Part shown: in pieces, positions 1-64,000 of the stretch | Numbering within the stretch: the first letter of the stretch is position 1 | Layout of the letters: every line of letters starts with the position of its first letter | Origin: Lepidodermella squamata | Lineage: Eukaryota; Animalia; Gastrotricha | Reading direction: 5' to 3' | DNA: 64,000 nucleotides | Assembly (NCBI GenBank): GCA_047495785.1 | Contig: JBLDXI010000029.1 | Span: forward strand, 1,364,001 to 1,428,000 | Position numbers and translations under genes: made by a program | The notes under the pieces: generated by a model | The model's database searches: none | What the model saw: the letters and a program-made list of their open reading frames with translations, nothing else | What the model was told of the DNA's origin: nothing

Positions 1-2637
1 GTTGTAGCCCAAAAGCTGACCAGCTTTCTCGACGATAATCGAGCACCATCGCGCGGTGTAGTACCTGATCGGAGTGATATTTGTTATCATATAAGACACA
101 CCAATTGCTCCATCAAGCAGTTCAAACAACAATTTCAGTTTCGCAAATATCACTGCCTTGTCAATTTTTCCACTGTCATTTTCGATAGCCTTAACGAGCC
201 ACACTGCCGCGTTGAGTTGGCAAAGGATATACTCAACTTGGTGATTGCATAGACTGATAAGGTCAATGTAGCTCAGGGCAACATCAATTGCGGTCCAGCG
301 TTGCTTGGCTAAATTTCGGCGTACGGCTTGTTCGAACTTCCTTATCGGCCTGACATGTGGCAGCAACTGCCGCAGCGATCGCCACTCTTTCTTCAACCCA
401 GGAGGTTGAACATCATCAGAATTTTTGAATAATTGAAGATGCTCCATTGCGAAGCCATATCGAAGCAGCTGTGCGCGAACTTTGAAGTTCATTAGCTGGG
501 CTATGCAAATTTCAGCCAACTTTTGGCCCTGCATTTCTAGTGGAGCAGACCAAAAAGCATCTTCAATCAAAGTAAGGCCTTCAGCCAAGTTTGCATCGTG
601 CGTTTTGACCTCGTTGGTTTTCAGGTGTAGAATTCCTTGTACGAGACTGAAGACCGGCTTTGATTTTATTTTTTGGAAATCGTCGTCTGCCTCTAACATT
701 TCGACAGCCGCTTTAAAGACATTTCGCTCGCAATTTATAGCTAGATTAGTGGCAACCTGAACGTAGCCCCTCGAACAGTGGGTTCTGAGCTCTGAGACTA
801 GTTGGTCGAACTGCTGCTCGCGTTTTATGGCACTCACCTGGCTTGTGAGAAAAATGTGGGCTTGTTCAACCATCTCGCTTAGCAAAGGAGAACTCGAGTC
901 CAGGAACCCGAAATTGTGAAGCGATTTGCGGACTCGCAGCAGGAACTCAACAGCGTCGATCGATTTATCATTTTCATTTGCCATGCTGAGCGCTAGTCGT
1001 CCAGCGAGAATAAATGACTCTAGCTTGTTCCGTAATTCCGACCCACGCGGGCCAAACTTGTGCTGCAGTTTGCGGGCGAATCGTGTTCGGCTTTCGGCTG
1101 AACCTCCTAACTTTGCTATTTCAAATAGCCGAGCAGGATTTACAGCCACCCCTGAGAGCGATGTGTAAACTGCTAAGCAGCGCACAGCTGCAGCGGCATT
1201 TTTCAGCTCCATCATCCTCTCCGCGAGAGCAGCCCAAGTCGCAGGCTCCTTTTCCTTTCTGAACGTTACGATTTTGTTGACGCACGATTTGCACATGGGA
1301 TCGGCTTGTCCTGGGTCGTCCGTCAAGAGATAAGACGAGCAACAGCTCCATTGCGAACACGCATAGCAAGCTGAAATACAGCCGTAGCAGACCTCCTGTT
1401 TACCACAGCCGATACACTTTGGCACGAAACCAGGGCAATAAGGTTTTTTGCATTTTCTACAGGTCTTCAGGCAGCTTTCGCACGTAATCTTCTGACACCG
1501 CGAACAGTTCGTTGAGCTGCAAGAGGATTGCCCTAATCCAAATGAGGTGAAAAGACAAAGTTCTTTACGGCACGTGCCACATTCAGTTATGCAATTGCTA
1601 CAGTAACTGAGCCGACAAGTTGTGCAGCTCTCCTTGAAGACATTGCATGAAGTGCAGAAGGCTGACTTGCAGCTGTAGCAGACACGCAGGCATTTAGTCC
1701 TGCAAATGCATCCGCCACATTGTTGGCATGTTGTGAACGAGTCGCTGGTATCGGTATCGAACAGCTGTGAGATGAACGACGGGGTCTCTGCGCAAATTTT
1801 GCATTTAACTTGATCAGATTTTCTAAAACCGTGATGTTTAGGCGGATTGTTGACAATCGGTTTCGACGGCCGTTGTTGACGGCTGGTTGATGCAGGCTCC
1901 GGACTGCTCGGATTGTTGACATTTCCCGGATTTTCTAGGTACACCCTCCTGCCATTTGCGAGCTCTTTCTCAAGAATGGACTGGTCCAGTTGGAAGAAAT
2001 CCGTGAGCTCCTGGTTTTTGGAAGCTACCAACTGTTTCATAATGTGAAATCTACCGATTTGAATCGCTTCGCCTGGTCTCGTTCGCCGCGGATTCCCAGG
2101 CTTCTGCGGCCCATCCAGTTTCTTGAGGAGCTCGAGCATCGCTGTGACTACAGCATCCTGCTGATTGCCACTCAAAGGCTCGGGGATTACGAGCTGTCGG
2201 GTTGAAGGTTTGGCAAGCTGACGGGAAAAACGGTCGAATTCGCTGGAAAACGACAACTGAGCGTAACTCGGCTTTCGAGCTGCCCTCGCCCATCTGCCTT
2301 GCCACATAGCCAACTTTGCGCGGTACTTTTCAGACAGCGCGCGACCTCTTGGCAGAGCAGCCGCTCCTGAGATTGGTTCGTCGTCGTCTAAATGATCTTC
2401 CTCGCCGCTGCTCTCCTGGGCTAAGGCTTCCTCTCGTTTTCCAGGGTCGGTGACGCGTTTATAGGCGTTGTTCAGTTCTGCCATCTGCGCCGTCACTATG
2501 TGCTCCCTCCCGAGGTTTCGATCTGGATGCAGCTCGCGAGCCCTTCTCCGAAAGGCCTGCCGTATTTCATCGGCCGTAGCTTGCCGAGATATACCGAGAA
2601 TTGAAAATGGGTCTTGGAAAGGTCGTGATGAGGCCAT
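1..2637 (-). CDS. DnaJ (J-domain) protein with long CxxC-repeat region and helical C-terminal part; 3'-truncated by window edge
   Basis: Hand translation from ATG 2637 is open to position 1 (879 codons, no stop, hence missing from the ORF track). N-terminus MASSRPFQDPFSILGISRQATADEIRQAFRRRARELHPDRN...MAELNNAYKRVTDP is a J-domain with HPD. 14 CxxC motifs lie at 1282-1803. Confidence 0.9.
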   Translation of the reverse strand, partial: MASSRPFQDPFSILGISRQATADEIRQAFRRRARELHPDRNLGREHIVTAQMAELNNAYKRVTDPGKREEALAQESSGEEDHLDDDEPISGAAALPRGRALSEKYRAKLAMWQGRWARAARKPSYAQLSFSSEFDRFSRQLAKPSTRQLVIPEPLSGNQQDAVVTAMLELLKKLDGPQKPGNPRRTRPGEAIQIGRFHIMKQLVASKNQELTDFFQLDQSILEKELANGRRVYLENPGNVNNPSSPEPASTSRQQRPSKPIVNNPPKHHGFRKSDQVKCKICAETPSFISQLFDTDTSDSFTTCQQCGGCICRTKCLRVCYSCKSAFCTSCNVFKESCTTCRLSYCSNCITECGTCRKELCLFTSFGLGQSSCSSTNCSRCQKITCESCLKTCRKCKKPYCPGFVPKCIGCGKQEVCYGCISACYACSQWSCCSSYLLTDDPGQADPMCKSCVNKIVTFRKEKEPATWAALAERMMELKNAAAAVRCLAVYTSLSGVAVNPARLFEIAKLGGSAESRTRFARKLQHKFGPRGSELRNKLESFILAGRLALSMANENDKSIDAVEFLLRVRKSLHNFGFLDSSSPLLSEMVEQAHIFLTSQVSAIKREQQFDQLVSELRTHCSRGYVQVATNLAINCERNVFKAAVEMLEADDDFQKIKSKPVFSLVQGILHLKTNEVKTHDANLAEGLTLIEDAFWSAPLEMQGQKLAEICIAQLMNFKVRAQLLRYGFAMEHLQLFKNSDDVQPPGLKKEWRSLRQLLPHVRPIRKFEQAVRRNLAKQRWTAIDVALSYIDLISLCNHQVEYILCQLNAAVWLVKAIENDSGKIDKAVIFAKLKLLFELLDGAIGVSYMITNITPIRYYTARWCSIIVEKAGQLLGYN

Positions 2638-4021
2638 TTAATAAAAAATTTCCTTCTCTTACTACATTAATATTATATCAAACTAACAAAAGACAACACG
2701 CGACGAGATTTTTGAGGCGTTTATTATAATCTCTCTTCATAATCTCTTTCGATGGAATTTTGTTTAGTTTCTGCGAGGGCGTGAGGCAATAAAACTTTCT
2801 CTTTCGGCCTTTTTGCAGTTTGATATCTTTCAAGCATATTGGTCAAAGACCTCGTTTTTACGCCAAGATAAAGAACTGAAAATAGCTGTTATCCATATTA
2901 ACATGGAAGTTAGTGGAGAAGATAACATCGTGGCTGCTATTCAATTTGCAAGATGAATAATCAATCCTTTTTTCAGTGATCCTACTACATACTAAATTTC
3001 TAAGTGCGATGACGTTTCGCTTATTTAAAAGTTACCACGATGAGATGTCAGATGTAGGATGCCGCTTATATCTCTGGATGAAAAAAATTTGTTTTTTTTT
3101 ATTAAAATAGCCTGTCGTCTTCTCTCACCATAGCTTAGGCAAGGCACCCAACTGAATCTCAAATGCAAAAATTGGCTCGGCGTAGAAAGATAAGAAAGAC
3201 TGAGAATAATTTTCCTTATCTTGAATTTCATAATAGCGGATGATCCATGCTAAATTTACCTTAACATTACACAAGGCTGAGCGAAACTAAAGACTAAAGA
3301 GGGCAAAGAGGTCATGCTATGCAAATGAGCGCCCGAAATAACCTACTAATAGTCCAAAGCTGGGAATACACGTTTGATTTTGCTAGAAGAATTTCAAAAT
3401 GTGCATGAAAAATCCGTATCACATTGCAGATGTTTGCAGCAACAGTCGAAATTTAACCTTTGAAATGCATGTTTATGTCGAAGGTAACCTTTCGCCGTGG
3501 TGTTGCATCACCGACACGGATTTCTGATGGATTTCTGGTCACGTGGACACTTCTGAAGCTAGAACGATCTAACGAACTGCCCATAGTGAATTTTATTCGA
3601 GCTGTTATTGCAAAAAGGGCGGCACGCAACCACTTTTACGCTCATTAATAATTGTAATTAACTTCAAAAATAAAAAAGCCACAGGTAAATCTTCCGAAAA
3701 TTTTAAAATCTAATGACACCAGGTACTCTTTGTGGTCCCTTATGGTTAATTTTCTAAAATTCGCCAAAAAGGTTATTCTTATTCTTATTCTTATTATTTG
3801 GTTATTCTGGGCAGAACTGCCATTCTGGCTCGTCTGCTAATTTTTTGAAAAATTTGAAAAAAGTAGTTTATCCATATTAAGAATTTTCTCTATCCGGCAT
3901 TTTTTTTCCCATCATTTTATTTTTCTTATCAAAAACGGAAGACAGAGACGGAAATTGGAAAATCACTCATTTTTGTTCGAAAAAATGGAGATTTCAGTAA
4001 AATTAATGTACAGCATGTGCG

Positions 4022-4903
4022 TTATTTTCCGCCCAGCGTTTGCTTATCGAACAAATACTCGCCCAGACCCGGTCCGACACGTTTCAGCACGGCGACGTAT
4101 TCAGCAAATTCTTTGATAAGGTCAACCTGCTTGCCGAGATACTCGTTTTTAATGACGTACTCGAGCTCAGGATCGCCATGTCGAGACGCCACGCCGTGAA
4201 TATCCAGTAGCGATTCGTTGACGCCTCGAGCGAGTTGCAGCGACTTTTCCATCGCCTTCAGGCCCGATCCCCAGTCGTCCGAGTCCGGCTTTTCGATGGC
4301 CTGCAGAACCACCCGGCCGCCGCGTTGATTCTGGTACTTGATCAGCTTTTTCGCGTCTTCGTAATCATCGTCGGCTAATTTTCGGAAGTATTTGCTGAAA
4401 CCGGGAAGATGGACATCATCCCGGTCGAAATAGCCAGACTGAAAAATTTGAATCCAGAAAAATTCAGTAAAATTCATGGAAAAAATGCGCGTATCAGAAT
4501 AATGTCCGAAATGAGGGCAGAACTATCCGAATTTTTTTAATAATCATTCGAGAGCGCTCCAGCTATAGGTCCTCGAAATTCAAAAATATGATGTTGAGTG
4601 ATTTTTCTAAAGAAAAAAACCGACATTAAAAGAAAATTCGTGTAGGTATTTTAATCACGTCGATTTTTTAATTCCAATTCTTAAATTTAATGAAAATTTT
4701 GAAAATTAAAAAAGGAAAAATTCTCTGAAATTTTATAAATTAAAATCCAAATTTTTTGAAAAGAAATTGAAACAAATTAATTCAAGGGAAAATCAAACCA
4801 TGGACAGGTACATGTAGGACGCGCGAAGTTCTTGGTTGATCTGCCGATTAATCGACGCCTCAGCCTCGAGGTGATAATTCTGCCGTGGCAGGGTCATCGC
4901 CAT
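4022..4903 (-). CDS. Ferritin subunit, atypical (degenerate ferroxidase centre); 2 exons 4903-4799, 4438-4022
   Basis: [35 protein letters not shown]|[14 protein letters not shown]...QNQRGGRV...GLGEYLFDK; GT..TTTTCAG intron joins the two ORF-track fragments in frame. Confidence 0.93.
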
Positions 4904-5102
4904 TTTCTTCTCTTGAGTTATCAACAAAAATTCAGAAAATAAAAATTGTTTCACTGTGATAATTTCAATTTTGCAGCAAAAATGACAACTTTTTACGTGC
5001 AAATAATTCTCGCGTTTTATTGCGCAATCAAAATCACATTCATATCAGTTGCGTAACATCAGGTCACGCTCTAGTGAATTTTTCGTCCATAATAATTGTT
5101 GT

Positions 5103-5624
5103 TTACGACGAAAGGGTCTCGCGGTCGAACTGGTACTCGCCGAGGCCTGGTCCGAGGCGTTTTAGGATCGAAATGTAGTCCGACAGCTGTTTAATCGACT
5201 CGACCTGATCCTCAAGGTACTCACCCTCAATAAAATCGCACAGCTGCGGGTCAGCGTGGCGGTCGGCAATAGCGTGCAATTCCAACAGCGACTGGTTGAC
5301 CTTCTTCTCGAGCGCCAGGGCAGCTTCCATCGCGTTCAAACCCGTGCCCCATTCGTCCTGTTCCGGCTTGGCAATCGGCTGTAGAACAATACGACCGCCT
5401 CGCTTGTTCTGGTACTTCATCAACTTTTCGGCGTGTTCACGCTCTTCGTCGCTTTGCTTCTTGAAAAAAGCGTGGAAGCCGGGCAGGGCGAGGTCGTCAC
5501 GGTCGAAGTGGAAGGCGATCGACTGGTAGACGTACGAGGCATGCAGTTCCATGTTGATCTGGCGGTTGATGGCCGCCTCGGATTCGGCGTGGTAGTTTTG
5601 ACGCGGCAGAGTTGCAGCTGACAT
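5103..5624 (-). CDS. FTH: Ferritin, H-type/soma ferritin, intronless
   Basis: [31 protein letters not shown]...[22 protein letters not shown]...[11 protein letters not shown]...DQVESIK; all canonical ferroxidase residues present. Confidence 0.96.
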
Positions 5625-6347
5625 TTTTTGTCGGATTTCAGACAGAAACTGGTTGTTTTGATAGGGCGATATTTGAGGACTGTGAAAGCTCATGCCAATT
5701 GGTGCTAGTTATAAGGTCGTGAGATAGAACAGGGCGTTGCCATTGATAAGACCTGTTCAAAGTACCATCCTTATCTCGGAGTCTTCTTTTACGTTCAATT
5801 TAAAGAAAAATAATTAAAAAATTCAAATTTATTCGTTAAAATCGAGAGTTTTCTGAAAATAATTGTATCTCATGTTCACGTTCAATTAAATCTTTTTAAT
5901 AATTTGAAAAATGAGAATTTTGACCCAAAAGGGAGTATTTGGATGACCTCCAATTAATTAGGTCACGTGACACCATTTAAGATAAGACGTGACAAAAAGC
6001 AGTACAAAAAAGGTCGATGAGTTTGGAGTCAGTCGTCTGCGCGCCTTATCAGTGATGCGTGACGTCGCATTTTTTACAGGAGAGGTAAGAAGCTTTTTTC
6101 GAAAAAAATGACCCGAAATAAAATTGGACATTAATCGCTTGTATTTTCCAGATTGTTCTGGAATAAAACTAGGGTTATCCGAAAAAATGCGTTGGGTAAA
6201 TATTTGCTAAAGTATTTTTTTCAAAAATTTGATTGAATTTTATTTATAATGACGGCGTTAGTCTGGGTAAATATCTATAAATCATAAAAAAAAATTCGAT
6301 CGTTGGTTAAATTTTCTTCAACTTTCCAACAAATATTCAAGTCGAAA

Positions 6348-6842
6348 ATGAAATTTCTAAATTTTGTTTTCACTTCGGCTGTTTTGATGCTGATTTTAAG
6401 CTATAAAGTTTCAGCCTTCAGCAAATTTAACGGCGCCGGTGATTTGAGTGCTGCTGTCGAAGACGAACCGTCAGCGTTTAATGGCGATACCGATGAGAAA
6501 AGATCATCTGCCGAGGAAGAAATGTCGGCGAAATTCGAGCGTAAAATCGAGCAGTTGATTGCGGCGCACAAAGAAGCCGAACGCGCGAAACAGCGAGGCA
6601 TGAAACAATTCAAGAATTACATGTTCGGCAAGGTGAATCGACTTCAAAGACTGCGAATTTTTCCATAATTCGATGACAGAGAAGGGACATTTTTTATTAT
6701 AAAATGTACTCGATTGTCGTCCATTATTTCAACTTTAATATTTTTAATCATTTTAAAATATTAATTGCGAATAAAATTTCCATGTTAAAAATAAATTATA
6801 TTTCTCTGATTTTTCTTTAATTATTTTCAGGACCATTATTGA
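6348..6842 (+). CDS. Secreted prepropeptide (family A, copy 1)
   Basis: Signal peptide MKFLNFVFTSAVLMLILSYKVSA, acidic spacer, KR site, helical C-terminus. Probable intron AAG|GTGAAT...TTTTCAG|GACCATTATTGA gives ...MFGKDHY*; the unspliced alternative ends at 6668. Confidence 0.7.
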
Positions 6843-7516
6843 ACCAGTTTTTGATTATTTTGATCGATAAGGATGAACCACCAAGCGCGCCTTCAGTATA
6901 GAATTGAGCGATAATAAATTGAGATAGAAAGGCGAACTCGAAACTCAATAAACAATAATTTTGTCAAATTTAGCGTCGGAAGTCTGAAGTCAGGGTGCAC
7001 ACCCAGAAGAATGGTTATACGTGATTTTATATGCGGCGGTCCAATTTTTTATTGCAAAATGTTGGCAATATTATTAATGTGTCACCGCCCACGCCGCAGA
7101 CACTAAAACGGGGGCCGTATTTTTTATAGTAAAATTTTTCATATAAAAATATTTTCAACTACCAGCTTCGTCTCAAATTATTGTCAGATTTAAGGCCTAA
7201 ATATTTCCTTGATAGCTGCTGTGTATATTAGATTCCGGGAGAGATAAACACATTTCCGCCGCCCCTGTAATGACGTTGAAATCACCTTCATCACCTGAAT
7301 TATTCATAAAAAATGAAACGTAATATACCTACCAATCACTTGCTTTCCTGTCACATTTCCTTTTAAGCCGGAGAAATAATTTTTTTCAACAAGAATTTCC
7401 TTCCAAGTTCGCTTCAAAATCGACGAAACATCGCCGTAATTTTTTGAAATATTTCGAATTTTTAGATTTTTTTTTAAACTAATTGCCTTACCCCAGGTTA
7501 ATCCTTTCAGTGAAGA

Positions 7517-7795
7517 ATGTCGAATATCAATCTAGTAAATACTTTGTCCCTGTTTTTCGCTCTATCCTTCATCACTTCTGTGGTGGCTAAATTCGACTAC
7601 GCCGGCGACGTCGACACGATGCTGCTCGATGAGGGTGCAGCCGGGCGGAACGGCCTCGAGGGCGATACGGATGCGTGGTATTTCGGCGGTGACAAGGCCG
7701 CGCTGAACGACCGCATCGAGCGACTGGCGGCCCGGCGCGACACTGGCATGTCAAAATTGCTGCTGAAATTAATGAAGAAAAAAATGCGCCAATAA
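7517..7795 (+). CDS. Secreted prepropeptide (family A, copy 2)
   Basis: Signal peptide, then KFDYAGD..DE..GDTD..RIERLAARRDTGMSKLLLKLMKKKMRQ, aligning with copy 1 (KFNGAGD..DE..GDTD..KIEQLIAA..GMKQF). GC-rich coding island in AT-rich surroundings. Confidence 0.75.
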   Translation: MSNINLVNTLSLFFALSFITSVVAKFDYAGDVDTMLLDEGAAGRNGLEGDTDAWYFGGDKAALNDRIERLAARRDTGMSKLLLKLMKKKMRQ

Positions 7796-8290
7796 TAATA
7801 CAACATTGTTTTTGATCTAGTTTTACACCATATAGAATTTTCTTGATATTTTATCATTGTTTAATGCGTTATTATTGTTAAAACTTCTGTGAGAAGAATA
7901 GAAAAACCCAATCGTAAATGAAAGACGACCTTTATTGAATTTTTTGCGTGATTTTTTGAATACCTATACTTGACACCCAGCATTGGAGTGAAATATATGC
8001 TGCTGACGCGAAACGATTCAGACCATTTTTCAGCAGCAACCTTGACCTTAAAATTTTACGCACCTTGCAGAAGAAAAGCCATAATTATTTACTACCCGTA
8101 TTAGGAAAATCGAGCGGTGACCTACAAAAAGATTCTTTGAAGATATTTTTTTAAACATTTGATAATTGAAAGATTAAGGCGGTTTCCAAGCGAGGCCAAA
8201 AGTGACAACATTGCCGTCAATTTGCGCGGAATTTGGCCATTGAAACTTTCCGTTGCACCTTCTTTGCTTTACGTTTCTTTTATTTTCCTA

Positions 8291-8538
8291 CTTTTAGCGG
8301 AACCAAAGTTGACGGTGGCGGAACCACATTTTGGAATTTCCAATGGGCCTAAAATAACCTCTTCTCGAAACCTTCAAGGACGATGTGATTGATCGCGGCA
8401 TAATTTAAAATTAATCATCATTAAATGCAGCCCATTATAATTTAGGCATCGCCTTAATTTTCAAGAAATATTCGAAAAGCGACTTTTTGCTTATCTAAAA
8501 TTAGGTTGCGCAACAGCCGAATTTGGTTCCGCTAAAAG
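8291..8538. repeat. Possible small MITE with 17-bp terminal inverted repeats
   Basis: CTTTTAGCGGAACCAAA at 8291 and its reverse complement TTTGGTTCCGCTAAAAG ending at 8538; no clean TSD. Confidence 0.45.
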
Positions 8539-9470
8539 ATATTCTGTTTATTTTCATGCGATTTCTTTCAGAATTCCCAGCATTTTATGATTTTTCTTAC
8601 ATTCTCTCCGATTTTTGTATCCAGAAGGTAAGTAGGCCGACAGGTCAAATCAGTTTGGGAAGAATTTTACGTCTGTACGAAGCAAAATTGTAATATCCTG
8701 CTGCGCGAATTACGGCCGAATTTGGCTCATTTGTGTCTCGTTTAGATCGCAAATGGCCTCTATGATTCATACGCAATTTTTTGCCCCAAAATGACGGTGA
8801 CGAACACTTGGGTATTATTTTGCTATACGACACTCGAGTCACGCAGTCCAGAAACGTGACTGCAACATGCCAATTTTATTACGAGACGTATTAGCCACCA
8901 CTCGGTCGAGAAATTTACGACACAGCTGAAAAAAAACAGATAGATTTGCAGTATTTTCCTCATTATTACCGAAATTTCAGACTTGAACCGTTTACATCAA
9001 CTCCGGAACCTCTGTTTTCAATTTTCAAGAATCTTATCTTTTATCTCGGGTGACTTGAAATTATTCTCGCAATCGGCTCTCACTATCATCAATTGACTCG
9101 CGCGTAACAGCAACAATATCCGGCCGCGTAATAACCAGCCGCGGAGTAGATGTAACAAGACAAGGCCGCTTTTGATGTTATCGCGCGGCGCACACGTGCG
9201 CATGGCAACGCCACATGTGCGCCCACGTCCGGCTGTTGAGGATTAAATTTCCGCCGCGCCCTCTGCGTTTAAACCAGCACGCATTGCGGCACAACATGTC
9301 TTGCGAACAGGTTCTTTTTAGTGCGCTATTTCGATATCGCAATCTGTAATAATTGGAGCAGCTAACTAATCATATTTGCGTCAAGATTCTTGGCATTGAT
9401 ACTCTTGATTGGCATTGTTAAACTCCATTTTTTATCCATTTTTTCTAGCTCGTTTCGAATTAGATTTATC

Positions 9471-10683
9471 ATGAAATTCGAAATTTTGATCATTTTTCTC
9501 GTCGGATTAATCGACTGTTCAATCGCCCTTAAATGGCGAGACTGTGGTATGTCAGAATTATTTAATTTACAAAATTGCCATGCTTATTCAATTTTGAGAT
9601 TATTGAGTTCAAATCTTGACTCCCGTGATTTAAAAAAAATTATTGAAAATTCTAAAAAATTCTCAAAGAAATACTTTTTTTTAAAATTAAAAATGTGACG
9701 AGTCGAAAATTAATAAAATTTGAAAAAAATCAATTTGTTTTCAGGCTCCAAAAATGGCAAAATTGTTGCCATCACGATTCCAGGCTGTGAAAATGCGGAT
9801 AGATGCCCACTGAAGCACAAAACGAACCAATCGGTCGGCATCACATTCACGCCTTGTAAGTTTAAAATTTCCCAAAAAATCTGCCCAAATTATTGACAAT
9901 GTTCCGTGGTAAATAGCTATCGGAATCTCAGCGCTGACAGCCAAGGTGTACGGCCAACTCGGCCCGGTTTCGGTGCCGTTCCCGCTTCCGAACCCAGACG
10001 CGTGTAAATCGAGCAATTTAACGTGCCCACTAACAGCTGGAACTCAATACACATACGCCGCCTTGCTCTACGTCGACCCTTCTTATCCTTCGGTAAAATT
10101 TAATTTTTTTTTTATTTTTAAAAAGCTTGGATTTTCAAAAATTCTTAGTTTATTGATTCGAATTTTTTTGCTATTTCTCACGTTTCGGTTTGGCGACATT
10201 TGAGCCAGACGTTTCCGCCGATAAACGCTAAGCCATTTTTATAGGTAAAAATTCTAAAAAATTTACCAAAAAATACCAGAAACTTCTCAAATCAATTTAA
10301 AAAAATCAGGATGTTGACATTTCCATGCTATTATTAGATTGCACTCGGAAACCTATATAGCTATAATTAATTCAAATTATTCTATCCTGAAAAAACGTTG
10401 CACTTACATCGAGTCTGAACTGAAAGGTTCAGCCTGTTTACTAAAAGTATCACCCTATTATTCACCCCATATCCGATTTGTAATTTGATCTTGTAAACAA
10501 CTCTAGTTTTTTTTGCGTTTTTTTCAGATTGATGTGGTCGTGAAATGGGAACTCGTAGATCAAACCGGTGTTAATACGGCTTGCTTCAGCGTGCCCGTTA
10601 AAATAATCAGCGGCAGCAACAGCCGGCAACAGCGACTCGGGCAGCAGGCTCATGAAATCACGTTTCAAGACATCAACGCATGA
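9471..10683 (+). CDS. NPC2: NPC2/ML-domain lipid-binding protein, copy 1; exons 9471-9546, 9745-9855, 9917-10092, 10528-10683
   Basis: Signal peptide, WRDCGS..IPGCENADRCPLK..VPFPLPNPDACK..LTCPL..YPSIDVVVKWELVDQ..CF; six-Cys ML pattern; all introns GT-AG and in frame. Confidence 0.92.
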
Positions 10684-11110
10684 TGGCAATTATCTGGACC
10701 AATAATATTCCCGATCACACGAATCAAATTCCAGCTTTAAGCCAGATCTTCCAAGAATTTTATTCATAAAACTGGTTAATCAATAGGAAAAATCTCGAAA
10801 ATCGCGGTTCTTGTTTCGATTTTGTGAAATAAAAATAAAAATTGAGAAAAGACTAAAGAATTTTATATCTAGGTGATATTTCATGTCTCGGGCATCGTAA
10901 AGGAGAATTTTTCACCGGCATTGTTGCGAGATAAGAAAAGCCGGAAACGCAAACAACAAGGGTATAGTGGAGCCATAACCAAGGACAAACGACACTGTTA
11001 TCTATATCATTCTTTCGAGTGCTTTCCATCACGCCACCAGGCTTTATATTAGCTCGACGATAGTTGACCCCTATTAACCAATATTTTCGCGCATTTTTTT
11101 CACTAAAAAA

Positions 11111-11865
11111 ATGAAACAAATTCTGTCTGGATTGTTCGTTGTTCTGGCGATTGTTTCGGCCAGCCAGGCCCTTCAGTACCGAGACTGCGGTTCGGTGACT
11201 GGCAAAATTGTTAGCATTGCCATTCCTGGCTGCGAAAATACCAACAGGTGCCCGCTGCCTAAAGGAACAAACGCCTCTGTTACGGTCACCTTCCAAACTC
11301 GTGAGTCGAATTTTAAATTTTTTAAATGACCTGTAAATCATTTTTGGGAATAATCCAAAATTTTATGAGAGCGAATTTTGATAATTTGATTTTTTTTAAT
11401 TTTATGGTGAACAAAATTCGGAGTTTTTTCAATTTTTAATGTAAATTTTTGAAAATTCTCAGAATATCCTAGGGAAATAAACTTAAATAAGATTAGATTA
11501 TTCAATTATTTTTTTATTTTTTTTTCAATTTTTCAGAGACTCAGCAAATCACGACTTTGACAGCCAAGGTGTACGGCATCCTCGGCTTCGTCAACACGTC
11601 ATTCCCGCTGCCGAACCCTGACGGGTGCAAGGGCGCCAATTTGACGTGCCCCCTCAAGCCGAGCACGCAGTTCGTGTACAGCAGCGCCGTCTACGTCGAC
11701 CCAATTTACCCGAACGTTCAAGTCACCGTGCAGTGGGAACTCTTCGATCAGACCAACCAACGTGTGTTCTGCTTCCTCGTCCCCTGCCAGGTTACTGATA
11801 AAACGGTTCAACGCCGCATGAAGCCACAGGACAACCAAGTGCTAATCAGCTCGTTCAATAATTGA
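11111..11865 (+). CDS. NPC2: NPC2/ML-domain lipid-binding protein, copy 2; exons 11111-11300, 11537-11865
   Basis: YRDCGS..PGCENTNRCPL..FPLPNPDGCK..TCPL..YPNVQVTVQWELFDQ..CF; tandem paralog of copy 1. Confidence 0.93.
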
Positions 11866-12644
11866 TTTAATTGCTGTCTAAAATAATAAAAATTGAAATT
11901 ATTGCGATTTTTCGATAATTTTTTGTTATTGCTCAGGTAAAATTCAAGGATGCTAAAATTTGAGTCATTGGCGCCACGTGACCTTACGTGGTGACAATTA
12001 TAGATGACAGAAACTTAAAACGTCGCGCAAGTTTTTATTATATGAAGTCGCTTCGCGCTGTTTCCCAAAATTGAGAACAAGTTCAATGGGACATCCATGT
12101 GGTAAAACGCCTCATTTAACACCCCTTTCAATGAAATTAATATTTCGACTCAAATAAATGCTCTTTCTAATCGATCTTAAGACAAAAGTATAACAAATGC
12201 CAACCCAAACTGTCAATTGTCAATTTTCCACGCTTCGTGAACAACGCATATCGCATAATATCGGCTTAATTAATGATAATTTTTTGAGACTGAAAAATGG
12301 ACAGAAAAAAATCACCTGTGCGGTTGATTGTCCGGTTAACAGTTGAACAATAATTATTTGTGAATTATTAAACTGATCAGCCAGTTTGCATCAGCAATTT
12401 CATCGAATTAAATATATTTTAGCTAATGTTGGTTATTGAGCGGAACGCCTGATCTTTTGGCTATGATCCATATGCAATCAGCTATTACAATTACATTGGT
12501 ATCTTCACCTAATTAATTTCTTGACCTCACTAAAAATTGACTTTTCGAAATAATTATTCGATAAAATACAAATTATTGGCTCATTTAAAAAATTAAGGGT
12601 GACCACACGCGAAATTCGAGAAATTTGGTGACAATGCTCTTTAA

Positions 12645-13148
12645 CACTTTAACTGCCAAAAATAGACTGCGAGGTCCGATATTTGGGTCTAATTCCTGGG
12701 TCTGTCAAAAAGTCATTGTTTTCGGGTCAACGATGCGTCGAGGGGCAAACTGCCTGACGGCAAAGTGTAGGCCATCACCTGGCGGTTCTTTTGACACCGA
12801 ATTCGGGGCCACAAGGTCTCAGCAGGTCATTGAAAATGACAGTGAAATAACGTCAAAATTTTGGATTAGAGCCAAAAATCAGACCCAAGAATTGGACCTA
12901 ATTATTAGACCTAGATTATGGCGCAACAATCGAAATTTCACTGTTTTTCAAGTTTGATTTCTGTGCGTTCCTTGAAGTCTTTGGCCCCGAATTCGGTGTC
13001 AAAAGAACCGCCAGGTGATGGCCTACACTTTGCCGTCGGACAGTTTGCCCCTCGACGCATCGTTGACCCGAAAACAATGACTTTTTGACAGACCCAGTAA
13101 TTAGCTCCAAATATCGGATCTCGCAGTCTATTTTTGGCAGTTAAAGTG
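12645..13148. mobile_element. Non-autonomous foldback/MITE, piggyBac-like (TTAA target site)
   Basis: ~165-bp near-perfect terminal inverted repeats (CACTTTAACTGCCAAAAATAGACTGCGAG... / ...CTCGCAGTCTATTTTTGGCAGTTAAAGTG) flanked by TTAA at 12641-12644 and 13149-13152; no transposase ORF. Confidence 0.85.
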
Positions 13149-13155
13149 TTAATAT

Positions 13156-13233
13156 CTAGTTGAGATATTATTATAGTCGCCCGATGATTGGTGAGATCTG
13201 ATTCTAATCATCGGGTGAGTATAATCTCAACTA
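13156..13233. repeat. Short imperfect hairpin (~78 nt)
   Basis: TAGTTGAGAT...TATAGTCGCCCGATGATTGG pairs with CTAATCATCGGGTGAGTATAATCTCAACTA. Confidence 0.6.
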
Positions 13234-13862
13234 ACCTTTCGAAAAGCTGAGACGATTCTTCTGGACACGTGAAGACTTGTCCCGGCCAAGTCTCGATTTT
13301 TAATCGAATTTTAAAAGCGTTACTTAAAAAACTGCTTCGATTGAACTGTGATTATTATTGAAGAAGAAGTGATGTCTTCACTTCTTCGAATAAATTGAAA
13401 TATCAGATCACGTGAATACTCCACACAGACATTTCCGATAAAGAAAGTTATAATAAGAAATTTTCAAAAGTGAATTATCATGCCATGTGAACGTACCTTC
13501 TAAGTTGAGATCTTCAGGTTATTTCGACTTGCCAGAAGATAATTTTCACCGATTATTTACCGCTATTTATTCAGAAAAAAACACGTTTCTTGAAGGCTGA
13601 ACATTATATTGAGCGGGAAAATTTTTAAATTTTAAATAAGGTTGGTGATTGGTAATTGCTAATTTTCCTAATTGCTAATTGCTAAGATTAATCCTTGATT
13701 TTTTGACCGTTCAAAATGGATTTTTCCAACGTATACCTAAATATTTTAGCTAATTTTAGTAATTTTGCTAATTTTGTGCGATCACCTATACACTTACAAT
13801 TATCCCATGAGCTGCACGCACTGCCGTTAAATAATTGGGTCAAATTCCTAAAAGATGATTAG

Positions 13863-14050
13863 CAGGGTTGGGCTCGAAAGAAAAGTGCAAACTTTGAGTC
13901 ATGAACATTTTTTAATGGATGATGATCCTGGTGGGCCAATTTATCTACCATATGTAGCTCTTAGGTATGGCTAAACCCAGGTAAAATTTAGCCCTTCATT
14001 GTTGCGTAAAAAAATTGCAAATTTACACTTTTCCTTCGATCTCAGCCTTG
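13863..14050. repeat. Degenerate inverted-repeat element (old MITE?)
   Basis: CAGGGTTGGGCTCGAAAGAAAAGTGCAAA versus reverse complement of the right end CAAGGCTGAGATCGAAGGAAAAGTGTAAA; no TSD seen. Confidence 0.4.
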
Positions 14051-14823
14051 TTGGAAAAAATATTTAATTCAAAGAATAATAAATTTTTCAACTCAATGCG
14101 GTCCTGAATTTCACTCTTCAATTGCAGATATTCAATTTTTTCTTTGATATGCCAAAATTAAAAAATATCCTCACTAAATCATAAAACGACTCCCGAAGTT
14201 TTGAAAGCTTTTATGACTCCTTTCGCCTATATCCTAATTAAATTGTATATAACCTTGATTAACCGTCGACTGTTGTCTCGTCTGGCGGGGAAATCCGGGC
14301 GTAGACAAATTGCGGAACGACTCGCAGACAAAAAATGTACGCGAAAATTTACCCACATTTTTACTCAACATTTTCATGGTATACACAGAAATCAGGAATA
14401 ATTTAAAAAATGATGCGCATTCCTATACCTGAGTTTGCATAAATAAATAATAATTTATAAATAATGAATAATAGTCTCGAAAAAATCCAATCTTGGAACT
14501 CGTCCAATGAATGTCTTTTTTGTTAGAAATAGATCACAACAAACAGTTTACGTCTAGATACGACCCGACATTAATTTTTAAAATAAATCGAGACAACTAA
14601 TAGCCTTGATTGAGTTAACAGTTTTTTCGCATACATTTTTTGCGGTCGCATGTCGCATGACAGCAGTCGCCGAATTAAATTACGCCGATAGCTCACATGC
14701 CAATTAGCATTTGCGTAAAAAAAAAACTTCGCATGAAATTGTTGTCAGTTTCAGTCGACTTGGCGCTATTTAAAACCCTAATCGAGTCACTTTTTTTTGT
14801 TTAGTTTTAAAAGAGCTCTAAAC

Positions 14824-15472
14824 ATGCCTCATCATCAATTTGTTCCGGCGGTTTTCATTGGCCTCAGCCTAATGATGATGAATGCGTACTCGAAGGTTCT
14901 ACCCGAAGATTTGCTCAACGAAAGCCCGAGTTCAAGCCATCATCTGCTCGAAAGTGGCAAAGCTGAGGAGGATTCGGATAAGATCAAACTCGATCGAGCA
15001 GCCATCAAACTCGCTATTTCAACCATGAGCCAGAGTGAACGTGACAAAATCATCGACGTCCTTACTGATAAGGATAAAATACCATATCTGAGTAAGTCCG
15101 TAATTTAAAATTAAAATTTCATTTTGAAATTTGAAATTTGAAATGTTAGAATTAAAAAATTATAAAAATATTTTTGAAATTATTGAAATTTATATTTTTT
15201 TAAAAAATTGAAATTTATTTTAATAATTTTTTTAAAATTTTTCAGAAGCTTTGATCAAGGCTTTGAAACGAGGCAGCATAAAATCGTCGAATAAGCTTGC
15301 TCGAGCTGTTATGCAGCAAATGATGGCGGCTTACAACAAGCGAATGGCCCGCTGTCTGGCCGCCTTCAGCAACTCAAAACAGGTGTGCTCGCTACAAGCG
15401 TCCTTCTACATTTGGGCTCAAGAGGTTGCTGGTGATATTTTAAACGGCGATATTACCAAAGTGATCCACTGA
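14824..15472 (+). CDS. Secreted C-x9-C/FYxWA peptide family, member P1
   Basis: Signal peptide MPHHQFVPAVFIGLSLMMMNAYS; phase-1 intron; core KRMARCLAAFSNSKQVCSLQASFYIWAQEVAGDIL (C-x10-C variant). Confidence 0.85.
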
Positions 15473-17086
15473 TTCATCATCACCATTGGCTGCGCATCAA
15501 TTTTCTTCTTCAGCTACATTTTTTCACCACAACATAATGATAATGATAATTTGTTAGTGATCAGCTTTCAGCCAAACACTTCTTATTGCATGTTCTTCGA
15601 TTTTTCTTTTTTTGCTAATAAAACTTGGAATTTGTCCGATTGATAAAGGATCAATTTTTGATAATAATTATGTCCGCTCAGAATTTTCGGGAGCTAGCTA
15701 TAACAATGCTATGATTTGGAGTTAATGAGGCGTGGTTGATTTCGATTTGCGATCCAGTTATGCTTTATGAATTTTTAACAGGGACGCTAAAATGTTTAGG
15801 TTTCGCCAAAATTGATCAGGGATATGGGGCGTAATTTAATTATCTCCCTTGAAAATGCAATGTTCAATGTTGATAATTTGATCACCTACTTATATTTCAT
15901 GCCAGGTCATGATGTCCATAAAATATGCGATAATTTATTGCACATCTCACTGATTTCACGAGTCTGAGAAATAACCAGAATTAATTTCTGAGTAGTAGGA
16001 ATTATAATGTCACAGTCTGCATGGCAAATCAGAACGCTATTAAGACACCTGTCGAACCGCGACAGACAGCCACACCCCGGCGTTTTTTATTGTTCACGTA
16101 CTTGCTCTATAAGAAAGAAGGACTCATCAGTCATTTGTTCAATTTCACAAAAATTAATGAAGAAAATTGGGTGACAAAATGAATAGATAAACGCTAAATT
16201 ATTTTATTTTTACGTCCACCTAATGGACTGTTGAAATTGAATCGATGGAACAACAATAGCCGATTACCCTTGCGTTATCAGGAGGAAATCATAGCTCGAG
16301 TACAAAAACGTGCAAGGACTAAAATGAAACGGGATAAAATTGAATTTCGCTTAATAAAATTCTTAAAAAAATTGAATTTTAAAAATTTCCGCTCGAATAT
16401 ACGGCATCAAACAAGCAATAACCATTTATTAGACTGATAGTTAGTTGAGCAATTATTCCAACCCGGCCACAACTGAAAAATAGATTGGGCGTTCCTCATC
16501 CTCGTCTCAACGAGAGGCATAGTTCAATATCAAATTTAAACCGAAATTTGTAAAATTCAATTTTATGCGAAATTTTCAGTGAATAGCTGGATACTATAGC
16601 ACTTTTAATTTGTCCAACGCGCTTAGTTTCAAAATTTTCCTTTTCGTGGTACATCCCTATCTTTCTCTCTATCTGTCATTCCTCCCTATTTTTGGCAGAG
16701 ATTTGCGCTATTTTCCTCTGAGTTGAAAACCTTCTAACAAAATATTTTTAGTCAATTCGTAAAATCAGACAAATTCGTCATAACCTGATCATCAATTACG
16801 GCATGGAAAGTTTATGAACACATGAAACGGGTCTTCAGCTGAAATAACACCTTTCTTATAGGACATGCACGTACACCACTGACATTTGACGTATGCATCA
16901 CCAAAACTCTTGAATCAATGTCCGCTTTTTCTTTCGTAAATATGTAATTATCCAAAAATATCTTGAACTCGTTCTCTATTATTTATCGAAAGACGAACTA
17001 AACTTCTTTCAAGCCACGTGGCTGTCATTTGATAAATCATCATCAGTCTTTTGCTATTTTTATAGCGTGAAAATGTTGGCAATAAG

Positions 17087-17934
17087 TCAAAGAGCCTGCT
17101 GAACCGCGTGATGCAGTAGGCGGAAGAATTTATCCCAGGCCAGTCGCACGTCGTTGTAATTGAAGCTGAAATTAGACTGCGCCCCGCCGCCCACGGTTGC
17201 CTCGATCAGGTGCTGGAAAATGTCCAGTGACTGCAAGATATCCTGCGACGTCACGCCGTAACTTGCATGCCGCTTAACCAGGGCCCCGACGTGCTTCTTA
17301 AAAGCCTTCTGCCGGTTAACCCGCTCAAGGCACTTGTCCAACGCGTACAAAATCATTATTCCCTGCCCCTAAGCAAGAAAAAATCGAATTACAATAAGAA
17401 GGGGCGGAGTCGAATTGTTTTTACCATCAACTCCCAAGATTCGCCGTATTTGATAGGGCGATTTGGTGATTTTTTGAAGTTTTGCTTAACATGCGGCATC
17501 TCGTCGAACATTCGCTTCAAGCCTTCATGGCCAATTGTCTCCGCGTTCCGCTTGATGACTTCACACGTGAGCCGCAGCAACTTGTAGTCTTCCTTTGTCA
17601 AATCGTTCTCGTTCGAAAATCGGCGCCTGATCACATCGAAAATTTCGATGCGATCGTTATTTCGCTCTTCTTCAATATCGGCATCAATGCAAAAGCTGCT
17701 GTTGCAGTACGACGCTGAGTCGACTGAAAGACGAAGGTGCTTATCGCTTCCAGATATCGAATTGGAGATTGTTAGGTCTTCTAGGCCGCTGTTTGCCCGC
17801 CGGGGCATGCGCTCGGTTGAAGGAATTTCAGTGAACTTGCGGCACTCTGATGGCGTGCCGTTGCAGCCAATGTCATCCAAACTTTTGCGATGACTACGGC
17901 GTCGATGTTGAGCGCCAGACTGCACAAGGCCCAT
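17087..17934 (-). CDS. Globin with long N-terminal extension and myristoylation motif, copy 1; exons 17934-17425, 17368-17087
   Basis: MGLVQS start; globin fold LTKEDYKLLRLT..IGHEGLKRMFDEMPHVKQNF(CD1)..ELM|GQGI..LVKRH(F8)ASYGV..AWDKFF. Confidence 0.85.
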
Positions 17935-17985
17935 GATTGTCAGAAAAGGAGGTGAAAGGTCAGATTTTGCCGGTAAAAAAGCCGG

Positions 17986-17992
17986 TTTTATA
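17986..17992 (-). promoter_or_regulatory. TATA box of globin copy 1
   Basis: TATAAAA on the minus strand ~52 nt upstream of the ATG; the same GGTATAAAA occurs upstream of the paralog. Confidence 0.5.
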
Positions 17993-18360
17993 CCTTGTGA
18001 ATCCTTTCGTGAAATGAGCGATTTTCAGAGTTCGTTTCTTGCCTAATCTTGTCTGGTAAAACTTAATCCCACTCGCATTAGCCGGTTTCTCATTTCCGAC
18101 GACTATAAAGGGTCAGAAGCCGCTGTAAAGTCCGCATTGAGGATAACGATGGTTTCCCACGTAAGTCGCAAAATTCTAAATTTTCTACTGTCGGGTTTCC
18201 TAAACTGATGACGAAGGTAAGAATCCGCATCTGGATTGTCTCGATGACCCTAACCCTGACCTTTATAATTTTCAACATTTAAACTCGAATACCACATGTT
18301 TACCTTATCAATTTATTTCGCTAAAGAGGCATATCCATTTGAGGAGGATGAGAATAACTA

Positions 18361-19356
18361 TCAAATTTCAACAGACTTGTTTTGAGTGAAGTAAAGTTTG
18401 TGTATGCTTCCACCGTTGTTAAATTCTACAAAACTGCGTGTCCGATTCATTGTCTGGTCGGATAAATTGCTCGACAGCTCGTCATGCCGGCGCTTCATCG
18501 ACTGCTTATGCGCCCACTGTTGCACTTCATGGTGCATGCTGGCGAAGAATTTGTTCAACGCATAGCAAACATCCGTGTACTCGGTGCACGTTGTCTTCTC
18601 GAAGGCGTAGGACGCGATTATTGAATGAAAAATATCCAGAGCCATAGCGATTTCATCTGGCGGAACGCCGTACTGCTCGTGCGATTTCAGAAGGGTGGCC
18701 ATGTGTTTTCGAAATTTTCGAGCCTTAGACGTGGCTTTCATGGCCTTTTCCAGGGAGCATAGAAGGATAATGCCCTGCCCCATCAACTCCCAAGCCTCGC
18801 CGTTTTTGATGGGCCTGTTCGGAGACTGGACATAGCGAAGTTTGATTTGCGGCATTTTCTTAAACATCCTAGGAAAAATCTCAAAAATTCCCAGAATATT
18901 GCTGAAAAAAGTAACTTACGTTTCAACCCCCTTCCAGGCAACGAATTCACCACTTTGCTTAACCCCTTCGAAAACTATAGCCAGGGTCTTTTGCTCCTCT
19001 CGGGTCGGCAAAAGCTCTTCGATGCTGTTACACTGAGTTGCCGGGTCGTAAGACAAATTCTCGACGGAGGTAAACGCTGAATCTGAGCAATCATCCATCA
19101 GCCCTGATTGATTCGGCGATTGGATGAAGTAGCCTTCTTCTCGCCGTGGAATCGGTCTCTTCGCAACAGACTTTGGCGATAACGTTGCTACCAGGGACCT
19201 CTGTTTCTTCGCTAGACTTTCGCCGCTTGCTTTCACGGAACGATGGGGCAGAAGGTCTGTTTTAGGGTGCTCATCCTTACCTGAGACTTTCCGCTCCACA
19301 TCAACTGGTAAGTCAGTCCGTTTACGAAATGAACTATGGCTATGTGAATGACCCAT
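18361..19356 (-). CDS. Globin with long N-terminal extension and myristoylation motif, copy 2; exons 19356-18920, 18868-18361
   Basis: MGHSHS start; VAWKGVET|MFKKMPQIKLRY..SPNRPIK.GE.WELMGQGI..LLKSH(F8)EQYGV; intron at globin position B12.2. Confidence 0.85.
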
Positions 19357-19390
19357 AATTAGTGATAAAATTACGATAGTTTATCCGAGC

Positions 19391-19397
19391 TTTTATA
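19391..19397 (-). promoter_or_regulatory. TATA box of globin copy 2
   Basis: GGTATAAAAG on the minus strand ~35 nt upstream of the ATG. Confidence 0.5.
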
Positions 19398-19890
19398 CCC
19401 CAGGATTTGGCAAGATTTCAACGCTTTTTTGCACAAGTTTCTTATGACGAACTTCAGGGATTATACGGATATGCATTTGTAGGGCTTTCTGACACAGTGA
19501 TATGACCAGTTATAGAAAGCCACTCCCGATCCAGACAAGCGCGTGTCGCCCTGCTAGAAGAAGCCATTTTTTACCTCGTTATTCAAGACAAAAGGTAATA
19601 GAGGCGTTCGGAATTGAGTGAATAGCGCGCTGTCACAATGGCTCACGGCGTCAACAATATACAGGATCGCGTTAATAGTATCACCCTGCGGAATGAATGG
19701 AGAGCGCGCTTAAATATTTACCAAGCGCTTTCTCATGAAAGTGAGACGGACAGAGAGATGTGCGGGAGATGGAAAAAGCTGCCTGAAATAACAGCTGCTT
19801 TTTCATCACAATACGTTTTTCATCACTCTCAGGGCACCTGCTGAGGTTTTGAATAATTATAAAACATTTATTTTCATCTCGTTATAAATA

Positions 19891-20187
19891 ATGCATTCAG
19901 CCTCATCGAGTCACTTCGAGATGCAGATCAATAAGCAATCGCATGCGCCGAACTACTCCAAGTTGTCTCAGCATGACCGCGGACGGGACAACAGCCGGTT
20001 GCAGATTGCGCAGAGCACGGCGACAATCGCGCAGATGGAGGAGCATAAAGCGGTTCCGGATCATCAGTCTAGGATAAATCGTTACCATTTAGCGATCATT
20101 TTCGCGCTGATTTCACTTGCTTTTGTCGCTGGCTGGGTTATGCTGCTTGTTGCTTATTTCATGCGATGGGGCATTTTTGACCAATAA
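19891..20187 (+). CDS. Small single-pass (C-terminally anchored) membrane protein, unknown function
   Basis: 98-aa ORF with hydrophilic N-terminus and one long hydrophobic segment LAIIFALISLAFVAGWVMLLVAYF; AATAAA follows the stop. Confidence 0.55.
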   Translation: MHSASSSHFEMQINKQSHAPNYSKLSQHDRGRDNSRLQIAQSTATIAQMEEHKAVPDHQSRINRYHLAIIFALISLAFVAGWVMLLVAYFMRWGIFDQ

Positions 20188-20639
20188 ACACCAATAAAAT
20201 ACGAGTCAAAGTAATTACCAATGTTTCATTTTGAAGTTCAGTATTTGACATTTTCAAGTTTTTTCTTTCACCGAAGAGAACTGCGTAGAGAACGAATGAA
20301 GGATTAAGATTTCAGTCACGTGGCCCTACCTGATGCCACACCTGGGCGATAATCTTAGCCGAAGTTGCTGGGAAGCCATCTTCAGAGAAATTGCTTGTCA
20401 ATTTGATGAGATTTGCCGAGCTGCTGTGCCTTTCAAAGGAAAAAGTAAAAGACCAATACAAATTCATGTCCAAAGTCTGCGGATGCTGACTCAAGACTCA
20501 TCTTGAAGTCACTGATAACCGTTTGGGGAAGAGGATGCTAGGAAAATAGCCATCTTTGGTGTGATGTGGTTAAGAGTTCCTAAAGTTATGAGCTGGACTC
20601 AACTTATAGAGAAATAGTTTTTATTTACACTATCGAATA

Positions 20640-21972
20640 TCACAGCGTTATGGTTATATTCTCGAACACGACAGAATTAAGCGGGTAGTCAATATTCAAC
20701 TTATTGTTATGGTGAATTGGCGATGTGATCGAAGCAAAGACTGCGGCTCCTACAGACGCAGAGCAGCATAACCGCCGTAGGCAAATCTCATTCACATGAT
20801 AGTGCTGCTTCAATGACTTTCCCTCATCGCCATTTATCACCGACAAAAATCCGGGCTTCATGATCTTCCAACTCTTAAACATCGACCCAGTACAGGCAAC
20901 GTCGAGTTTACCCTTATTTTTGGTCATGAAGTCTGACAGGGCTGGCCGGCCGTGTAGTCTCTCCATTCTCTTAACCACTCCGACTACCATACTCGCAAGA
21001 TGACGCCCACTTTCGTGAAAAAGGTGTTTAGCCAACGCGTCGTCATTCGCCGCTAGCTCTGATATATTAATAGCTAAACGGGCTATTGTCGACTTGCTGA
21101 ATTTAGGCCCGAAAATCTCGAAAAGTTCTGAGAGATTCGTTATCAAAAGCCGATGAGCTATCGCCTCCCTTGTGGCATGACGATCGAAACTTGAGCAGTC
21201 TATGCTACAAGCCCCGCTGTGTCTAACGAAGCATTCCTCAGATTCAATAACGTGTCGAACCGCCTCTAACGCAATCCAATAAGCCGACCCGAAATCGCCC
21301 AGAGTTGCGCCCCAACCTCCGCAGGTTACAACGTTCAAGCTTCGGTTTGATGGCGATGGAGCGAGGAGTAGGCAGTTTGACCCTGTGCCAGATATGAGTA
21401 TGACTCCTCCGATTTGCGGATGAAAAACAGTTAAGGCGGTTGACAGAGTATCGTTGCAAACGATTATGTGGCATCGGTTGTGGTAAGATGGCCGATTGAA
21501 AGCTGTGTACAAAGCGTCGCGAAGGTTTTTCTGAGTCTCCTGTGTTTCGCAACCTGATATTCCCAGACCCTGAAATATAGGCATAGATGAATCATAGTCC
21601 GAGGCTAATTACTTTATTGTTACTATGGCTATGGTTCGATCGAAAAAATCGTTCCGGTGAATATTGAGCTTCTCAGCGGCTGACATGAGCATTGCGTCAA
21701 TGTTGCGGGCTGAGACATCAGGACCAAGAAACTAGGAATGGAATTCGGATGAAAGATGAAAGCTGAGTGGCTTCAAACCTTACGTAGGGTGAGACTGTTG
21801 CTGCCACTTCAACGTCACATAGATGAACTCCCTCAGAGTTCATAACGACCAATTTTGTTGAAGAAGCTCCTCTAAAAAAGGCAAAGTTAGCATCGATAAA
21901 TCCTAGGAATAGGGGTTGAACTAACCCTTCAACGCCAACGTACAGCTTTTCATGAGTTTCATGAGTTTCCAT
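20640..21972 (-). CDS. NAGK: N-acetylglucosamine kinase-like (BadF/BadG/BcrA/BcrD family), multi-exon
   Basis: LYVGVEG|GASSTK phosphate-1 motif, GLGISG, VCNDT, GVILISGTGSNC, CGGWGATLGDFGSAYWIA, CTGSMFKSW; short GT-AG introns in the 5' part. Confidence 0.92.
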
Positions 21973-22154
21973 GATAATTAAAGATTTCCTAGTACGGAAA
22001 ACGGAGAAATAAACCACTGGGGAATTTGAGTTAAAGTGATCTGGAATCACAGCGAGAAATATCACTCGAAAAATCACAGGGATAAAGGGCTGTCCATTGT
22101 CCATAAATTAACTGAGTAATCACTAAGGTAGTCTTATGAAGAAACGTCTCTTCT

Positions 22155-24259
22155 TCATTTCTTCGTTCTAAGGATTTGTTCGACAACATCGCAAAGTCTC
22201 TCCCGGCCTCTGACTCGTTGAAAAGCTTCGGCCGGGGAGCATCCAGTCAAAGCCAAAACCACAGCACAAGGAACAATTTGCTGCATTTCAGCCGATTCTT
22301 GGATCAGTTGCTCGTCCGGTATGCTGATATCAGCTGCGTCAATGCTTGGCGACTGTTTAATAGCCGCGATGATGCAGCGCCTAGCTTTTGCCAGATCGCA
22401 ACCAGTGACATCAGCAACACTTCGAATTGCGCGCCAAAGTAGCTTCGTATTGCTTGTTTTAACATCAATCATAATATTTTTGTAGATTTTGCCCAGCTGG
22501 CAGTACGTGACGGTGGACGTGATTTGAAGAATGAGCTTAGCCAGAGCTTGCAAATAAAACACACCAAGTCGATCGAAATCGTACAGCCCCTCGAGCTCGA
22601 ATTTCACTATTTTAGACGCATCGCATTGCGTGGTCAATTGCACCGAGTTGCCTACAATTTTAATCTGGAAATGAGCGTCTTTTCCTAGATCAGCCAATCG
22701 TTTTGGATCGAAAAGTGCGTTTGAAGTCTTGAAGGCATTGTTAAAGGTATTTTTCGCCATGATTCCTTCGGCGTTCCGAACAAAGTAGTGCCCATTCCAG
22801 TCGACAGATTGATCCAGAGCTTCTGAGTGGATCATCGGCACCACCTCGCCATGAGCTGCGTTGAAAGTTGGTTCCGCCTCGGAGCAGTCAAAAGCCGCTA
22901 AGATCCCGAGTTCTTTCTCAGCTTCAATCAAAAGGCTTCCGCCTTTCCGCATTTTTTCGGCCAGAAATTTTAGAAAATCAGCGAAGTCACCACCAGTCAA
23001 GCTTGGAAGTTCCAGGATCTTCGTAAAAGATTTAAGCATCTCAGCAATGTCAACGCTAGAAATGAAGTTAAAGAGTATTTGTCTAAGGTAAGCGAGGAGA
23101 CTCACTCTTTGTGCCTTTCTGAGCCAAGTTTGGCATTTAAAGAGCAAAATAATAAGTCCAGAATTACAACAGTTGCCAGGCCACCTTTCATTCTTGAGCT
23201 GCCAGATAGAGCCTCCGGCTAAAAATTGAATTGTACATAAAAGCGAACAGTTATAGGCCGAGATTTTACCATAATAACTGGGGTAATTAGGAATTGGCCA
23301 TTTCTTTCCATCTCAAGAGCAATATCACGAAAAGTGCGGTCAAAATTCTTGATCGGTGCATTCCTATAATGTAAACTATGAGTAGTCATAATCTCAGGAA
23401 TTTGCAAGGCCTACCTTGCTAAATGAGGCGGATTAAAACCAATAGCAACTGGTAGATATGTACTAGGATTTTTTAGCGCGTAATCCAGCTGTCCAGCAAC
23501 ATATGGCGCCCATAGACCAACCGAAATTCCGATGTATAAAACTCGGTCGTAGCCGGCAGAAACTCGCCCCAGTGTAGCCCTACCCTCAACCGCATCGTCT
23601 TCAACTAGCTCGATAGAACTGAATAGAGCTCTGAAATAAGATTTTTTACGTGCAAAGTTCCCATAATGCAGTTATTAGGCTTACTTATCGTCACCTGCGC
23701 AAGAATATAGTACTTCCACCTTGGTTTTCGCATCAGAGAAATGCAGCACCTGGTTGAGCTGTTAAAAAAGCAAGATGTCTAGCTTGCTATTAGACCACTT
23801 GAAAGCATCATTATTACCGCTGTTAGAAAGCAGATGCGTCCAGACGTGCCGCAGCCGCCGAGGATAATTGCCGGTTTCTCGCCAGACTGGAACAACAAAA
23901 AGAGCGCTGCTACAAATCAAATAAACAAAATAAAACCAGAATTTACCTTCAAAAACTCAGCAGCTTTTTCAGTAAACTCTTCAAATTTGCCCACGAAATG
24001 TGGTAGTGAGTAAGACTGCACAGGTATATGAAAACACAACGCGTTAAGCTTAACTTTATTGCATATTATACCAACATACTGGGCGTAGATTTTCAGTGAA
24101 AATCTGTTTGTGGCAGTCCAAAACGATTTTCAGCATTTCTACACAAGAAACATATTTAAATTGCTAATAAGAAATGCTAAGCTTACCCTCGACAGAGGAG
24201 TTGCTCAAATTGGCAGAGAGCCAATTTTTTCGCTCAGTGTAAGGCAAAATGTCACCCAT
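22155..24259 (-). CDS. GCKR: Glucokinase regulatory protein-like (SIS-domain, MurQ-related), multi-exon
   Basis: Exons read LPYTERKNWLSANL, ILGGCGTSGRICFL, AGDD..ELVEDDAVEG, YIGISVGLWAPYVAGQLDY, IGFNP, EALSGSSRMKGGLAT and LGKIYKNIMIDVKTSNTKLLWRA, matching GKRP motifs in order. Confidence 0.88.
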
Positions 24260-24541
24260 TTTTTACTGACTCGAAACTTCTAGTGTCAATTTACTATTCA
24301 CGCTCGAGTAACTCCCAAGGGACTGCGATGTAGACTAGATTACAGCTGTCACTGGGTTTCTTATCCCATTTCTAATCAATTTTTCATTTCTTTGTTTACG
24401 CTTATGTGGCTTATCTCTGCGGAAAGAACAGTTTTCATTATTCATGATAAAAGTCCGCAAGCCACCATATTTTATTCGTAAAAACATGCGATACGATTTT
24501 CGTGAAAACAACGGGTTTCAGGGATATGGTATAACTAGATA

Positions 24542-24933
24542 TCAATTCCCGGTCATGATTTCCTTGGCTAGCATTTGAGCCCATACGTAGAAGCTGATCT
24601 CATTCTCGCAGACTTGCCGCGATCCAAGGGTCTGCATGCACTTCTTGAGCCGCTCTGCTTGAACGAGTTCATCGCGCACCAGGCGAATGAGGTCCTTCAG
24701 ATCACCCCTCTTCTCCAAGAGTTTCGTCATGACTACCGCTGAAGGAAAAAAGATATGACAAAAAACCCAATGCATTTGGAACAATTACCTTTGACTAGAG
24801 CCAGTTTCTTCTGCATTATCATAGCCCTTTTGATATCGGGCGATACAGTTGTTGAGCTGACTAGATTGGAAACTAGTAAATTCATTACAGCTAAACTCGC
24901 CATGACGAGCTGATAGGAAGTTGCAATCTTCAT
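24542..24933 (-). CDS. Secreted C-x9-C/FYxWA peptide family, member P2
   Basis: Signal peptide MKIATSYQLVMASLAVMNLLVSNLVSS; phase-1 intron; ERLKKCMQTLGSRQVCENEISFYVWAQMLAKEIM. Confidence 0.88.
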
Positions 24934-27900
24934 CTTTTGATATCTAAACAGAAAAAAAACAGATTGTCGAAGATTCCATAAGCTGAAATGTCTGCTTTGC
25001 TAAATAAGTTGGTCAACGAGATGTCAAAAATGTTGCAAGCGTCTCTCTTAACATGAATGTTTATCTCTAAAAAAAACTGGGCATGACATCCCTTTTCTAT
25101 TTTCAACTTGATCAGTTATGGAAAAACGATAAGAAGAATGTCTGGTTTCGCGTAACTCATAGTTCAAGTGCGAATATCGGCTGTCTACTTTAAATGCGTG
25201 ACTTGATTATGATCCTGATTGCCTAGAAAAATGCATTGTACCGGTTGAAGCCGCTATATAATCGTTACTTTTAGCGTGACGCCTTGAAAGTGCTCGCCTA
25301 CTGAAAAATGAACCAAAGACTTCCAGTATCATATTCTTGGCAACGTATCACGTGGTGTCTCACCCTCGTACGGATTTTCTGAAATATCGCTTCTCTTGGG
25401 ATATCCGTGTTTTTTATTCAAGCATGAATCCGCGGGCTATGAAGAACGTAACCTGGAACGTGAGACATAAAGCGTGGGCCATGATTAATGGGACTACAGA
25501 AATCCAGGTGCATTGGGTATCATGGGCCTGCCGCACGTAAAAATCAAATTTGAAATTACTTAGGAAAAGGAGAACCCATTTGTGGACTGTGGCTAGCAAG
25601 TATTCCCATCAAAAAACGACTGATTTACCACGCTTCGCATTTGAAAATGATAATCCAAACTGGAACACTAAATAAATGTTAAAAAGATTGATTTAGCAGC
25701 TATTTTAGCAGTTTTAACACAGAAAAGGGACGTTCCTCAATGCTAAAAAATCTCCAGTGTATCAGTGAAACATGGACTCATTCTGTTACAGCGGCTTTGC
25801 TGGCAAACTGTCTCGTCTTGAATAGTTCAGAATTCTGGTCGTCTCAAATAAAGTCGTTTTACGATTTCGAGGCTCGCTGGATTCATCCTAGCCTGACATA
25901 GCTGGTCGACTTTCTTTTTACATCGTGAAGACCTTTATAAAAGCGTGGGAAGATCGAATCATATGCTATCTCTGATCTCTGGGCGTTGCATTGCGCGCTC
26001 TTGCTGATTTGTCAAATCAATGTACACTATTTGCGGCTCTATCCATTAAAGTACTGCAATTGATGACTTCTGTTTTAAAGCAATCGTAGAAGTCAGTTTT
26101 GACTGGTTCCCATGGATACCATTATCGATTTTGAGGTTGGCAGGTGATCTCGCCGCAGAATGAACCCAGATCTATAGGGACAGTCAAGCCGCTATAACTC
26201 AGGGCATTGATATCAATTTCATAGCTGCTGGATAAATAATATGCCAACATTAATTCGTTGAATGGAACGCGCAAATGCCTTTATTACTGTTGTGTAAATA
26301 AAACGTGCGCGTAAAAGTTTGTCGCGCTCGCATTGTTTTCACTATCACCCGAGCACAGTCCTACGTTTTTACGAGTGTATGCCTACATACATTTCAGAGA
26401 GCTATACCACACAGAATATCGTAGGGCTTTTCTGCGGATTCCATACTACGCTGTCGGGTTTTTTCTGTTTTGTTATCTACCAGCCTGCCCTCTCGGTATT
26501 ATAACAACGACACATACGCATAGTCATAGCCACATATGGCCGCACGTTAATTATATACAGTTTTACGGTGTAATATACGACTAAAGTCTGCATTTTTACG
26601 TCTGCTTTATGTATCCTATAGCACAGAGCATGTGCATACGTATAAAAGGCAAAAAGAGTCACGCTGCAATGTGCTATAAGCATTAAAGCCTTTATACCAC
26701 ACACATCATGATAGTATTTGCAGACTCACTACTGCTATTACTACTCACTACGTGTGCCTCTGCATTTGTCGAGGCAGAGAGGCCGGTTTTACGGTAAAAG
26801 TGCGAAGTGCACGGCCGCTCGGCCTAGTTTGCAGTCCGCGCTGTCTGTATGCTTTTCACGCCGAAACTCTTTTTTTTCAAAAATTTCAGCCTGTTTTCTC
26901 ACTGACCGGCAAGCTACTGGTCGTAATGTATGCGGCGGGATAATTTTTCAATCATATTGAAGTCATTTAAATTTTTAAATTTTCCTACCACCTTTTGATT
27001 CTCGAATGAAGGCCATTCTTAGATGAGATCCGCACAACCTCTTACTTATTCGCATTACAGCTGACTGATGAGTATAGAAAAGGACAAACGATTACTACCA
27101 ATTACATTGTATACATTGTATACATTGTCACCAACTGCGATGCATAATGTTCATGGTAATAGCTGATCCCACCGAATTTTTTCAAGGTTATTCTTAGCAC
27201 GTCCCATTTACCTATCCCGTGTCAAAGACAAAGGGTGTCATAAGCACACAAGCTAAAAATCAAGCAATAAACGACGATGCTAGTTCATGCATTTTTCGAA
27301 TTTTCGAATAATAATTGCCAAATTATTCATGCTGGTGCCTAATTAATTTTCTTCTTGCTCTGCAATTTATCGTTTAATTAGAAAAATATTCAACAGAAAA
27401 CATTCCCTGCCCTTATCTAAACAATATTCTAGTTGAAATTAATTATTTCTGAGAATTAATGAATAATAATGTTACTGGAAAAGGCCTTAAGAGCCTGCTA
27501 TTTAATTCGGAAAAATGAAAATATATCTAGCTCTCATGACGAATTTAGAAGGAGTCATCAAGTCTTGACGATTTTTGGAATATTCAGGATGGATCCCACT
27601 TATTACTCGATTACTTTCGCTCTCTGTTGCGGATGTCTATTTCATCTGCTTGCGGAAAAGTGATGGTCGATTATGAATTTCCTTATTTTTTAACGAAATT
27701 AACAAAATCAAATACAATTTCACGATTGAAAAGTCACTTTTTCGCGAGCAGATTAAATAGACCTTTCTTAACATAGATTTCCACTCTTCAACCAATGTTG
27801 AGGCGCCTGGAAGTAGCAATAGCTACTATAACATTAATTTATCATTCATTTGTGTTCCATTCAACAATTTCTATATAGGATGAGCTGACATTGTTTTATT

Positions 27901-27943
27901 ACTCCTCGTGGAACTGACTGCTGTATCCATCAAGTAACAAGGA

Positions 27944-29114
27944 ATGGCCAATTCTTATAGGACACTGTACAACGACATTCAGCTTTTCCGAGACAACAGT
28001 ACACGATTTCTATTACTTTCTATCATTCGTTCTTACCATTCGTTTTTAGCTCAGAAAATCGCCCTGACCTTAGCCAATACAACGTCAGACCTTGGCTCGA
28101 GACAAGACCTCTCCACCGACCAATATACTGACATGTAAGTGCTTGAAAGAGCCAGTTTGCCGTCATTTGACTTTTCTTATCTAGCTACGAATTAACCTCT
28201 ACCACAAATGACCTTGCTCAATTGATAGTAGACAGTCTAACGGAGTTGTCAGCCTTCGAAGAAGAAGAGAACCTAACGTTCGCTATTCGCATGGCGCACA
28301 AGATGTACGGCAACCAGAAGCACCTTGAGAGCCTGTTTAAACCTGCCTTCGAACACTTTCAAAAACTTCACCGGCAAGTTGTCGAAAGACAACGAGTAGC
28401 TATAGTCAGTATGCGGCAATCCATTGCAGTAAGTACCCAATTTTTCTCAATATTTTGAAATTCGATACATGATTTGATGATCATGCCTTAAATTGAAGTT
28501 TTGTCTGTCTTTTAGCTAAGTGGTTTCGCTGAACAAGACGGCCAGGACCAGGACACCTATACCATCAACATAACCCCCGAAGTCGTTAGGTAGGACAAGT
28601 TTCAATGTCCCGGATTTCAGATCATATCCTTCTTGACTTAGCGATGTATTTCGGCCTTCAAGTGAAATGAGCGCGGATGCAAGTACCCCGATGTTGGGCG
28701 AGCAAACGCAGGCCCTTAAATCAGCATCGAACAGCCAATTCATGCTAAGCCTAATGCGAGAGAAGCAGCAACACCTCGAACGATTAGAAAGCCAAGCGAT
28801 GGCTATTTTCAGCATTCAGGCCAAACTTGGAACAATCGTACACGAAGCTGGTGAAAAAATCGGTTTGCTTACTACGCCGTTCTTCTTCAATCATTCTAAA
28901 AATTCTCCCCGTCATTTCAGATACAATAGAGGAAAACATTGCTGAGACTGAAGGGCTGACGGAGAATGCGAATAAAGAGCTGATCCAGGCGAAGGTGAAA
29001 AAGAACCAAGCTGTGAGGAAGCGGGTGATATGCTACCTGGTTATCTTTATCATAATTCTTGTCGTAATGGGCACTATCGCGCTCATCGTCTACGACAAGT
29101 TCTTCAAAGATTGA
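27944..29114 (+). CDS. Syntaxin-like t-SNARE (syntaxin-7/12-type), divergent, multi-exon
   Basis: Habc-like helices, SNARE motif LERLESQAMAIFSIQAKLGTIVHEAGEKI|DTIEENIAETEGLTENANKELIQA, then a basic stretch and C-terminal TM; 5' end less certain. Confidence 0.8.
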
Positions 29115-29377
29115 TTCTGGCTATGTAATTTTATTCTTCCTCTCCCTTTTTGTATTGAGAAGCTCGTCGAAAACGCGAATAAATCAAAACGGAAACGTAG
29201 ATAATAGAAAAATCGCAATTATCGGCTCAAAATAGAATACGGCGAACGCAAATTCGTTTGATTTGTTCTATACACGACGACAGAAGATTAACTTGCCCGT
29301 GGCCTAATCCGGGATCAAATTTCCTATTCGGGGGGTGACGAACGATGGCCAGTTGACGCATATAGCCTCCCTCTACA

Positions 29378-29774
29378 ATGGATTTTCGAGTGATTACTAG
29401 TTGGACATTCATTGTCCTCTTGTCTAATTTTTCGATGCTAGCGCATTCCATACTACCTGTTGGTCCAAGTGAGCGAAAAGCTGTCTTATAGGCCTTTCTA
29501 ATGTTGCCGTGTATTTAGAGCAAATTCGAGATGCCATGATGCGGAATGACCCAGAACAGATGCGAAATTTAGCGAGGCAGCTTCACAAGGCAGAATACGA
29601 CCGACGATTCAATGCTTGTCTGAATGTCTTCAGATCTCACGTGATATGTTCACAACAGGCTGCTTTCTTCGTATGGTGAGTCTTTGAGTTGGCGTTGATC
29701 TTGTTCACCAGTTTACCTATTTCAGGGCCCGCCTATTAGCTCGAAAAGTCATGGAAACACGCGACGATAACTGA
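29378..29774 (+). CDS. Secreted C-x9-C/FYxWA peptide family, member P3 (3 exons, not in ORF track)
   Basis: MDFRVITSWTFIVLLSNFSMLAHS signal; phase-1 intron; EYDRRFNACLNVFRSHVICSQQAAFFVW|ARLLARKVM, with a second intron splitting the Trp codon. Confidence 0.85.
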
Positions 29775-30616
29775 CTACACGCATCGAAATTTGAACAGTA
29801 TTGGCATGGAGATGTAATGTTTGCAATAAAGAAAATCACGACAAATACATACATATTGGTCACGGATGGATGAATTCGTGCGCTTGAAGTCATGGTTCTT
29901 CGTCATCGTTGACGTATGTCACCACGATCAGCGCTTATTTTGTTCGATCCATGAAAACAGACCACTGACAAACATGCTTATAACTGGGTGCCTAATTCAA
30001 TCCAGACAAATCTATTGCCAAATAGAAAGTGTGTACAATTAATTGAAAATCGAAAGCTTACAAAATAGAAAAGCTATTGATTTCACTTCGCAGTAAGCCA
30101 TTGCTATTGAAGAGAAATTAGGAAGGATAATTTGTGAGCAGCTCGGTTATTTGGGACAATGCTACTCAATAATCATCACGATTGCCTCGGCGAAAGGAAA
30201 CATGAACATATTGAATTTCGATGAGTCGTTTTTGTAAATTATATCTGACGCTTGAAGCCTATTTTATCTCAAAATGAATCAAACATGGACATATCACAGC
30301 ACGGTGAGAGGTCAATGGAGGTTTCAGACCTCACAACCGAAAAAGGCGGAGTGAAGAGGCAAAAGGTTAGTCCAGCAATAAAATAATTCATCTTATTGAA
30401 GCTTCCAGCTTCTCACAGTAGATTTGTTTCTATACCAAGTCGATTTTTTTCGCAGATTCACCCTACTTGAACCAAAGCGAGAAATTGAAAAATTCTCCCG
30501 TTTCAAAAGAAAAAACCGCCAAAGAAAAAACACAATTCATTGCTTTAGTTTTAATAAAACACCAGTATGATTTACAAAAAATGAACGGAAACTACTAGGA
30601 GTCAAAACAAGTTATG

Positions 30617-31081
30617 TTATGAATGGCTCGGTAGTTTCGAGAACGAAGGTTTCGACATGATACCAGTCGCTATGTATTGCGCCCTAGCAAAAAAAAACCC
30701 AGAGTTGATGGGGGAAAAATAAACAAGACCTTAAATATGGGATATATTTATATGTTTGAAAACGCTCACCATACGAAGAAAGCTGCTTGACGGGTACAAA
30801 TCGGTAGCGAATTGAAAAGGCCCAGACAATGCTTCATCCTATCCTCATATTCCTTTCGGTGAAGCTGTATCGCAAACTTCCGCATATCGCTAACGTTGGT
30901 TGTCAACATTGCCTCCATAATTGCTCCTGTTAGACGGTAAAATTCAGTATAAGAATTTATTCCACCGCAAGTAAGTTATACTTGGCAAGTTGGGGTGATG
31001 TTCAGACGAATGAGCACCATCAATGAGCAGAAGGAATTTGAAAATAGTAGTTAGACATAGTGAGTTGAAAACTATCGACAT
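30617..31081 (-). CDS. Secreted C-x9-C/FYxWA peptide family, member P4 (3 exons, not in ORF track)
   Basis: MSIVFNSLCLTTIFKFLLLIDGAHS signal; phase-1 intron; EYEDRMKHCLGLFNSLPICTRQAAFFVW|AQYIATGIM. Confidence 0.85.
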
Positions 31082-31335
31082 AGCTGTGGTAGCTCCAGGT
31101 CTTTCCAAAAGTTCGCGGGAATAAATGCGGTATAAATGCGAAGATTTAGATTTCTAGAGCTTTACTCAAGTCTGATGAAAAAATATTCAGATTTATCCAC
31201 TCAAAAGAAGTTCAATTTGTCACTATCACGGGCTAAGCTTGTTACTGAGGTCAACCTTGTAATTCCTACTCAATTAATTGTTTGACGATGCACTCCATGA
31301 ATGCTAGCCTATTAGGAGTGACGAAGATCAATGGT

Positions 31336-31410
31336 GACAAGACTGTGCGTATTCAATTATTCTGAACACATACAATCATTAGCGGCTAATTGAATACACA
31401 CAGACCTGTC
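31336..31410. repeat. Short imperfect hairpin (~75 nt)
   Basis: GACAAGACTGTGCGTATTCAATTA pairs with TAATTGAATACACACAGACCTGTC (24-bp arms, 3 mismatches). Confidence 0.6.
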
Positions 31411-33170
31411 CAACCAGTTACCGATGCGACAACGAGTTCTGATTACCGTCCGGTCGAGTGCATCTATATCAGGTTGATTGCGACCGCTTAATCATCGGTC
31501 ATGCAAAGCTAGAGCATTAACAATAGTAATTATGAAAGTTGAGAAACGAGAAATATTACGTGGCTTAAATTGAACCAATACCTTCAAATGGTGGGTACAT
31601 TGCGATCCATATGCTTTGAGCGGTCATGTTATTGGTTTATGCCACATCCTGTACCGGAGCTATTTTTACGAGGCGTAGTTGACTGAGTAGGTGGGTGTGG
31701 ATGCGGACACCTGCTAAGCTTGAAAATCGAAACTTTTTTTTTTAATTTACGGTCTTGGGAGCAATACTACAGGGAATCGTCAGAAGCCATTATTTGGCTG
31801 GACAGGGAAAAATCAATAATAGCAACGGCACCATTTCTACGGATCCGCTTGTTATAAAGCAAAAACTGGGTTAAGTTTCACGGGGGCGTCTTTTTGGTGA
31901 CAGGTTAGTTAACGCCTTCAGCGTTGCGGATATTAATAGTTAATAGACCTTCGCAATGCCGGGAAACACCTTATTTTACCCTCCTTCCCCGAACCCCCAC
32001 CTTCATGTCTGTGTGGCTGAAAAACATTCGTGGGCCGTGTACATTGTTTCTGCACGCATGTCGCCCACTAGCGCGCTTTCCGGCGTTTGGCACTGCCGTC
32101 TGCCTGTAGAGTTCCTAAGCTGGTAAGATCGAATTCCCCACTGATCGGCTCTTCTTTGATAAACAGTAAACAGAGAACAAACTGAACAAATATTCGATGT
32201 GATTCATAACTTGATAGTGGCGCCCAGTATCCACTGACAAATCGCTGACAAAATTGCAACTAGGAGATCTATTCTAAGTTCCAAGAAGACTGTTCATTAT
32301 GCTTTGTCCTGGCTTCATTCTGACGCCACTATAATCGATGATAAAATGTCGATGTTTGCAGTTCATTTCCGTAGAGGCCCACCGACACTGTTAATATTAA
32401 AGCTGTTTTCAATTTACAGGAGTAGCGGGGTGGAGTTTTGAAAACTGGTATCCGGTATGCGTAAATTAAAAAAGACCAGAATAGCCAAGTGGCTTCGCTA
32501 AAATCAGACCTGCAGCTGTAATGTTTCGGGCGGGCTTCAGAACAACCCCAATTGAAAATCAGGATTGATTGACAAAAGCTCAAGATGTCTGTTGACTCTT
32601 TGAACACACGAAAAATCTCAAAAATATAATTACCATAATTTCAGCAAGTCGAAATTATGAACTTTACAGAATATTGTTTCCTCGGCGCTACTAAGAGCTC
32701 AGCTCAGTTCAGAGTTGCGTTTTTGAATTTCAAACTCAGGTCGTAGGCGGCAAGGGAAAATTACGTTAGATTCCGAAAGACATCACCGAATTATGCGGTT
32801 GGTATGAATGTGACAAGCATGCATTTTCATTTACAGTGATATTATGAGTAGGGGGTTCTGACTTCGGGCTGTTACCAAGGTCGAACTTTTGGAATTTTCC
32901 AAATTTTTTTAATTTGCTAGAGCATAGTCTTGCGTGCTTTGATCTCTGGCCAGCATGCCACTTTGGTCTGATTATAGCCACAATTATTACTCATAGTAAG
33001 ATTTAAGAAAATCGCCCTTTGAAAATTGACCTCGTAAGGCATAAGATATTTTGGCCTGAATAAAATGAATCAAAATATAGTTTTATTTCTCCAATCATGC
33101 GATTTTTTTCAAAAATTGAACTCTAATGCATGAAACAGATCGCAGATCTTGATGTCAATGATAATCAATT

Positions 33171-33549
33171 CTAATTTTGCTGCACACCGCCTTGCATTAT
33201 TTCCTTTGCTAACATTTGCGCCCAAATGTAGAAGCCAATGTTGCCCTGGCAGATGGCTTTCGATCCGAGCGCTTGGATACACTTCTCCATTCGCTTGTGG
33301 TAGATAAGCTGCTCCCGCACGTCTCTCACCATGTCGTCAAAATCCTTGTAATCGCCCTTAATCAAAGCTTGGCGGAGGAAATCTTCTAAAGCCACTATTA
33401 AGATAGCTGCAGTATTGAATAAGGGAAGACCTACCTCTAGCCATGTCCTTTTGCTCTTGAGTCGCTAATATTGGGCTGCAAGTTATGTATCGGCATGTTA
33501 ACAAGGTGAGCAAGCCAAGAATTACTAGAGTTTCTCGAGTCGAGATCAT
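33171..33549 (-). CDS. Secreted C-x9-C/FYxWA peptide family, member P5
   Basis: Signal peptide MISTRETLVILGLLTLLTCRYITCS; phase-1 intron; KRMEKCIQALGSKAICQGNIGFYIWAQMLAKEIM. Confidence 0.88.
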
Positions 33550-34282
33550 TTATTCCTAAACAAAACAGTGAATGAATTTAGATTTGTCAAAAATGTGTAT
33601 TACGAGCTGTATGCGATATCATTAGTCAAATATGCTCCAGGCAAGTTTGATTCAATGGCCATCGTGTCGTTTTCGTAATCAATGGCTGCAGGATAAATGA
33701 CGATGATTCAACTATCGGATGTAACTTTTCGCATGTCGTGATCCACAATAACCACGCATTCACCTTTTCGTTAGCCAAATTTGAGGTTTTTCTGTCTATC
33801 AAGAATATCCTGTTGCTTCCTCACCTCGCCACTCAGTCACGTATCGAATATTTCGTGGTTGAATTTCTGAAAACGTAACGTCCTCTTCCGGAAATTCTGG
33901 CTGTCTGACGCGGCCCAACGAAGACGTATTCACTGAGGCGGGATGAGTCACTTCTATTTGTCTGTATAGATCGATCATTTTCGGCGCGCATAAAGTGTGC
34001 GATATTTTAGTAATAAAGCGCGCACCTATAATCCCAATCTTAGGATCAAGCGCGCGCTTTAGGATTAAACTTTTCTCGATAATAATTCAATTTAGGCCAT
34101 ATTATTTTCGTCGCCCCGATGCCGCCTGAGATTCATTGCCGCGCGCCGAGATTGATACGGCGCGAATCTGGAACGGTCAGTCATCACCAGACAGTAAAGT
34201 GACGCAAATCTGCATCTCGACCCACCGCGATGACTGATACCACGCGATCGTAGGTGCCGAGATGAAGCACCGCCATTTAGAA

Positions 34283-34290
34283 TATAAATA
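34283..34290 (+). promoter_or_regulatory. TATA box upstream of P6
   Basis: TATAAATA ~90 nt upstream of ATG 34377. Confidence 0.45.
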
Positions 34291-34376
34291 ACGAGGCACC
34301 GTAGCGTTTGATTATTCCAATTTTCTTGCTCTTCTCAATTTTTCACGCCTACTTCTTCTTCGCGATTTTATTCAAT

Positions 34377-34833
34377 ATGAAATTCAACGCTTCCTCAGCT
34401 CTGTGTTACGTGATTGTTGGATCGCTTCTGATTTCATGCATTTTCGCCCTTCCTATGCGGCGGTCGGAAGCTGGCAAGGACGACAATGATCGACGCCTTC
34501 GTAAGTTGCCCGACATTCTTGAGTGCGTTGACCTACTTGTGCATTTTTAGGCCTTCAAATTCTTGATATGATACGCAAGAACGATTTCGCTGGAATCGAG
34601 TCGCTTGCGAAGAAAGTTCGCGACGATAGACAAAAAGCGAAAATGGATAAATGCATGAGCATGTTCCAGTCCTACGCCATCTGCACGCAGGTGAGTCATT
34701 ACTCTGATTAATCTATGTTCGGTTCTACGAAAATAAATTTATTTAGACGACCTCGTTCTACCTGTGGGCGCAAATGCTCGCCCGTGACATCATGAACAAC
34801 GAGAAAAACGCCCCAGCAGCACCTGCGCAGTAG
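34377..34833 (+). CDS. Secreted C-x9-C/FYxWA peptide family, member P6 (3 exons)
   Basis: MKFNASSALCYVIVGSLLISCIFA signal; phase-1 intron; KAKMDKCMSMFQSYAICTQ|TTSFYLWAQMLARDIM, with an extra phase-0 intron. Confidence 0.87.
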
Positions 34834-35007
34834 ATGTTTACACGGAAAAAGCGCTTAAATGTTCAGTTTTAGCTATGATCCTATACATTATTAATGTTCA
34901 AAACTCAATGTCAGAAAATTAGGCGGCAATAAATTTAAAGTTTCACCTTCATCGTCACACTCTAATTGTTTATTCGAAACGCATCAACTAAAAATAACCG
35001 AAACACT

Positions 35008-35503
35008 TTAGTCCTTGGCTGCGTTGAGTGGCGAGTTGTCGTTCATAATATCTTTCGCAACCATTTGCGCCCAAAGATAGAAAGAAGACTGTCCGCGGCA
35101 GATTGAGATCGATTGAAACATCTTCATGCACTTTTCCAGTTTAGCTTTCTCTTGATCCTGCCGAATTTTCCGGGCCAGTTGTTCAACCGCAGCAAAATCC
35201 CGTCGCTTGATCATCTCAGCAATTTTCGCCTCTGTCAGTGGGAATTATTTAAATTTGATTAATTAGGCTAGACGCTAACTCACTTAGCTCAGAGGCTCGA
35301 GGGAGCTTGATAGGTTCCGGTTGCTTGACAATGACCGGCTGAGGTTCCATGTCAGTGACAAACTGTTGAGTACGATCGTCATCGGTCAAAAACGCCGTGT
35401 TCAAGTCGTCGTCCGAGATGCGGGCGATAACAATTGGCGTGGCGTAAATTCGCTCACAGATCAATAGAGCGAAAGAAACGGCGATGAGAAACAACGCCTG
35501 CAT
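35008..35503 (-). CDS. Secreted C-x9-C/FYxWA peptide family, member P7
   Basis: MQALFLIAVSFALLICERIYA signal; phase-1 intron; KAKLEKCMKMFQSISICRGQSSFYLWAQMVAKDIM. Confidence 0.88.
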
Positions 35504-36878
35504 TGCTTCTTGCCTTTTTCAGTAATTAAAGTTGAATAAATTAAAAATTTACTATAAATTAAGAAAATTCAACCAGCTTTTATATTGCCGATACTAAGGC
35601 GTGGGGAAAAAGTAACGTAAACCATGATAGTATTTACACTTAAGTCGATGTTGCAAATGAATCCCTACACTGTAATTGTCGCCTTATAAAACTATCGCCA
35701 TGAGTCAGTTTTCAGTTCCGACCAGCAAAATGCAGCGTGAAGGAGTAAAGAAGACCCCCGCCATGCAATATCCTCATGTATTAGGACTAGTATCCGGATT
35801 AATACAATAAGGTTCGGTTCATACGCGTGGCCGGATTCGTGTCAAATGAGCCTCTTCATGATTTTGGATAGCATTATGCTACATAATTTTCACGCTTTGC
35901 TCCCGTGAGTGACCTTAGAATTAGTCTACTCAGCGCCTGTCTCATTATAGTCCTGCGTTGGCTTGTACTAATAGGTATAGTCGATTTGATCCAATAACGA
36001 CCCGACTACTCCTGTTAACGTAGGAGGATTACCATTGGATAATCACGATGCTGAGACAGTTATTAGAGCATGATATTTGAATTTAACTAATGCCCCGACC
36101 ACCGACAAGTATCAGTTCGAAGAGGCGATTGCCTATTGACGTCATAGAGACTTATGCGGGAATTGAGATATTGGGACAGCGGGACAAGTGTACCCTGTAT
36201 ATCTTTTCGGCTATTGGTTGAGGCTTGCAGTACCAATATTTTAATAGAAGTTGTAGCTGAAAACTGCCAGGAAGATCCGTTCCAAAGTTTATGAATTTAT
36301 TAATTCCAGCAACTTTATTGTCCTCTGTGAATTTAGAATTTTGATACAGCTATCAAGCTCGGGAGAATAAGGATTATTGAATAAAGTTGAAAAAATGGGT
36401 AAATCAAAGATCGAAGTAGGACAGCAGACTCGATAGGATAAGGAAAATCGACATACGGGTCTTTGACTTCGTTCAACTTGCAGACCGATAGAGAGGTTCC
36501 CTACGACTCCCAGCGGTCCTCCGCTGTCCGCTTTGTGGATAAATGAATCATCTTTTTTCCAATTCCTCTACTTGTTATGGATACAGTACGCAGGTCAGAA
36601 ATAGGGATAATGTTCAAAGTGCATTTGGATCCAACAGCCTCAAGTCATTTCGAGTCGTTAGTAACCCCTTTACACTATACAGCATCAATACTTCATTTCA
36701 ATTTTTCGAAAGTCAAAGCCCTGAAATAGCGAATAAACCTTTTTTATTTGCAATAATAAACAAATGTTTACATAACATGACAAGTGCGATTTTGTAACTC
36801 GGACACAGTGCAGCGAGAATTGCAAATCATCAAGACCATGCTGCGTTGAAGTTGCTAGTAATGAGCGGTCGCCTGCGA

Positions 36879-37289
36879 TCATTGCTCCGCAGCAGGGGCA
36901 CCATTACCGCCGTCCATTATCTGCTTTGCGGCCATGCGCGCCCACACGTAGAAACCTGTCGAATCGGTGCAGATCGGCAGCGACTTGAAAACAGCCATGC
37001 ACTTGGCTAGCCGCTCTCGTTGTTGCCGCTCCGCCATTTTGCCCATCAATTTTTCCAGTACGCTCTCGTAGTCTTTCCGCTGCAACAACTGGAGGATATT
37101 TGTCGCTGATTTCTCGTTAGGAGAGCCGTTGTTAACCGCAGCGATATCAGCTAATAGCTGAGCATCATCTGAACTTCTTCGGCCCCTAGCAGGTAGCGCT
37201 GTAGTGACATCAAGAACGAAAAGAGCTACAGCCAGAGTTGCGAAAAACGCCAGCTTAATACTAGATTTCGCGATAAGAATATTCGCCAT
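36879..37289 (-). CDS. Secreted C-x9-C/FYxWA peptide family, member P8 (no intron in CDS)
   Basis: 136-aa ORF: signal peptide, RGRR site, ERLAKCMAVFKSLPICTDSTGFYVWARMAAKQIM. Confidence 0.92.
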   Translation of the reverse strand: MANILIAKSSIKLAFFATLAVALFVLDVTTALPARGRRSSDDAQLLADIAAVNNGSPNEKSATNILQLLQRKDYESVLEKLMGKMAERQQRERLAKCMAVFKSLPICTDSTGFYVWARMAAKQIMDGGNGAPAAEQ

Positions 37290-38240
37290 TTAATGTCTTT
37301 CGCTAAAATATGAAGAAATTATCCTAATAGAAATGACAAAAGTGTGACCTGCCCATCGCAAATTCACGGTTCATATACTTGTTAGCGTGGTTTGTTTGGT
37401 TGCCGGCCATCCATCCCACACTCGCGTGACGCTTGAGGAAGTGCGCCCCAGTTGCACATTATGTGCCTGGCCAATTTGACATAAATTGTTCCGCCGCTTC
37501 ATTTATCGATAAACAGCCCATATTCTGGGCGTCGTAGTGCTCAGGTCACTTTGTTTTCGAGTTATAAAAATTTCACACGGCCTATAGCTTTATTTCGATT
37601 TCCTGTACCCGCACGAGTCCATCGAATGATTCATAGAAATGAATAATCGTATATGCTCAAGTACGGGGGTTTAATTATGGTCTAGCCCTCAGATGATGGA
37701 AACCGCCGGCAATGTTAGCGCAAATCGATCGAGATTTGAAGAGGGCTAAGCATATTGCCATATTCTCGTTGTGAGCTCTTTGAGCTGCGATTTTAGTTAA
37801 CAGCGTCAAGATTTCTTGCTTGTCAGGGTGTTGACCGGCGTTATAGATAATGCCATCTGAAAGTCAGCTGATGTGGATCATAAAGATTAATTTGAGAGAT
37901 CTAACCAATCTTCGAGCTCAAAGGCTTCGCGCTGGCTGCGACGAGAGGAAGTAGTGCCATTTCGAAAAAAAGCAAAACGTTAAGTAAAGTAAGGGCCATT
38001 TTAAACTTTTTTATTCGTAAATCTGCGAAAGGGAAACACAGCATTATAATGCTCGTCATTCAGATTTCTATGACGAAGTGAGAGAACCACACCCATTTCC
38101 TCAACGGATGCGAGGCTATAATAATCGCCCTAGAAATGTCCACTTCCCACACAAAAATAAAATCAATTTGAGAAAAAACGGCACTGAAAATATCACAAAT
38201 GCACATATCCATTTGAATTGAAGTTATATTGGTAGGAAAG

Positions 38241-38760
38241 TCAACTCATGATCTGTTTGGCAACTTGGCGTGCCCATAAGTAGAAGCTACCCGAATCTGT
38301 GCAGATTTGCATCGAGTTGAAGTATTCCATGCATTTAGCCAGCTTATCTCGCTGTTTCCTATCCTTGAGTACTTTAGCGAGGGCCAGAATGAACTCCTGC
38401 TTCTTCGAGGGGTCAGAAAATTGCTCATAAGCTGACCCTAAGCGAGACATCTTCATTCTAACTCTTCAAGTTTACATTCAACTTACGGAGAGCAGATAAT
38501 TGGGCTAGTTTTGGGCTAACTGGCGTCTCCATCCTGCTAGAAATCGGGCCAGTTCGCAACTTAAGGCTTAGTTTCGGCTCATCTTTCATAGACTTAACCA
38601 AATCATCGAAAAGCGTGATTGAAATCGATGGTTCGCCGTCATCTTCAACTTGCCGTTTGATCCTGTCTCGGCCAGTTTTGTCAAATACCGGATGGCTATT
38701 GCAGTTATCCAGAAAAGTCTGAGCCAAGATAAGAAAAGAGGCGATGGAATAAATCAGCAT
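38241..38760 (-). CDS. Secreted C-x9-C/FYxWA peptide family, member P9
   Basis: MLIYSIASFLILAQTFLDNCNS signal, RIKR furin-type site, 49-nt phase-1 intron; DKLAKCMEYFNSMQICTDSGSFYLWARQVAKQIM. Confidence 0.87.
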
Positions 38761-39225
38761 TTTCAAAGCTGACAGTAAATAATGGCAGAATATTATGTGA
38801 ACTGATGCGCTGATCCACTGAGTGACCACTGAATTGTCCATATGCAATAAATTATTCCGCGTATAAGCACCTGCTGTGATGTTGTCAGACGATAAATTGC
38901 TGGAAGTAAGCAAAATAGGCCAGTCCTAGAATTTCGATTGACTTCAAACTCTCGATGTCATAGTTTCGATTTCTCGCTTTGTGAACGCATAGCTATAAAG
39001 TTGAGGACTAATTTAGTTCCCGAACATTTATTGTAGCAGGATTTCTTACGGGTGGGGAGTTTTTGGGAGACGCCTAAGACGTTCATCGTCGATAATAAGA
39101 CGATAACGTTTTGTTAAGCTTTACTTTTCATTATCCGAAATTTCAACATGATACTAAAATTGCTTCGCCGTTAAATTCATTGCCCACAATTCAAAACATG
39201 GTACATATATTTATCGCATGAATAT

Positions 39226-39693
39226 CTAATCAGATACATGTTTATCATCTTCCATGATATTTTTCGCCGCCATTCTGGCCCATACATAGAAACCGGTATT
39301 GTTCGTGCAGACTGGTAAAGAGTTGAAAATAGCCATACAGCGTTTCAGACGGTCGTTATACTGCTTCTCAGCTTGTTTCTTCAGTAACAAGCTCAACAAC
39401 ACCCCCTTATCGTTCGAAGATCCGCCAAGCATTGCCAGAACACCCTCTGAAAGTCAGTCTTCATTAATGCTGGATGATTTTTCGGACAAATTAAACTTAC
39501 TGATATTTTCCACTTTCCTTTCAGATAAAATTGTTGTTACCGGGGCCACTGTTGTAGCTTTTGCTAAGGTTTTGCCAGATTGGGGTTTAGATTTTTGTCG
39601 ATTTGGCTTGACAGTAGCGTCTCGAGCCGCGGCGGCTAAATTTGCTATTACGAAGATCAGCAGCAGCAGCAGTGAAAATTGAGTGGAAGTCAT
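39226..39693 (-). CDS. Secreted C-x9-C/FYxWA peptide family, member P10
   Basis: MTSTQFSLLLLLIFVIANLAAA signal; phase-1 intron; DRLKRCMAIFNSLPVCTNNTGFYVWARMAAKNIM. Confidence 0.88.
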
Positions 39694-40410
39694 TTTATGT
39701 TATTAGCGACCTGAACAATGAAAATTATATGGTACTTTGCGACGAGAGAGAGAAATGTGCGTGTCGTGTGCTTTTCGTGATAATACAAAGATTGAAACGT
39801 ATGAGTCGTGCACTAGTAACGCCAGGGGTGATTGAAATTTGAGATTTGAAAGAAATGAGGCGAGTTGGCACCAATATTAGCGAAAATTCATTCAATTTGG
39901 ACAATCGCATGTTGTGCGTGAATTTCGAGTCATGGAGCTGACGTGGCCCCGGAGTGTTGGTTCCAGATTTCACTCTTTGTTAATGTAATTTTTTATAATC
40001 AAATAAGTCCTGCGAGGACGCAGGCTGTGCCGGCCGGAGCATGATAGAAACAGTTCTAGTATATAAGGAAGTGACATCGCCTACGCTGCTTAGAGTGACG
40101 CAGAAGGCGAGAATAGCTAATTGAAAGACTATTTTAGCCTGGCTTCTTCAATATTTACTTATATGGCTCTTCACTTAGGACGCGTAAAACTTGAGAAAAA
40201 TTGCTGCCCTCTTGAGCGTCAGAATAATTTACTATTTTATTAAATAACAATAAACATTTAATCAATTTCAAGAGCTAAATCGTAACAAACAAATTTCAAA
40301 GCCATTCGAAATGGTCCGCATTGTATCACGCTGCTTTGAAGTGGTTTCACCGATGAAGTATTCAAGTGGCTACTAGAAATAAATAGATCGCTATAATGGC
40401 ACAACGAGTC

Positions 40411-40787
40411 TCAGTGGCCATGCATGATTTCTTTCGCCGCTAGCCGAGCCCACAGGTAGAACCCGAAGTTGTTGTCCGTGCAAATTGCCGGCGATTGGAA
40501 AAGTTCGATACATCTCGCTAGCCGCTCTGTGTAGCCCTTTGCAACTCGATCCGTCAGGAGTTTTTCTATCCGTTCGCGGTCATCGCCACCTTTGTTAAGC
40601 ATTTCCATCACACGCCCTGAAAGAGTTCGATTTTAAGAAAGGAAAATCAATGAATGAGTTACTTACTTGCTATTTGAGCTTTTCGTTCATTGTCCATCCG
40701 TTGAAGAGGGTCCCGTTTCATCGGGAGCGATGAAGAACCGACAACAAGCAGTAAAATCGTTAAAGAAACTAACATGGCTGAATTCAT
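40411..40787 (-). CDS. Secreted C-x9-C/FYxWA peptide family, member P11
   Basis: MNSAMLVSLTILLLVVGSSS signal, KR site, phase-1 intron; ERLARCIELFQSPAICTDNNFGFYLWARLAAKEIM. Confidence 0.88.
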
Positions 40788-41386
40788 GGTTCTTTGCAAA
40801 TGACCAGATTTGAAGGGAGCAGATTTTTATCTTTGAAAAAATATTTCTGAAATACCTACATGTAAAAAACGTATATGTCAGAATCAACAAGGTCGATCGC
40901 TCATGCGAAGCTTCCCAACACCCACGTCACGGATATATAATAACATCCGGCAGGTAATCGTCCACTTGAACCCTGATGAGGCACATTATTTAGCAGACGC
41001 AAAAGTGACGGACGACGGTTATTAGCGAAAAATTAGCCGGCTCGTCTAAATTTGTGCGCATAACTTGCGTACATTTTAATCTATCTAATAGCTGACAGGA
41101 ATTTCATTGAAAATGCAAAAAGCCCTTGAACATGTCAATCCATAGACGGGCCGTCATACGGCCCCTAAGGGACGAGTACAAGAAGTCTTTGATCAAGCTA
41201 TACAAAATATCGTCATCACGAATCACGTGTATGCGCAGGGAGGACTTTCGACTTGTTGAACTTCCGGTAAAACGACAGTCTGTTCAAACAACAACAAGGC
41301 TATCCTACGCAATGTTTTTCGTTTATTTTGTACAAAATAATTGCAATAAACATTGAATAAATTAACAGCTAATCGATGCTGGCTGA

Positions 41387-41787
41387 TTATCGCCGCATTT
41401 TACGAACCAGCATTTGAGCCCATATGTAGAAAGCTGCTCGCCTCGTGCAAATTGCATAGGAAGGAAATATTTTCAAGCATCGATTGATTCTCTCCAGATC
41501 GCTAATACGTTTCAAGCGCTTCAAAATCGCGACAACTCGATTGATTTTGTTCCGCTCAATCAACCTTATTAAGAGGCAGCCTGTTAAACCAGAATATTCT
41601 GCTAGAATTTTAAGTAATAGCCAAATGAAAAATGCATACGCAGTCTATTCGAGAGTTTCGTCTCTGGTTCTGGGTCACTTTGAGCTAAAGGAACAATTGC
41701 CACGCCCGGGGATGGTGAATTGTTGTCGTGGCCGTAGCAGAGAGGTGCAGTACATGCTAGTAGGATCAGAACAATCGAAAGATGCAT
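41387..41787 (-). CDS. Secreted C-x9-C/FYxWA peptide family, member P12 (highly cationic)
   Basis: MHLSIVLILLACTAPLCYG signal; phase-1 intron; ERINRCLKIFPSYAICTRRAAFYIWAQMLVRKMRR*; exon 2 is not in the ORF track. Confidence 0.85.
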
Positions 41788-41817
41788 TTTTGCGTCGGAT
41801 ATGTGAAGTATCGGACG

Positions 41818-41825
41818 TATTTATA
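41818..41825 (-). promoter_or_regulatory. TATA box upstream of P12
   Basis: TATAAATA on the minus strand ~31 nt upstream of ATG 41787. Confidence 0.4.
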
Positions 41826-42214
41826 GTCCTCTCAATTTCTATTTTTTTGTGTTATGAATGAAATATGGCTTCTACGGCACCACGCTCACCTTGGACTTCT
41901 GCTGCCAAAAGCAATCTCGAGGACATATAACAGATTAAGAGGTTAAACCGATCCCTCGGCTATATCGACCCGACATGTGAGTTCTAGTATCTAGATATCA
42001 ATTATTCCCCGACAAAATCGCGCACTCGGCGTCGAAACGAGAATAATCCTACTTTTTTCCTATTATTCATCAAATGCCTAGACGTTCCACGCCGTTATTA
42101 CAGATTATGAGTCGCTTCTTTGGGATATTTTTAATACTTCAGTACATTTTATTATAAGTTATTTCCAGGTATTCCAGGATTATTACGACAGGAGTAATTT
42201 AATAATATGAATTC

Positions 42215-42757
42215 CTAGGGCTGTTTCATGATTTGTTTCGCAGCAACGCGAGCCCAGACGTAGAAGGCGGCTGAGTCTTGACAGACAGCCATTGATCCAA
42301 AAACCTGTAGACATTGCGCTAGTTTTTCGCGGTACTCGTGGTCCTTCTTGCGTTGCAGGATATCGCGAAGTGTCTCCTCTATTCCGCCGTTTGATTTAGC
42401 ATTTTCCATCAAGCTGACAAGCGTTTCTGAAATAGAGATGGTTTGAACATTTAATTTGTTGCAACAGACAACTATCTCAGATTTCTATATAAAGATTTCT
42501 ATTCATGCCGTGCTAGAATTCAAGGATAAATCAAATTAGGTGAAATTAGTGAACTAGTGGACAAAAATGACATTAGCTATTTTCACATTTGTCCTTGGAT
42601 ACTGTTGAGAAAATGTGGACACGGACTTACGGATTGTTTGAACCCGCCGGGCTGTTTCGCTGCTAGAATCATTCGCCGTTACTACATCGGAGTATGTGAT
42701 TAGGTATGTCGCTAAAACAGCGAGAAGTAGCGAATATCTGCTGAATATGTGAACCAT
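42215..42757 (-). CDS. Secreted C-x9-C/FYxWA peptide family, member P13
   Basis: MVHIFSRYSLLLAVLATYLITYSDVVTA signal; phase-1 intron; EKLAQCLQVFGSMAVCQDSAAFYVWARVAAKQIM. Confidence 0.88.
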
Positions 42758-43802
42758 TTTCGATTGAAAAGTGTGATAAATCTGATAACTCTGTCCGAAT
42801 TCAAGACGGCATCGAGTATTACAATGCAAATAAACAATAAAATTGACCTAATTTGAACATAAAATAATAACTCAATAATGAATTTGAACTTGGAATTTAG
42901 TAAAATCTCATTTTTTATTGCGCGTAAAAACATGCAATTTTATTAGTGCCACTCGACCCTTGCCTACGCTGTCTAGTAAATTAACTATCTAGGATTCAAG
43001 AAGGGGCTCATCAGTGGCGGTACATTTGGAGTAGTCTCAACGACCTAATGGAGAAAATCAAATTCAAATCATCACAAAGAAATCACACTTACGCGCCTCA
43101 TCTCATCGTACGGCAATCGTGGTTGCGCTGTCTCAAAGTGGTGATTTCGTTCTACATCGAAATTCTCGCACAACGTCGTATTGTTATTTAATCGATAAAG
43201 GATGTCACTTTTCTCATCAGACTAATGTCAAATGTTATATTAGACAAATATCTTCTTTGTAAATATTTGGCAACCCAAAATAAATGGATTGAGACATCAG
43301 GCCATTTTGTAACTAAAACCCCCTCTTCTATCGAATTTTGGCAGCTGAGGAAAAGCTGAGGAAAGCTAAGAAGACGCTCTGTAACCAAAGATCTTAACAT
43401 ACGCAGAAGTCGACGTAGTATCAGCAAATTGCTATTATATTCTTCAGATAGGAAAACTGAAGAAATCATGTCGTAATCATTATTGTTTAAGTATCTGGAG
43501 TTTGGAGCCGATGACTCGAGACTCGATTGTAATTGAAAATGTGCAAAGGCGTGGCATTATTTTCTACAACTCGGATATGTTGTATGTTGCTAGAATTTTC
43601 TAGCGTGAAACTCATGGTGATAGCCTACCGCCTACTCTGTTTAAATAGCAAAGAACTTGCTAGATTTTTAATTTATTGTAAATACTGATTTCAGCTGTTG
43701 ATTAGAAAAATGTAAAAATAAATCCAAACACTTGACTACGGCAATTTCTTTCACGCACAATGAACACACTATGATGCACCGACTGGTCATTTGTTTGCCA
43801 TG

Positions 43803-44201
43803 TCATCCAGCACTCGGCGACATTATTTGATTTCGTACCATTTTCGCCCACAGGTAGAACCCGGTGTTGCGGGTGTTGGTGCAAAATGATTTCATATTGA
43901 AAATAGCCATGCATTGCGCGAGGCGTTCGCGGTACTCGTGCTCGGCCCTCTTCCTTGCTAGAAGGCTTTTCAGCTTCTGCTCATTTCCCGACTCCAGCAA
44001 ATCAATCAAAAAATCTGAAAGAAACAGAAGCAACAAATAATTTTGTTTACAGTATAAGCTTTAAGTATAAACTTTACTTAGGTGCTTTACTTTATCGGCT
44101 CGCGCCAAGTCAGAATCTAGATGAAGTATTGACGCCTCGATTTGCTGAGAGAAAATTACACCGATACCAATACATAGAGAAGTCAAGAAAACCGCCCACA
44201 T
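43803..44201 (-). CDS. Secreted C-x9-C/FYxWA peptide family, member P14
   Basis: MWAVFLTSLCIGIGVIFSQQIEA signal; phase-1 intron; ERLAQCMAIFNMKSFCTNTRNTGFYLWAKMVRNQIM. Confidence 0.87.
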
Positions 44202-45166
44202 CTAAGAATCAAAACATATTAACCTCTCTAAAAGCTTATAACAAAGCAATTGGAAAAAATGATTTTGTGGTTAATATAAAGAAAATTATTCAAAAACTCT
44301 CATATATTGCGCATCCGGATGGACAAATTAAGTTGTTCTATTCTGAGGTTTGTCTCAAATTCAGACGATAGTATCCGCGATTGCCTCCGTGGAAGCCTTT
44401 TAAATTCTTAGTGCCACGTTTAGCCCCGAAGGACAGTAGTAAGGTAAGTAGACCAATTCATTGCGTCGCCGACGTAGAAAATCCGAGGAATAGGTATAAG
44501 CGTGTCCTGATTAGAAGTATGCGGAGTATCCTAATTGATGATTAGAGTACACGAAGTGCGGCTTTATTTATACGCTCTTTACCCTTTGTCTATTCGACCT
44601 TGAAAACAGTAAACAAGTGATTATTTCGAGCCATTTCACGACTCAATCAATATGGGAACAACGTGATGTTAGAAAATCTGAACATAGGTGGCTTGTTTGT
44701 TCTCGATCTAACGTCTGAGCCTTAAAAATGAGGAAATAATAGAGCTGTGGAGCCAAGTTCGGCGTGGATATTTGGAATTCATGGCTATCCCAGTAGGTAG
44801 ATAAAGAACTGTCCGCAAGAAAAGCGTTGCTTTCAAAAGCTCAGACACAATGGTTGTGCGACTGTTGCAAGTTAGCACAGTTTTTTTTGCAGACAGTCTC
44901 ATATTATAAGCTTCGAGCTGTTTTCTAAATATCGAATTGCGAAGGAGGGTACTATCTATATTTGGAGTAAATCGCCCCCATGTAGCATTCAGGAAATGTA
45001 CGTAAAAATCAATCTTTTAAAACCACTGAATGCACTTTCTGAACTGTAATTGCCGTATTCTATGCGAGGAAATCTCCTAATGTAAATCAAATTCATTGCT
45101 TCCTACTACGAAAAACGCTTCATTTTTACACGCCGAAATCATACTTTATTGGTGCTCAAATTTTAT

Positions 45167-47578
45167 TTAAGGATCCATGAATGAAATGGCGACATAACGA
45201 GTGCCTTTAGTGACAGGAAGACCTTCATGCCAATGCGTTATTCTGCCCGGGTGGAAGACAATTGACCCTTTCGGCTGATTGAGAACAGAACAGTTCTTGC
45301 TAGTGATGCGCAGACCGCCTCCTTCATAGTCGACCCCGCCAGTTTTCAACGCGATATTGCTTGAGTAAGTGCTTGTATCAAAATGCGGGGCTAATGAGGC
45401 CTGCTCATCAGGACGATATCGAATGACGAAGTCTATCTGCGATTGGCATTTTGTGGTGTAGCCTGGATAGGCATAGTTGACCAGCTGGGCGATGTATCGG
45501 AAACACATGACAGCCCATTCGAAGGACAGGTTGATGTCTCGCAGATGAACATCGACTGTTGGGTACGAGTCATTGAATTTTCCGTGGCTGAATGCGCCGA
45601 AACGTTCGACTTCATCCACTAAATGGTCGGCGAAGATTTCAGTCGCGAACGGGAAGCCGAAGACATCTGGGCACAACTCGTAATTTTCCCTGGGTACAAA
45701 GCTTCCGTCTTCATTTCTCGCTGGTACCAATTTACGAGCTGGGTCTATGTAGAGCTCGTCCCAGTCCATTGGGTTGCGGACGATTTCGTACAGTTCAGGG
45801 TGGGCTCTGTTTAACTGACAGTTCTCAACGTTGATCAAATGGCCGAAGTAAACGAAATTAGCGATGTGGTGATGGAATCCGTAATTGATTATCTTTTGGC
45901 TAAGCTGTTCGTGGGTATCAGCTCCTTCCCATGTCATTTTATTGTAAACAATGTCTCGAAGAAGCAGCGCGTGGCTCGCGTAAGGAACCTTCCAAACACC
46001 CCTGATAAGAGAAAATCAGATGAAAACTTCGTGGAAAGAGTGAGAATTAGGAAAATTCAGGTGAATCTGTAAAACCTTTCTGAATAGATCAAACTTCCAA
46101 GCATGGCAACGGGGGTTGATAGGAACAAGTTTACTAACCTGATGGCTTCAGTGTAAATGTTTTTGTATTCAGCCGGCTGACTTGAAAAGTTTGCTTGGGT
46201 GTCGTATTTGAAATTTGACGTGAAGCCATCGAACTGGATTAACATCGGAGCGACAACATTTTTACGTAGACTAACGAGAATTCTCAATGCGTCAGGATTT
46301 TGTAATCGAGCCGCCGAGTCGACAAGAAAAAAGTACCCCGATCTAAAAGACTTGGTAACTTTCCTAGGGAGCAAATGTATTATACTAGCGTCAAAACTTC
46401 AGCGAAAGCCTTATTACTTACATCATCACTTCATACACGACTTTCTTTTCGATAGACAGCTCGCTGCCAACATATTTCAGATCTCGATAGCTGCTGTCGT
46501 CCATTGATTTTAAGAACTCTTTCACTGTAGCCTCGTGATGAGGAACCGCATTGTAGATAACTAAAGCCAGACGATTTTTAGGATAGTTCAATTTGCGAAT
46601 AGCATCGATTGTAAAGTTGAGAAACGGCGTGGCGGTGTTGATCAGAAATCCGATAGTCACCATTGGCAAATTTTCATCCTAAAACGAAGGAATACTAGTT
46701 GTTTAGTTCCAACCCTACATTAAACAGGGCTGAAACTTGCTTTGGATAACGTAGCTGTCGAATTTTCCTCAGTTTGAAGTCTGGTCTTTCCGTCGCGTAA
46801 TGGGGTGCCGTAAGATATCAAATCAGCCAAGTGATTGAATGGAATGCTGTTTTCATCAGATGCCAGAAGTATCACTGGATTAGCTTGAGACTCCTTGTTC
46901 GCCAGAATTGAGACTTCCGAGGAAGCGTTAACCTCGATTTTCCCGAATGACACCGTAGTCATTGTTTGAAATAGTCGAGACTCTTTGTCGAGAATTATTT
47001 TGCCGTCTTTCCCTGCCGATAGCACACCCTCTAAATGGTGCTTTAGATCAAGGGTAGAGCTGGAATGAAGTCCTAATTCACAAATTGGCCCCAAAAATCC
47101 TATAAAGCTAACAGGAGCTGCCACTTTGAACCCCATTGTGTCTTGTGCCTCCTCAGCTGCGATGACAACATCAGCCCCCGAAGCAACGAAGTTGTCAATG
47201 ATTTCTCGCTCATTTCCGATTATGTAACTGTTGTTAGCTTCTAGATATAATAGGATGACATTCTCCACTTCACCCGTTTTGCATTTTGCCTCAAGTTTCG
47301 TCCTCAAGAGCTCCGACGGGCTTGATGGAGGCATAGTTTGATCATCTGACGACAATATGTTAATGTCTATTCCACGATTCACGCCAGATTGCCACAATTG
47401 CCGCAGACTGTCGGTTCTATCGGTTGTTGCTGTGTAAACCTCCAGGCGCAGTCGGTCTGGCCAAAAATATGAGCAATTAACATTTTTATATAGATGTGGG
47501 AACAAGGCAACCTTTGGTACACGAACTGCTAGGCGTGGAAAAACTAACTATCAGCAGAGCGAAAGATAACCAATTCAT
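45167..47578 (-). CDS. PLOD: Procollagen-lysine 2-oxoglutarate 5-dioxygenase (lysyl hydroxylase)-like, multi-exon
   Basis: Signal peptide; TPFLNF..LNYPKNRL, KNVVAPML and CPDVFGFP; C-terminal FVIRYRPDEQASLAPHFDTST..YEGGG..HPGRITHWHEGLPVTKGTRYVAISFMDP with Fe ligands HxD..H and the 2OG-binding Arg. Confidence 0.93.
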
Positions 47579-48046
47579 TTCAGTGAATCACATTTACTCT
47601 ATATAAATGAGGAAATGGATTTTGCACTTTGAGTTTCTGATAACGATTTGATTGAAGGCTTAACGTAACATACTTCAAATAAGGCATTACAAATTGTCAT
47701 AATCGCTCTCCAGCTCACGCCAAAATATATCGGATTAATTGGGTTTTATTGGGTAAAAGTGGGAATAATTAGAATAATTAGCATGAAGAAATTGTGATTA
47801 CACTGTATCATTTCTAGCGCTGCCGAATGAAGACTTGGGGAACGATTTAGGCAGGCTTACATCATGAAATGCTTTGGTGGGTTAACATTATAACTAGTCG
47901 TGCTGACGGTGACTATACAGAGCTTGCAACCATGCAAGAACAATATTTACCCACCTGTAGGCATATGTCATACTCCACTCTCTCAAAGCGGATATACGGT
48001 CCTCAAGCGGCTGCCGTATTGGAGCATCATTGTCTCATTAGCAGGG

Positions 48047-49511
48047 ATGAATGCCACGCATAAATTAGTCACATTCATTGCAAGTTGTGTTTTCTTGGGC
48101 AGTTTTGTCGCCTACTATTCCACTTTCGATGCAATCGTGTACCATCGCAAAAAGCTAGCTAGTCGGCTCAATGAAAATAACTTTGGATCGAAATTGCTAA
48201 ACGCTCTAAAGATCCACCCCTTTAACAGGGAATCAGGTTACGAGGCCGGCGATGAGGCAATTTTATTCACGGAGGCGTTTCGCATTTTTGCTGGGGACCT
48301 CGAATCAGCTCATGATTTGTTGGAAAAATCGTGGCAAGCATACAATTTGACGAAAGAAGCCGGCTACTCAAATACCATCCCGCTTCACGAAATTATCAAC
48401 GGGCTCCTCCATCTTTCAATGGCGCTTGGTAAACCTGAGGAGGCTATGGATGCCATTAGATCGGCTTTGCAACAATCCGAGATTCATAGCGATGACTTTT
48501 GGCGAAAGACTCTCCAAGAGGAACTCCATGAAATACCGCAGAGTGTTATTCTACAATATTTCAAGGCGCGTTTAAAACTGTTTTATTGCTCAAATTAAAT
48601 TTTGTTAATGCAGATTCAAGGAGCTGAACTGAGCAAAGCGCCTGTTGAATTTCAAGTACAAAAGGCGAAAGAACTTTCAAACATTGATGATTATGCCTCA
48701 TGTGCTAATGATTTCGTGCGAAATGCTATGCGTCGTAACGCAGCGAATCCCAAGTTGTTCTGTCGATATGATAATCGAAACAACCACCCGTTTCTAGTAC
48801 TTTGCCCTGTTAAAGAGGAAATACTCAGTCTGGATCCGATATAATTATGGTGTATGATCTTACGACAGCTGCTGAGTCGAATCGATTGAAGGAGAAGCTG
48901 GGAAAGGCCTCTCACCCTCTACAACTTATGATGATGACAACACAAGAACTCGCAGTACAAAGAATGATCGCAGAAAATCAGACGTCGCATGGATTCCGTC
49001 GCCTTTCGTTGCGAAACTAACGCGTAGATTGGGATCTATATTTGGAATGGATGCGAATGATGGAGATGGATGCGAGAGATACCAGGTAAAATTTTAGGTT
49101 GCTGACCGATATTTGTTAAAGGTGAATCGCTATGGAATCGGGGGCCATATCAGGCCCCTTTTGGATCTTTATGGGGCCAGTGTCGACCCGAAATTGGGCG
49201 ATCGCTTCGCTACTCTCCTAATGTATTTCAACGACGTTGAAGAGGGTGGTGCGACAATGTTCTACGATTTGCAGTTTAGCGTCTTACCTGTCAACAACGC
49301 TGGTATCTTCTGGTTTAGTATGCATAAGAATGAGACGGCGCGCCTAGATACTCTTCATGCCAGCTGCCCTGTGATCCGCGGCCATAAATGGGTGGCGAAC
49401 AAGTGGTTCCGATTCCGCGGGCAGTTTCGTCACAAAAAATGCGGCCTCACACAAGATGAAGACTTTGCATTGACTGATTTGAATACCCCTGATTCACTCA
49501 AGAATATTTGA
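48047..49511 (+). pseudogene. P4HA: Prolyl 4-hydroxylase alpha-like, copy 1, disrupted
   Basis: Against copy 2 there are two 1-nt deletions (~48840, ~48893) with an in-frame TAA, and the Fe-binding HxD reads LLD (HIRPLLDLY). Confidence 0.7.
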
Positions 49512-50049
49512 TTAAAAAAGAATACGCCGATGGATGTTTGAAAAAGTGAAACAATTACTCGAGCAATTAGAGTTGATTTGAACGAAGGCGTTATAAATCA
49601 TCGGTGATTGTTAGTTCGCGGTCGCGGCCTGTCAACTTGAACAATAATATTATACAGCGTATTAGACTTGCAGTCATCCGCCATTATGACTCTGAATAAC
49701 ATATTAAAAACACAGCATTCATTCCATATGTTCCATGACACCCTTAATAGAACTCGTTAAAAATCAAAATAAGAATGATTTAGGTAGCGTTTTTTATCTG
49801 TGCGTTGTATTTCGTGCGTTACCGATCAATATTAATTTGTTAATCTTTTCAATTTTATATTTCAATGAAATGGGATTAATGAGGGTACCAAGTCGTGCTG
49901 ATGGTACCTTTCAGTGTCTTCAACCATGCAAAAACAATATTTACACACCTATAAGCGCATGGCATACCCTCAAAGCGGTTATATTGTCCATAAGCGGCTG
50001 CCGTATTGCATCATCATCATAGTCTTATATCTTTGTTCTATTAGCGAAG

Positions 50050-51538
50050 ATGAATACCACACATAAATTAGCCACATTTATTGTAATTTGTACTTTCTTG
50101 GCTAGTTTTGCCGCCTACTATTCCACATTCGATGCGATTGTATACCATCGGAAGAAACTAGCGAGTCGTCTCAATGAACACAAAATTGGATCGAGAGTGT
50201 TGAAAACTCTAAACCTTCATCCTCTATCCCGTGGCGCTGGTTACGAAGCCGGTGATGAGGCAATTATATTCACGGAAGCGTTTCGAATTTTTCCGGAAGA
50301 TCCTCCTTCAGCTTTAGAGCTGTTGAAAACGTCATGGCAAGTGTACAACTTGACAAAGGCCTCAGGCTACTCGAATACCATCCCTCTTCCCGAAATCATC
50401 AATGGACTTCACTCTCTTGCGATGATGCTTGGCAAACCTGATGAGGCTATGGACACCATCCGATCGGCCCTGACGCAGCCGGAATTCGCCGAAGACGAGG
50501 AGTTTCGAAACATATTAGAAAAGATACTCCACGAAATACCCCAACTAACTATTCTTCAATATTTACAGGTATATTTGCCAATTTTTTTATAATCTCTGTA
50601 CGGAGTAATTAATATGTAGACGCAAGGGGCTGATTTAAACAAAGCTCCCGTTGAATTTCAAGTGCAAAAGGCCAAGGAACTTGAAAGAATTGATCAATAC
50701 GACATCTGCCAAGAAAAGTCCATGAATGAAATTCTGCGGCGTAAATCAGCTAATCCTGAGCTTTTCTGCCGATATGACAATCGAAACAAACATCCTTTTC
50801 TTGTTTATTCTCCTGTCAAGGAAGAAATTCTCAATCTGGAACCAGTAGTAATACTGGTGTACGACCTGGCGACTGAAAATGAGTCATCGCGCCTGAGGGA
50901 GGAAGCTCAAAAGAGCCTCTCGCCCGCAGCAATGATGGACCACCAAACACATATAAATGTGGTCAAGTACGAACATAGAAGGTCGGATCTCTCTTGGATT
51001 CCGTCATCCTTCGCCCCCCAACTAACGCGCAGAATCGGGGCCATATTCGGCTTGGAAGCCAATGACGGTGACGGATGCGAGAAATACCAGGTATGAACTT
51101 TTTCTTCTAAGCGATCATCTTTCAATTTACTGGTATTAGGTGAATCACTACGGGATAGGAGGCCACTACAGGCCTCATCCAGATTTCGCTGAGCCAAGTG
51201 TTGACCCTGAAACAGGCGATCGCATCGCTACTCTCCTGATGTATTTCAACGATGTCGAGGAAGGTGGTGGGACAATGTTCCGAGATTTGAAGTTCGGCGT
51301 CTTACCTGTCAATCGGGCTGGTCTCTTCTGGTTCAATATGCATAAAAATGAGACAGCAAATCAAAATACGTATCATGGCGGCTGCCCTGTGATCCGCGGC
51401 CATAAATGGGTAGCGAACAAATGGTTTCGATTCCGCGGCCAGTTTCATCACAAAAAATGCGGCCTCACAAAGGATGAAGACTTTGTTTTGGCTGATCTAA
51501 TCACGCCTGATTCAATTAAACATACTCAGATGAAGTAA
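50050..51538 (+). CDS. P4HA: Prolyl 4-hydroxylase alpha-like, copy 2 (3 exons)
   Basis: LFCRY..PFLVYSPVKEEIL.LEP, YQV|NHYGIGGHYRPHPDF, GDRIATLLMYFNDVEEGGGTMF, HGGCPVIRGHKWVANKW; N-terminal hydrophobic anchor. Confidence 0.93.
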
Positions 51539-51711
51539 CTTCAATAAAGGCTCGAATGCCAGCTTTCAATCTTCGTTCATAGAATTTCTGAGATTTAACG
51601 GACTGTGGGTATAATTAATAATTCAAAATCACCAGAAGATAACCAGAGAAGTCAAGCCGCAAATTTATGTTTTTACAGTTTATTTATCAACAATTAATCG
51701 AGAATAATTTA

Positions 51712-52956
51712 TCACGAAACTATGCGAAAGAACACTTTAAAGGCCACGATAAGGCTTTCGCGAAATTCACTGATTCGTTTTCTGTTTTTCATATTCGATA
51801 ACACATTTTCGCTATCCAATTCTACGGCATGTGAAAAGAAGACACCAGCTTGCATGATCAACGCGATGTAATACATCGAAGCGACTTCGTCATCGCTGAG
51901 GTTTCGAAAATACGCAACCATCGGCTCGAAAACATCAAGCAATTTGTTGACTTTCGTCGCAGACGCTAAAATTGTTTTGCGGGTTGCAGGCTGGGAAAGC
52001 GATAAATTCTTCGGATGGGACACCGTGTTGATGAATCGAAGGTAGCTCAACACGGGCAAAATGTGCTGTAAGCTGAAGCGATCCAACAAGCCAGATAGAC
52101 CTTGCGCGAAAAGTTTAACAATTTTGCTGAGTAATTGAGGGTCATCTTTCGCCCTATTCGATGTTTTGAGCAAATCCATGTAAGCAAGCTGAACAACTCG
52201 AAGTAAAATAGCCTGACATTCCAAGTCACATGCTTCATCCATTGAGGCACCGCCTATCACGGCACAGCATTGGCAACCATGGCTCAGGTAGTCCATATCA
52301 GAAATCGCTTTTAAAAAGCGCCTCGACGTGATTTTCCCCATCTTGAAGGTGGTTGTTGAAGTCGAGAAGGCTAGAATAGCTACGGCATTCAAGCAGCATG
52401 ATGCCATCTCTTCAGGCTTCTCCTCCATACCCATGACAATTGTTGAGAAGAAATTTTCAGTGAAGTCCCGATTTTTCGCCAGGTTTTTGATGCCTTCTTC
52501 GTTGTTTCGAAGTGCCATGGTCACCAGACAAAATGATTCGATAATGGAGAAAAATTCAGTCCAAGGTACCTTAGTAGGCATATTCCTCAGGATGACGCTC
52601 ATAAAGAACTCAAGCTTAGAAGCATAGTGACAGAAAAGATCAACCTGTTTAATGATGTACTTGTTCAAGAGATGGCGTTGTTTTGGCGAGTATAGAATCT
52701 TCGTAATTGTGGAGTCGATTTTGCTGTCAAGCTCGCTGAAGAACGTACCAGGCTGATAGGTTCTCTGCCAACTGCTGAGCCAACGAATTTTGGTGCCAAG
52801 AAATAAGCTGGCGTCGATTTCCAACAATTTTGCTAATTTCTTATTCCAAGTCTTAACGTCCCAAATTTCGTCGAGGAGTAGCGATGAATCAAAGCTATTA
52901 ATCTCCTTCATAGCCTTTCGGTGACCCTGCATGATTTCTTCGAAACCAGCCATCAT
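51712..52956 (-). CDS. Orphan alpha-helical protein (family H, copy 1)
   Basis: ~415-codon uninterrupted ORF, helical composition, collinear similarity to 58457-59674; an upstream exon is possible. Confidence 0.75.
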   Translation of the reverse strand: MMAGFEEIMQGHRKAMKEINSFDSSLLLDEIWDVKTWNKKLAKLLEIDASLFLGTKIRWLSSWQRTYQPGTFFSELDSKIDSTITKILYSPKQRHLLNKYIIKQVDLFCHYASKLEFFMSVILRNMPTKVPWTEFFSIIESFCLVTMALRNNEEGIKNLAKNRDFTENFFSTIVMGMEEKPEEMASCCLNAVAILAFSTSTTTFKMGKITSRRFLKAISDMDYLSHGCQCCAVIGGASMDEACDLECQAILLRVVQLAYMDLLKTSNRAKDDPQLLSKIVKLFAQGLSGLLDRFSLQHILPVLSYLRFINTVSHPKNLSLSQPATRKTILASATKVNKLLDVFEPMVAYFRNLSDDEVASMYYIALIMQAGVFFSHAVELDSENVLSNMKNRKRISEFRESLIVAFKVFFRIVS

Positions 52957-53436
52957 TGAGAACTGCAACCCCTGTATCAGAGGGTTTTTAAACTGTTAGG
53001 ATGGATAATTTATTAATGTTGCTTTAGGGATTAGAATCTAAGAATTTTTGTTAGCTCGTGCTAACAACCTGTTTCCATAAATGAATCGATACTTTTTGCG
53101 GCACCTGAAAAACGTAATCCACTTCAAGCTTCACATTCTTTTTCGTTCTACTTTGATATATTTGATCGGCTGGGCTCTAGCAGAACACTCGGGGAACTTG
53201 AGAATATTCGTTCATTGATCTGCAAAGCGGAACATTCCACAACGTAGAAACTAGTTTCAGGTCCATTATCGTAGGTGGTGAAAACGCAACTTTTGCAGGG
53301 CACCATATCTATTGATAATTAGCCGAAACAGTAATTGTCACGTCTACAATTAGTAATGATTAGCATAATACTTCAGTGACGTGAATTGACAGTCGCCGCG
53401 CTGTTTTCTTCAGTGGATGCTTCATTCACACAGAAA

Positions 53437-55701
53437 ATGATTTTGCATAATTTCTACCTATTTATGGGCCTAATCTGTTGCCAATATTTCAATTCCGCAT
53501 CGGCAATCAAGCCATATCGCTTGAAGTTACCAGTTTATTTGCCATTAACTGGCCTAGCCACTAGCTTCGAACAATCGATAATTGTTCAACAAATGGCAGT
53601 GGATCTTGTTAACAATCGAAGCGACATTCTACCTGATTACAACGTTGAAATCGAAGTTTTGAATGAAGAGGCTGAAAGTTCTCTTGCTGTATCATCCATG
53701 TTCGATTTCATTCGACGTTACGAGCAAGACGAAGATGTATTCATATCTCCAATATCTCTTGGGCTATTATTCCCACTGGGCTGCAAAGCCTGGGCAGGGG
53801 TCGCTCATCACCTGAAAATGGTGGCTCTAGCAGCTAGTTGCCCTTCTCGATTGCTAACTGCTAATCGAGATCGATATCCCAACTTTTATCGATCAGTAAG
53901 TCCTATAGAAACATTCACAATGACCCAACTGTATTTCATTAAATTCATCGCAAAATGGTCGAATGTTGCACTTCTGAGCGCTGCGTCGTCATATGCGTTG
54001 GAATCTTCAACTCTGACTTACGGGCTGTACCAACAATTTGGCATAAACATTCAATCTTTTGAGTTTGCCACAGAAGCAAGCGACGAACTGATGCAATCAT
54101 TCAAAGCAAAGCACTGCCGGGTTATCATTTTGCAATCCGACGATTTTCGGCTCAATATTGACTTTTTATGCCAGACTTATGCGAATGGAATGCGGGGAGA
54201 TCGATACATGTTTATCCTAAATATGATTCTGTTATTCGACCCGAATTCTTTGCCCGAATACCTCTTGCGCCCAGGTTGTAAATCTGATCATATCAAGCAG
54301 CAGCTAGAGCAGACGGTGTACATCGGAATTCCGGCTGGGTTTGTTCCACCTAATGATCGCAAGGACGAATTGGGCTTAACACTACAAGAATTCGAAAATA
54401 TGTTCAAAACGAATTATGGTAGGAATAAAATGGCCGCCGACTACCCATATCGGCATCTAAGTTACGATCTCGTGTTGCAGGGATTAATGGCTCTGGATAG
54501 ATCGGAGAAGCTACTGAGGGCCCACAATTTATCGCTTAGAGATTACCACAGTAATCCAGATGAAGTAATGAAAGCTGTTAATATAAGTTTGCTCCAATCA
54601 GACTTCAAAAGTCTTCAATTCGGCAGGTATCGTTATTCCCAACGCGGCGAAGCCGACTACATTCCTCAGTTCATCGGAAGATGGAATCGTTTAACCGGCC
54701 TGCAAATAACAAATTTGGTCAAGTTGAGGGAAAATGAAACTGTTACTAACCTCTCTTCATATACAGCCGAATTTTTAACAAAGTTCGGGAAGATTCCCAA
54801 CGATTCACCGAGCCACTTGGTTGATAAAGGAGGCATAAGCGATGAAGCTTTCGCTAGCTTCAGCATTGCTGCGACTATCCCAGTTGTAATTCAGTTGCTC
54901 TCGATGGCCGTGAAATCCAACAGAGACCCATTGGAGGCAGTCGAATTCTTGATAAGTATTTGCTTACAAGCGATCGGCTCGACTTTAATGGCACTACCGC
55001 CACAATTGAAATCTTCGGTATCATGTCAACTTGCTTTCTTCTTTGTAGGAGTAGGCTTGCTGTTCTTCTACATACTAATGGCTGTTGCTGTTCACAGCCA
55101 GTTATCTGTGATAACGAGGGCGGTAAGCTCACATTCTACGAGGATGGGCAGGCCACTGAAACGAGAACAGCCCGTTAGAAAGGCGTTAAAGATGGCTATA
55201 TCCGAAGCTATCTTGGCTTTAGTATTGCCCATTTTATGGTTAACATTTGACCGACCATTCTTGCAAACTTACGAAGCTTTTTCTCAGTTTAACGAGAAGG
55301 AAGATATTATAGTTTTCAAGAGAAATTGTTTCTGCCAGTCGAATTACTTCATTGAATGGATCGCAGCAACGCTTGGGATGAATTTGGCTATACTGTTGGC
55401 TGTGCTAGGGCGTTTTATCAAGCTACGACAATTTTTCAAGCATTCCAGGAGGTTCAAGCGGCCAAAGCGAATCGTTGTCTCTATCTTAATCTGTATAACT
55501 CTTTTACCAGCGACATCACTCATTGCATTTATCGTTGATTCCACCGCAGCTGTAGAGCTTACTGTGTTAATCGCGATTGCAATCCAGTCAGCGGTGGTTT
55601 GTAGCTTGCTCGGCTTTGGATTGCCAAAACGCTCGGCTCATCATGTCGAGCAATCTTCGAACTTTGTCCTTAGCCCGGTCCCAGCTTCGCCCCTCAATTG
55701 A
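53437..55701 (+). CDS. Class C GPCR, GABA-B-receptor-like (Venus-flytrap + 7TM), intronless, copy 1
   Basis: Signal peptide, MAVDLVNNRSDILPDY, NRDRYPNFYRS, KWSNVALL, CRVIIL, YDLVL; no Cys-rich linker; multiple TM helices with LILWLTFDRP-type and CxS..W motifs. Confidence 0.88.
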   Translation: MILHNFYLFMGLICCQYFNSASAIKPYRLKLPVYLPLTGLATSFEQSIIVQQMAVDLVNNRSDILPDYNVEIEVLNEEAESSLAVSSMFDFIRRYEQDEDVFISPISLGLLFPLGCKAWAGVAHHLKMVALAASCPSRLLTANRDRYPNFYRSVSPIETFTMTQLYFIKFIAKWSNVALLSAASSYALESSTLTYGLYQQFGINIQSFEFATEASDELMQSFKAKHCRVIILQSDDFRLNIDFLCQTYANGMRGDRYMFILNMILLFDPNSLPEYLLRPGCKSDHIKQQLEQTVYIGIPAGFVPPNDRKDELGLTLQEFENMFKTNYGRNKMAADYPYRHLSYDLVLQGLMALDRSEKLLRAHNLSLRDYHSNPDEVMKAVNISLLQSDFKSLQFGRYRYSQRGEADYIPQFIGRWNRLTGLQITNLVKLRENETVTNLSSYTAEFLTKFGKIPNDSPSHLVDKGGISDEAFASFSIAATIPVVIQLLSMAVKSNRDPLEAVEFLISICLQAIGSTLMALPPQLKSSVSCQLAFFFVGVGLLFFYILMAVAVHSQLSVITRAVSSHSTRMGRPLKREQPVRKALKMAISEAILALVLPILWLTFDRPFLQTYEAFSQFNEKEDIIVFKRNCFCQSNYFIEWIAATLGMNLAILLAVLGRFIKLRQFFKHSRRFKRPKRIVVSILICITLLPATSLIAFIVDSTAAVELTVLIAIAIQSAVVCSLLGFGLPKRSAHHVEQSSNFVLSPVPASPLN

Positions 55702-56448
55702 TTCATCGTTTGTTGATATTCAGAGTCTCACAGATTCGCCATTTTTACTATAACTCTTTTTCACTGGCTAGAAAATGTTTTTCTTCACTGGCGCTTTTAT
55801 CCAGGTTAAGAGCTTTAACCACGCGCTTGAATCTTGATGCTTGAAGCCTGTGTTCCATTTGATTTTCATGACCAAAAAGAAATGAATGCGGGCACGTAGT
55901 ACATAATTAGCTGATAATGATCATCAATAAAGAAAAAATAACGGGATCTGGTTTGACTCATTTTCTCCTTTGCTTCCTTGTCGCCAATCAGTTCAAAGAC
56001 CATGAAATGAAATACGGAAGCCTGAAGTTACCAGTTCAAGCATTATTTTACCGTAATACCCGTAAATACCGTAAATACCCGTAACACAGACCACCAATAA
56101 ATCGGTTTCTCTCTCTAGGGGTGACGTAAAAATCAGGAATCAGTTGACATAGAGAGCAGCTTGATGCGCAACAATTTGTTAAAGACCAGGATTTGCTGCT
56201 ATTCCTTATCTCTAAAAGGGATCACCTACTGGAATGTCATTTGCCACACCCATAGTCCTTATTTGTGGTACGAGAATGCATACTATGATCTAGGATAGGG
56301 CTGAGACTTATGCTATCATTTGACACGGTCAAGTGCTATCAGCAAGTTACATGATAATTAGTCAATCTGAGAATTCCTTTGGGGTTACTTATGTTATTAC
56401 CAGGCATTAATTCCAATATTTATCCAGTCACAGCCACGACACTTGCTC

Positions 56449-56456
56449 TATATAAA
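56449..56456 (+). promoter_or_regulatory. TATA box of beta-helix gene
   Basis: TATATAAA ~36 nt upstream of ATG 56492. Confidence 0.55.
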
Positions 56457-56491
56457 GGCGGTGTTTGATCATCGAAAGTATAGCAAAACTG

Positions 56492-58363
56492 ATGTCTTCA
56501 CTCTGTTTCCTGTTGGTAGTGCTGCTTGGTTTGGCAGCTCAATCGTGCGCACAGCTTACACCTCTCAATGCAGAGACCCTGCAAAATCAATTTGCCGCAG
56601 CTAGAAACTACTACAAATACCCAGCTGGGAATTACTATGTCTATAACACTCCATCACGCCAAGCCTATCACTTACAACTCAAATGTCCAACTCTGGACCC
56701 GATAGAGGTCGACTTCACTGGCGTGAAACTCACCTTCAAAGACATTAGCAAAGGCGGTATTCTGTTCGAAGGCTGCAACAAGTTGAACTTTCACGGGGTG
56801 ACTATAACCTGGGATCCGCTACCTTTCACGCAAGGCACGATAACAGCTGTGAGTGGGGCAGGCATCACCTTCAAGGTTCATGACTATTATCCCGTCGATT
56901 TCCTAAACCCCTCAAGAATTCCTAACCCATTCGCATGGGCTGTAGACCGTAATTCAGGGAAAATCAAGCCAGGCACTTGGGACATTCACGCGCAGAGGAT
57001 CAAGGACTTTGGAGGATTTTCGTAAGGTTTTAATAGCTAAGTTGAAGTTTCATTTCTCATCCAATCTCGCAGATACCGATTAGTGTTCCAGAATGGCAAT
57101 AATCCATCGGTAAATATTGGAGTGAATGATTATCTGGTGGTCAGAGGGCCTTGTAACATTCACGGCATCAACATAAGAAATACGGGGTCTTCAACGTTTC
57201 AACAACTGACCATCAACACCTCGCCATGTTTTGGAATCCTTGAAGAAGGCAGCCCATCAGCCAACACCTACTCAGGCATAACCATAGCTCCCGGGGCAAG
57301 ACCTAGTGGCGCATCAATCGATCCGCTGTTATCAACCGTTGCTGATGGAATCCACTCGATAAGCTCCTACAACGGCCCTGTTGTAACCGGTTGCAAAATC
57401 GACCGAGCTGGGGATGACGCAATCGCTATTCATGGAAGATGGTCCTTAGTCGCGAAATCTGATAAGAATCGGAAAACAATAACTGTCATCGACAAAAATG
57501 AGTGGTCAACTAATCCGTTTTACGAGGGCGATGAAATCAACGTCTACGATAAAACTCTGACTTGGATCGGAACTGGTAAGGTGAAATCAGCTTGGAGACC
57601 CTCTGAAAAAACTTCGCAATCGAGCTCTACAATGTCGGCTATGAATCCAACCAACTCTAACGACCGAGTTTACACAGAAATCGAACTCTACAACTGGCCA
57701 TTTTGGCAGGAAGTAACATTCGATTGCGTGGTTTCGAACCCAAGTCGAAATGCGAGATTGTCATCAGTAACCTGGAATAACATTACGTACAATCGAGGCC
57801 GAGGCATTCTCTACAAAGGCTGGTCCGGTGCAATATCAAACAATCGAATAGATGGGAGCAGCATTGGTGGTATTGCTTTATTCCCTGAGGTTGCAGATTT
57901 TGTTGAAGGAGACTTCTCTCGGCAAGTTACTATCACGGATAATACGATAAGCTACGTGTCTTATGCCCAGTCGCAAATGGGGGCGATTATGGTCGCTGCC
58001 AACTACGACAGATCCCAGGGCTTCAATTTTGTGACGGGGAAAGGGCATGATAACATCGAGATAAGTCGTAATCATATCTGGAGTGTGATTTTCACGAACA
58101 TTGTGGTGACATCAGCAAATAATGTGAAAGTTGGAAATAACGATTTTCATGGGGCAATGTGTAGTGGCAGACCTACGAATGGAATGGGTTTCCATCAGAT
58201 AGCAAATACTGGCTTCACCAGAATCATCTGGAGTATGCATACGCAGGGAATTCAGGTCTGTGGGAACACGTTCGATAAACTTGGCCATGAATGCCCAGGA
58301 ACGGATTACAGCGGTCAATCTTTCTGGTATGAAAAAGCTAGTGTTAGTGTGACGGCCTGTTAA
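56492..58363 (+). CDS. Secreted right-handed parallel beta-helix protein (pectin-lyase fold, GH110-like glycosidase); exons 56492-57021, 57074-58363
   Basis: Signal peptide; motifs WDPLPFTQGTI, LLSTVADGIH, GDDAIAIHG, NRGRGILYK; repeated Asn-ladder strands (ISNNRI, ITDNTI, ISRNHI); one 52-nt GT-AG intron joins the two ORFs in frame. Confidence 0.85.
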
Positions 58364-58456
58364 GGAAAGACTACACTTGCCCCTTACGTATTTGATATGT
58401 TGATTCAAAATAAAAGATAACCCAGCGAGCTTGTTTTTATTCGACCGTAACACAGT

Positions 58457-59674
58457 CTAGTAATTCTCAACTAGCCACAACAGAGAAAATGAGAGCAAAA
58501 AAAGAAAAACAGTTAAAACAGCAGAAAAAATGGCCAAATCAGTAACAGCAAACGTATTCAAGCCTTTCTTCGACTCTCTGGAAAAGCAAGCCAAAGCCTT
58601 GAGTGCAGCTGGTTCTGCCACGCCGCCCAAAGCCCGAAGTTTCGAGCACAAGATTTCCTTTCGGTCATCGTAAGAAACTTTGCGTAAAACCTTAGGGTCT
58701 ACAATCGGCTTCTCTGGATTTGCAATAACAGCCAAGCCATCGCAAACTTCAATCGAAATCTTGTCGTCGCCACTTTTTTCGATAATGAAACGGCAAAATG
58801 CGTTGAAAATCTTGCCGTCAGCTTTCGAGTTCCTGAACTTGCGCAGTTCGACCGGCGATTCAGAGATTTTGACAAGAGCCATGATGAGTTGATGGATGAA
58901 ATTCGGGCAAGCATCACCAAGGTCGAACTTTGATTCGAGGTTCCCCTGCAAGATTGCGTCCAGCTTACTGTCCTTAATGGCGATTTCAAGGAAATCAGCA
59001 GGCGAGAAGTCGCCCATGTCGAAAGAATTTGACGATTTCGCCCGTGCCAAGCTACAGCATGCTAGAAACATCTTCGTGAAAAGCGACTGGTCGATGAGAT
59101 CGGGTTTCTTCGTAGCCATTGACAAAAGCTCGAAGTAGCGATCAGTAAACGTTAAATCTTGAACGATGTCGCGGTAGTAGCCATCAAATCCAGGGCGGTC
59201 TGAGATCAATGCAGCTGTAATGAGCTCGGCAACTCGGTTGAAATGTTCCTCACTCCTCATGCCAACCACGTCTTGCATAGCAATCAGCAGAAGATTCGCA
59301 GCTTGATGAGAGAAGAACACGGGGCTAGCCAAGAAATAACCACCAAGCAAATCGTATCTTCGGGTGTTGAGAAGAGCATCGATAATGGGTAGTAATTTCT
59401 TATCAGCCGGTGACTCGACCAAACGTTCAAATGTTTCGAAATCGCCGTCGTTTTTAGCGTGATAAGCTGCGGCGGAGTGGAAGGTTTCAAGCAAGTAAAT
59501 TTCGTTGAGTTTGGCGTGCCATTTACCGAGGCTCATTGTGCCATTCGTCACAGCGACGGAGTCGATTGGCTTCAGAGCACGTTGCCATTCGTTTGCGATT
59601 GTCAGCTCGCGACTGGCGGATTTCGAGTTGCCAGAGCGCATGATTTTGTTGAAAGTCTTCACGTGCTTGGCCAT
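58457..59674 (-). CDS. Orphan alpha-helical protein with C-terminal TM (family H, copy 2)
   Basis: ~405-codon intronless ORF ending in LAIFSAVLTVFLFLLSFSLLWLV; similar to 51712-52956. Confidence 0.78.
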   Translation of the reverse strand: MAKHVKTFNKIMRSGNSKSASRELTIANEWQRALKPIDSVAVTNGTMSLGKWHAKLNEIYLLETFHSAAAYHAKNDGDFETFERLVESPADKKLLPIIDALLNTRRYDLLGGYFLASPVFFSHQAANLLLIAMQDVVGMRSEEHFNRVAELITAALISDRPGFDGYYRDIVQDLTFTDRYFELLSMATKKPDLIDQSLFTKMFLACCSLARAKSSNSFDMGDFSPADFLEIAIKDSKLDAILQGNLESKFDLGDACPNFIHQLIMALVKISESPVELRKFRNSKADGKIFNAFCRFIIEKSGDDKISIEVCDGLAVIANPEKPIVDPKVLRKVSYDDRKEILCSKLRALGGVAEPAALKALACFSRESKKGLNTFAVTDLAIFSAVLTVFLFLLSFSLLWLVENY

Positions 59675-60578
59675 ATTTTTATATGAACCTAGAAATTCGA
59701 AAATAATCAAATGTATAACTGTATAACTGTATAATGGAATAAGGGATCCGATTAATTTCCTAGGGAAAAATTGGGGAAAGGCAACACTGTAAAATCAAAG
59801 CCGGTCTTAAGCGGACAAGAAAAGAGGGCATTAAAACCAAATTTCGAATTTTAACCTCGAAAAATATTCAAAAATATAAGCCTGTTCACATGTCACCCCG
59901 AATTGTTTCCTCCTCCACTAGCTGGAATGTTTACTTAACACACTTGATACTTGGGGTGCAGGATTACTGCGAAGAATTGTCGAGTCCCATACATGTGACA
60001 CATAGCCTCGGTCTTTTTGTTGTCTCGGAGATGGGTGGAACGAAACAATTTACTTTCCAGGTGTGACTCCATAAACTATCCATTTACTATCCATAAACAA
60101 TTGTGAAATTCCTGTTAATTCATTGAAAAGATTGCAAAAATGATACTAAACCACAGGAAACCTACAAGGTCCCGTAACTTAGGTCGAACTTAATGAAAAT
60201 AAAGAAAGACTCCTGATTTAGCCAACGAATTTGATAAGGTTGTTTCTGGATGAGATATGATCCTTACTGAGTTTGAGAAGCAGAATATTATGACCCAACA
60301 ATTTCGTAAGTGGAAAGCCGTATTAATACACATATCAAAATACGCGTGCTTATTCAAGTTTGAATATGATATTAGCCTACTATAAAGTGCGCCCTGGGAA
60401 CCTGTGGTATGAATATCCGTTTAACATGAGCAGCTTTTTCAGTGAATTAAAGAACACTTTCTTGCATTTGTTTCTTTGAAATTCTTCAACTTCCACCAAA
60501 GTTAAAGTTCTTTCTTAAAAACCGAGAAATAAGATTACCAGATGATAATAATTCAAAAATAAGGCCAAGGAACCAAAC

Positions 60579-60616
60579 ACCGACGCGTTTCGGCTTTTTA
60601 TGGCCATCTTCAGGGT
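60579..60616 (-). ncRNA. Minimal type I hammerhead ribozyme motif (Penelope-associated type)
   Basis: Minus strand reads ACC-CUGAAGA-U-GGC-cauaaaaa-GCC-GAAA-CGCG-UC-GGU: full catalytic core, stems I and II, and a palindromic short stem III. Confidence 0.75.
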
Positions 60617-60697
60617 CTAACAAAGAAATTTACAACATCAATTAAGCTAATTTCAGTTTCAACAACCAGTACGGCCTCTCACCTCATTTTGTTACCA

Positions 60698-60822
60698 GTT
60701 GATGAAGATTATAAAATTGCAGTATTAGTTAAATTTACATCATACATCATACATCATACATTACATCATAAATGTTATGATGTAAATTTAACTAATACTG
60801 AAATTTTATAATCTTCATCAAC
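60698..60822. repeat. AT-rich palindrome (~50-bp arms) with internal ACATCAT tandem repeats
   Basis: GTTGATGAAGATTATAAAATTGCAGTATTAGTTAAATTTACATCATA ... TATGATGTAAATTTAACTAATACTGAAATTTTATAATCTTCATCAAC. Confidence 0.8.
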
Positions 60823-61260
60823 ATTTTTATATCCGCCCTAAATCTCGGATATAATAATGTAACATATTTGCGCGTACCATTTCTCAATTTAAAAATCGTT
60901 TTATTTTGAAATGAAAATCAGCCACCAATGGAATCCGTTTAAAAGTCAGTAGAGAGAAAAAGCGAAGTCGAAATAGCAAAGAAAAATCAATTAAAAAGAA
61001 ATAGCCATCCAAGTGTTAATCGAAGCCATAGAAGCCACGGATTTCACTCGATCAACTTGGCTGTCGGTGAGAGTCTTGGGAACCTCACTGACATAGCTAT
61101 ACCTGGAAACATAGGAAAGCGACATTCTGAAAAGAAACAAGGTTAAGTTCAAGTGTGAGAATGCGTAAGTTTGGCGCGAAACTAAATTTATTCAATCAAA
61201 GCTGACTATTTTTATTTAAGATTAGCGTTTTAAACGCTACAAAAGATTGTTTTCCACATT

Positions 61261-63525
61261 TTACGAGAAGCCAGCTTCAGAACTATCCACTTTTCTGTTC
61301 GAATTTGACCGAATGTGAATAACGATGTTTGCCGCAATGATAATAACCATTATCAAGGATAATATGATGTTGTAGCTGAAGTTGGGCGCCAAAACGTATC
61401 CAATAAGGACAGCAGCAATGAAAAGAGAGGAGGTTAACAAACCGGACAGTTTCGCAGCTTTCATCTCTGGGTACTTAGCTGCAAACCGCTGATTTGCTCG
61501 CATTTTTAGGATGCAAACGATTATCAGCGCTATAACAAGCGAATGCATTGTTATCAGAGCTCCAAGCCATTTGCCTATCCATTTCGATGAACATATTGTA
61601 ACCTCTTCATAAACGTAGGTATCCAACTCAGCGACGTAATGCCCTGGTAATTTCAGAGATGTGTGGCAATAAACGGGGTCCATGATTAGCCACAGTAGGG
61701 CGACTAAGAAATTCGCCAAGGCGAAAACAGACGTAGTCAAAATATCCAATTTGATTTTGACTTTAAACGGCACGTGAAAGGTTCTCGAAGCTGAGGAACT
61801 ATAACTACTTGTACTTGGTGGAAACGTTCCCCGGATTTTCGAGCTTAAACTATTTAAGAATACGTTCATTTGCGCTAATCTTGATAGGGTACCCCCTGAT
61901 AGAAATGAAACCCCAATCGCCGTAGAAATGAATGTCAGAGAGCAGGCCGAGTTTGTTCGCATTCTAGCTTCAGTCGAGATTAAACAGGCTGATAAAGCCA
62001 GAAATATGCAACTTGAGAACTGATTGAAATGACTCCATTTGATATAGATTCGCCTCTTTCTCAGGATAATCATGACCTTTATGTGGAGAAGAATTTCGAA
62101 ACCTGAAATAACAGCGATAATGATAAACCAGGCCAGCGGGACCTGGCGCGTTGTCAAGCTTGTGCTTGGTGAGTCTTTTGGCATGTCTCCAGGAGTCAGT
62201 GCATTCAACTCGATAAAACTGAAAGATCTCGGATCTGTTACATTGGTAGCATTTTCTTGGAGGGATGAGCGATATCTAACCACCAACCCTTTACCTCGAT
62301 GCCAATTCATTATCACCTGAGGCTCGTAATCCCACTCTAACCGCTTCGAGTAGCGAAAACTTCCGTATCTCAGTCCTCTGAAGTTGACCAGACTTGCTGA
62401 TAGATTCGCTATTTTCATGACAAGTTCCGGGTTTTTGGCATAGTCGCGAAGGGTCAAGTTCATGCGCTTCAGCTGCCGTTCAGTTTCGTTAAGGACGACA
62501 ATGCTCTGGAGAGCAGCGTCGTAGCAAGCGTGTCGAAAAACATCCCCATCCCGCGGGGCGACTCCAGTTCGTTGGAGCATCATCTCATCGAAAGATACCA
62601 AACTATTTCCGAGTTCATCAACGCCAGAAGAAGTCGTTGGATTAGCAGCTCCAATTAACAATAGCGACCGGAGTTGCTCAAGGTAGACACTTTGGTTACA
62701 TCCTGGCGGATACAACTGGTTAGTAACAGGGTCTATAAAGATTATCGGTGAGATTAGGAACATGTACCTCGGCCCACTAAGTCCGTTTCTATGGGCCATG
62801 CAAAGAAAAGCAAGAGTTTGCCTGCCATCAGAGCTTTCAAGGGCGAATATCCGAATATCATCCCGTTTAAAGGATAACATCATCTCATCAGAAATATCAA
62901 TGAACGCTTCAAATCGTTGCACCCTAAGTCCGGCGGCTACTGCAATGTCGTAGAAGAGTATACCGTTTTCGACTGCAAAACTGTTAGCTAAAGCCACGAC
63001 TATGGCCAGTTTCCGCCAAGGAGTGAGTCTCTTGATGAAATGAAGGCGAACAACTAGGCCGAGCTCTGTTGAACCTCGAACACGATACATATTCGGGTAA
63101 ATGTTTCGTTTAGCTGTCTGAGCTGGGGATGTGCAAGACCCTGCGATCATCACCATGTTCAAATGATGAGCGATCGATCCCCAAGCCTTGCAACCGGGTG
63201 TTGCAATGGCACCAACCGTAACCGGGGCAATGAAGCTGCGGTTCCGTCCTGAATAAGGTAGATTTTCCCGCACAATATTCACCCCAGCTGCGGCTGCGCT
63301 GGCGGATTGAAGATCCTCGTCTCGTATGTCGAACTCGACTTGGTATCCAGGGAGTAGATTTTGTGAGTTTGCCATTTCTCCGACATATTTGACTGCCAGG
63401 CGGCACCTTTCGAAACTCGGTGGATATTGCGCCAAAATTACCAACCGGTCAGGAATCGCAGTGGCGGTGAATTCGAAAACAGTTAGTAACAACACGCACA
63501 ACAGCAGAGTCTGCAAAGCCAGCAT
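61261..63525 (-). CDS. Class C GPCR, GABA-B-receptor-like, intronless, copy 2
   Basis: Signal peptide, LLPGY, GCKAWGSIAHHL (copy 1: GCKAWAGVAHHL), YPNMYR, HACYDA, PKDSPS, 7 hydrophobic segments, WLIMDP and CSSKW. Confidence 0.88.
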   Translation of the reverse strand: MLALQTLLLCVLLLTVFEFTATAIPDRLVILAQYPPSFERCRLAVKYVGEMANSQNLLPGYQVEFDIRDEDLQSASAAAAGVNIVRENLPYSGRNRSFIAPVTVGAIATPGCKAWGSIAHHLNMVMIAGSCTSPAQTAKRNIYPNMYRVRGSTELGLVVRLHFIKRLTPWRKLAIVVALANSFAVENGILFYDIAVAAGLRVQRFEAFIDISDEMMLSFKRDDIRIFALESSDGRQTLAFLCMAHRNGLSGPRYMFLISPIIFIDPVTNQLYPPGCNQSVYLEQLRSLLLIGAANPTTSSGVDELGNSLVSFDEMMLQRTGVAPRDGDVFRHACYDAALQSIVVLNETERQLKRMNLTLRDYAKNPELVMKIANLSASLVNFRGLRYGSFRYSKRLEWDYEPQVIMNWHRGKGLVVRYRSSLQENATNVTDPRSFSFIELNALTPGDMPKDSPSTSLTTRQVPLAWFIIIAVISGFEILLHIKVMIILRKRRIYIKWSHFNQFSSCIFLALSACLISTEARMRTNSACSLTFISTAIGVSFLSGGTLSRLAQMNVFLNSLSSKIRGTFPPSTSSYSSSASRTFHVPFKVKIKLDILTTSVFALANFLVALLWLIMDPVYCHTSLKLPGHYVAELDTYVYEEVTICSSKWIGKWLGALITMHSLVIALIIVCILKMRANQRFAAKYPEMKAAKLSGLLTSSLFIAAVLIGYVLAPNFSYNIILSLIMVIIIAANIVIHIRSNSNRKVDSSEAGFS

Positions 63526-63809
63526 ATTCGCTCTCGTTTTGAGGAGTTGAAGAGTTGAAGAAGCTGCACTGAATTCGTTAGCTCTACAATTTTTCGTGCT
63601 CGAAGCTCCTATTCGAGGCTAATTCTCAATTTGACAAAGCGTGGTTTATGTGTCGGGCGGAATGCTCACGGGCTTAATTTTTCATAAGAAAAGCACGACC
63701 TTATGTAGTTAATTGGCTGAAAAAATGTGTTGGAAATCGAGCAACGCCACTAGTTCTGATTATCCAAGAAATTCAGCAGAGTTTTCTTTTGAACTCAGGC
63801 GGGCAACTA

Positions 63810-64000
63810 CACTGTAAAAAATAGGGGGGTGATTACCCCGAATTTACTCCATTCAATTGTATGGCGCTTGGGGGGTAAAATGCACACGGGGTGCATTGAA
63901 ATTACTCCTCAGAGTTTTTTTCGTAAGGATTATTTACCACAGAGAGGGTAATTATCTTCCAGCATGTCTTTCATTGCTGAGGGGTAATTACCCTGAAATT
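63810..64000. mobile_element. Probable left end of a CACTA-like non-autonomous DNA element
   Basis: Begins CACTGTAAAAAA, followed by dispersed direct and inverted GGGGTAA/TTACCCC subterminal motifs; the other end is outside the window. Confidence 0.4.

Follow-up and report, generated by a model that had tools for sequence, protein, structure and literature searches.

Genes for insulin-like peptides are clustered in invertebrates, the ins genes of Caenorhabditis elegans being an example, and insulin-like paralogs act as ligands. By analogy, these clusters resemble the array described here in comprising many small local genes, divergent from one another, whose products have a signal peptide and are short, helical, and stabilized by disulfides. 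Insulin-type peptides, however, have at least six Cys residues in a fixed pattern and fall into Pfam Insulin, whereas the array family has one Cys pair and a different helix order. Pfam Insulin gave no match in 82 family members, and the six-Cys pattern of the B and A chains was absent, since only two Cys are present. We claim no homology between the two families.

A C-x9-C spacing tied to helices is known from the twin Cx9C (CHCH) proteins of the mitochondrial intermembrane space. In those proteins, which are imported into mitochondria and lack a signal peptide, the motif occurs twice, on a pair of antiparallel helices linked by two disulfides, whereas the array family has a single pair, with Cys2 in a loop, and every copy has a hydrophobic, signal-like N terminus; the scanned members gave no Pfam match to CHCH. 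In general layout, rather than by alignment to a comparator sequence, luqin/RYamide precursors are also similar, being secreted and having a C-terminal Cys pair about 10 residues apart (x9 here). Their defining feature is an amidated RF/RW/RY peptide that comes straight after the signal peptide; no such peptide with a Gly-dibasic site was found in the 15 first exons of the array, and a helical F[YF]xWA segment is, to our knowledge, not a luqin feature. The Drosophila Turandot stress proteins, whose biochemical role was long unknown, offer a further analogy, being secreted, mostly helical proteins of about 11 to 15 kDa encoded by clustered genes. Their Cys pattern and motifs are unrelated to those of the array family, and no match to Pfam Turandot was found among its members. 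Antimicrobial and venom precursors combine a conserved pre-pro part with a hypervariable, strongly cationic or Cys-rich mature part, and the array family shows the opposite.

Scanning the window, that is, the whole 64-kb stretch of DNA analyzed, in six frames with the core motif and with a profile HMM identified 15 loci and none besides (Table 1). One lies at 14.8 to 15.5 kb, and the other 14 lie within 24.5 to 44.2 kb. Profile-HMM E values were between 1e-13 and 1e-28, with a weaker match for L9. An earlier note on this DNA had counted 14 intact genes, and that count was confirmed: after removal of GT..AG introns, each forms a single open frame of 98 to 164 aa. The fifteenth locus, L9, which the note had not included, is a degenerate copy. 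It retains a signal-like exon, the long helix, and C-x9-C but has lost the F[YF]xWA motif of the third helix, and its frame, which carries one disruption, ends early. Domains of the paralogs are on average 31% identical, and the proposal that the array expanded through local duplication was borne out.

Table 1. Loci of the array in the window, with exons given in the order of transcription
Locus	Position (strand)	Product	Exons	Profile evidence	Remarks
L1	14824..15472 (+)	164 aa	14824-15091, 15246-15472	E 3e-22
L2	24542..24933 (-)	113 aa	24933-24789, 24738-24542	E 9e-24
L3	29378..29774 (+)	98 aa	29378-29468, 29519-29675, 29726-29774	profile-HMM match	second intron interrupts motif Trp codon
L4	30617..31081 (-)	107 aa	31081-30982, 30926-30770, 30683-30617	profile-HMM match	Trp-codon intron as in L3, its closest paralog (49%)
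L5	33171..33549 (-)	112 aa	33549-33435, 33394-33171	E 2e-24
L6	34377..34833 (+)	116 aa	34377-34500, 34551-34690, 34747-34833	profile-HMM match	second intron in post-Cys2 loop, also in ortholog on contig L001
L7	35008..35503 (-)	147 aa	35503-35284, 35231-35008	E 1e-25	ortholog on L001
L8	36879..37289 (-)	136 aa	one exon, sole such copy	E 2e-27	ortholog on L001
L9	37675..38059 (-)	degenerate		28 bits, profile positions 2-41 only
L10	38241..38760 (-)	156 aa	38760-38487, 38437-38241	E 2e-25
L11	39226..39693 (-)	137 aa	39693-39501, 39446-39226	E 5e-28
L12	40411..40787 (-)	108 aa	40787-40667, 40616-40411	E 2e-24
L13	41387..41787 (-)	113 aa	41787-41640, 41580-41387	E 3e-22	splice-site scores below those of other copies
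L14	42215..42757 (-)	112 aa	42757-42631, 42426-42215	E 2e-26	intron of 204 nt
L15	43803..44201 (-)	111 aa	44201-44078, 44014-43803	E 4e-25	post-Cys2 loop 2 residues longer

Each intact gene encodes a signal-like N terminus, called by a simple hydrophobicity rule, then a linker that varies and, at the C terminus, a conserved domain. The 14 open frames with hydrophobic N termini support the claim that the genes are real and their products of the secreted type. The intact genes have 16 predicted introns in total. A phase-1 first intron lies 33 to 37 codons before Cys1 in every intact gene except the intronless L8 (13 of 14) and also in L9. This intron is always in phase 1 and within that distance of Cys1, so the signal and linker are encoded by exon 1 and the domain by the exon after it. 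No shared 7-mer or 8-mer upstream of the 15 genes rose above background.

The conserved unit had been described as a core of about 33 aa and its product as a helical-hairpin peptide. Both descriptions had to be revised, as AlphaFold2 predicts a longer domain, of about 65 to 70 aa, with three helices. The full-length model of L8, the protein that also served as the full-length query in our searches, shows these three helices with a pLDDT of about 87 to 96 in the domain; a domain-only model had a mean pLDDT of 81 and a pTM of 0.59. In the predicted fold, Cys1 ends helix 2, Cys2 sits in the loop that follows, and one face of helix 3 is conserved and hydrophobic (F, aromatic, W, A, M). The window alignment shows no variation at either Cys, as had been proposed, and conservation of at least 90% at the Ser, Phe, and Trp. 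The C-x9-C spacing was found in 13 intact copies but not in the copy at 14.8 kb, L1, which alone in the window has C-x10-C, and the terminal '...IM' is not universal among the copies. A pattern of R/K at −4, C-x8-10-C, 5 to 7 residues, and aromatic-aromatic-x-W describes 14 of the 15 window loci and 90 of 98 relatives. In about a third of members, another K/R at −5 precedes the conserved Arg at −4. To judge from these residues, that Arg could be a convertase site, which would yield a peptide of about 35 to 40 aa instead of the whole domain.

The note had found no known family to which the core could be matched, and this held across Pfam, PDB sequences, PDB folds, and named proteins. Pfam gave no recurrent family in 10 copies or in the 82 family members scanned. 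One protein and two profiles compared with PDB sequences returned chance matches and designed helical bundles only, and Foldseek searches of the PDB with the full-length and domain models had best E values of 3.4 and 7.9. A word-based homolog search found no match with L8 alone and, with a 26-sequence profile, only eight unnamed metagenome proteins. Exact look-ups of two window proteins returned no record, literature searches on six-residue motif strings no relevant match, and Rfam and tRNA scans of the window and related loci no match.

When 1.84 billion proteins were searched exhaustively with a profile, 76 matches were obtained, of which about 72 are true relatives that share the architecture. 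Four were discarded because they are long, match the profile partially at several places, and lack the family motif; two of these (P0050 and P0072) proved repetitive on reading. All 30 relative clusters that we checked in a 15-billion-protein collection come from metagenome or SRA-run assemblies and contain only proteins without a name, and the relatives were located on eukaryotic contigs. A scan of JGI metagenomes gave a single weak locus. The relatives are about 100 to 150 aa long with the domain at the C terminus, and 71 of the 79 that have more than 45 aa before Cys1 begin with a hydrophobic N terminus. Their Cys spacing is x9 in 76 of 90, x8 in 13, and x10 in 1; exactly two Cys occur in the domain region of 71 of the 90, and K/R is present at −4 in 93%. 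The family itself is solid; it has no name, no Pfam entry, and no solved structure.

One related contig, L001, carries orthologs of L8, L7, and L6 and a syntaxin-like neighbor in conserved order and orientation. Within the domain, orthologs are 77% identical for L8 and 55% for L7; for L6, whose domain is split over two exons, the values are 87 and 81%. Since these values exceed the mean identity among paralogs, the duplications are older than the species split. For the three ortholog pairs, pN was 0.08 to 0.28 in the domain (0.16 pooled) and 0.47 to 0.49 in the signal and linker; pS, at about 0.9, is saturated, so the comparison rests on pN and yields no dN/dS value. This pattern of substitution indicates that the family is maintained by purifying selection.

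Building on these genes, their splicing logic, the family, its predicted fold, the conserved gene order, and the selection pattern, we read the array as an old, locally duplicated family of small secreted pre-pro-proteins that act as extracellular ligands, a reading to which we give slightly less than even weight. The signal peptide would route the product into the secretory pathway. Behind it comes a fast-evolving linker, and the functional part would be the C-terminal domain of three helices. In the model, helix 1 is short, and helix 2 is long and basic and terminates in R-hydrophobic-x-[KR]-C. Cys2 follows after a loop of 8 to 10 residues, and F[YF]xWA...IM belongs to helix 3. A single disulfide between the two invariant Cys is most likely, and it would hold the loop and helix 3 against the end of helix 2; the domain itself would probably remain uncleaved. 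Purifying selection keeps each paralog separately, and for this reason we read the paralogs as a set of ligands with differing specificities. Our best guess for their role is signaling, as hormone-, cytokine-, or pheromone-like mini-proteins. The fullest form of this proposal, in which the array represents an animal family not described before, of secreted ligands built from three helices and stapled by a disulfide, with an insulin- or cytokine-like role and at least 14 anciently diverged paralogs, each with a conserved ortholog, is more tentative, and we put it forward as a possibility.

Host-defense or venom peptides, acting as tandemly diversified, cationic, amphipathic helical effectors on membranes or foreign targets, would also fit genes that lie in tandem and whose small, secreted products are helical and contain Cys. 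The divergence of the paralogs and the variation in copy number between species, with L3 to L5 absent from the orthologous contig, are in keeping with such a role, as is the charge of the domains, which on balance are basic and in L13 reach a net +14, the highest in the array. Net charge is modest in the rest, however (0 to +7 in 13 of 14, and only 0 to +3 in several), and no toxin or antimicrobial family was matched in Pfam or the PDB. The conserved domain and the fast-evolving pre-pro part, moreover, are the reverse of what typical toxin or antimicrobial precursors show. We therefore consider a venom or defense role, which the note had listed among its options, unlikely.

Somewhat less likely still is that the products are abundant secreted proteins with a structural, carrier, or protective function, as parts of mucus, cuticle, an egg envelope, or an extracellular house, or small helical proteins that bind lipids or other ligands, and not signals. 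Small helical secreted proteins in multicopy arrays would suit such functions, the hydrophobic face of helix 3 could bind a partner or lipid, and the surrounding region is rich in other secreted products. Repeats, low-complexity sequence, and known matrix domains, on the other hand, are absent from the family, and paralogs that are very divergent, yet each conserved in its ortholog, fit distinct specificities better.

The linkers bear on a different precursor model, in which peptides cut out of them at KR/RR sites would be active and the Cys domain would be only a carrier part, as are neurophysin and the C-terminal part of luqin-type precursors. The KR/RR sites that had been pointed out are indeed frequent, with dibasic sites in most linkers, but their position is not conserved, and the site in L6 is missing from its ortholog. 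Directly after the predicted signal peptide, three copies begin with [AS]-L-P-x and continue with basic residues. Against active linker peptides, the linkers share no motif among paralogs and are only about 32 to 34% identical between orthologs, a linker is nearly absent from L3 and L4, and no Gly-basic amidation motif recurs. A neuropeptide precursor thus seems improbable. That the array is a chance pattern, or the non-coding leftovers of a single duplicated sequence, can be dismissed, since nothing but the degenerate L9 speaks for it, whereas 14 open frames with canonical introns in a common phase, profile E values down to 1e-28, relatives on numerous independent contigs, and strong suppression of non-synonymous change in the domain all speak against it.

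Small, spliced, secreted genes of this kind are routinely missed by annotation. Now that it has a profile, gene models, a fold predicted with confidence, and evidence of purifying selection, the family becomes annotatable and can be traced across animal genomes and studied for its expression. If its products are ligands, they would represent a new class of extracellular signal in a poorly studied lineage, and the fullest form of the ligand reading would imply that a receptor system, just as uncharacterized, exists in an under-sampled lineage of animals with compact genomes. If they are not, they still form a clean orphan family of secreted proteins with conserved gene order.

Two nearby ANF_receptor genes were considered as possible partners of the array, and the link was rejected; they encode GABA-B-like class C GPCRs and not natriuretic-type receptors. 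The other secreted products of the array's region include ML-domain proteins and ferritins. The best identity of the ferritin, 76%, is to unnamed proteins, and at about 75% it matches molluscs, ticks, and corals equally, so it is uninformative as a taxon marker. The uS5 protein from a related contig had its top scores with vertebrate chains, by a small margin.

Scanning the window in all six frames for a Cys...Cys...aromatic-x-W pattern gave 15 loci (L1 to L15 in window order), and a profile HMM made from the window copies, run across the same six frames, recovered these 15 with no further signal above noise (E values between 1e-13 and 1e-28; L9 was weaker, scoring 28 bits). The DNA around them is eukaryotic, with ~41% G+C, densely packed genes and short GT..AG introns. 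The gene array with a shared core motif described in the earlier note was therefore borne out, with four corrections. The 14 intact genes are joined by a degenerate fifteenth copy, L9, at 37.7-38.1 kb; the C-x9-C spacing does not extend to the 14.8 kb copy, L1, which has C-x10-C; the "...IM" ending of the core is not present in all copies; and the conserved unit has roughly double the length that had been proposed. In the alignment of window cores, both cysteines (Cys1 and Cys2) were invariant, and the Ser, Phe and Trp were at least 90% conserved.

We built gene models by enumerating, at each locus, all ATG-started hydrophobic first exons and all GT..AG introns that gave an uninterrupted reading frame into the core exon. 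With exons joined as they stand, all 14 intact models gave a single open frame of 98-164 aa. The hydrophobic N-termini are putative signal peptides, judged by a simple hydrophobicity rule. An intron, mostly of ~50 nt, lies 33-37 codons upstream of Cys1 in 13 of the 14 genes, with GTAAGT/GTGAGT donors and (T)nCAG/TAG acceptors; L8 has no intron. Because the intron before Cys1 is in phase 1 without exception, it is one ancestral intron, with the signal and linker encoded on one side of it and the domain on the other. L3 and L4 have in common a second intron within the Trp codon, and L6 has one directly after Cys2. L9, which was kept as it stands with no read-through of its single disruption, retains a signal-like exon together with the long helix and both Cys; its third-helix motif is missing and its frame closes early.

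Many start codons have a pyrimidine-rich AG acceptor-like site within ~0-20 nt upstream. Such sites (...TTTAG or ...TTCAG) precede the ATG of L1, L2, L5, L8, L9, L11, L12 and L15, mostly at 0-20 nt and in L12 at ~55 nt, which suggests an arrangement compatible with spliced-leader trans-splicing or 5'UTR introns.

For the database searches, spliced genes were queried exon by exon; L8, naturally a single exon, was used at full length. L8 alone found no homologue in a word-indexed search. When 1.84 billion cluster representatives were searched exhaustively with a profile, 76 matched at E < 1e-3, 19 of them at < 1e-10. We excluded four of these as long proteins that matched partially in several places but lacked the family motif; the two that were read were repetitive. 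The remaining relatives are ~70-250 aa long (median, 114), with the domain C-terminal and usually a hydrophobic N-terminus in front. The motif was present in 90 of 98 relatives and cluster mates. Among these 90, the Cys spacing was C-x9-C in 76, x8 in 13 and x10 in 1, and 71 had exactly two Cys in the domain region. Arg or Lys stands at -4 from Cys1 in 93% and at -1 in 76%.

Each of the 30 clusters looked up traced solely to ENA metagenome assemblies or to sequencing runs assembled by Logan, with proteins that had neither a name nor a Pfam domain. The contigs bearing relatives are compact animal DNA with few introns, and among their genes are those for Integrator subunit 1, uS5, V-ATPase A, G6PD, a neprilysin-like protein, a C-type lectin and a Cu-monooxygenase; against uS5 from one of them, vertebrate ribosomal proteins scored slightly above those of nematode or fly. 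Family members occur on these contigs singly, in pairs (contig L009) or in threes (contig L001, 36% G+C).

No Pfam-A model matched 10 window copies, and nothing recurred among 82 family members scanned singly; one protein and two profiles, run against PDB sequences, gave only chance or designed-helix matches. We ran AlphaFold2 with an 82-sequence alignment. The full-length L8 model has a confident C-terminal domain (block pLDDT of 87-96 at residues 71-130), and the domain-only model had a mean pLDDT of 81 and a pTM of 0.59. In the prediction, a short first helix is followed by a long one that stops at Cys1; Cys2 sits in the short turn and loop beyond it, and the F[YF]xWA...IM segment forms the third helix. 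The invariance and position of the two Cys point to a putative disulfide between them. Foldseek found no match in the PDB (best E values, 3.4 and 7.9).

Orthologues of L8, L7, L6 and a syntaxin-like gene lie on L001 in the same order and relative orientation as in the window; L3-L5 are missing from the interval between them. The syntaxin-like gene sits in the window within the array between L2 and L3; its L001 orthologue adjoins the L6 orthologue and anchors the conserved order. The L6 orthologue has the intron after Cys2. In the L7 orthologue (L001 1955-2200, +), the W-A-Q codons are followed by an additional intron, absent from window L7, so intron positions within the domain differ between orthologues as well as paralogues.

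We compared window genes with these orthologues by Nei-Gojobori counts. Amino acid identity was 87% and 81% for the two exons of the L6 domain (pN, 0.08 and 0.13), 77% for the L8 domain (pN, 0.135) and 55% for the L7 domain (pN, 0.28), with a pooled domain pN of 0.16; the signal/linker parts of L6 and L8 had 32-34% identity and a pN of 0.47-0.49. Because the pooled domain pS (~0.9) is saturated, we give no dN/dS ratio. By these counts, purifying selection clearly acts on the domain, and constraint on the pre-pro part is only weak. The dibasic site that follows the L6 signal peptide is missing in the L001 orthologue.

Domain identity among paralogues averages 31% (range, 13-55%). The nearest pairs are neighbors on opposite strands: L3/L4 (49%, with their extra intron) and L6/L7 (55%). 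L2/L5 also pair (49%), and L8, L10, L11, L12, L14 and L15, all on the minus strand at 36.9-44.2 kb, form a looser group (33-52%). Since orthologues are closer than paralogues, most duplications are older than the divergence from the L001 species; gain or loss of L3-L5 came later.

The products resemble secreted mini-proteins in which the entire three-helix domain would be the conserved, functional part. We favor ligands with distinct specificities over venom or antimicrobial effectors on two grounds. Variation falls in the pre-pro part and conservation in the mature part, the reverse of what precursors of such effectors typically show, and 13 of the 14 domains carry a modest net charge of 0 to +7. 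The products may instead be structural or carrier proteins, or a shorter peptide may be released after the conserved Arg at -4. We found no common upstream motif among family genes, and a connection to the two GABA-B-like class C receptor genes at 53-64 kb was not supported.

Selected family loci and neighboring genes in the window
Feature	Coordinates	Strand	Product
Tandem ferritin genes	4022-4477; 5103-5693	-; -	
Small secreted-type ORFs	6303-6668; 7517-7795	+; +	121 aa; 92 aa
Tandem ML-domain (NPC2 / Der p 2-like) lipid-recognition genes	9390-10203; 11557-11865	+; +	
Globin-like paralogous pair	17087-17934; 18361-19356	-; -	
N-acetylglucosamine-kinase-like and glucokinase-regulator/MurQ-like genes	20640-23147	-	
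L2	24542-24933	-	
Syntaxin-like gene	28007-29114	+	Syntaxin_2 and SNARE domains, C-terminal membrane anchor
L3	29378-29774	+	
L8	36879-37289	-	
L9 (degenerate)	37675-38059	-	
Lysyl-hydroxylase (PLOD)-like gene	45167-47505	-	Glycosyltransferase and 2OG-oxygenase parts
Second 2OG-Fe(II) oxygenase, prolyl-hydroxylase-like	50050-51538	+	
ANF_receptor ORFs, long, single-exon	53386-55701; 61261-63525	+; -	771 aa; 754 aa

Both ANF_receptor ORFs read as divergent class C GPCRs; the plus-strand one, which was searched against the PDB, most resembled GABA-B receptor subunit 1 across the ligand-binding and 7TM parts. The two small secreted-type ORFs (33% identity over 76 aa; pair E value, 1e-6) had no Pfam match and may represent a further family of small secreted proteins that has escaped annotation. 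The globin-like pair has a weak globin-domain match (E value, 1e-4), Pfam being otherwise silent, and long N-terminal extensions starting Met-Gly, making myristoylation possible. The window is not human DNA, and nothing virus-like was seen in it. The ferritin at 5103-5693 had at most 76% identity to any protein in the collection, with mollusc, tick and coral ferritins about equally similar. The MurQ-like gene, with its GKRP C-terminal lid domain, is followed immediately downstream, in the same orientation, by the kinase-like gene (BadF/BadG/BcrA/BcrD ATPase); this pairing is more typical of bacterial amino-sugar recycling. The PLOD-like and prolyl-hydroxylase-like genes are markers of animal collagen processing.
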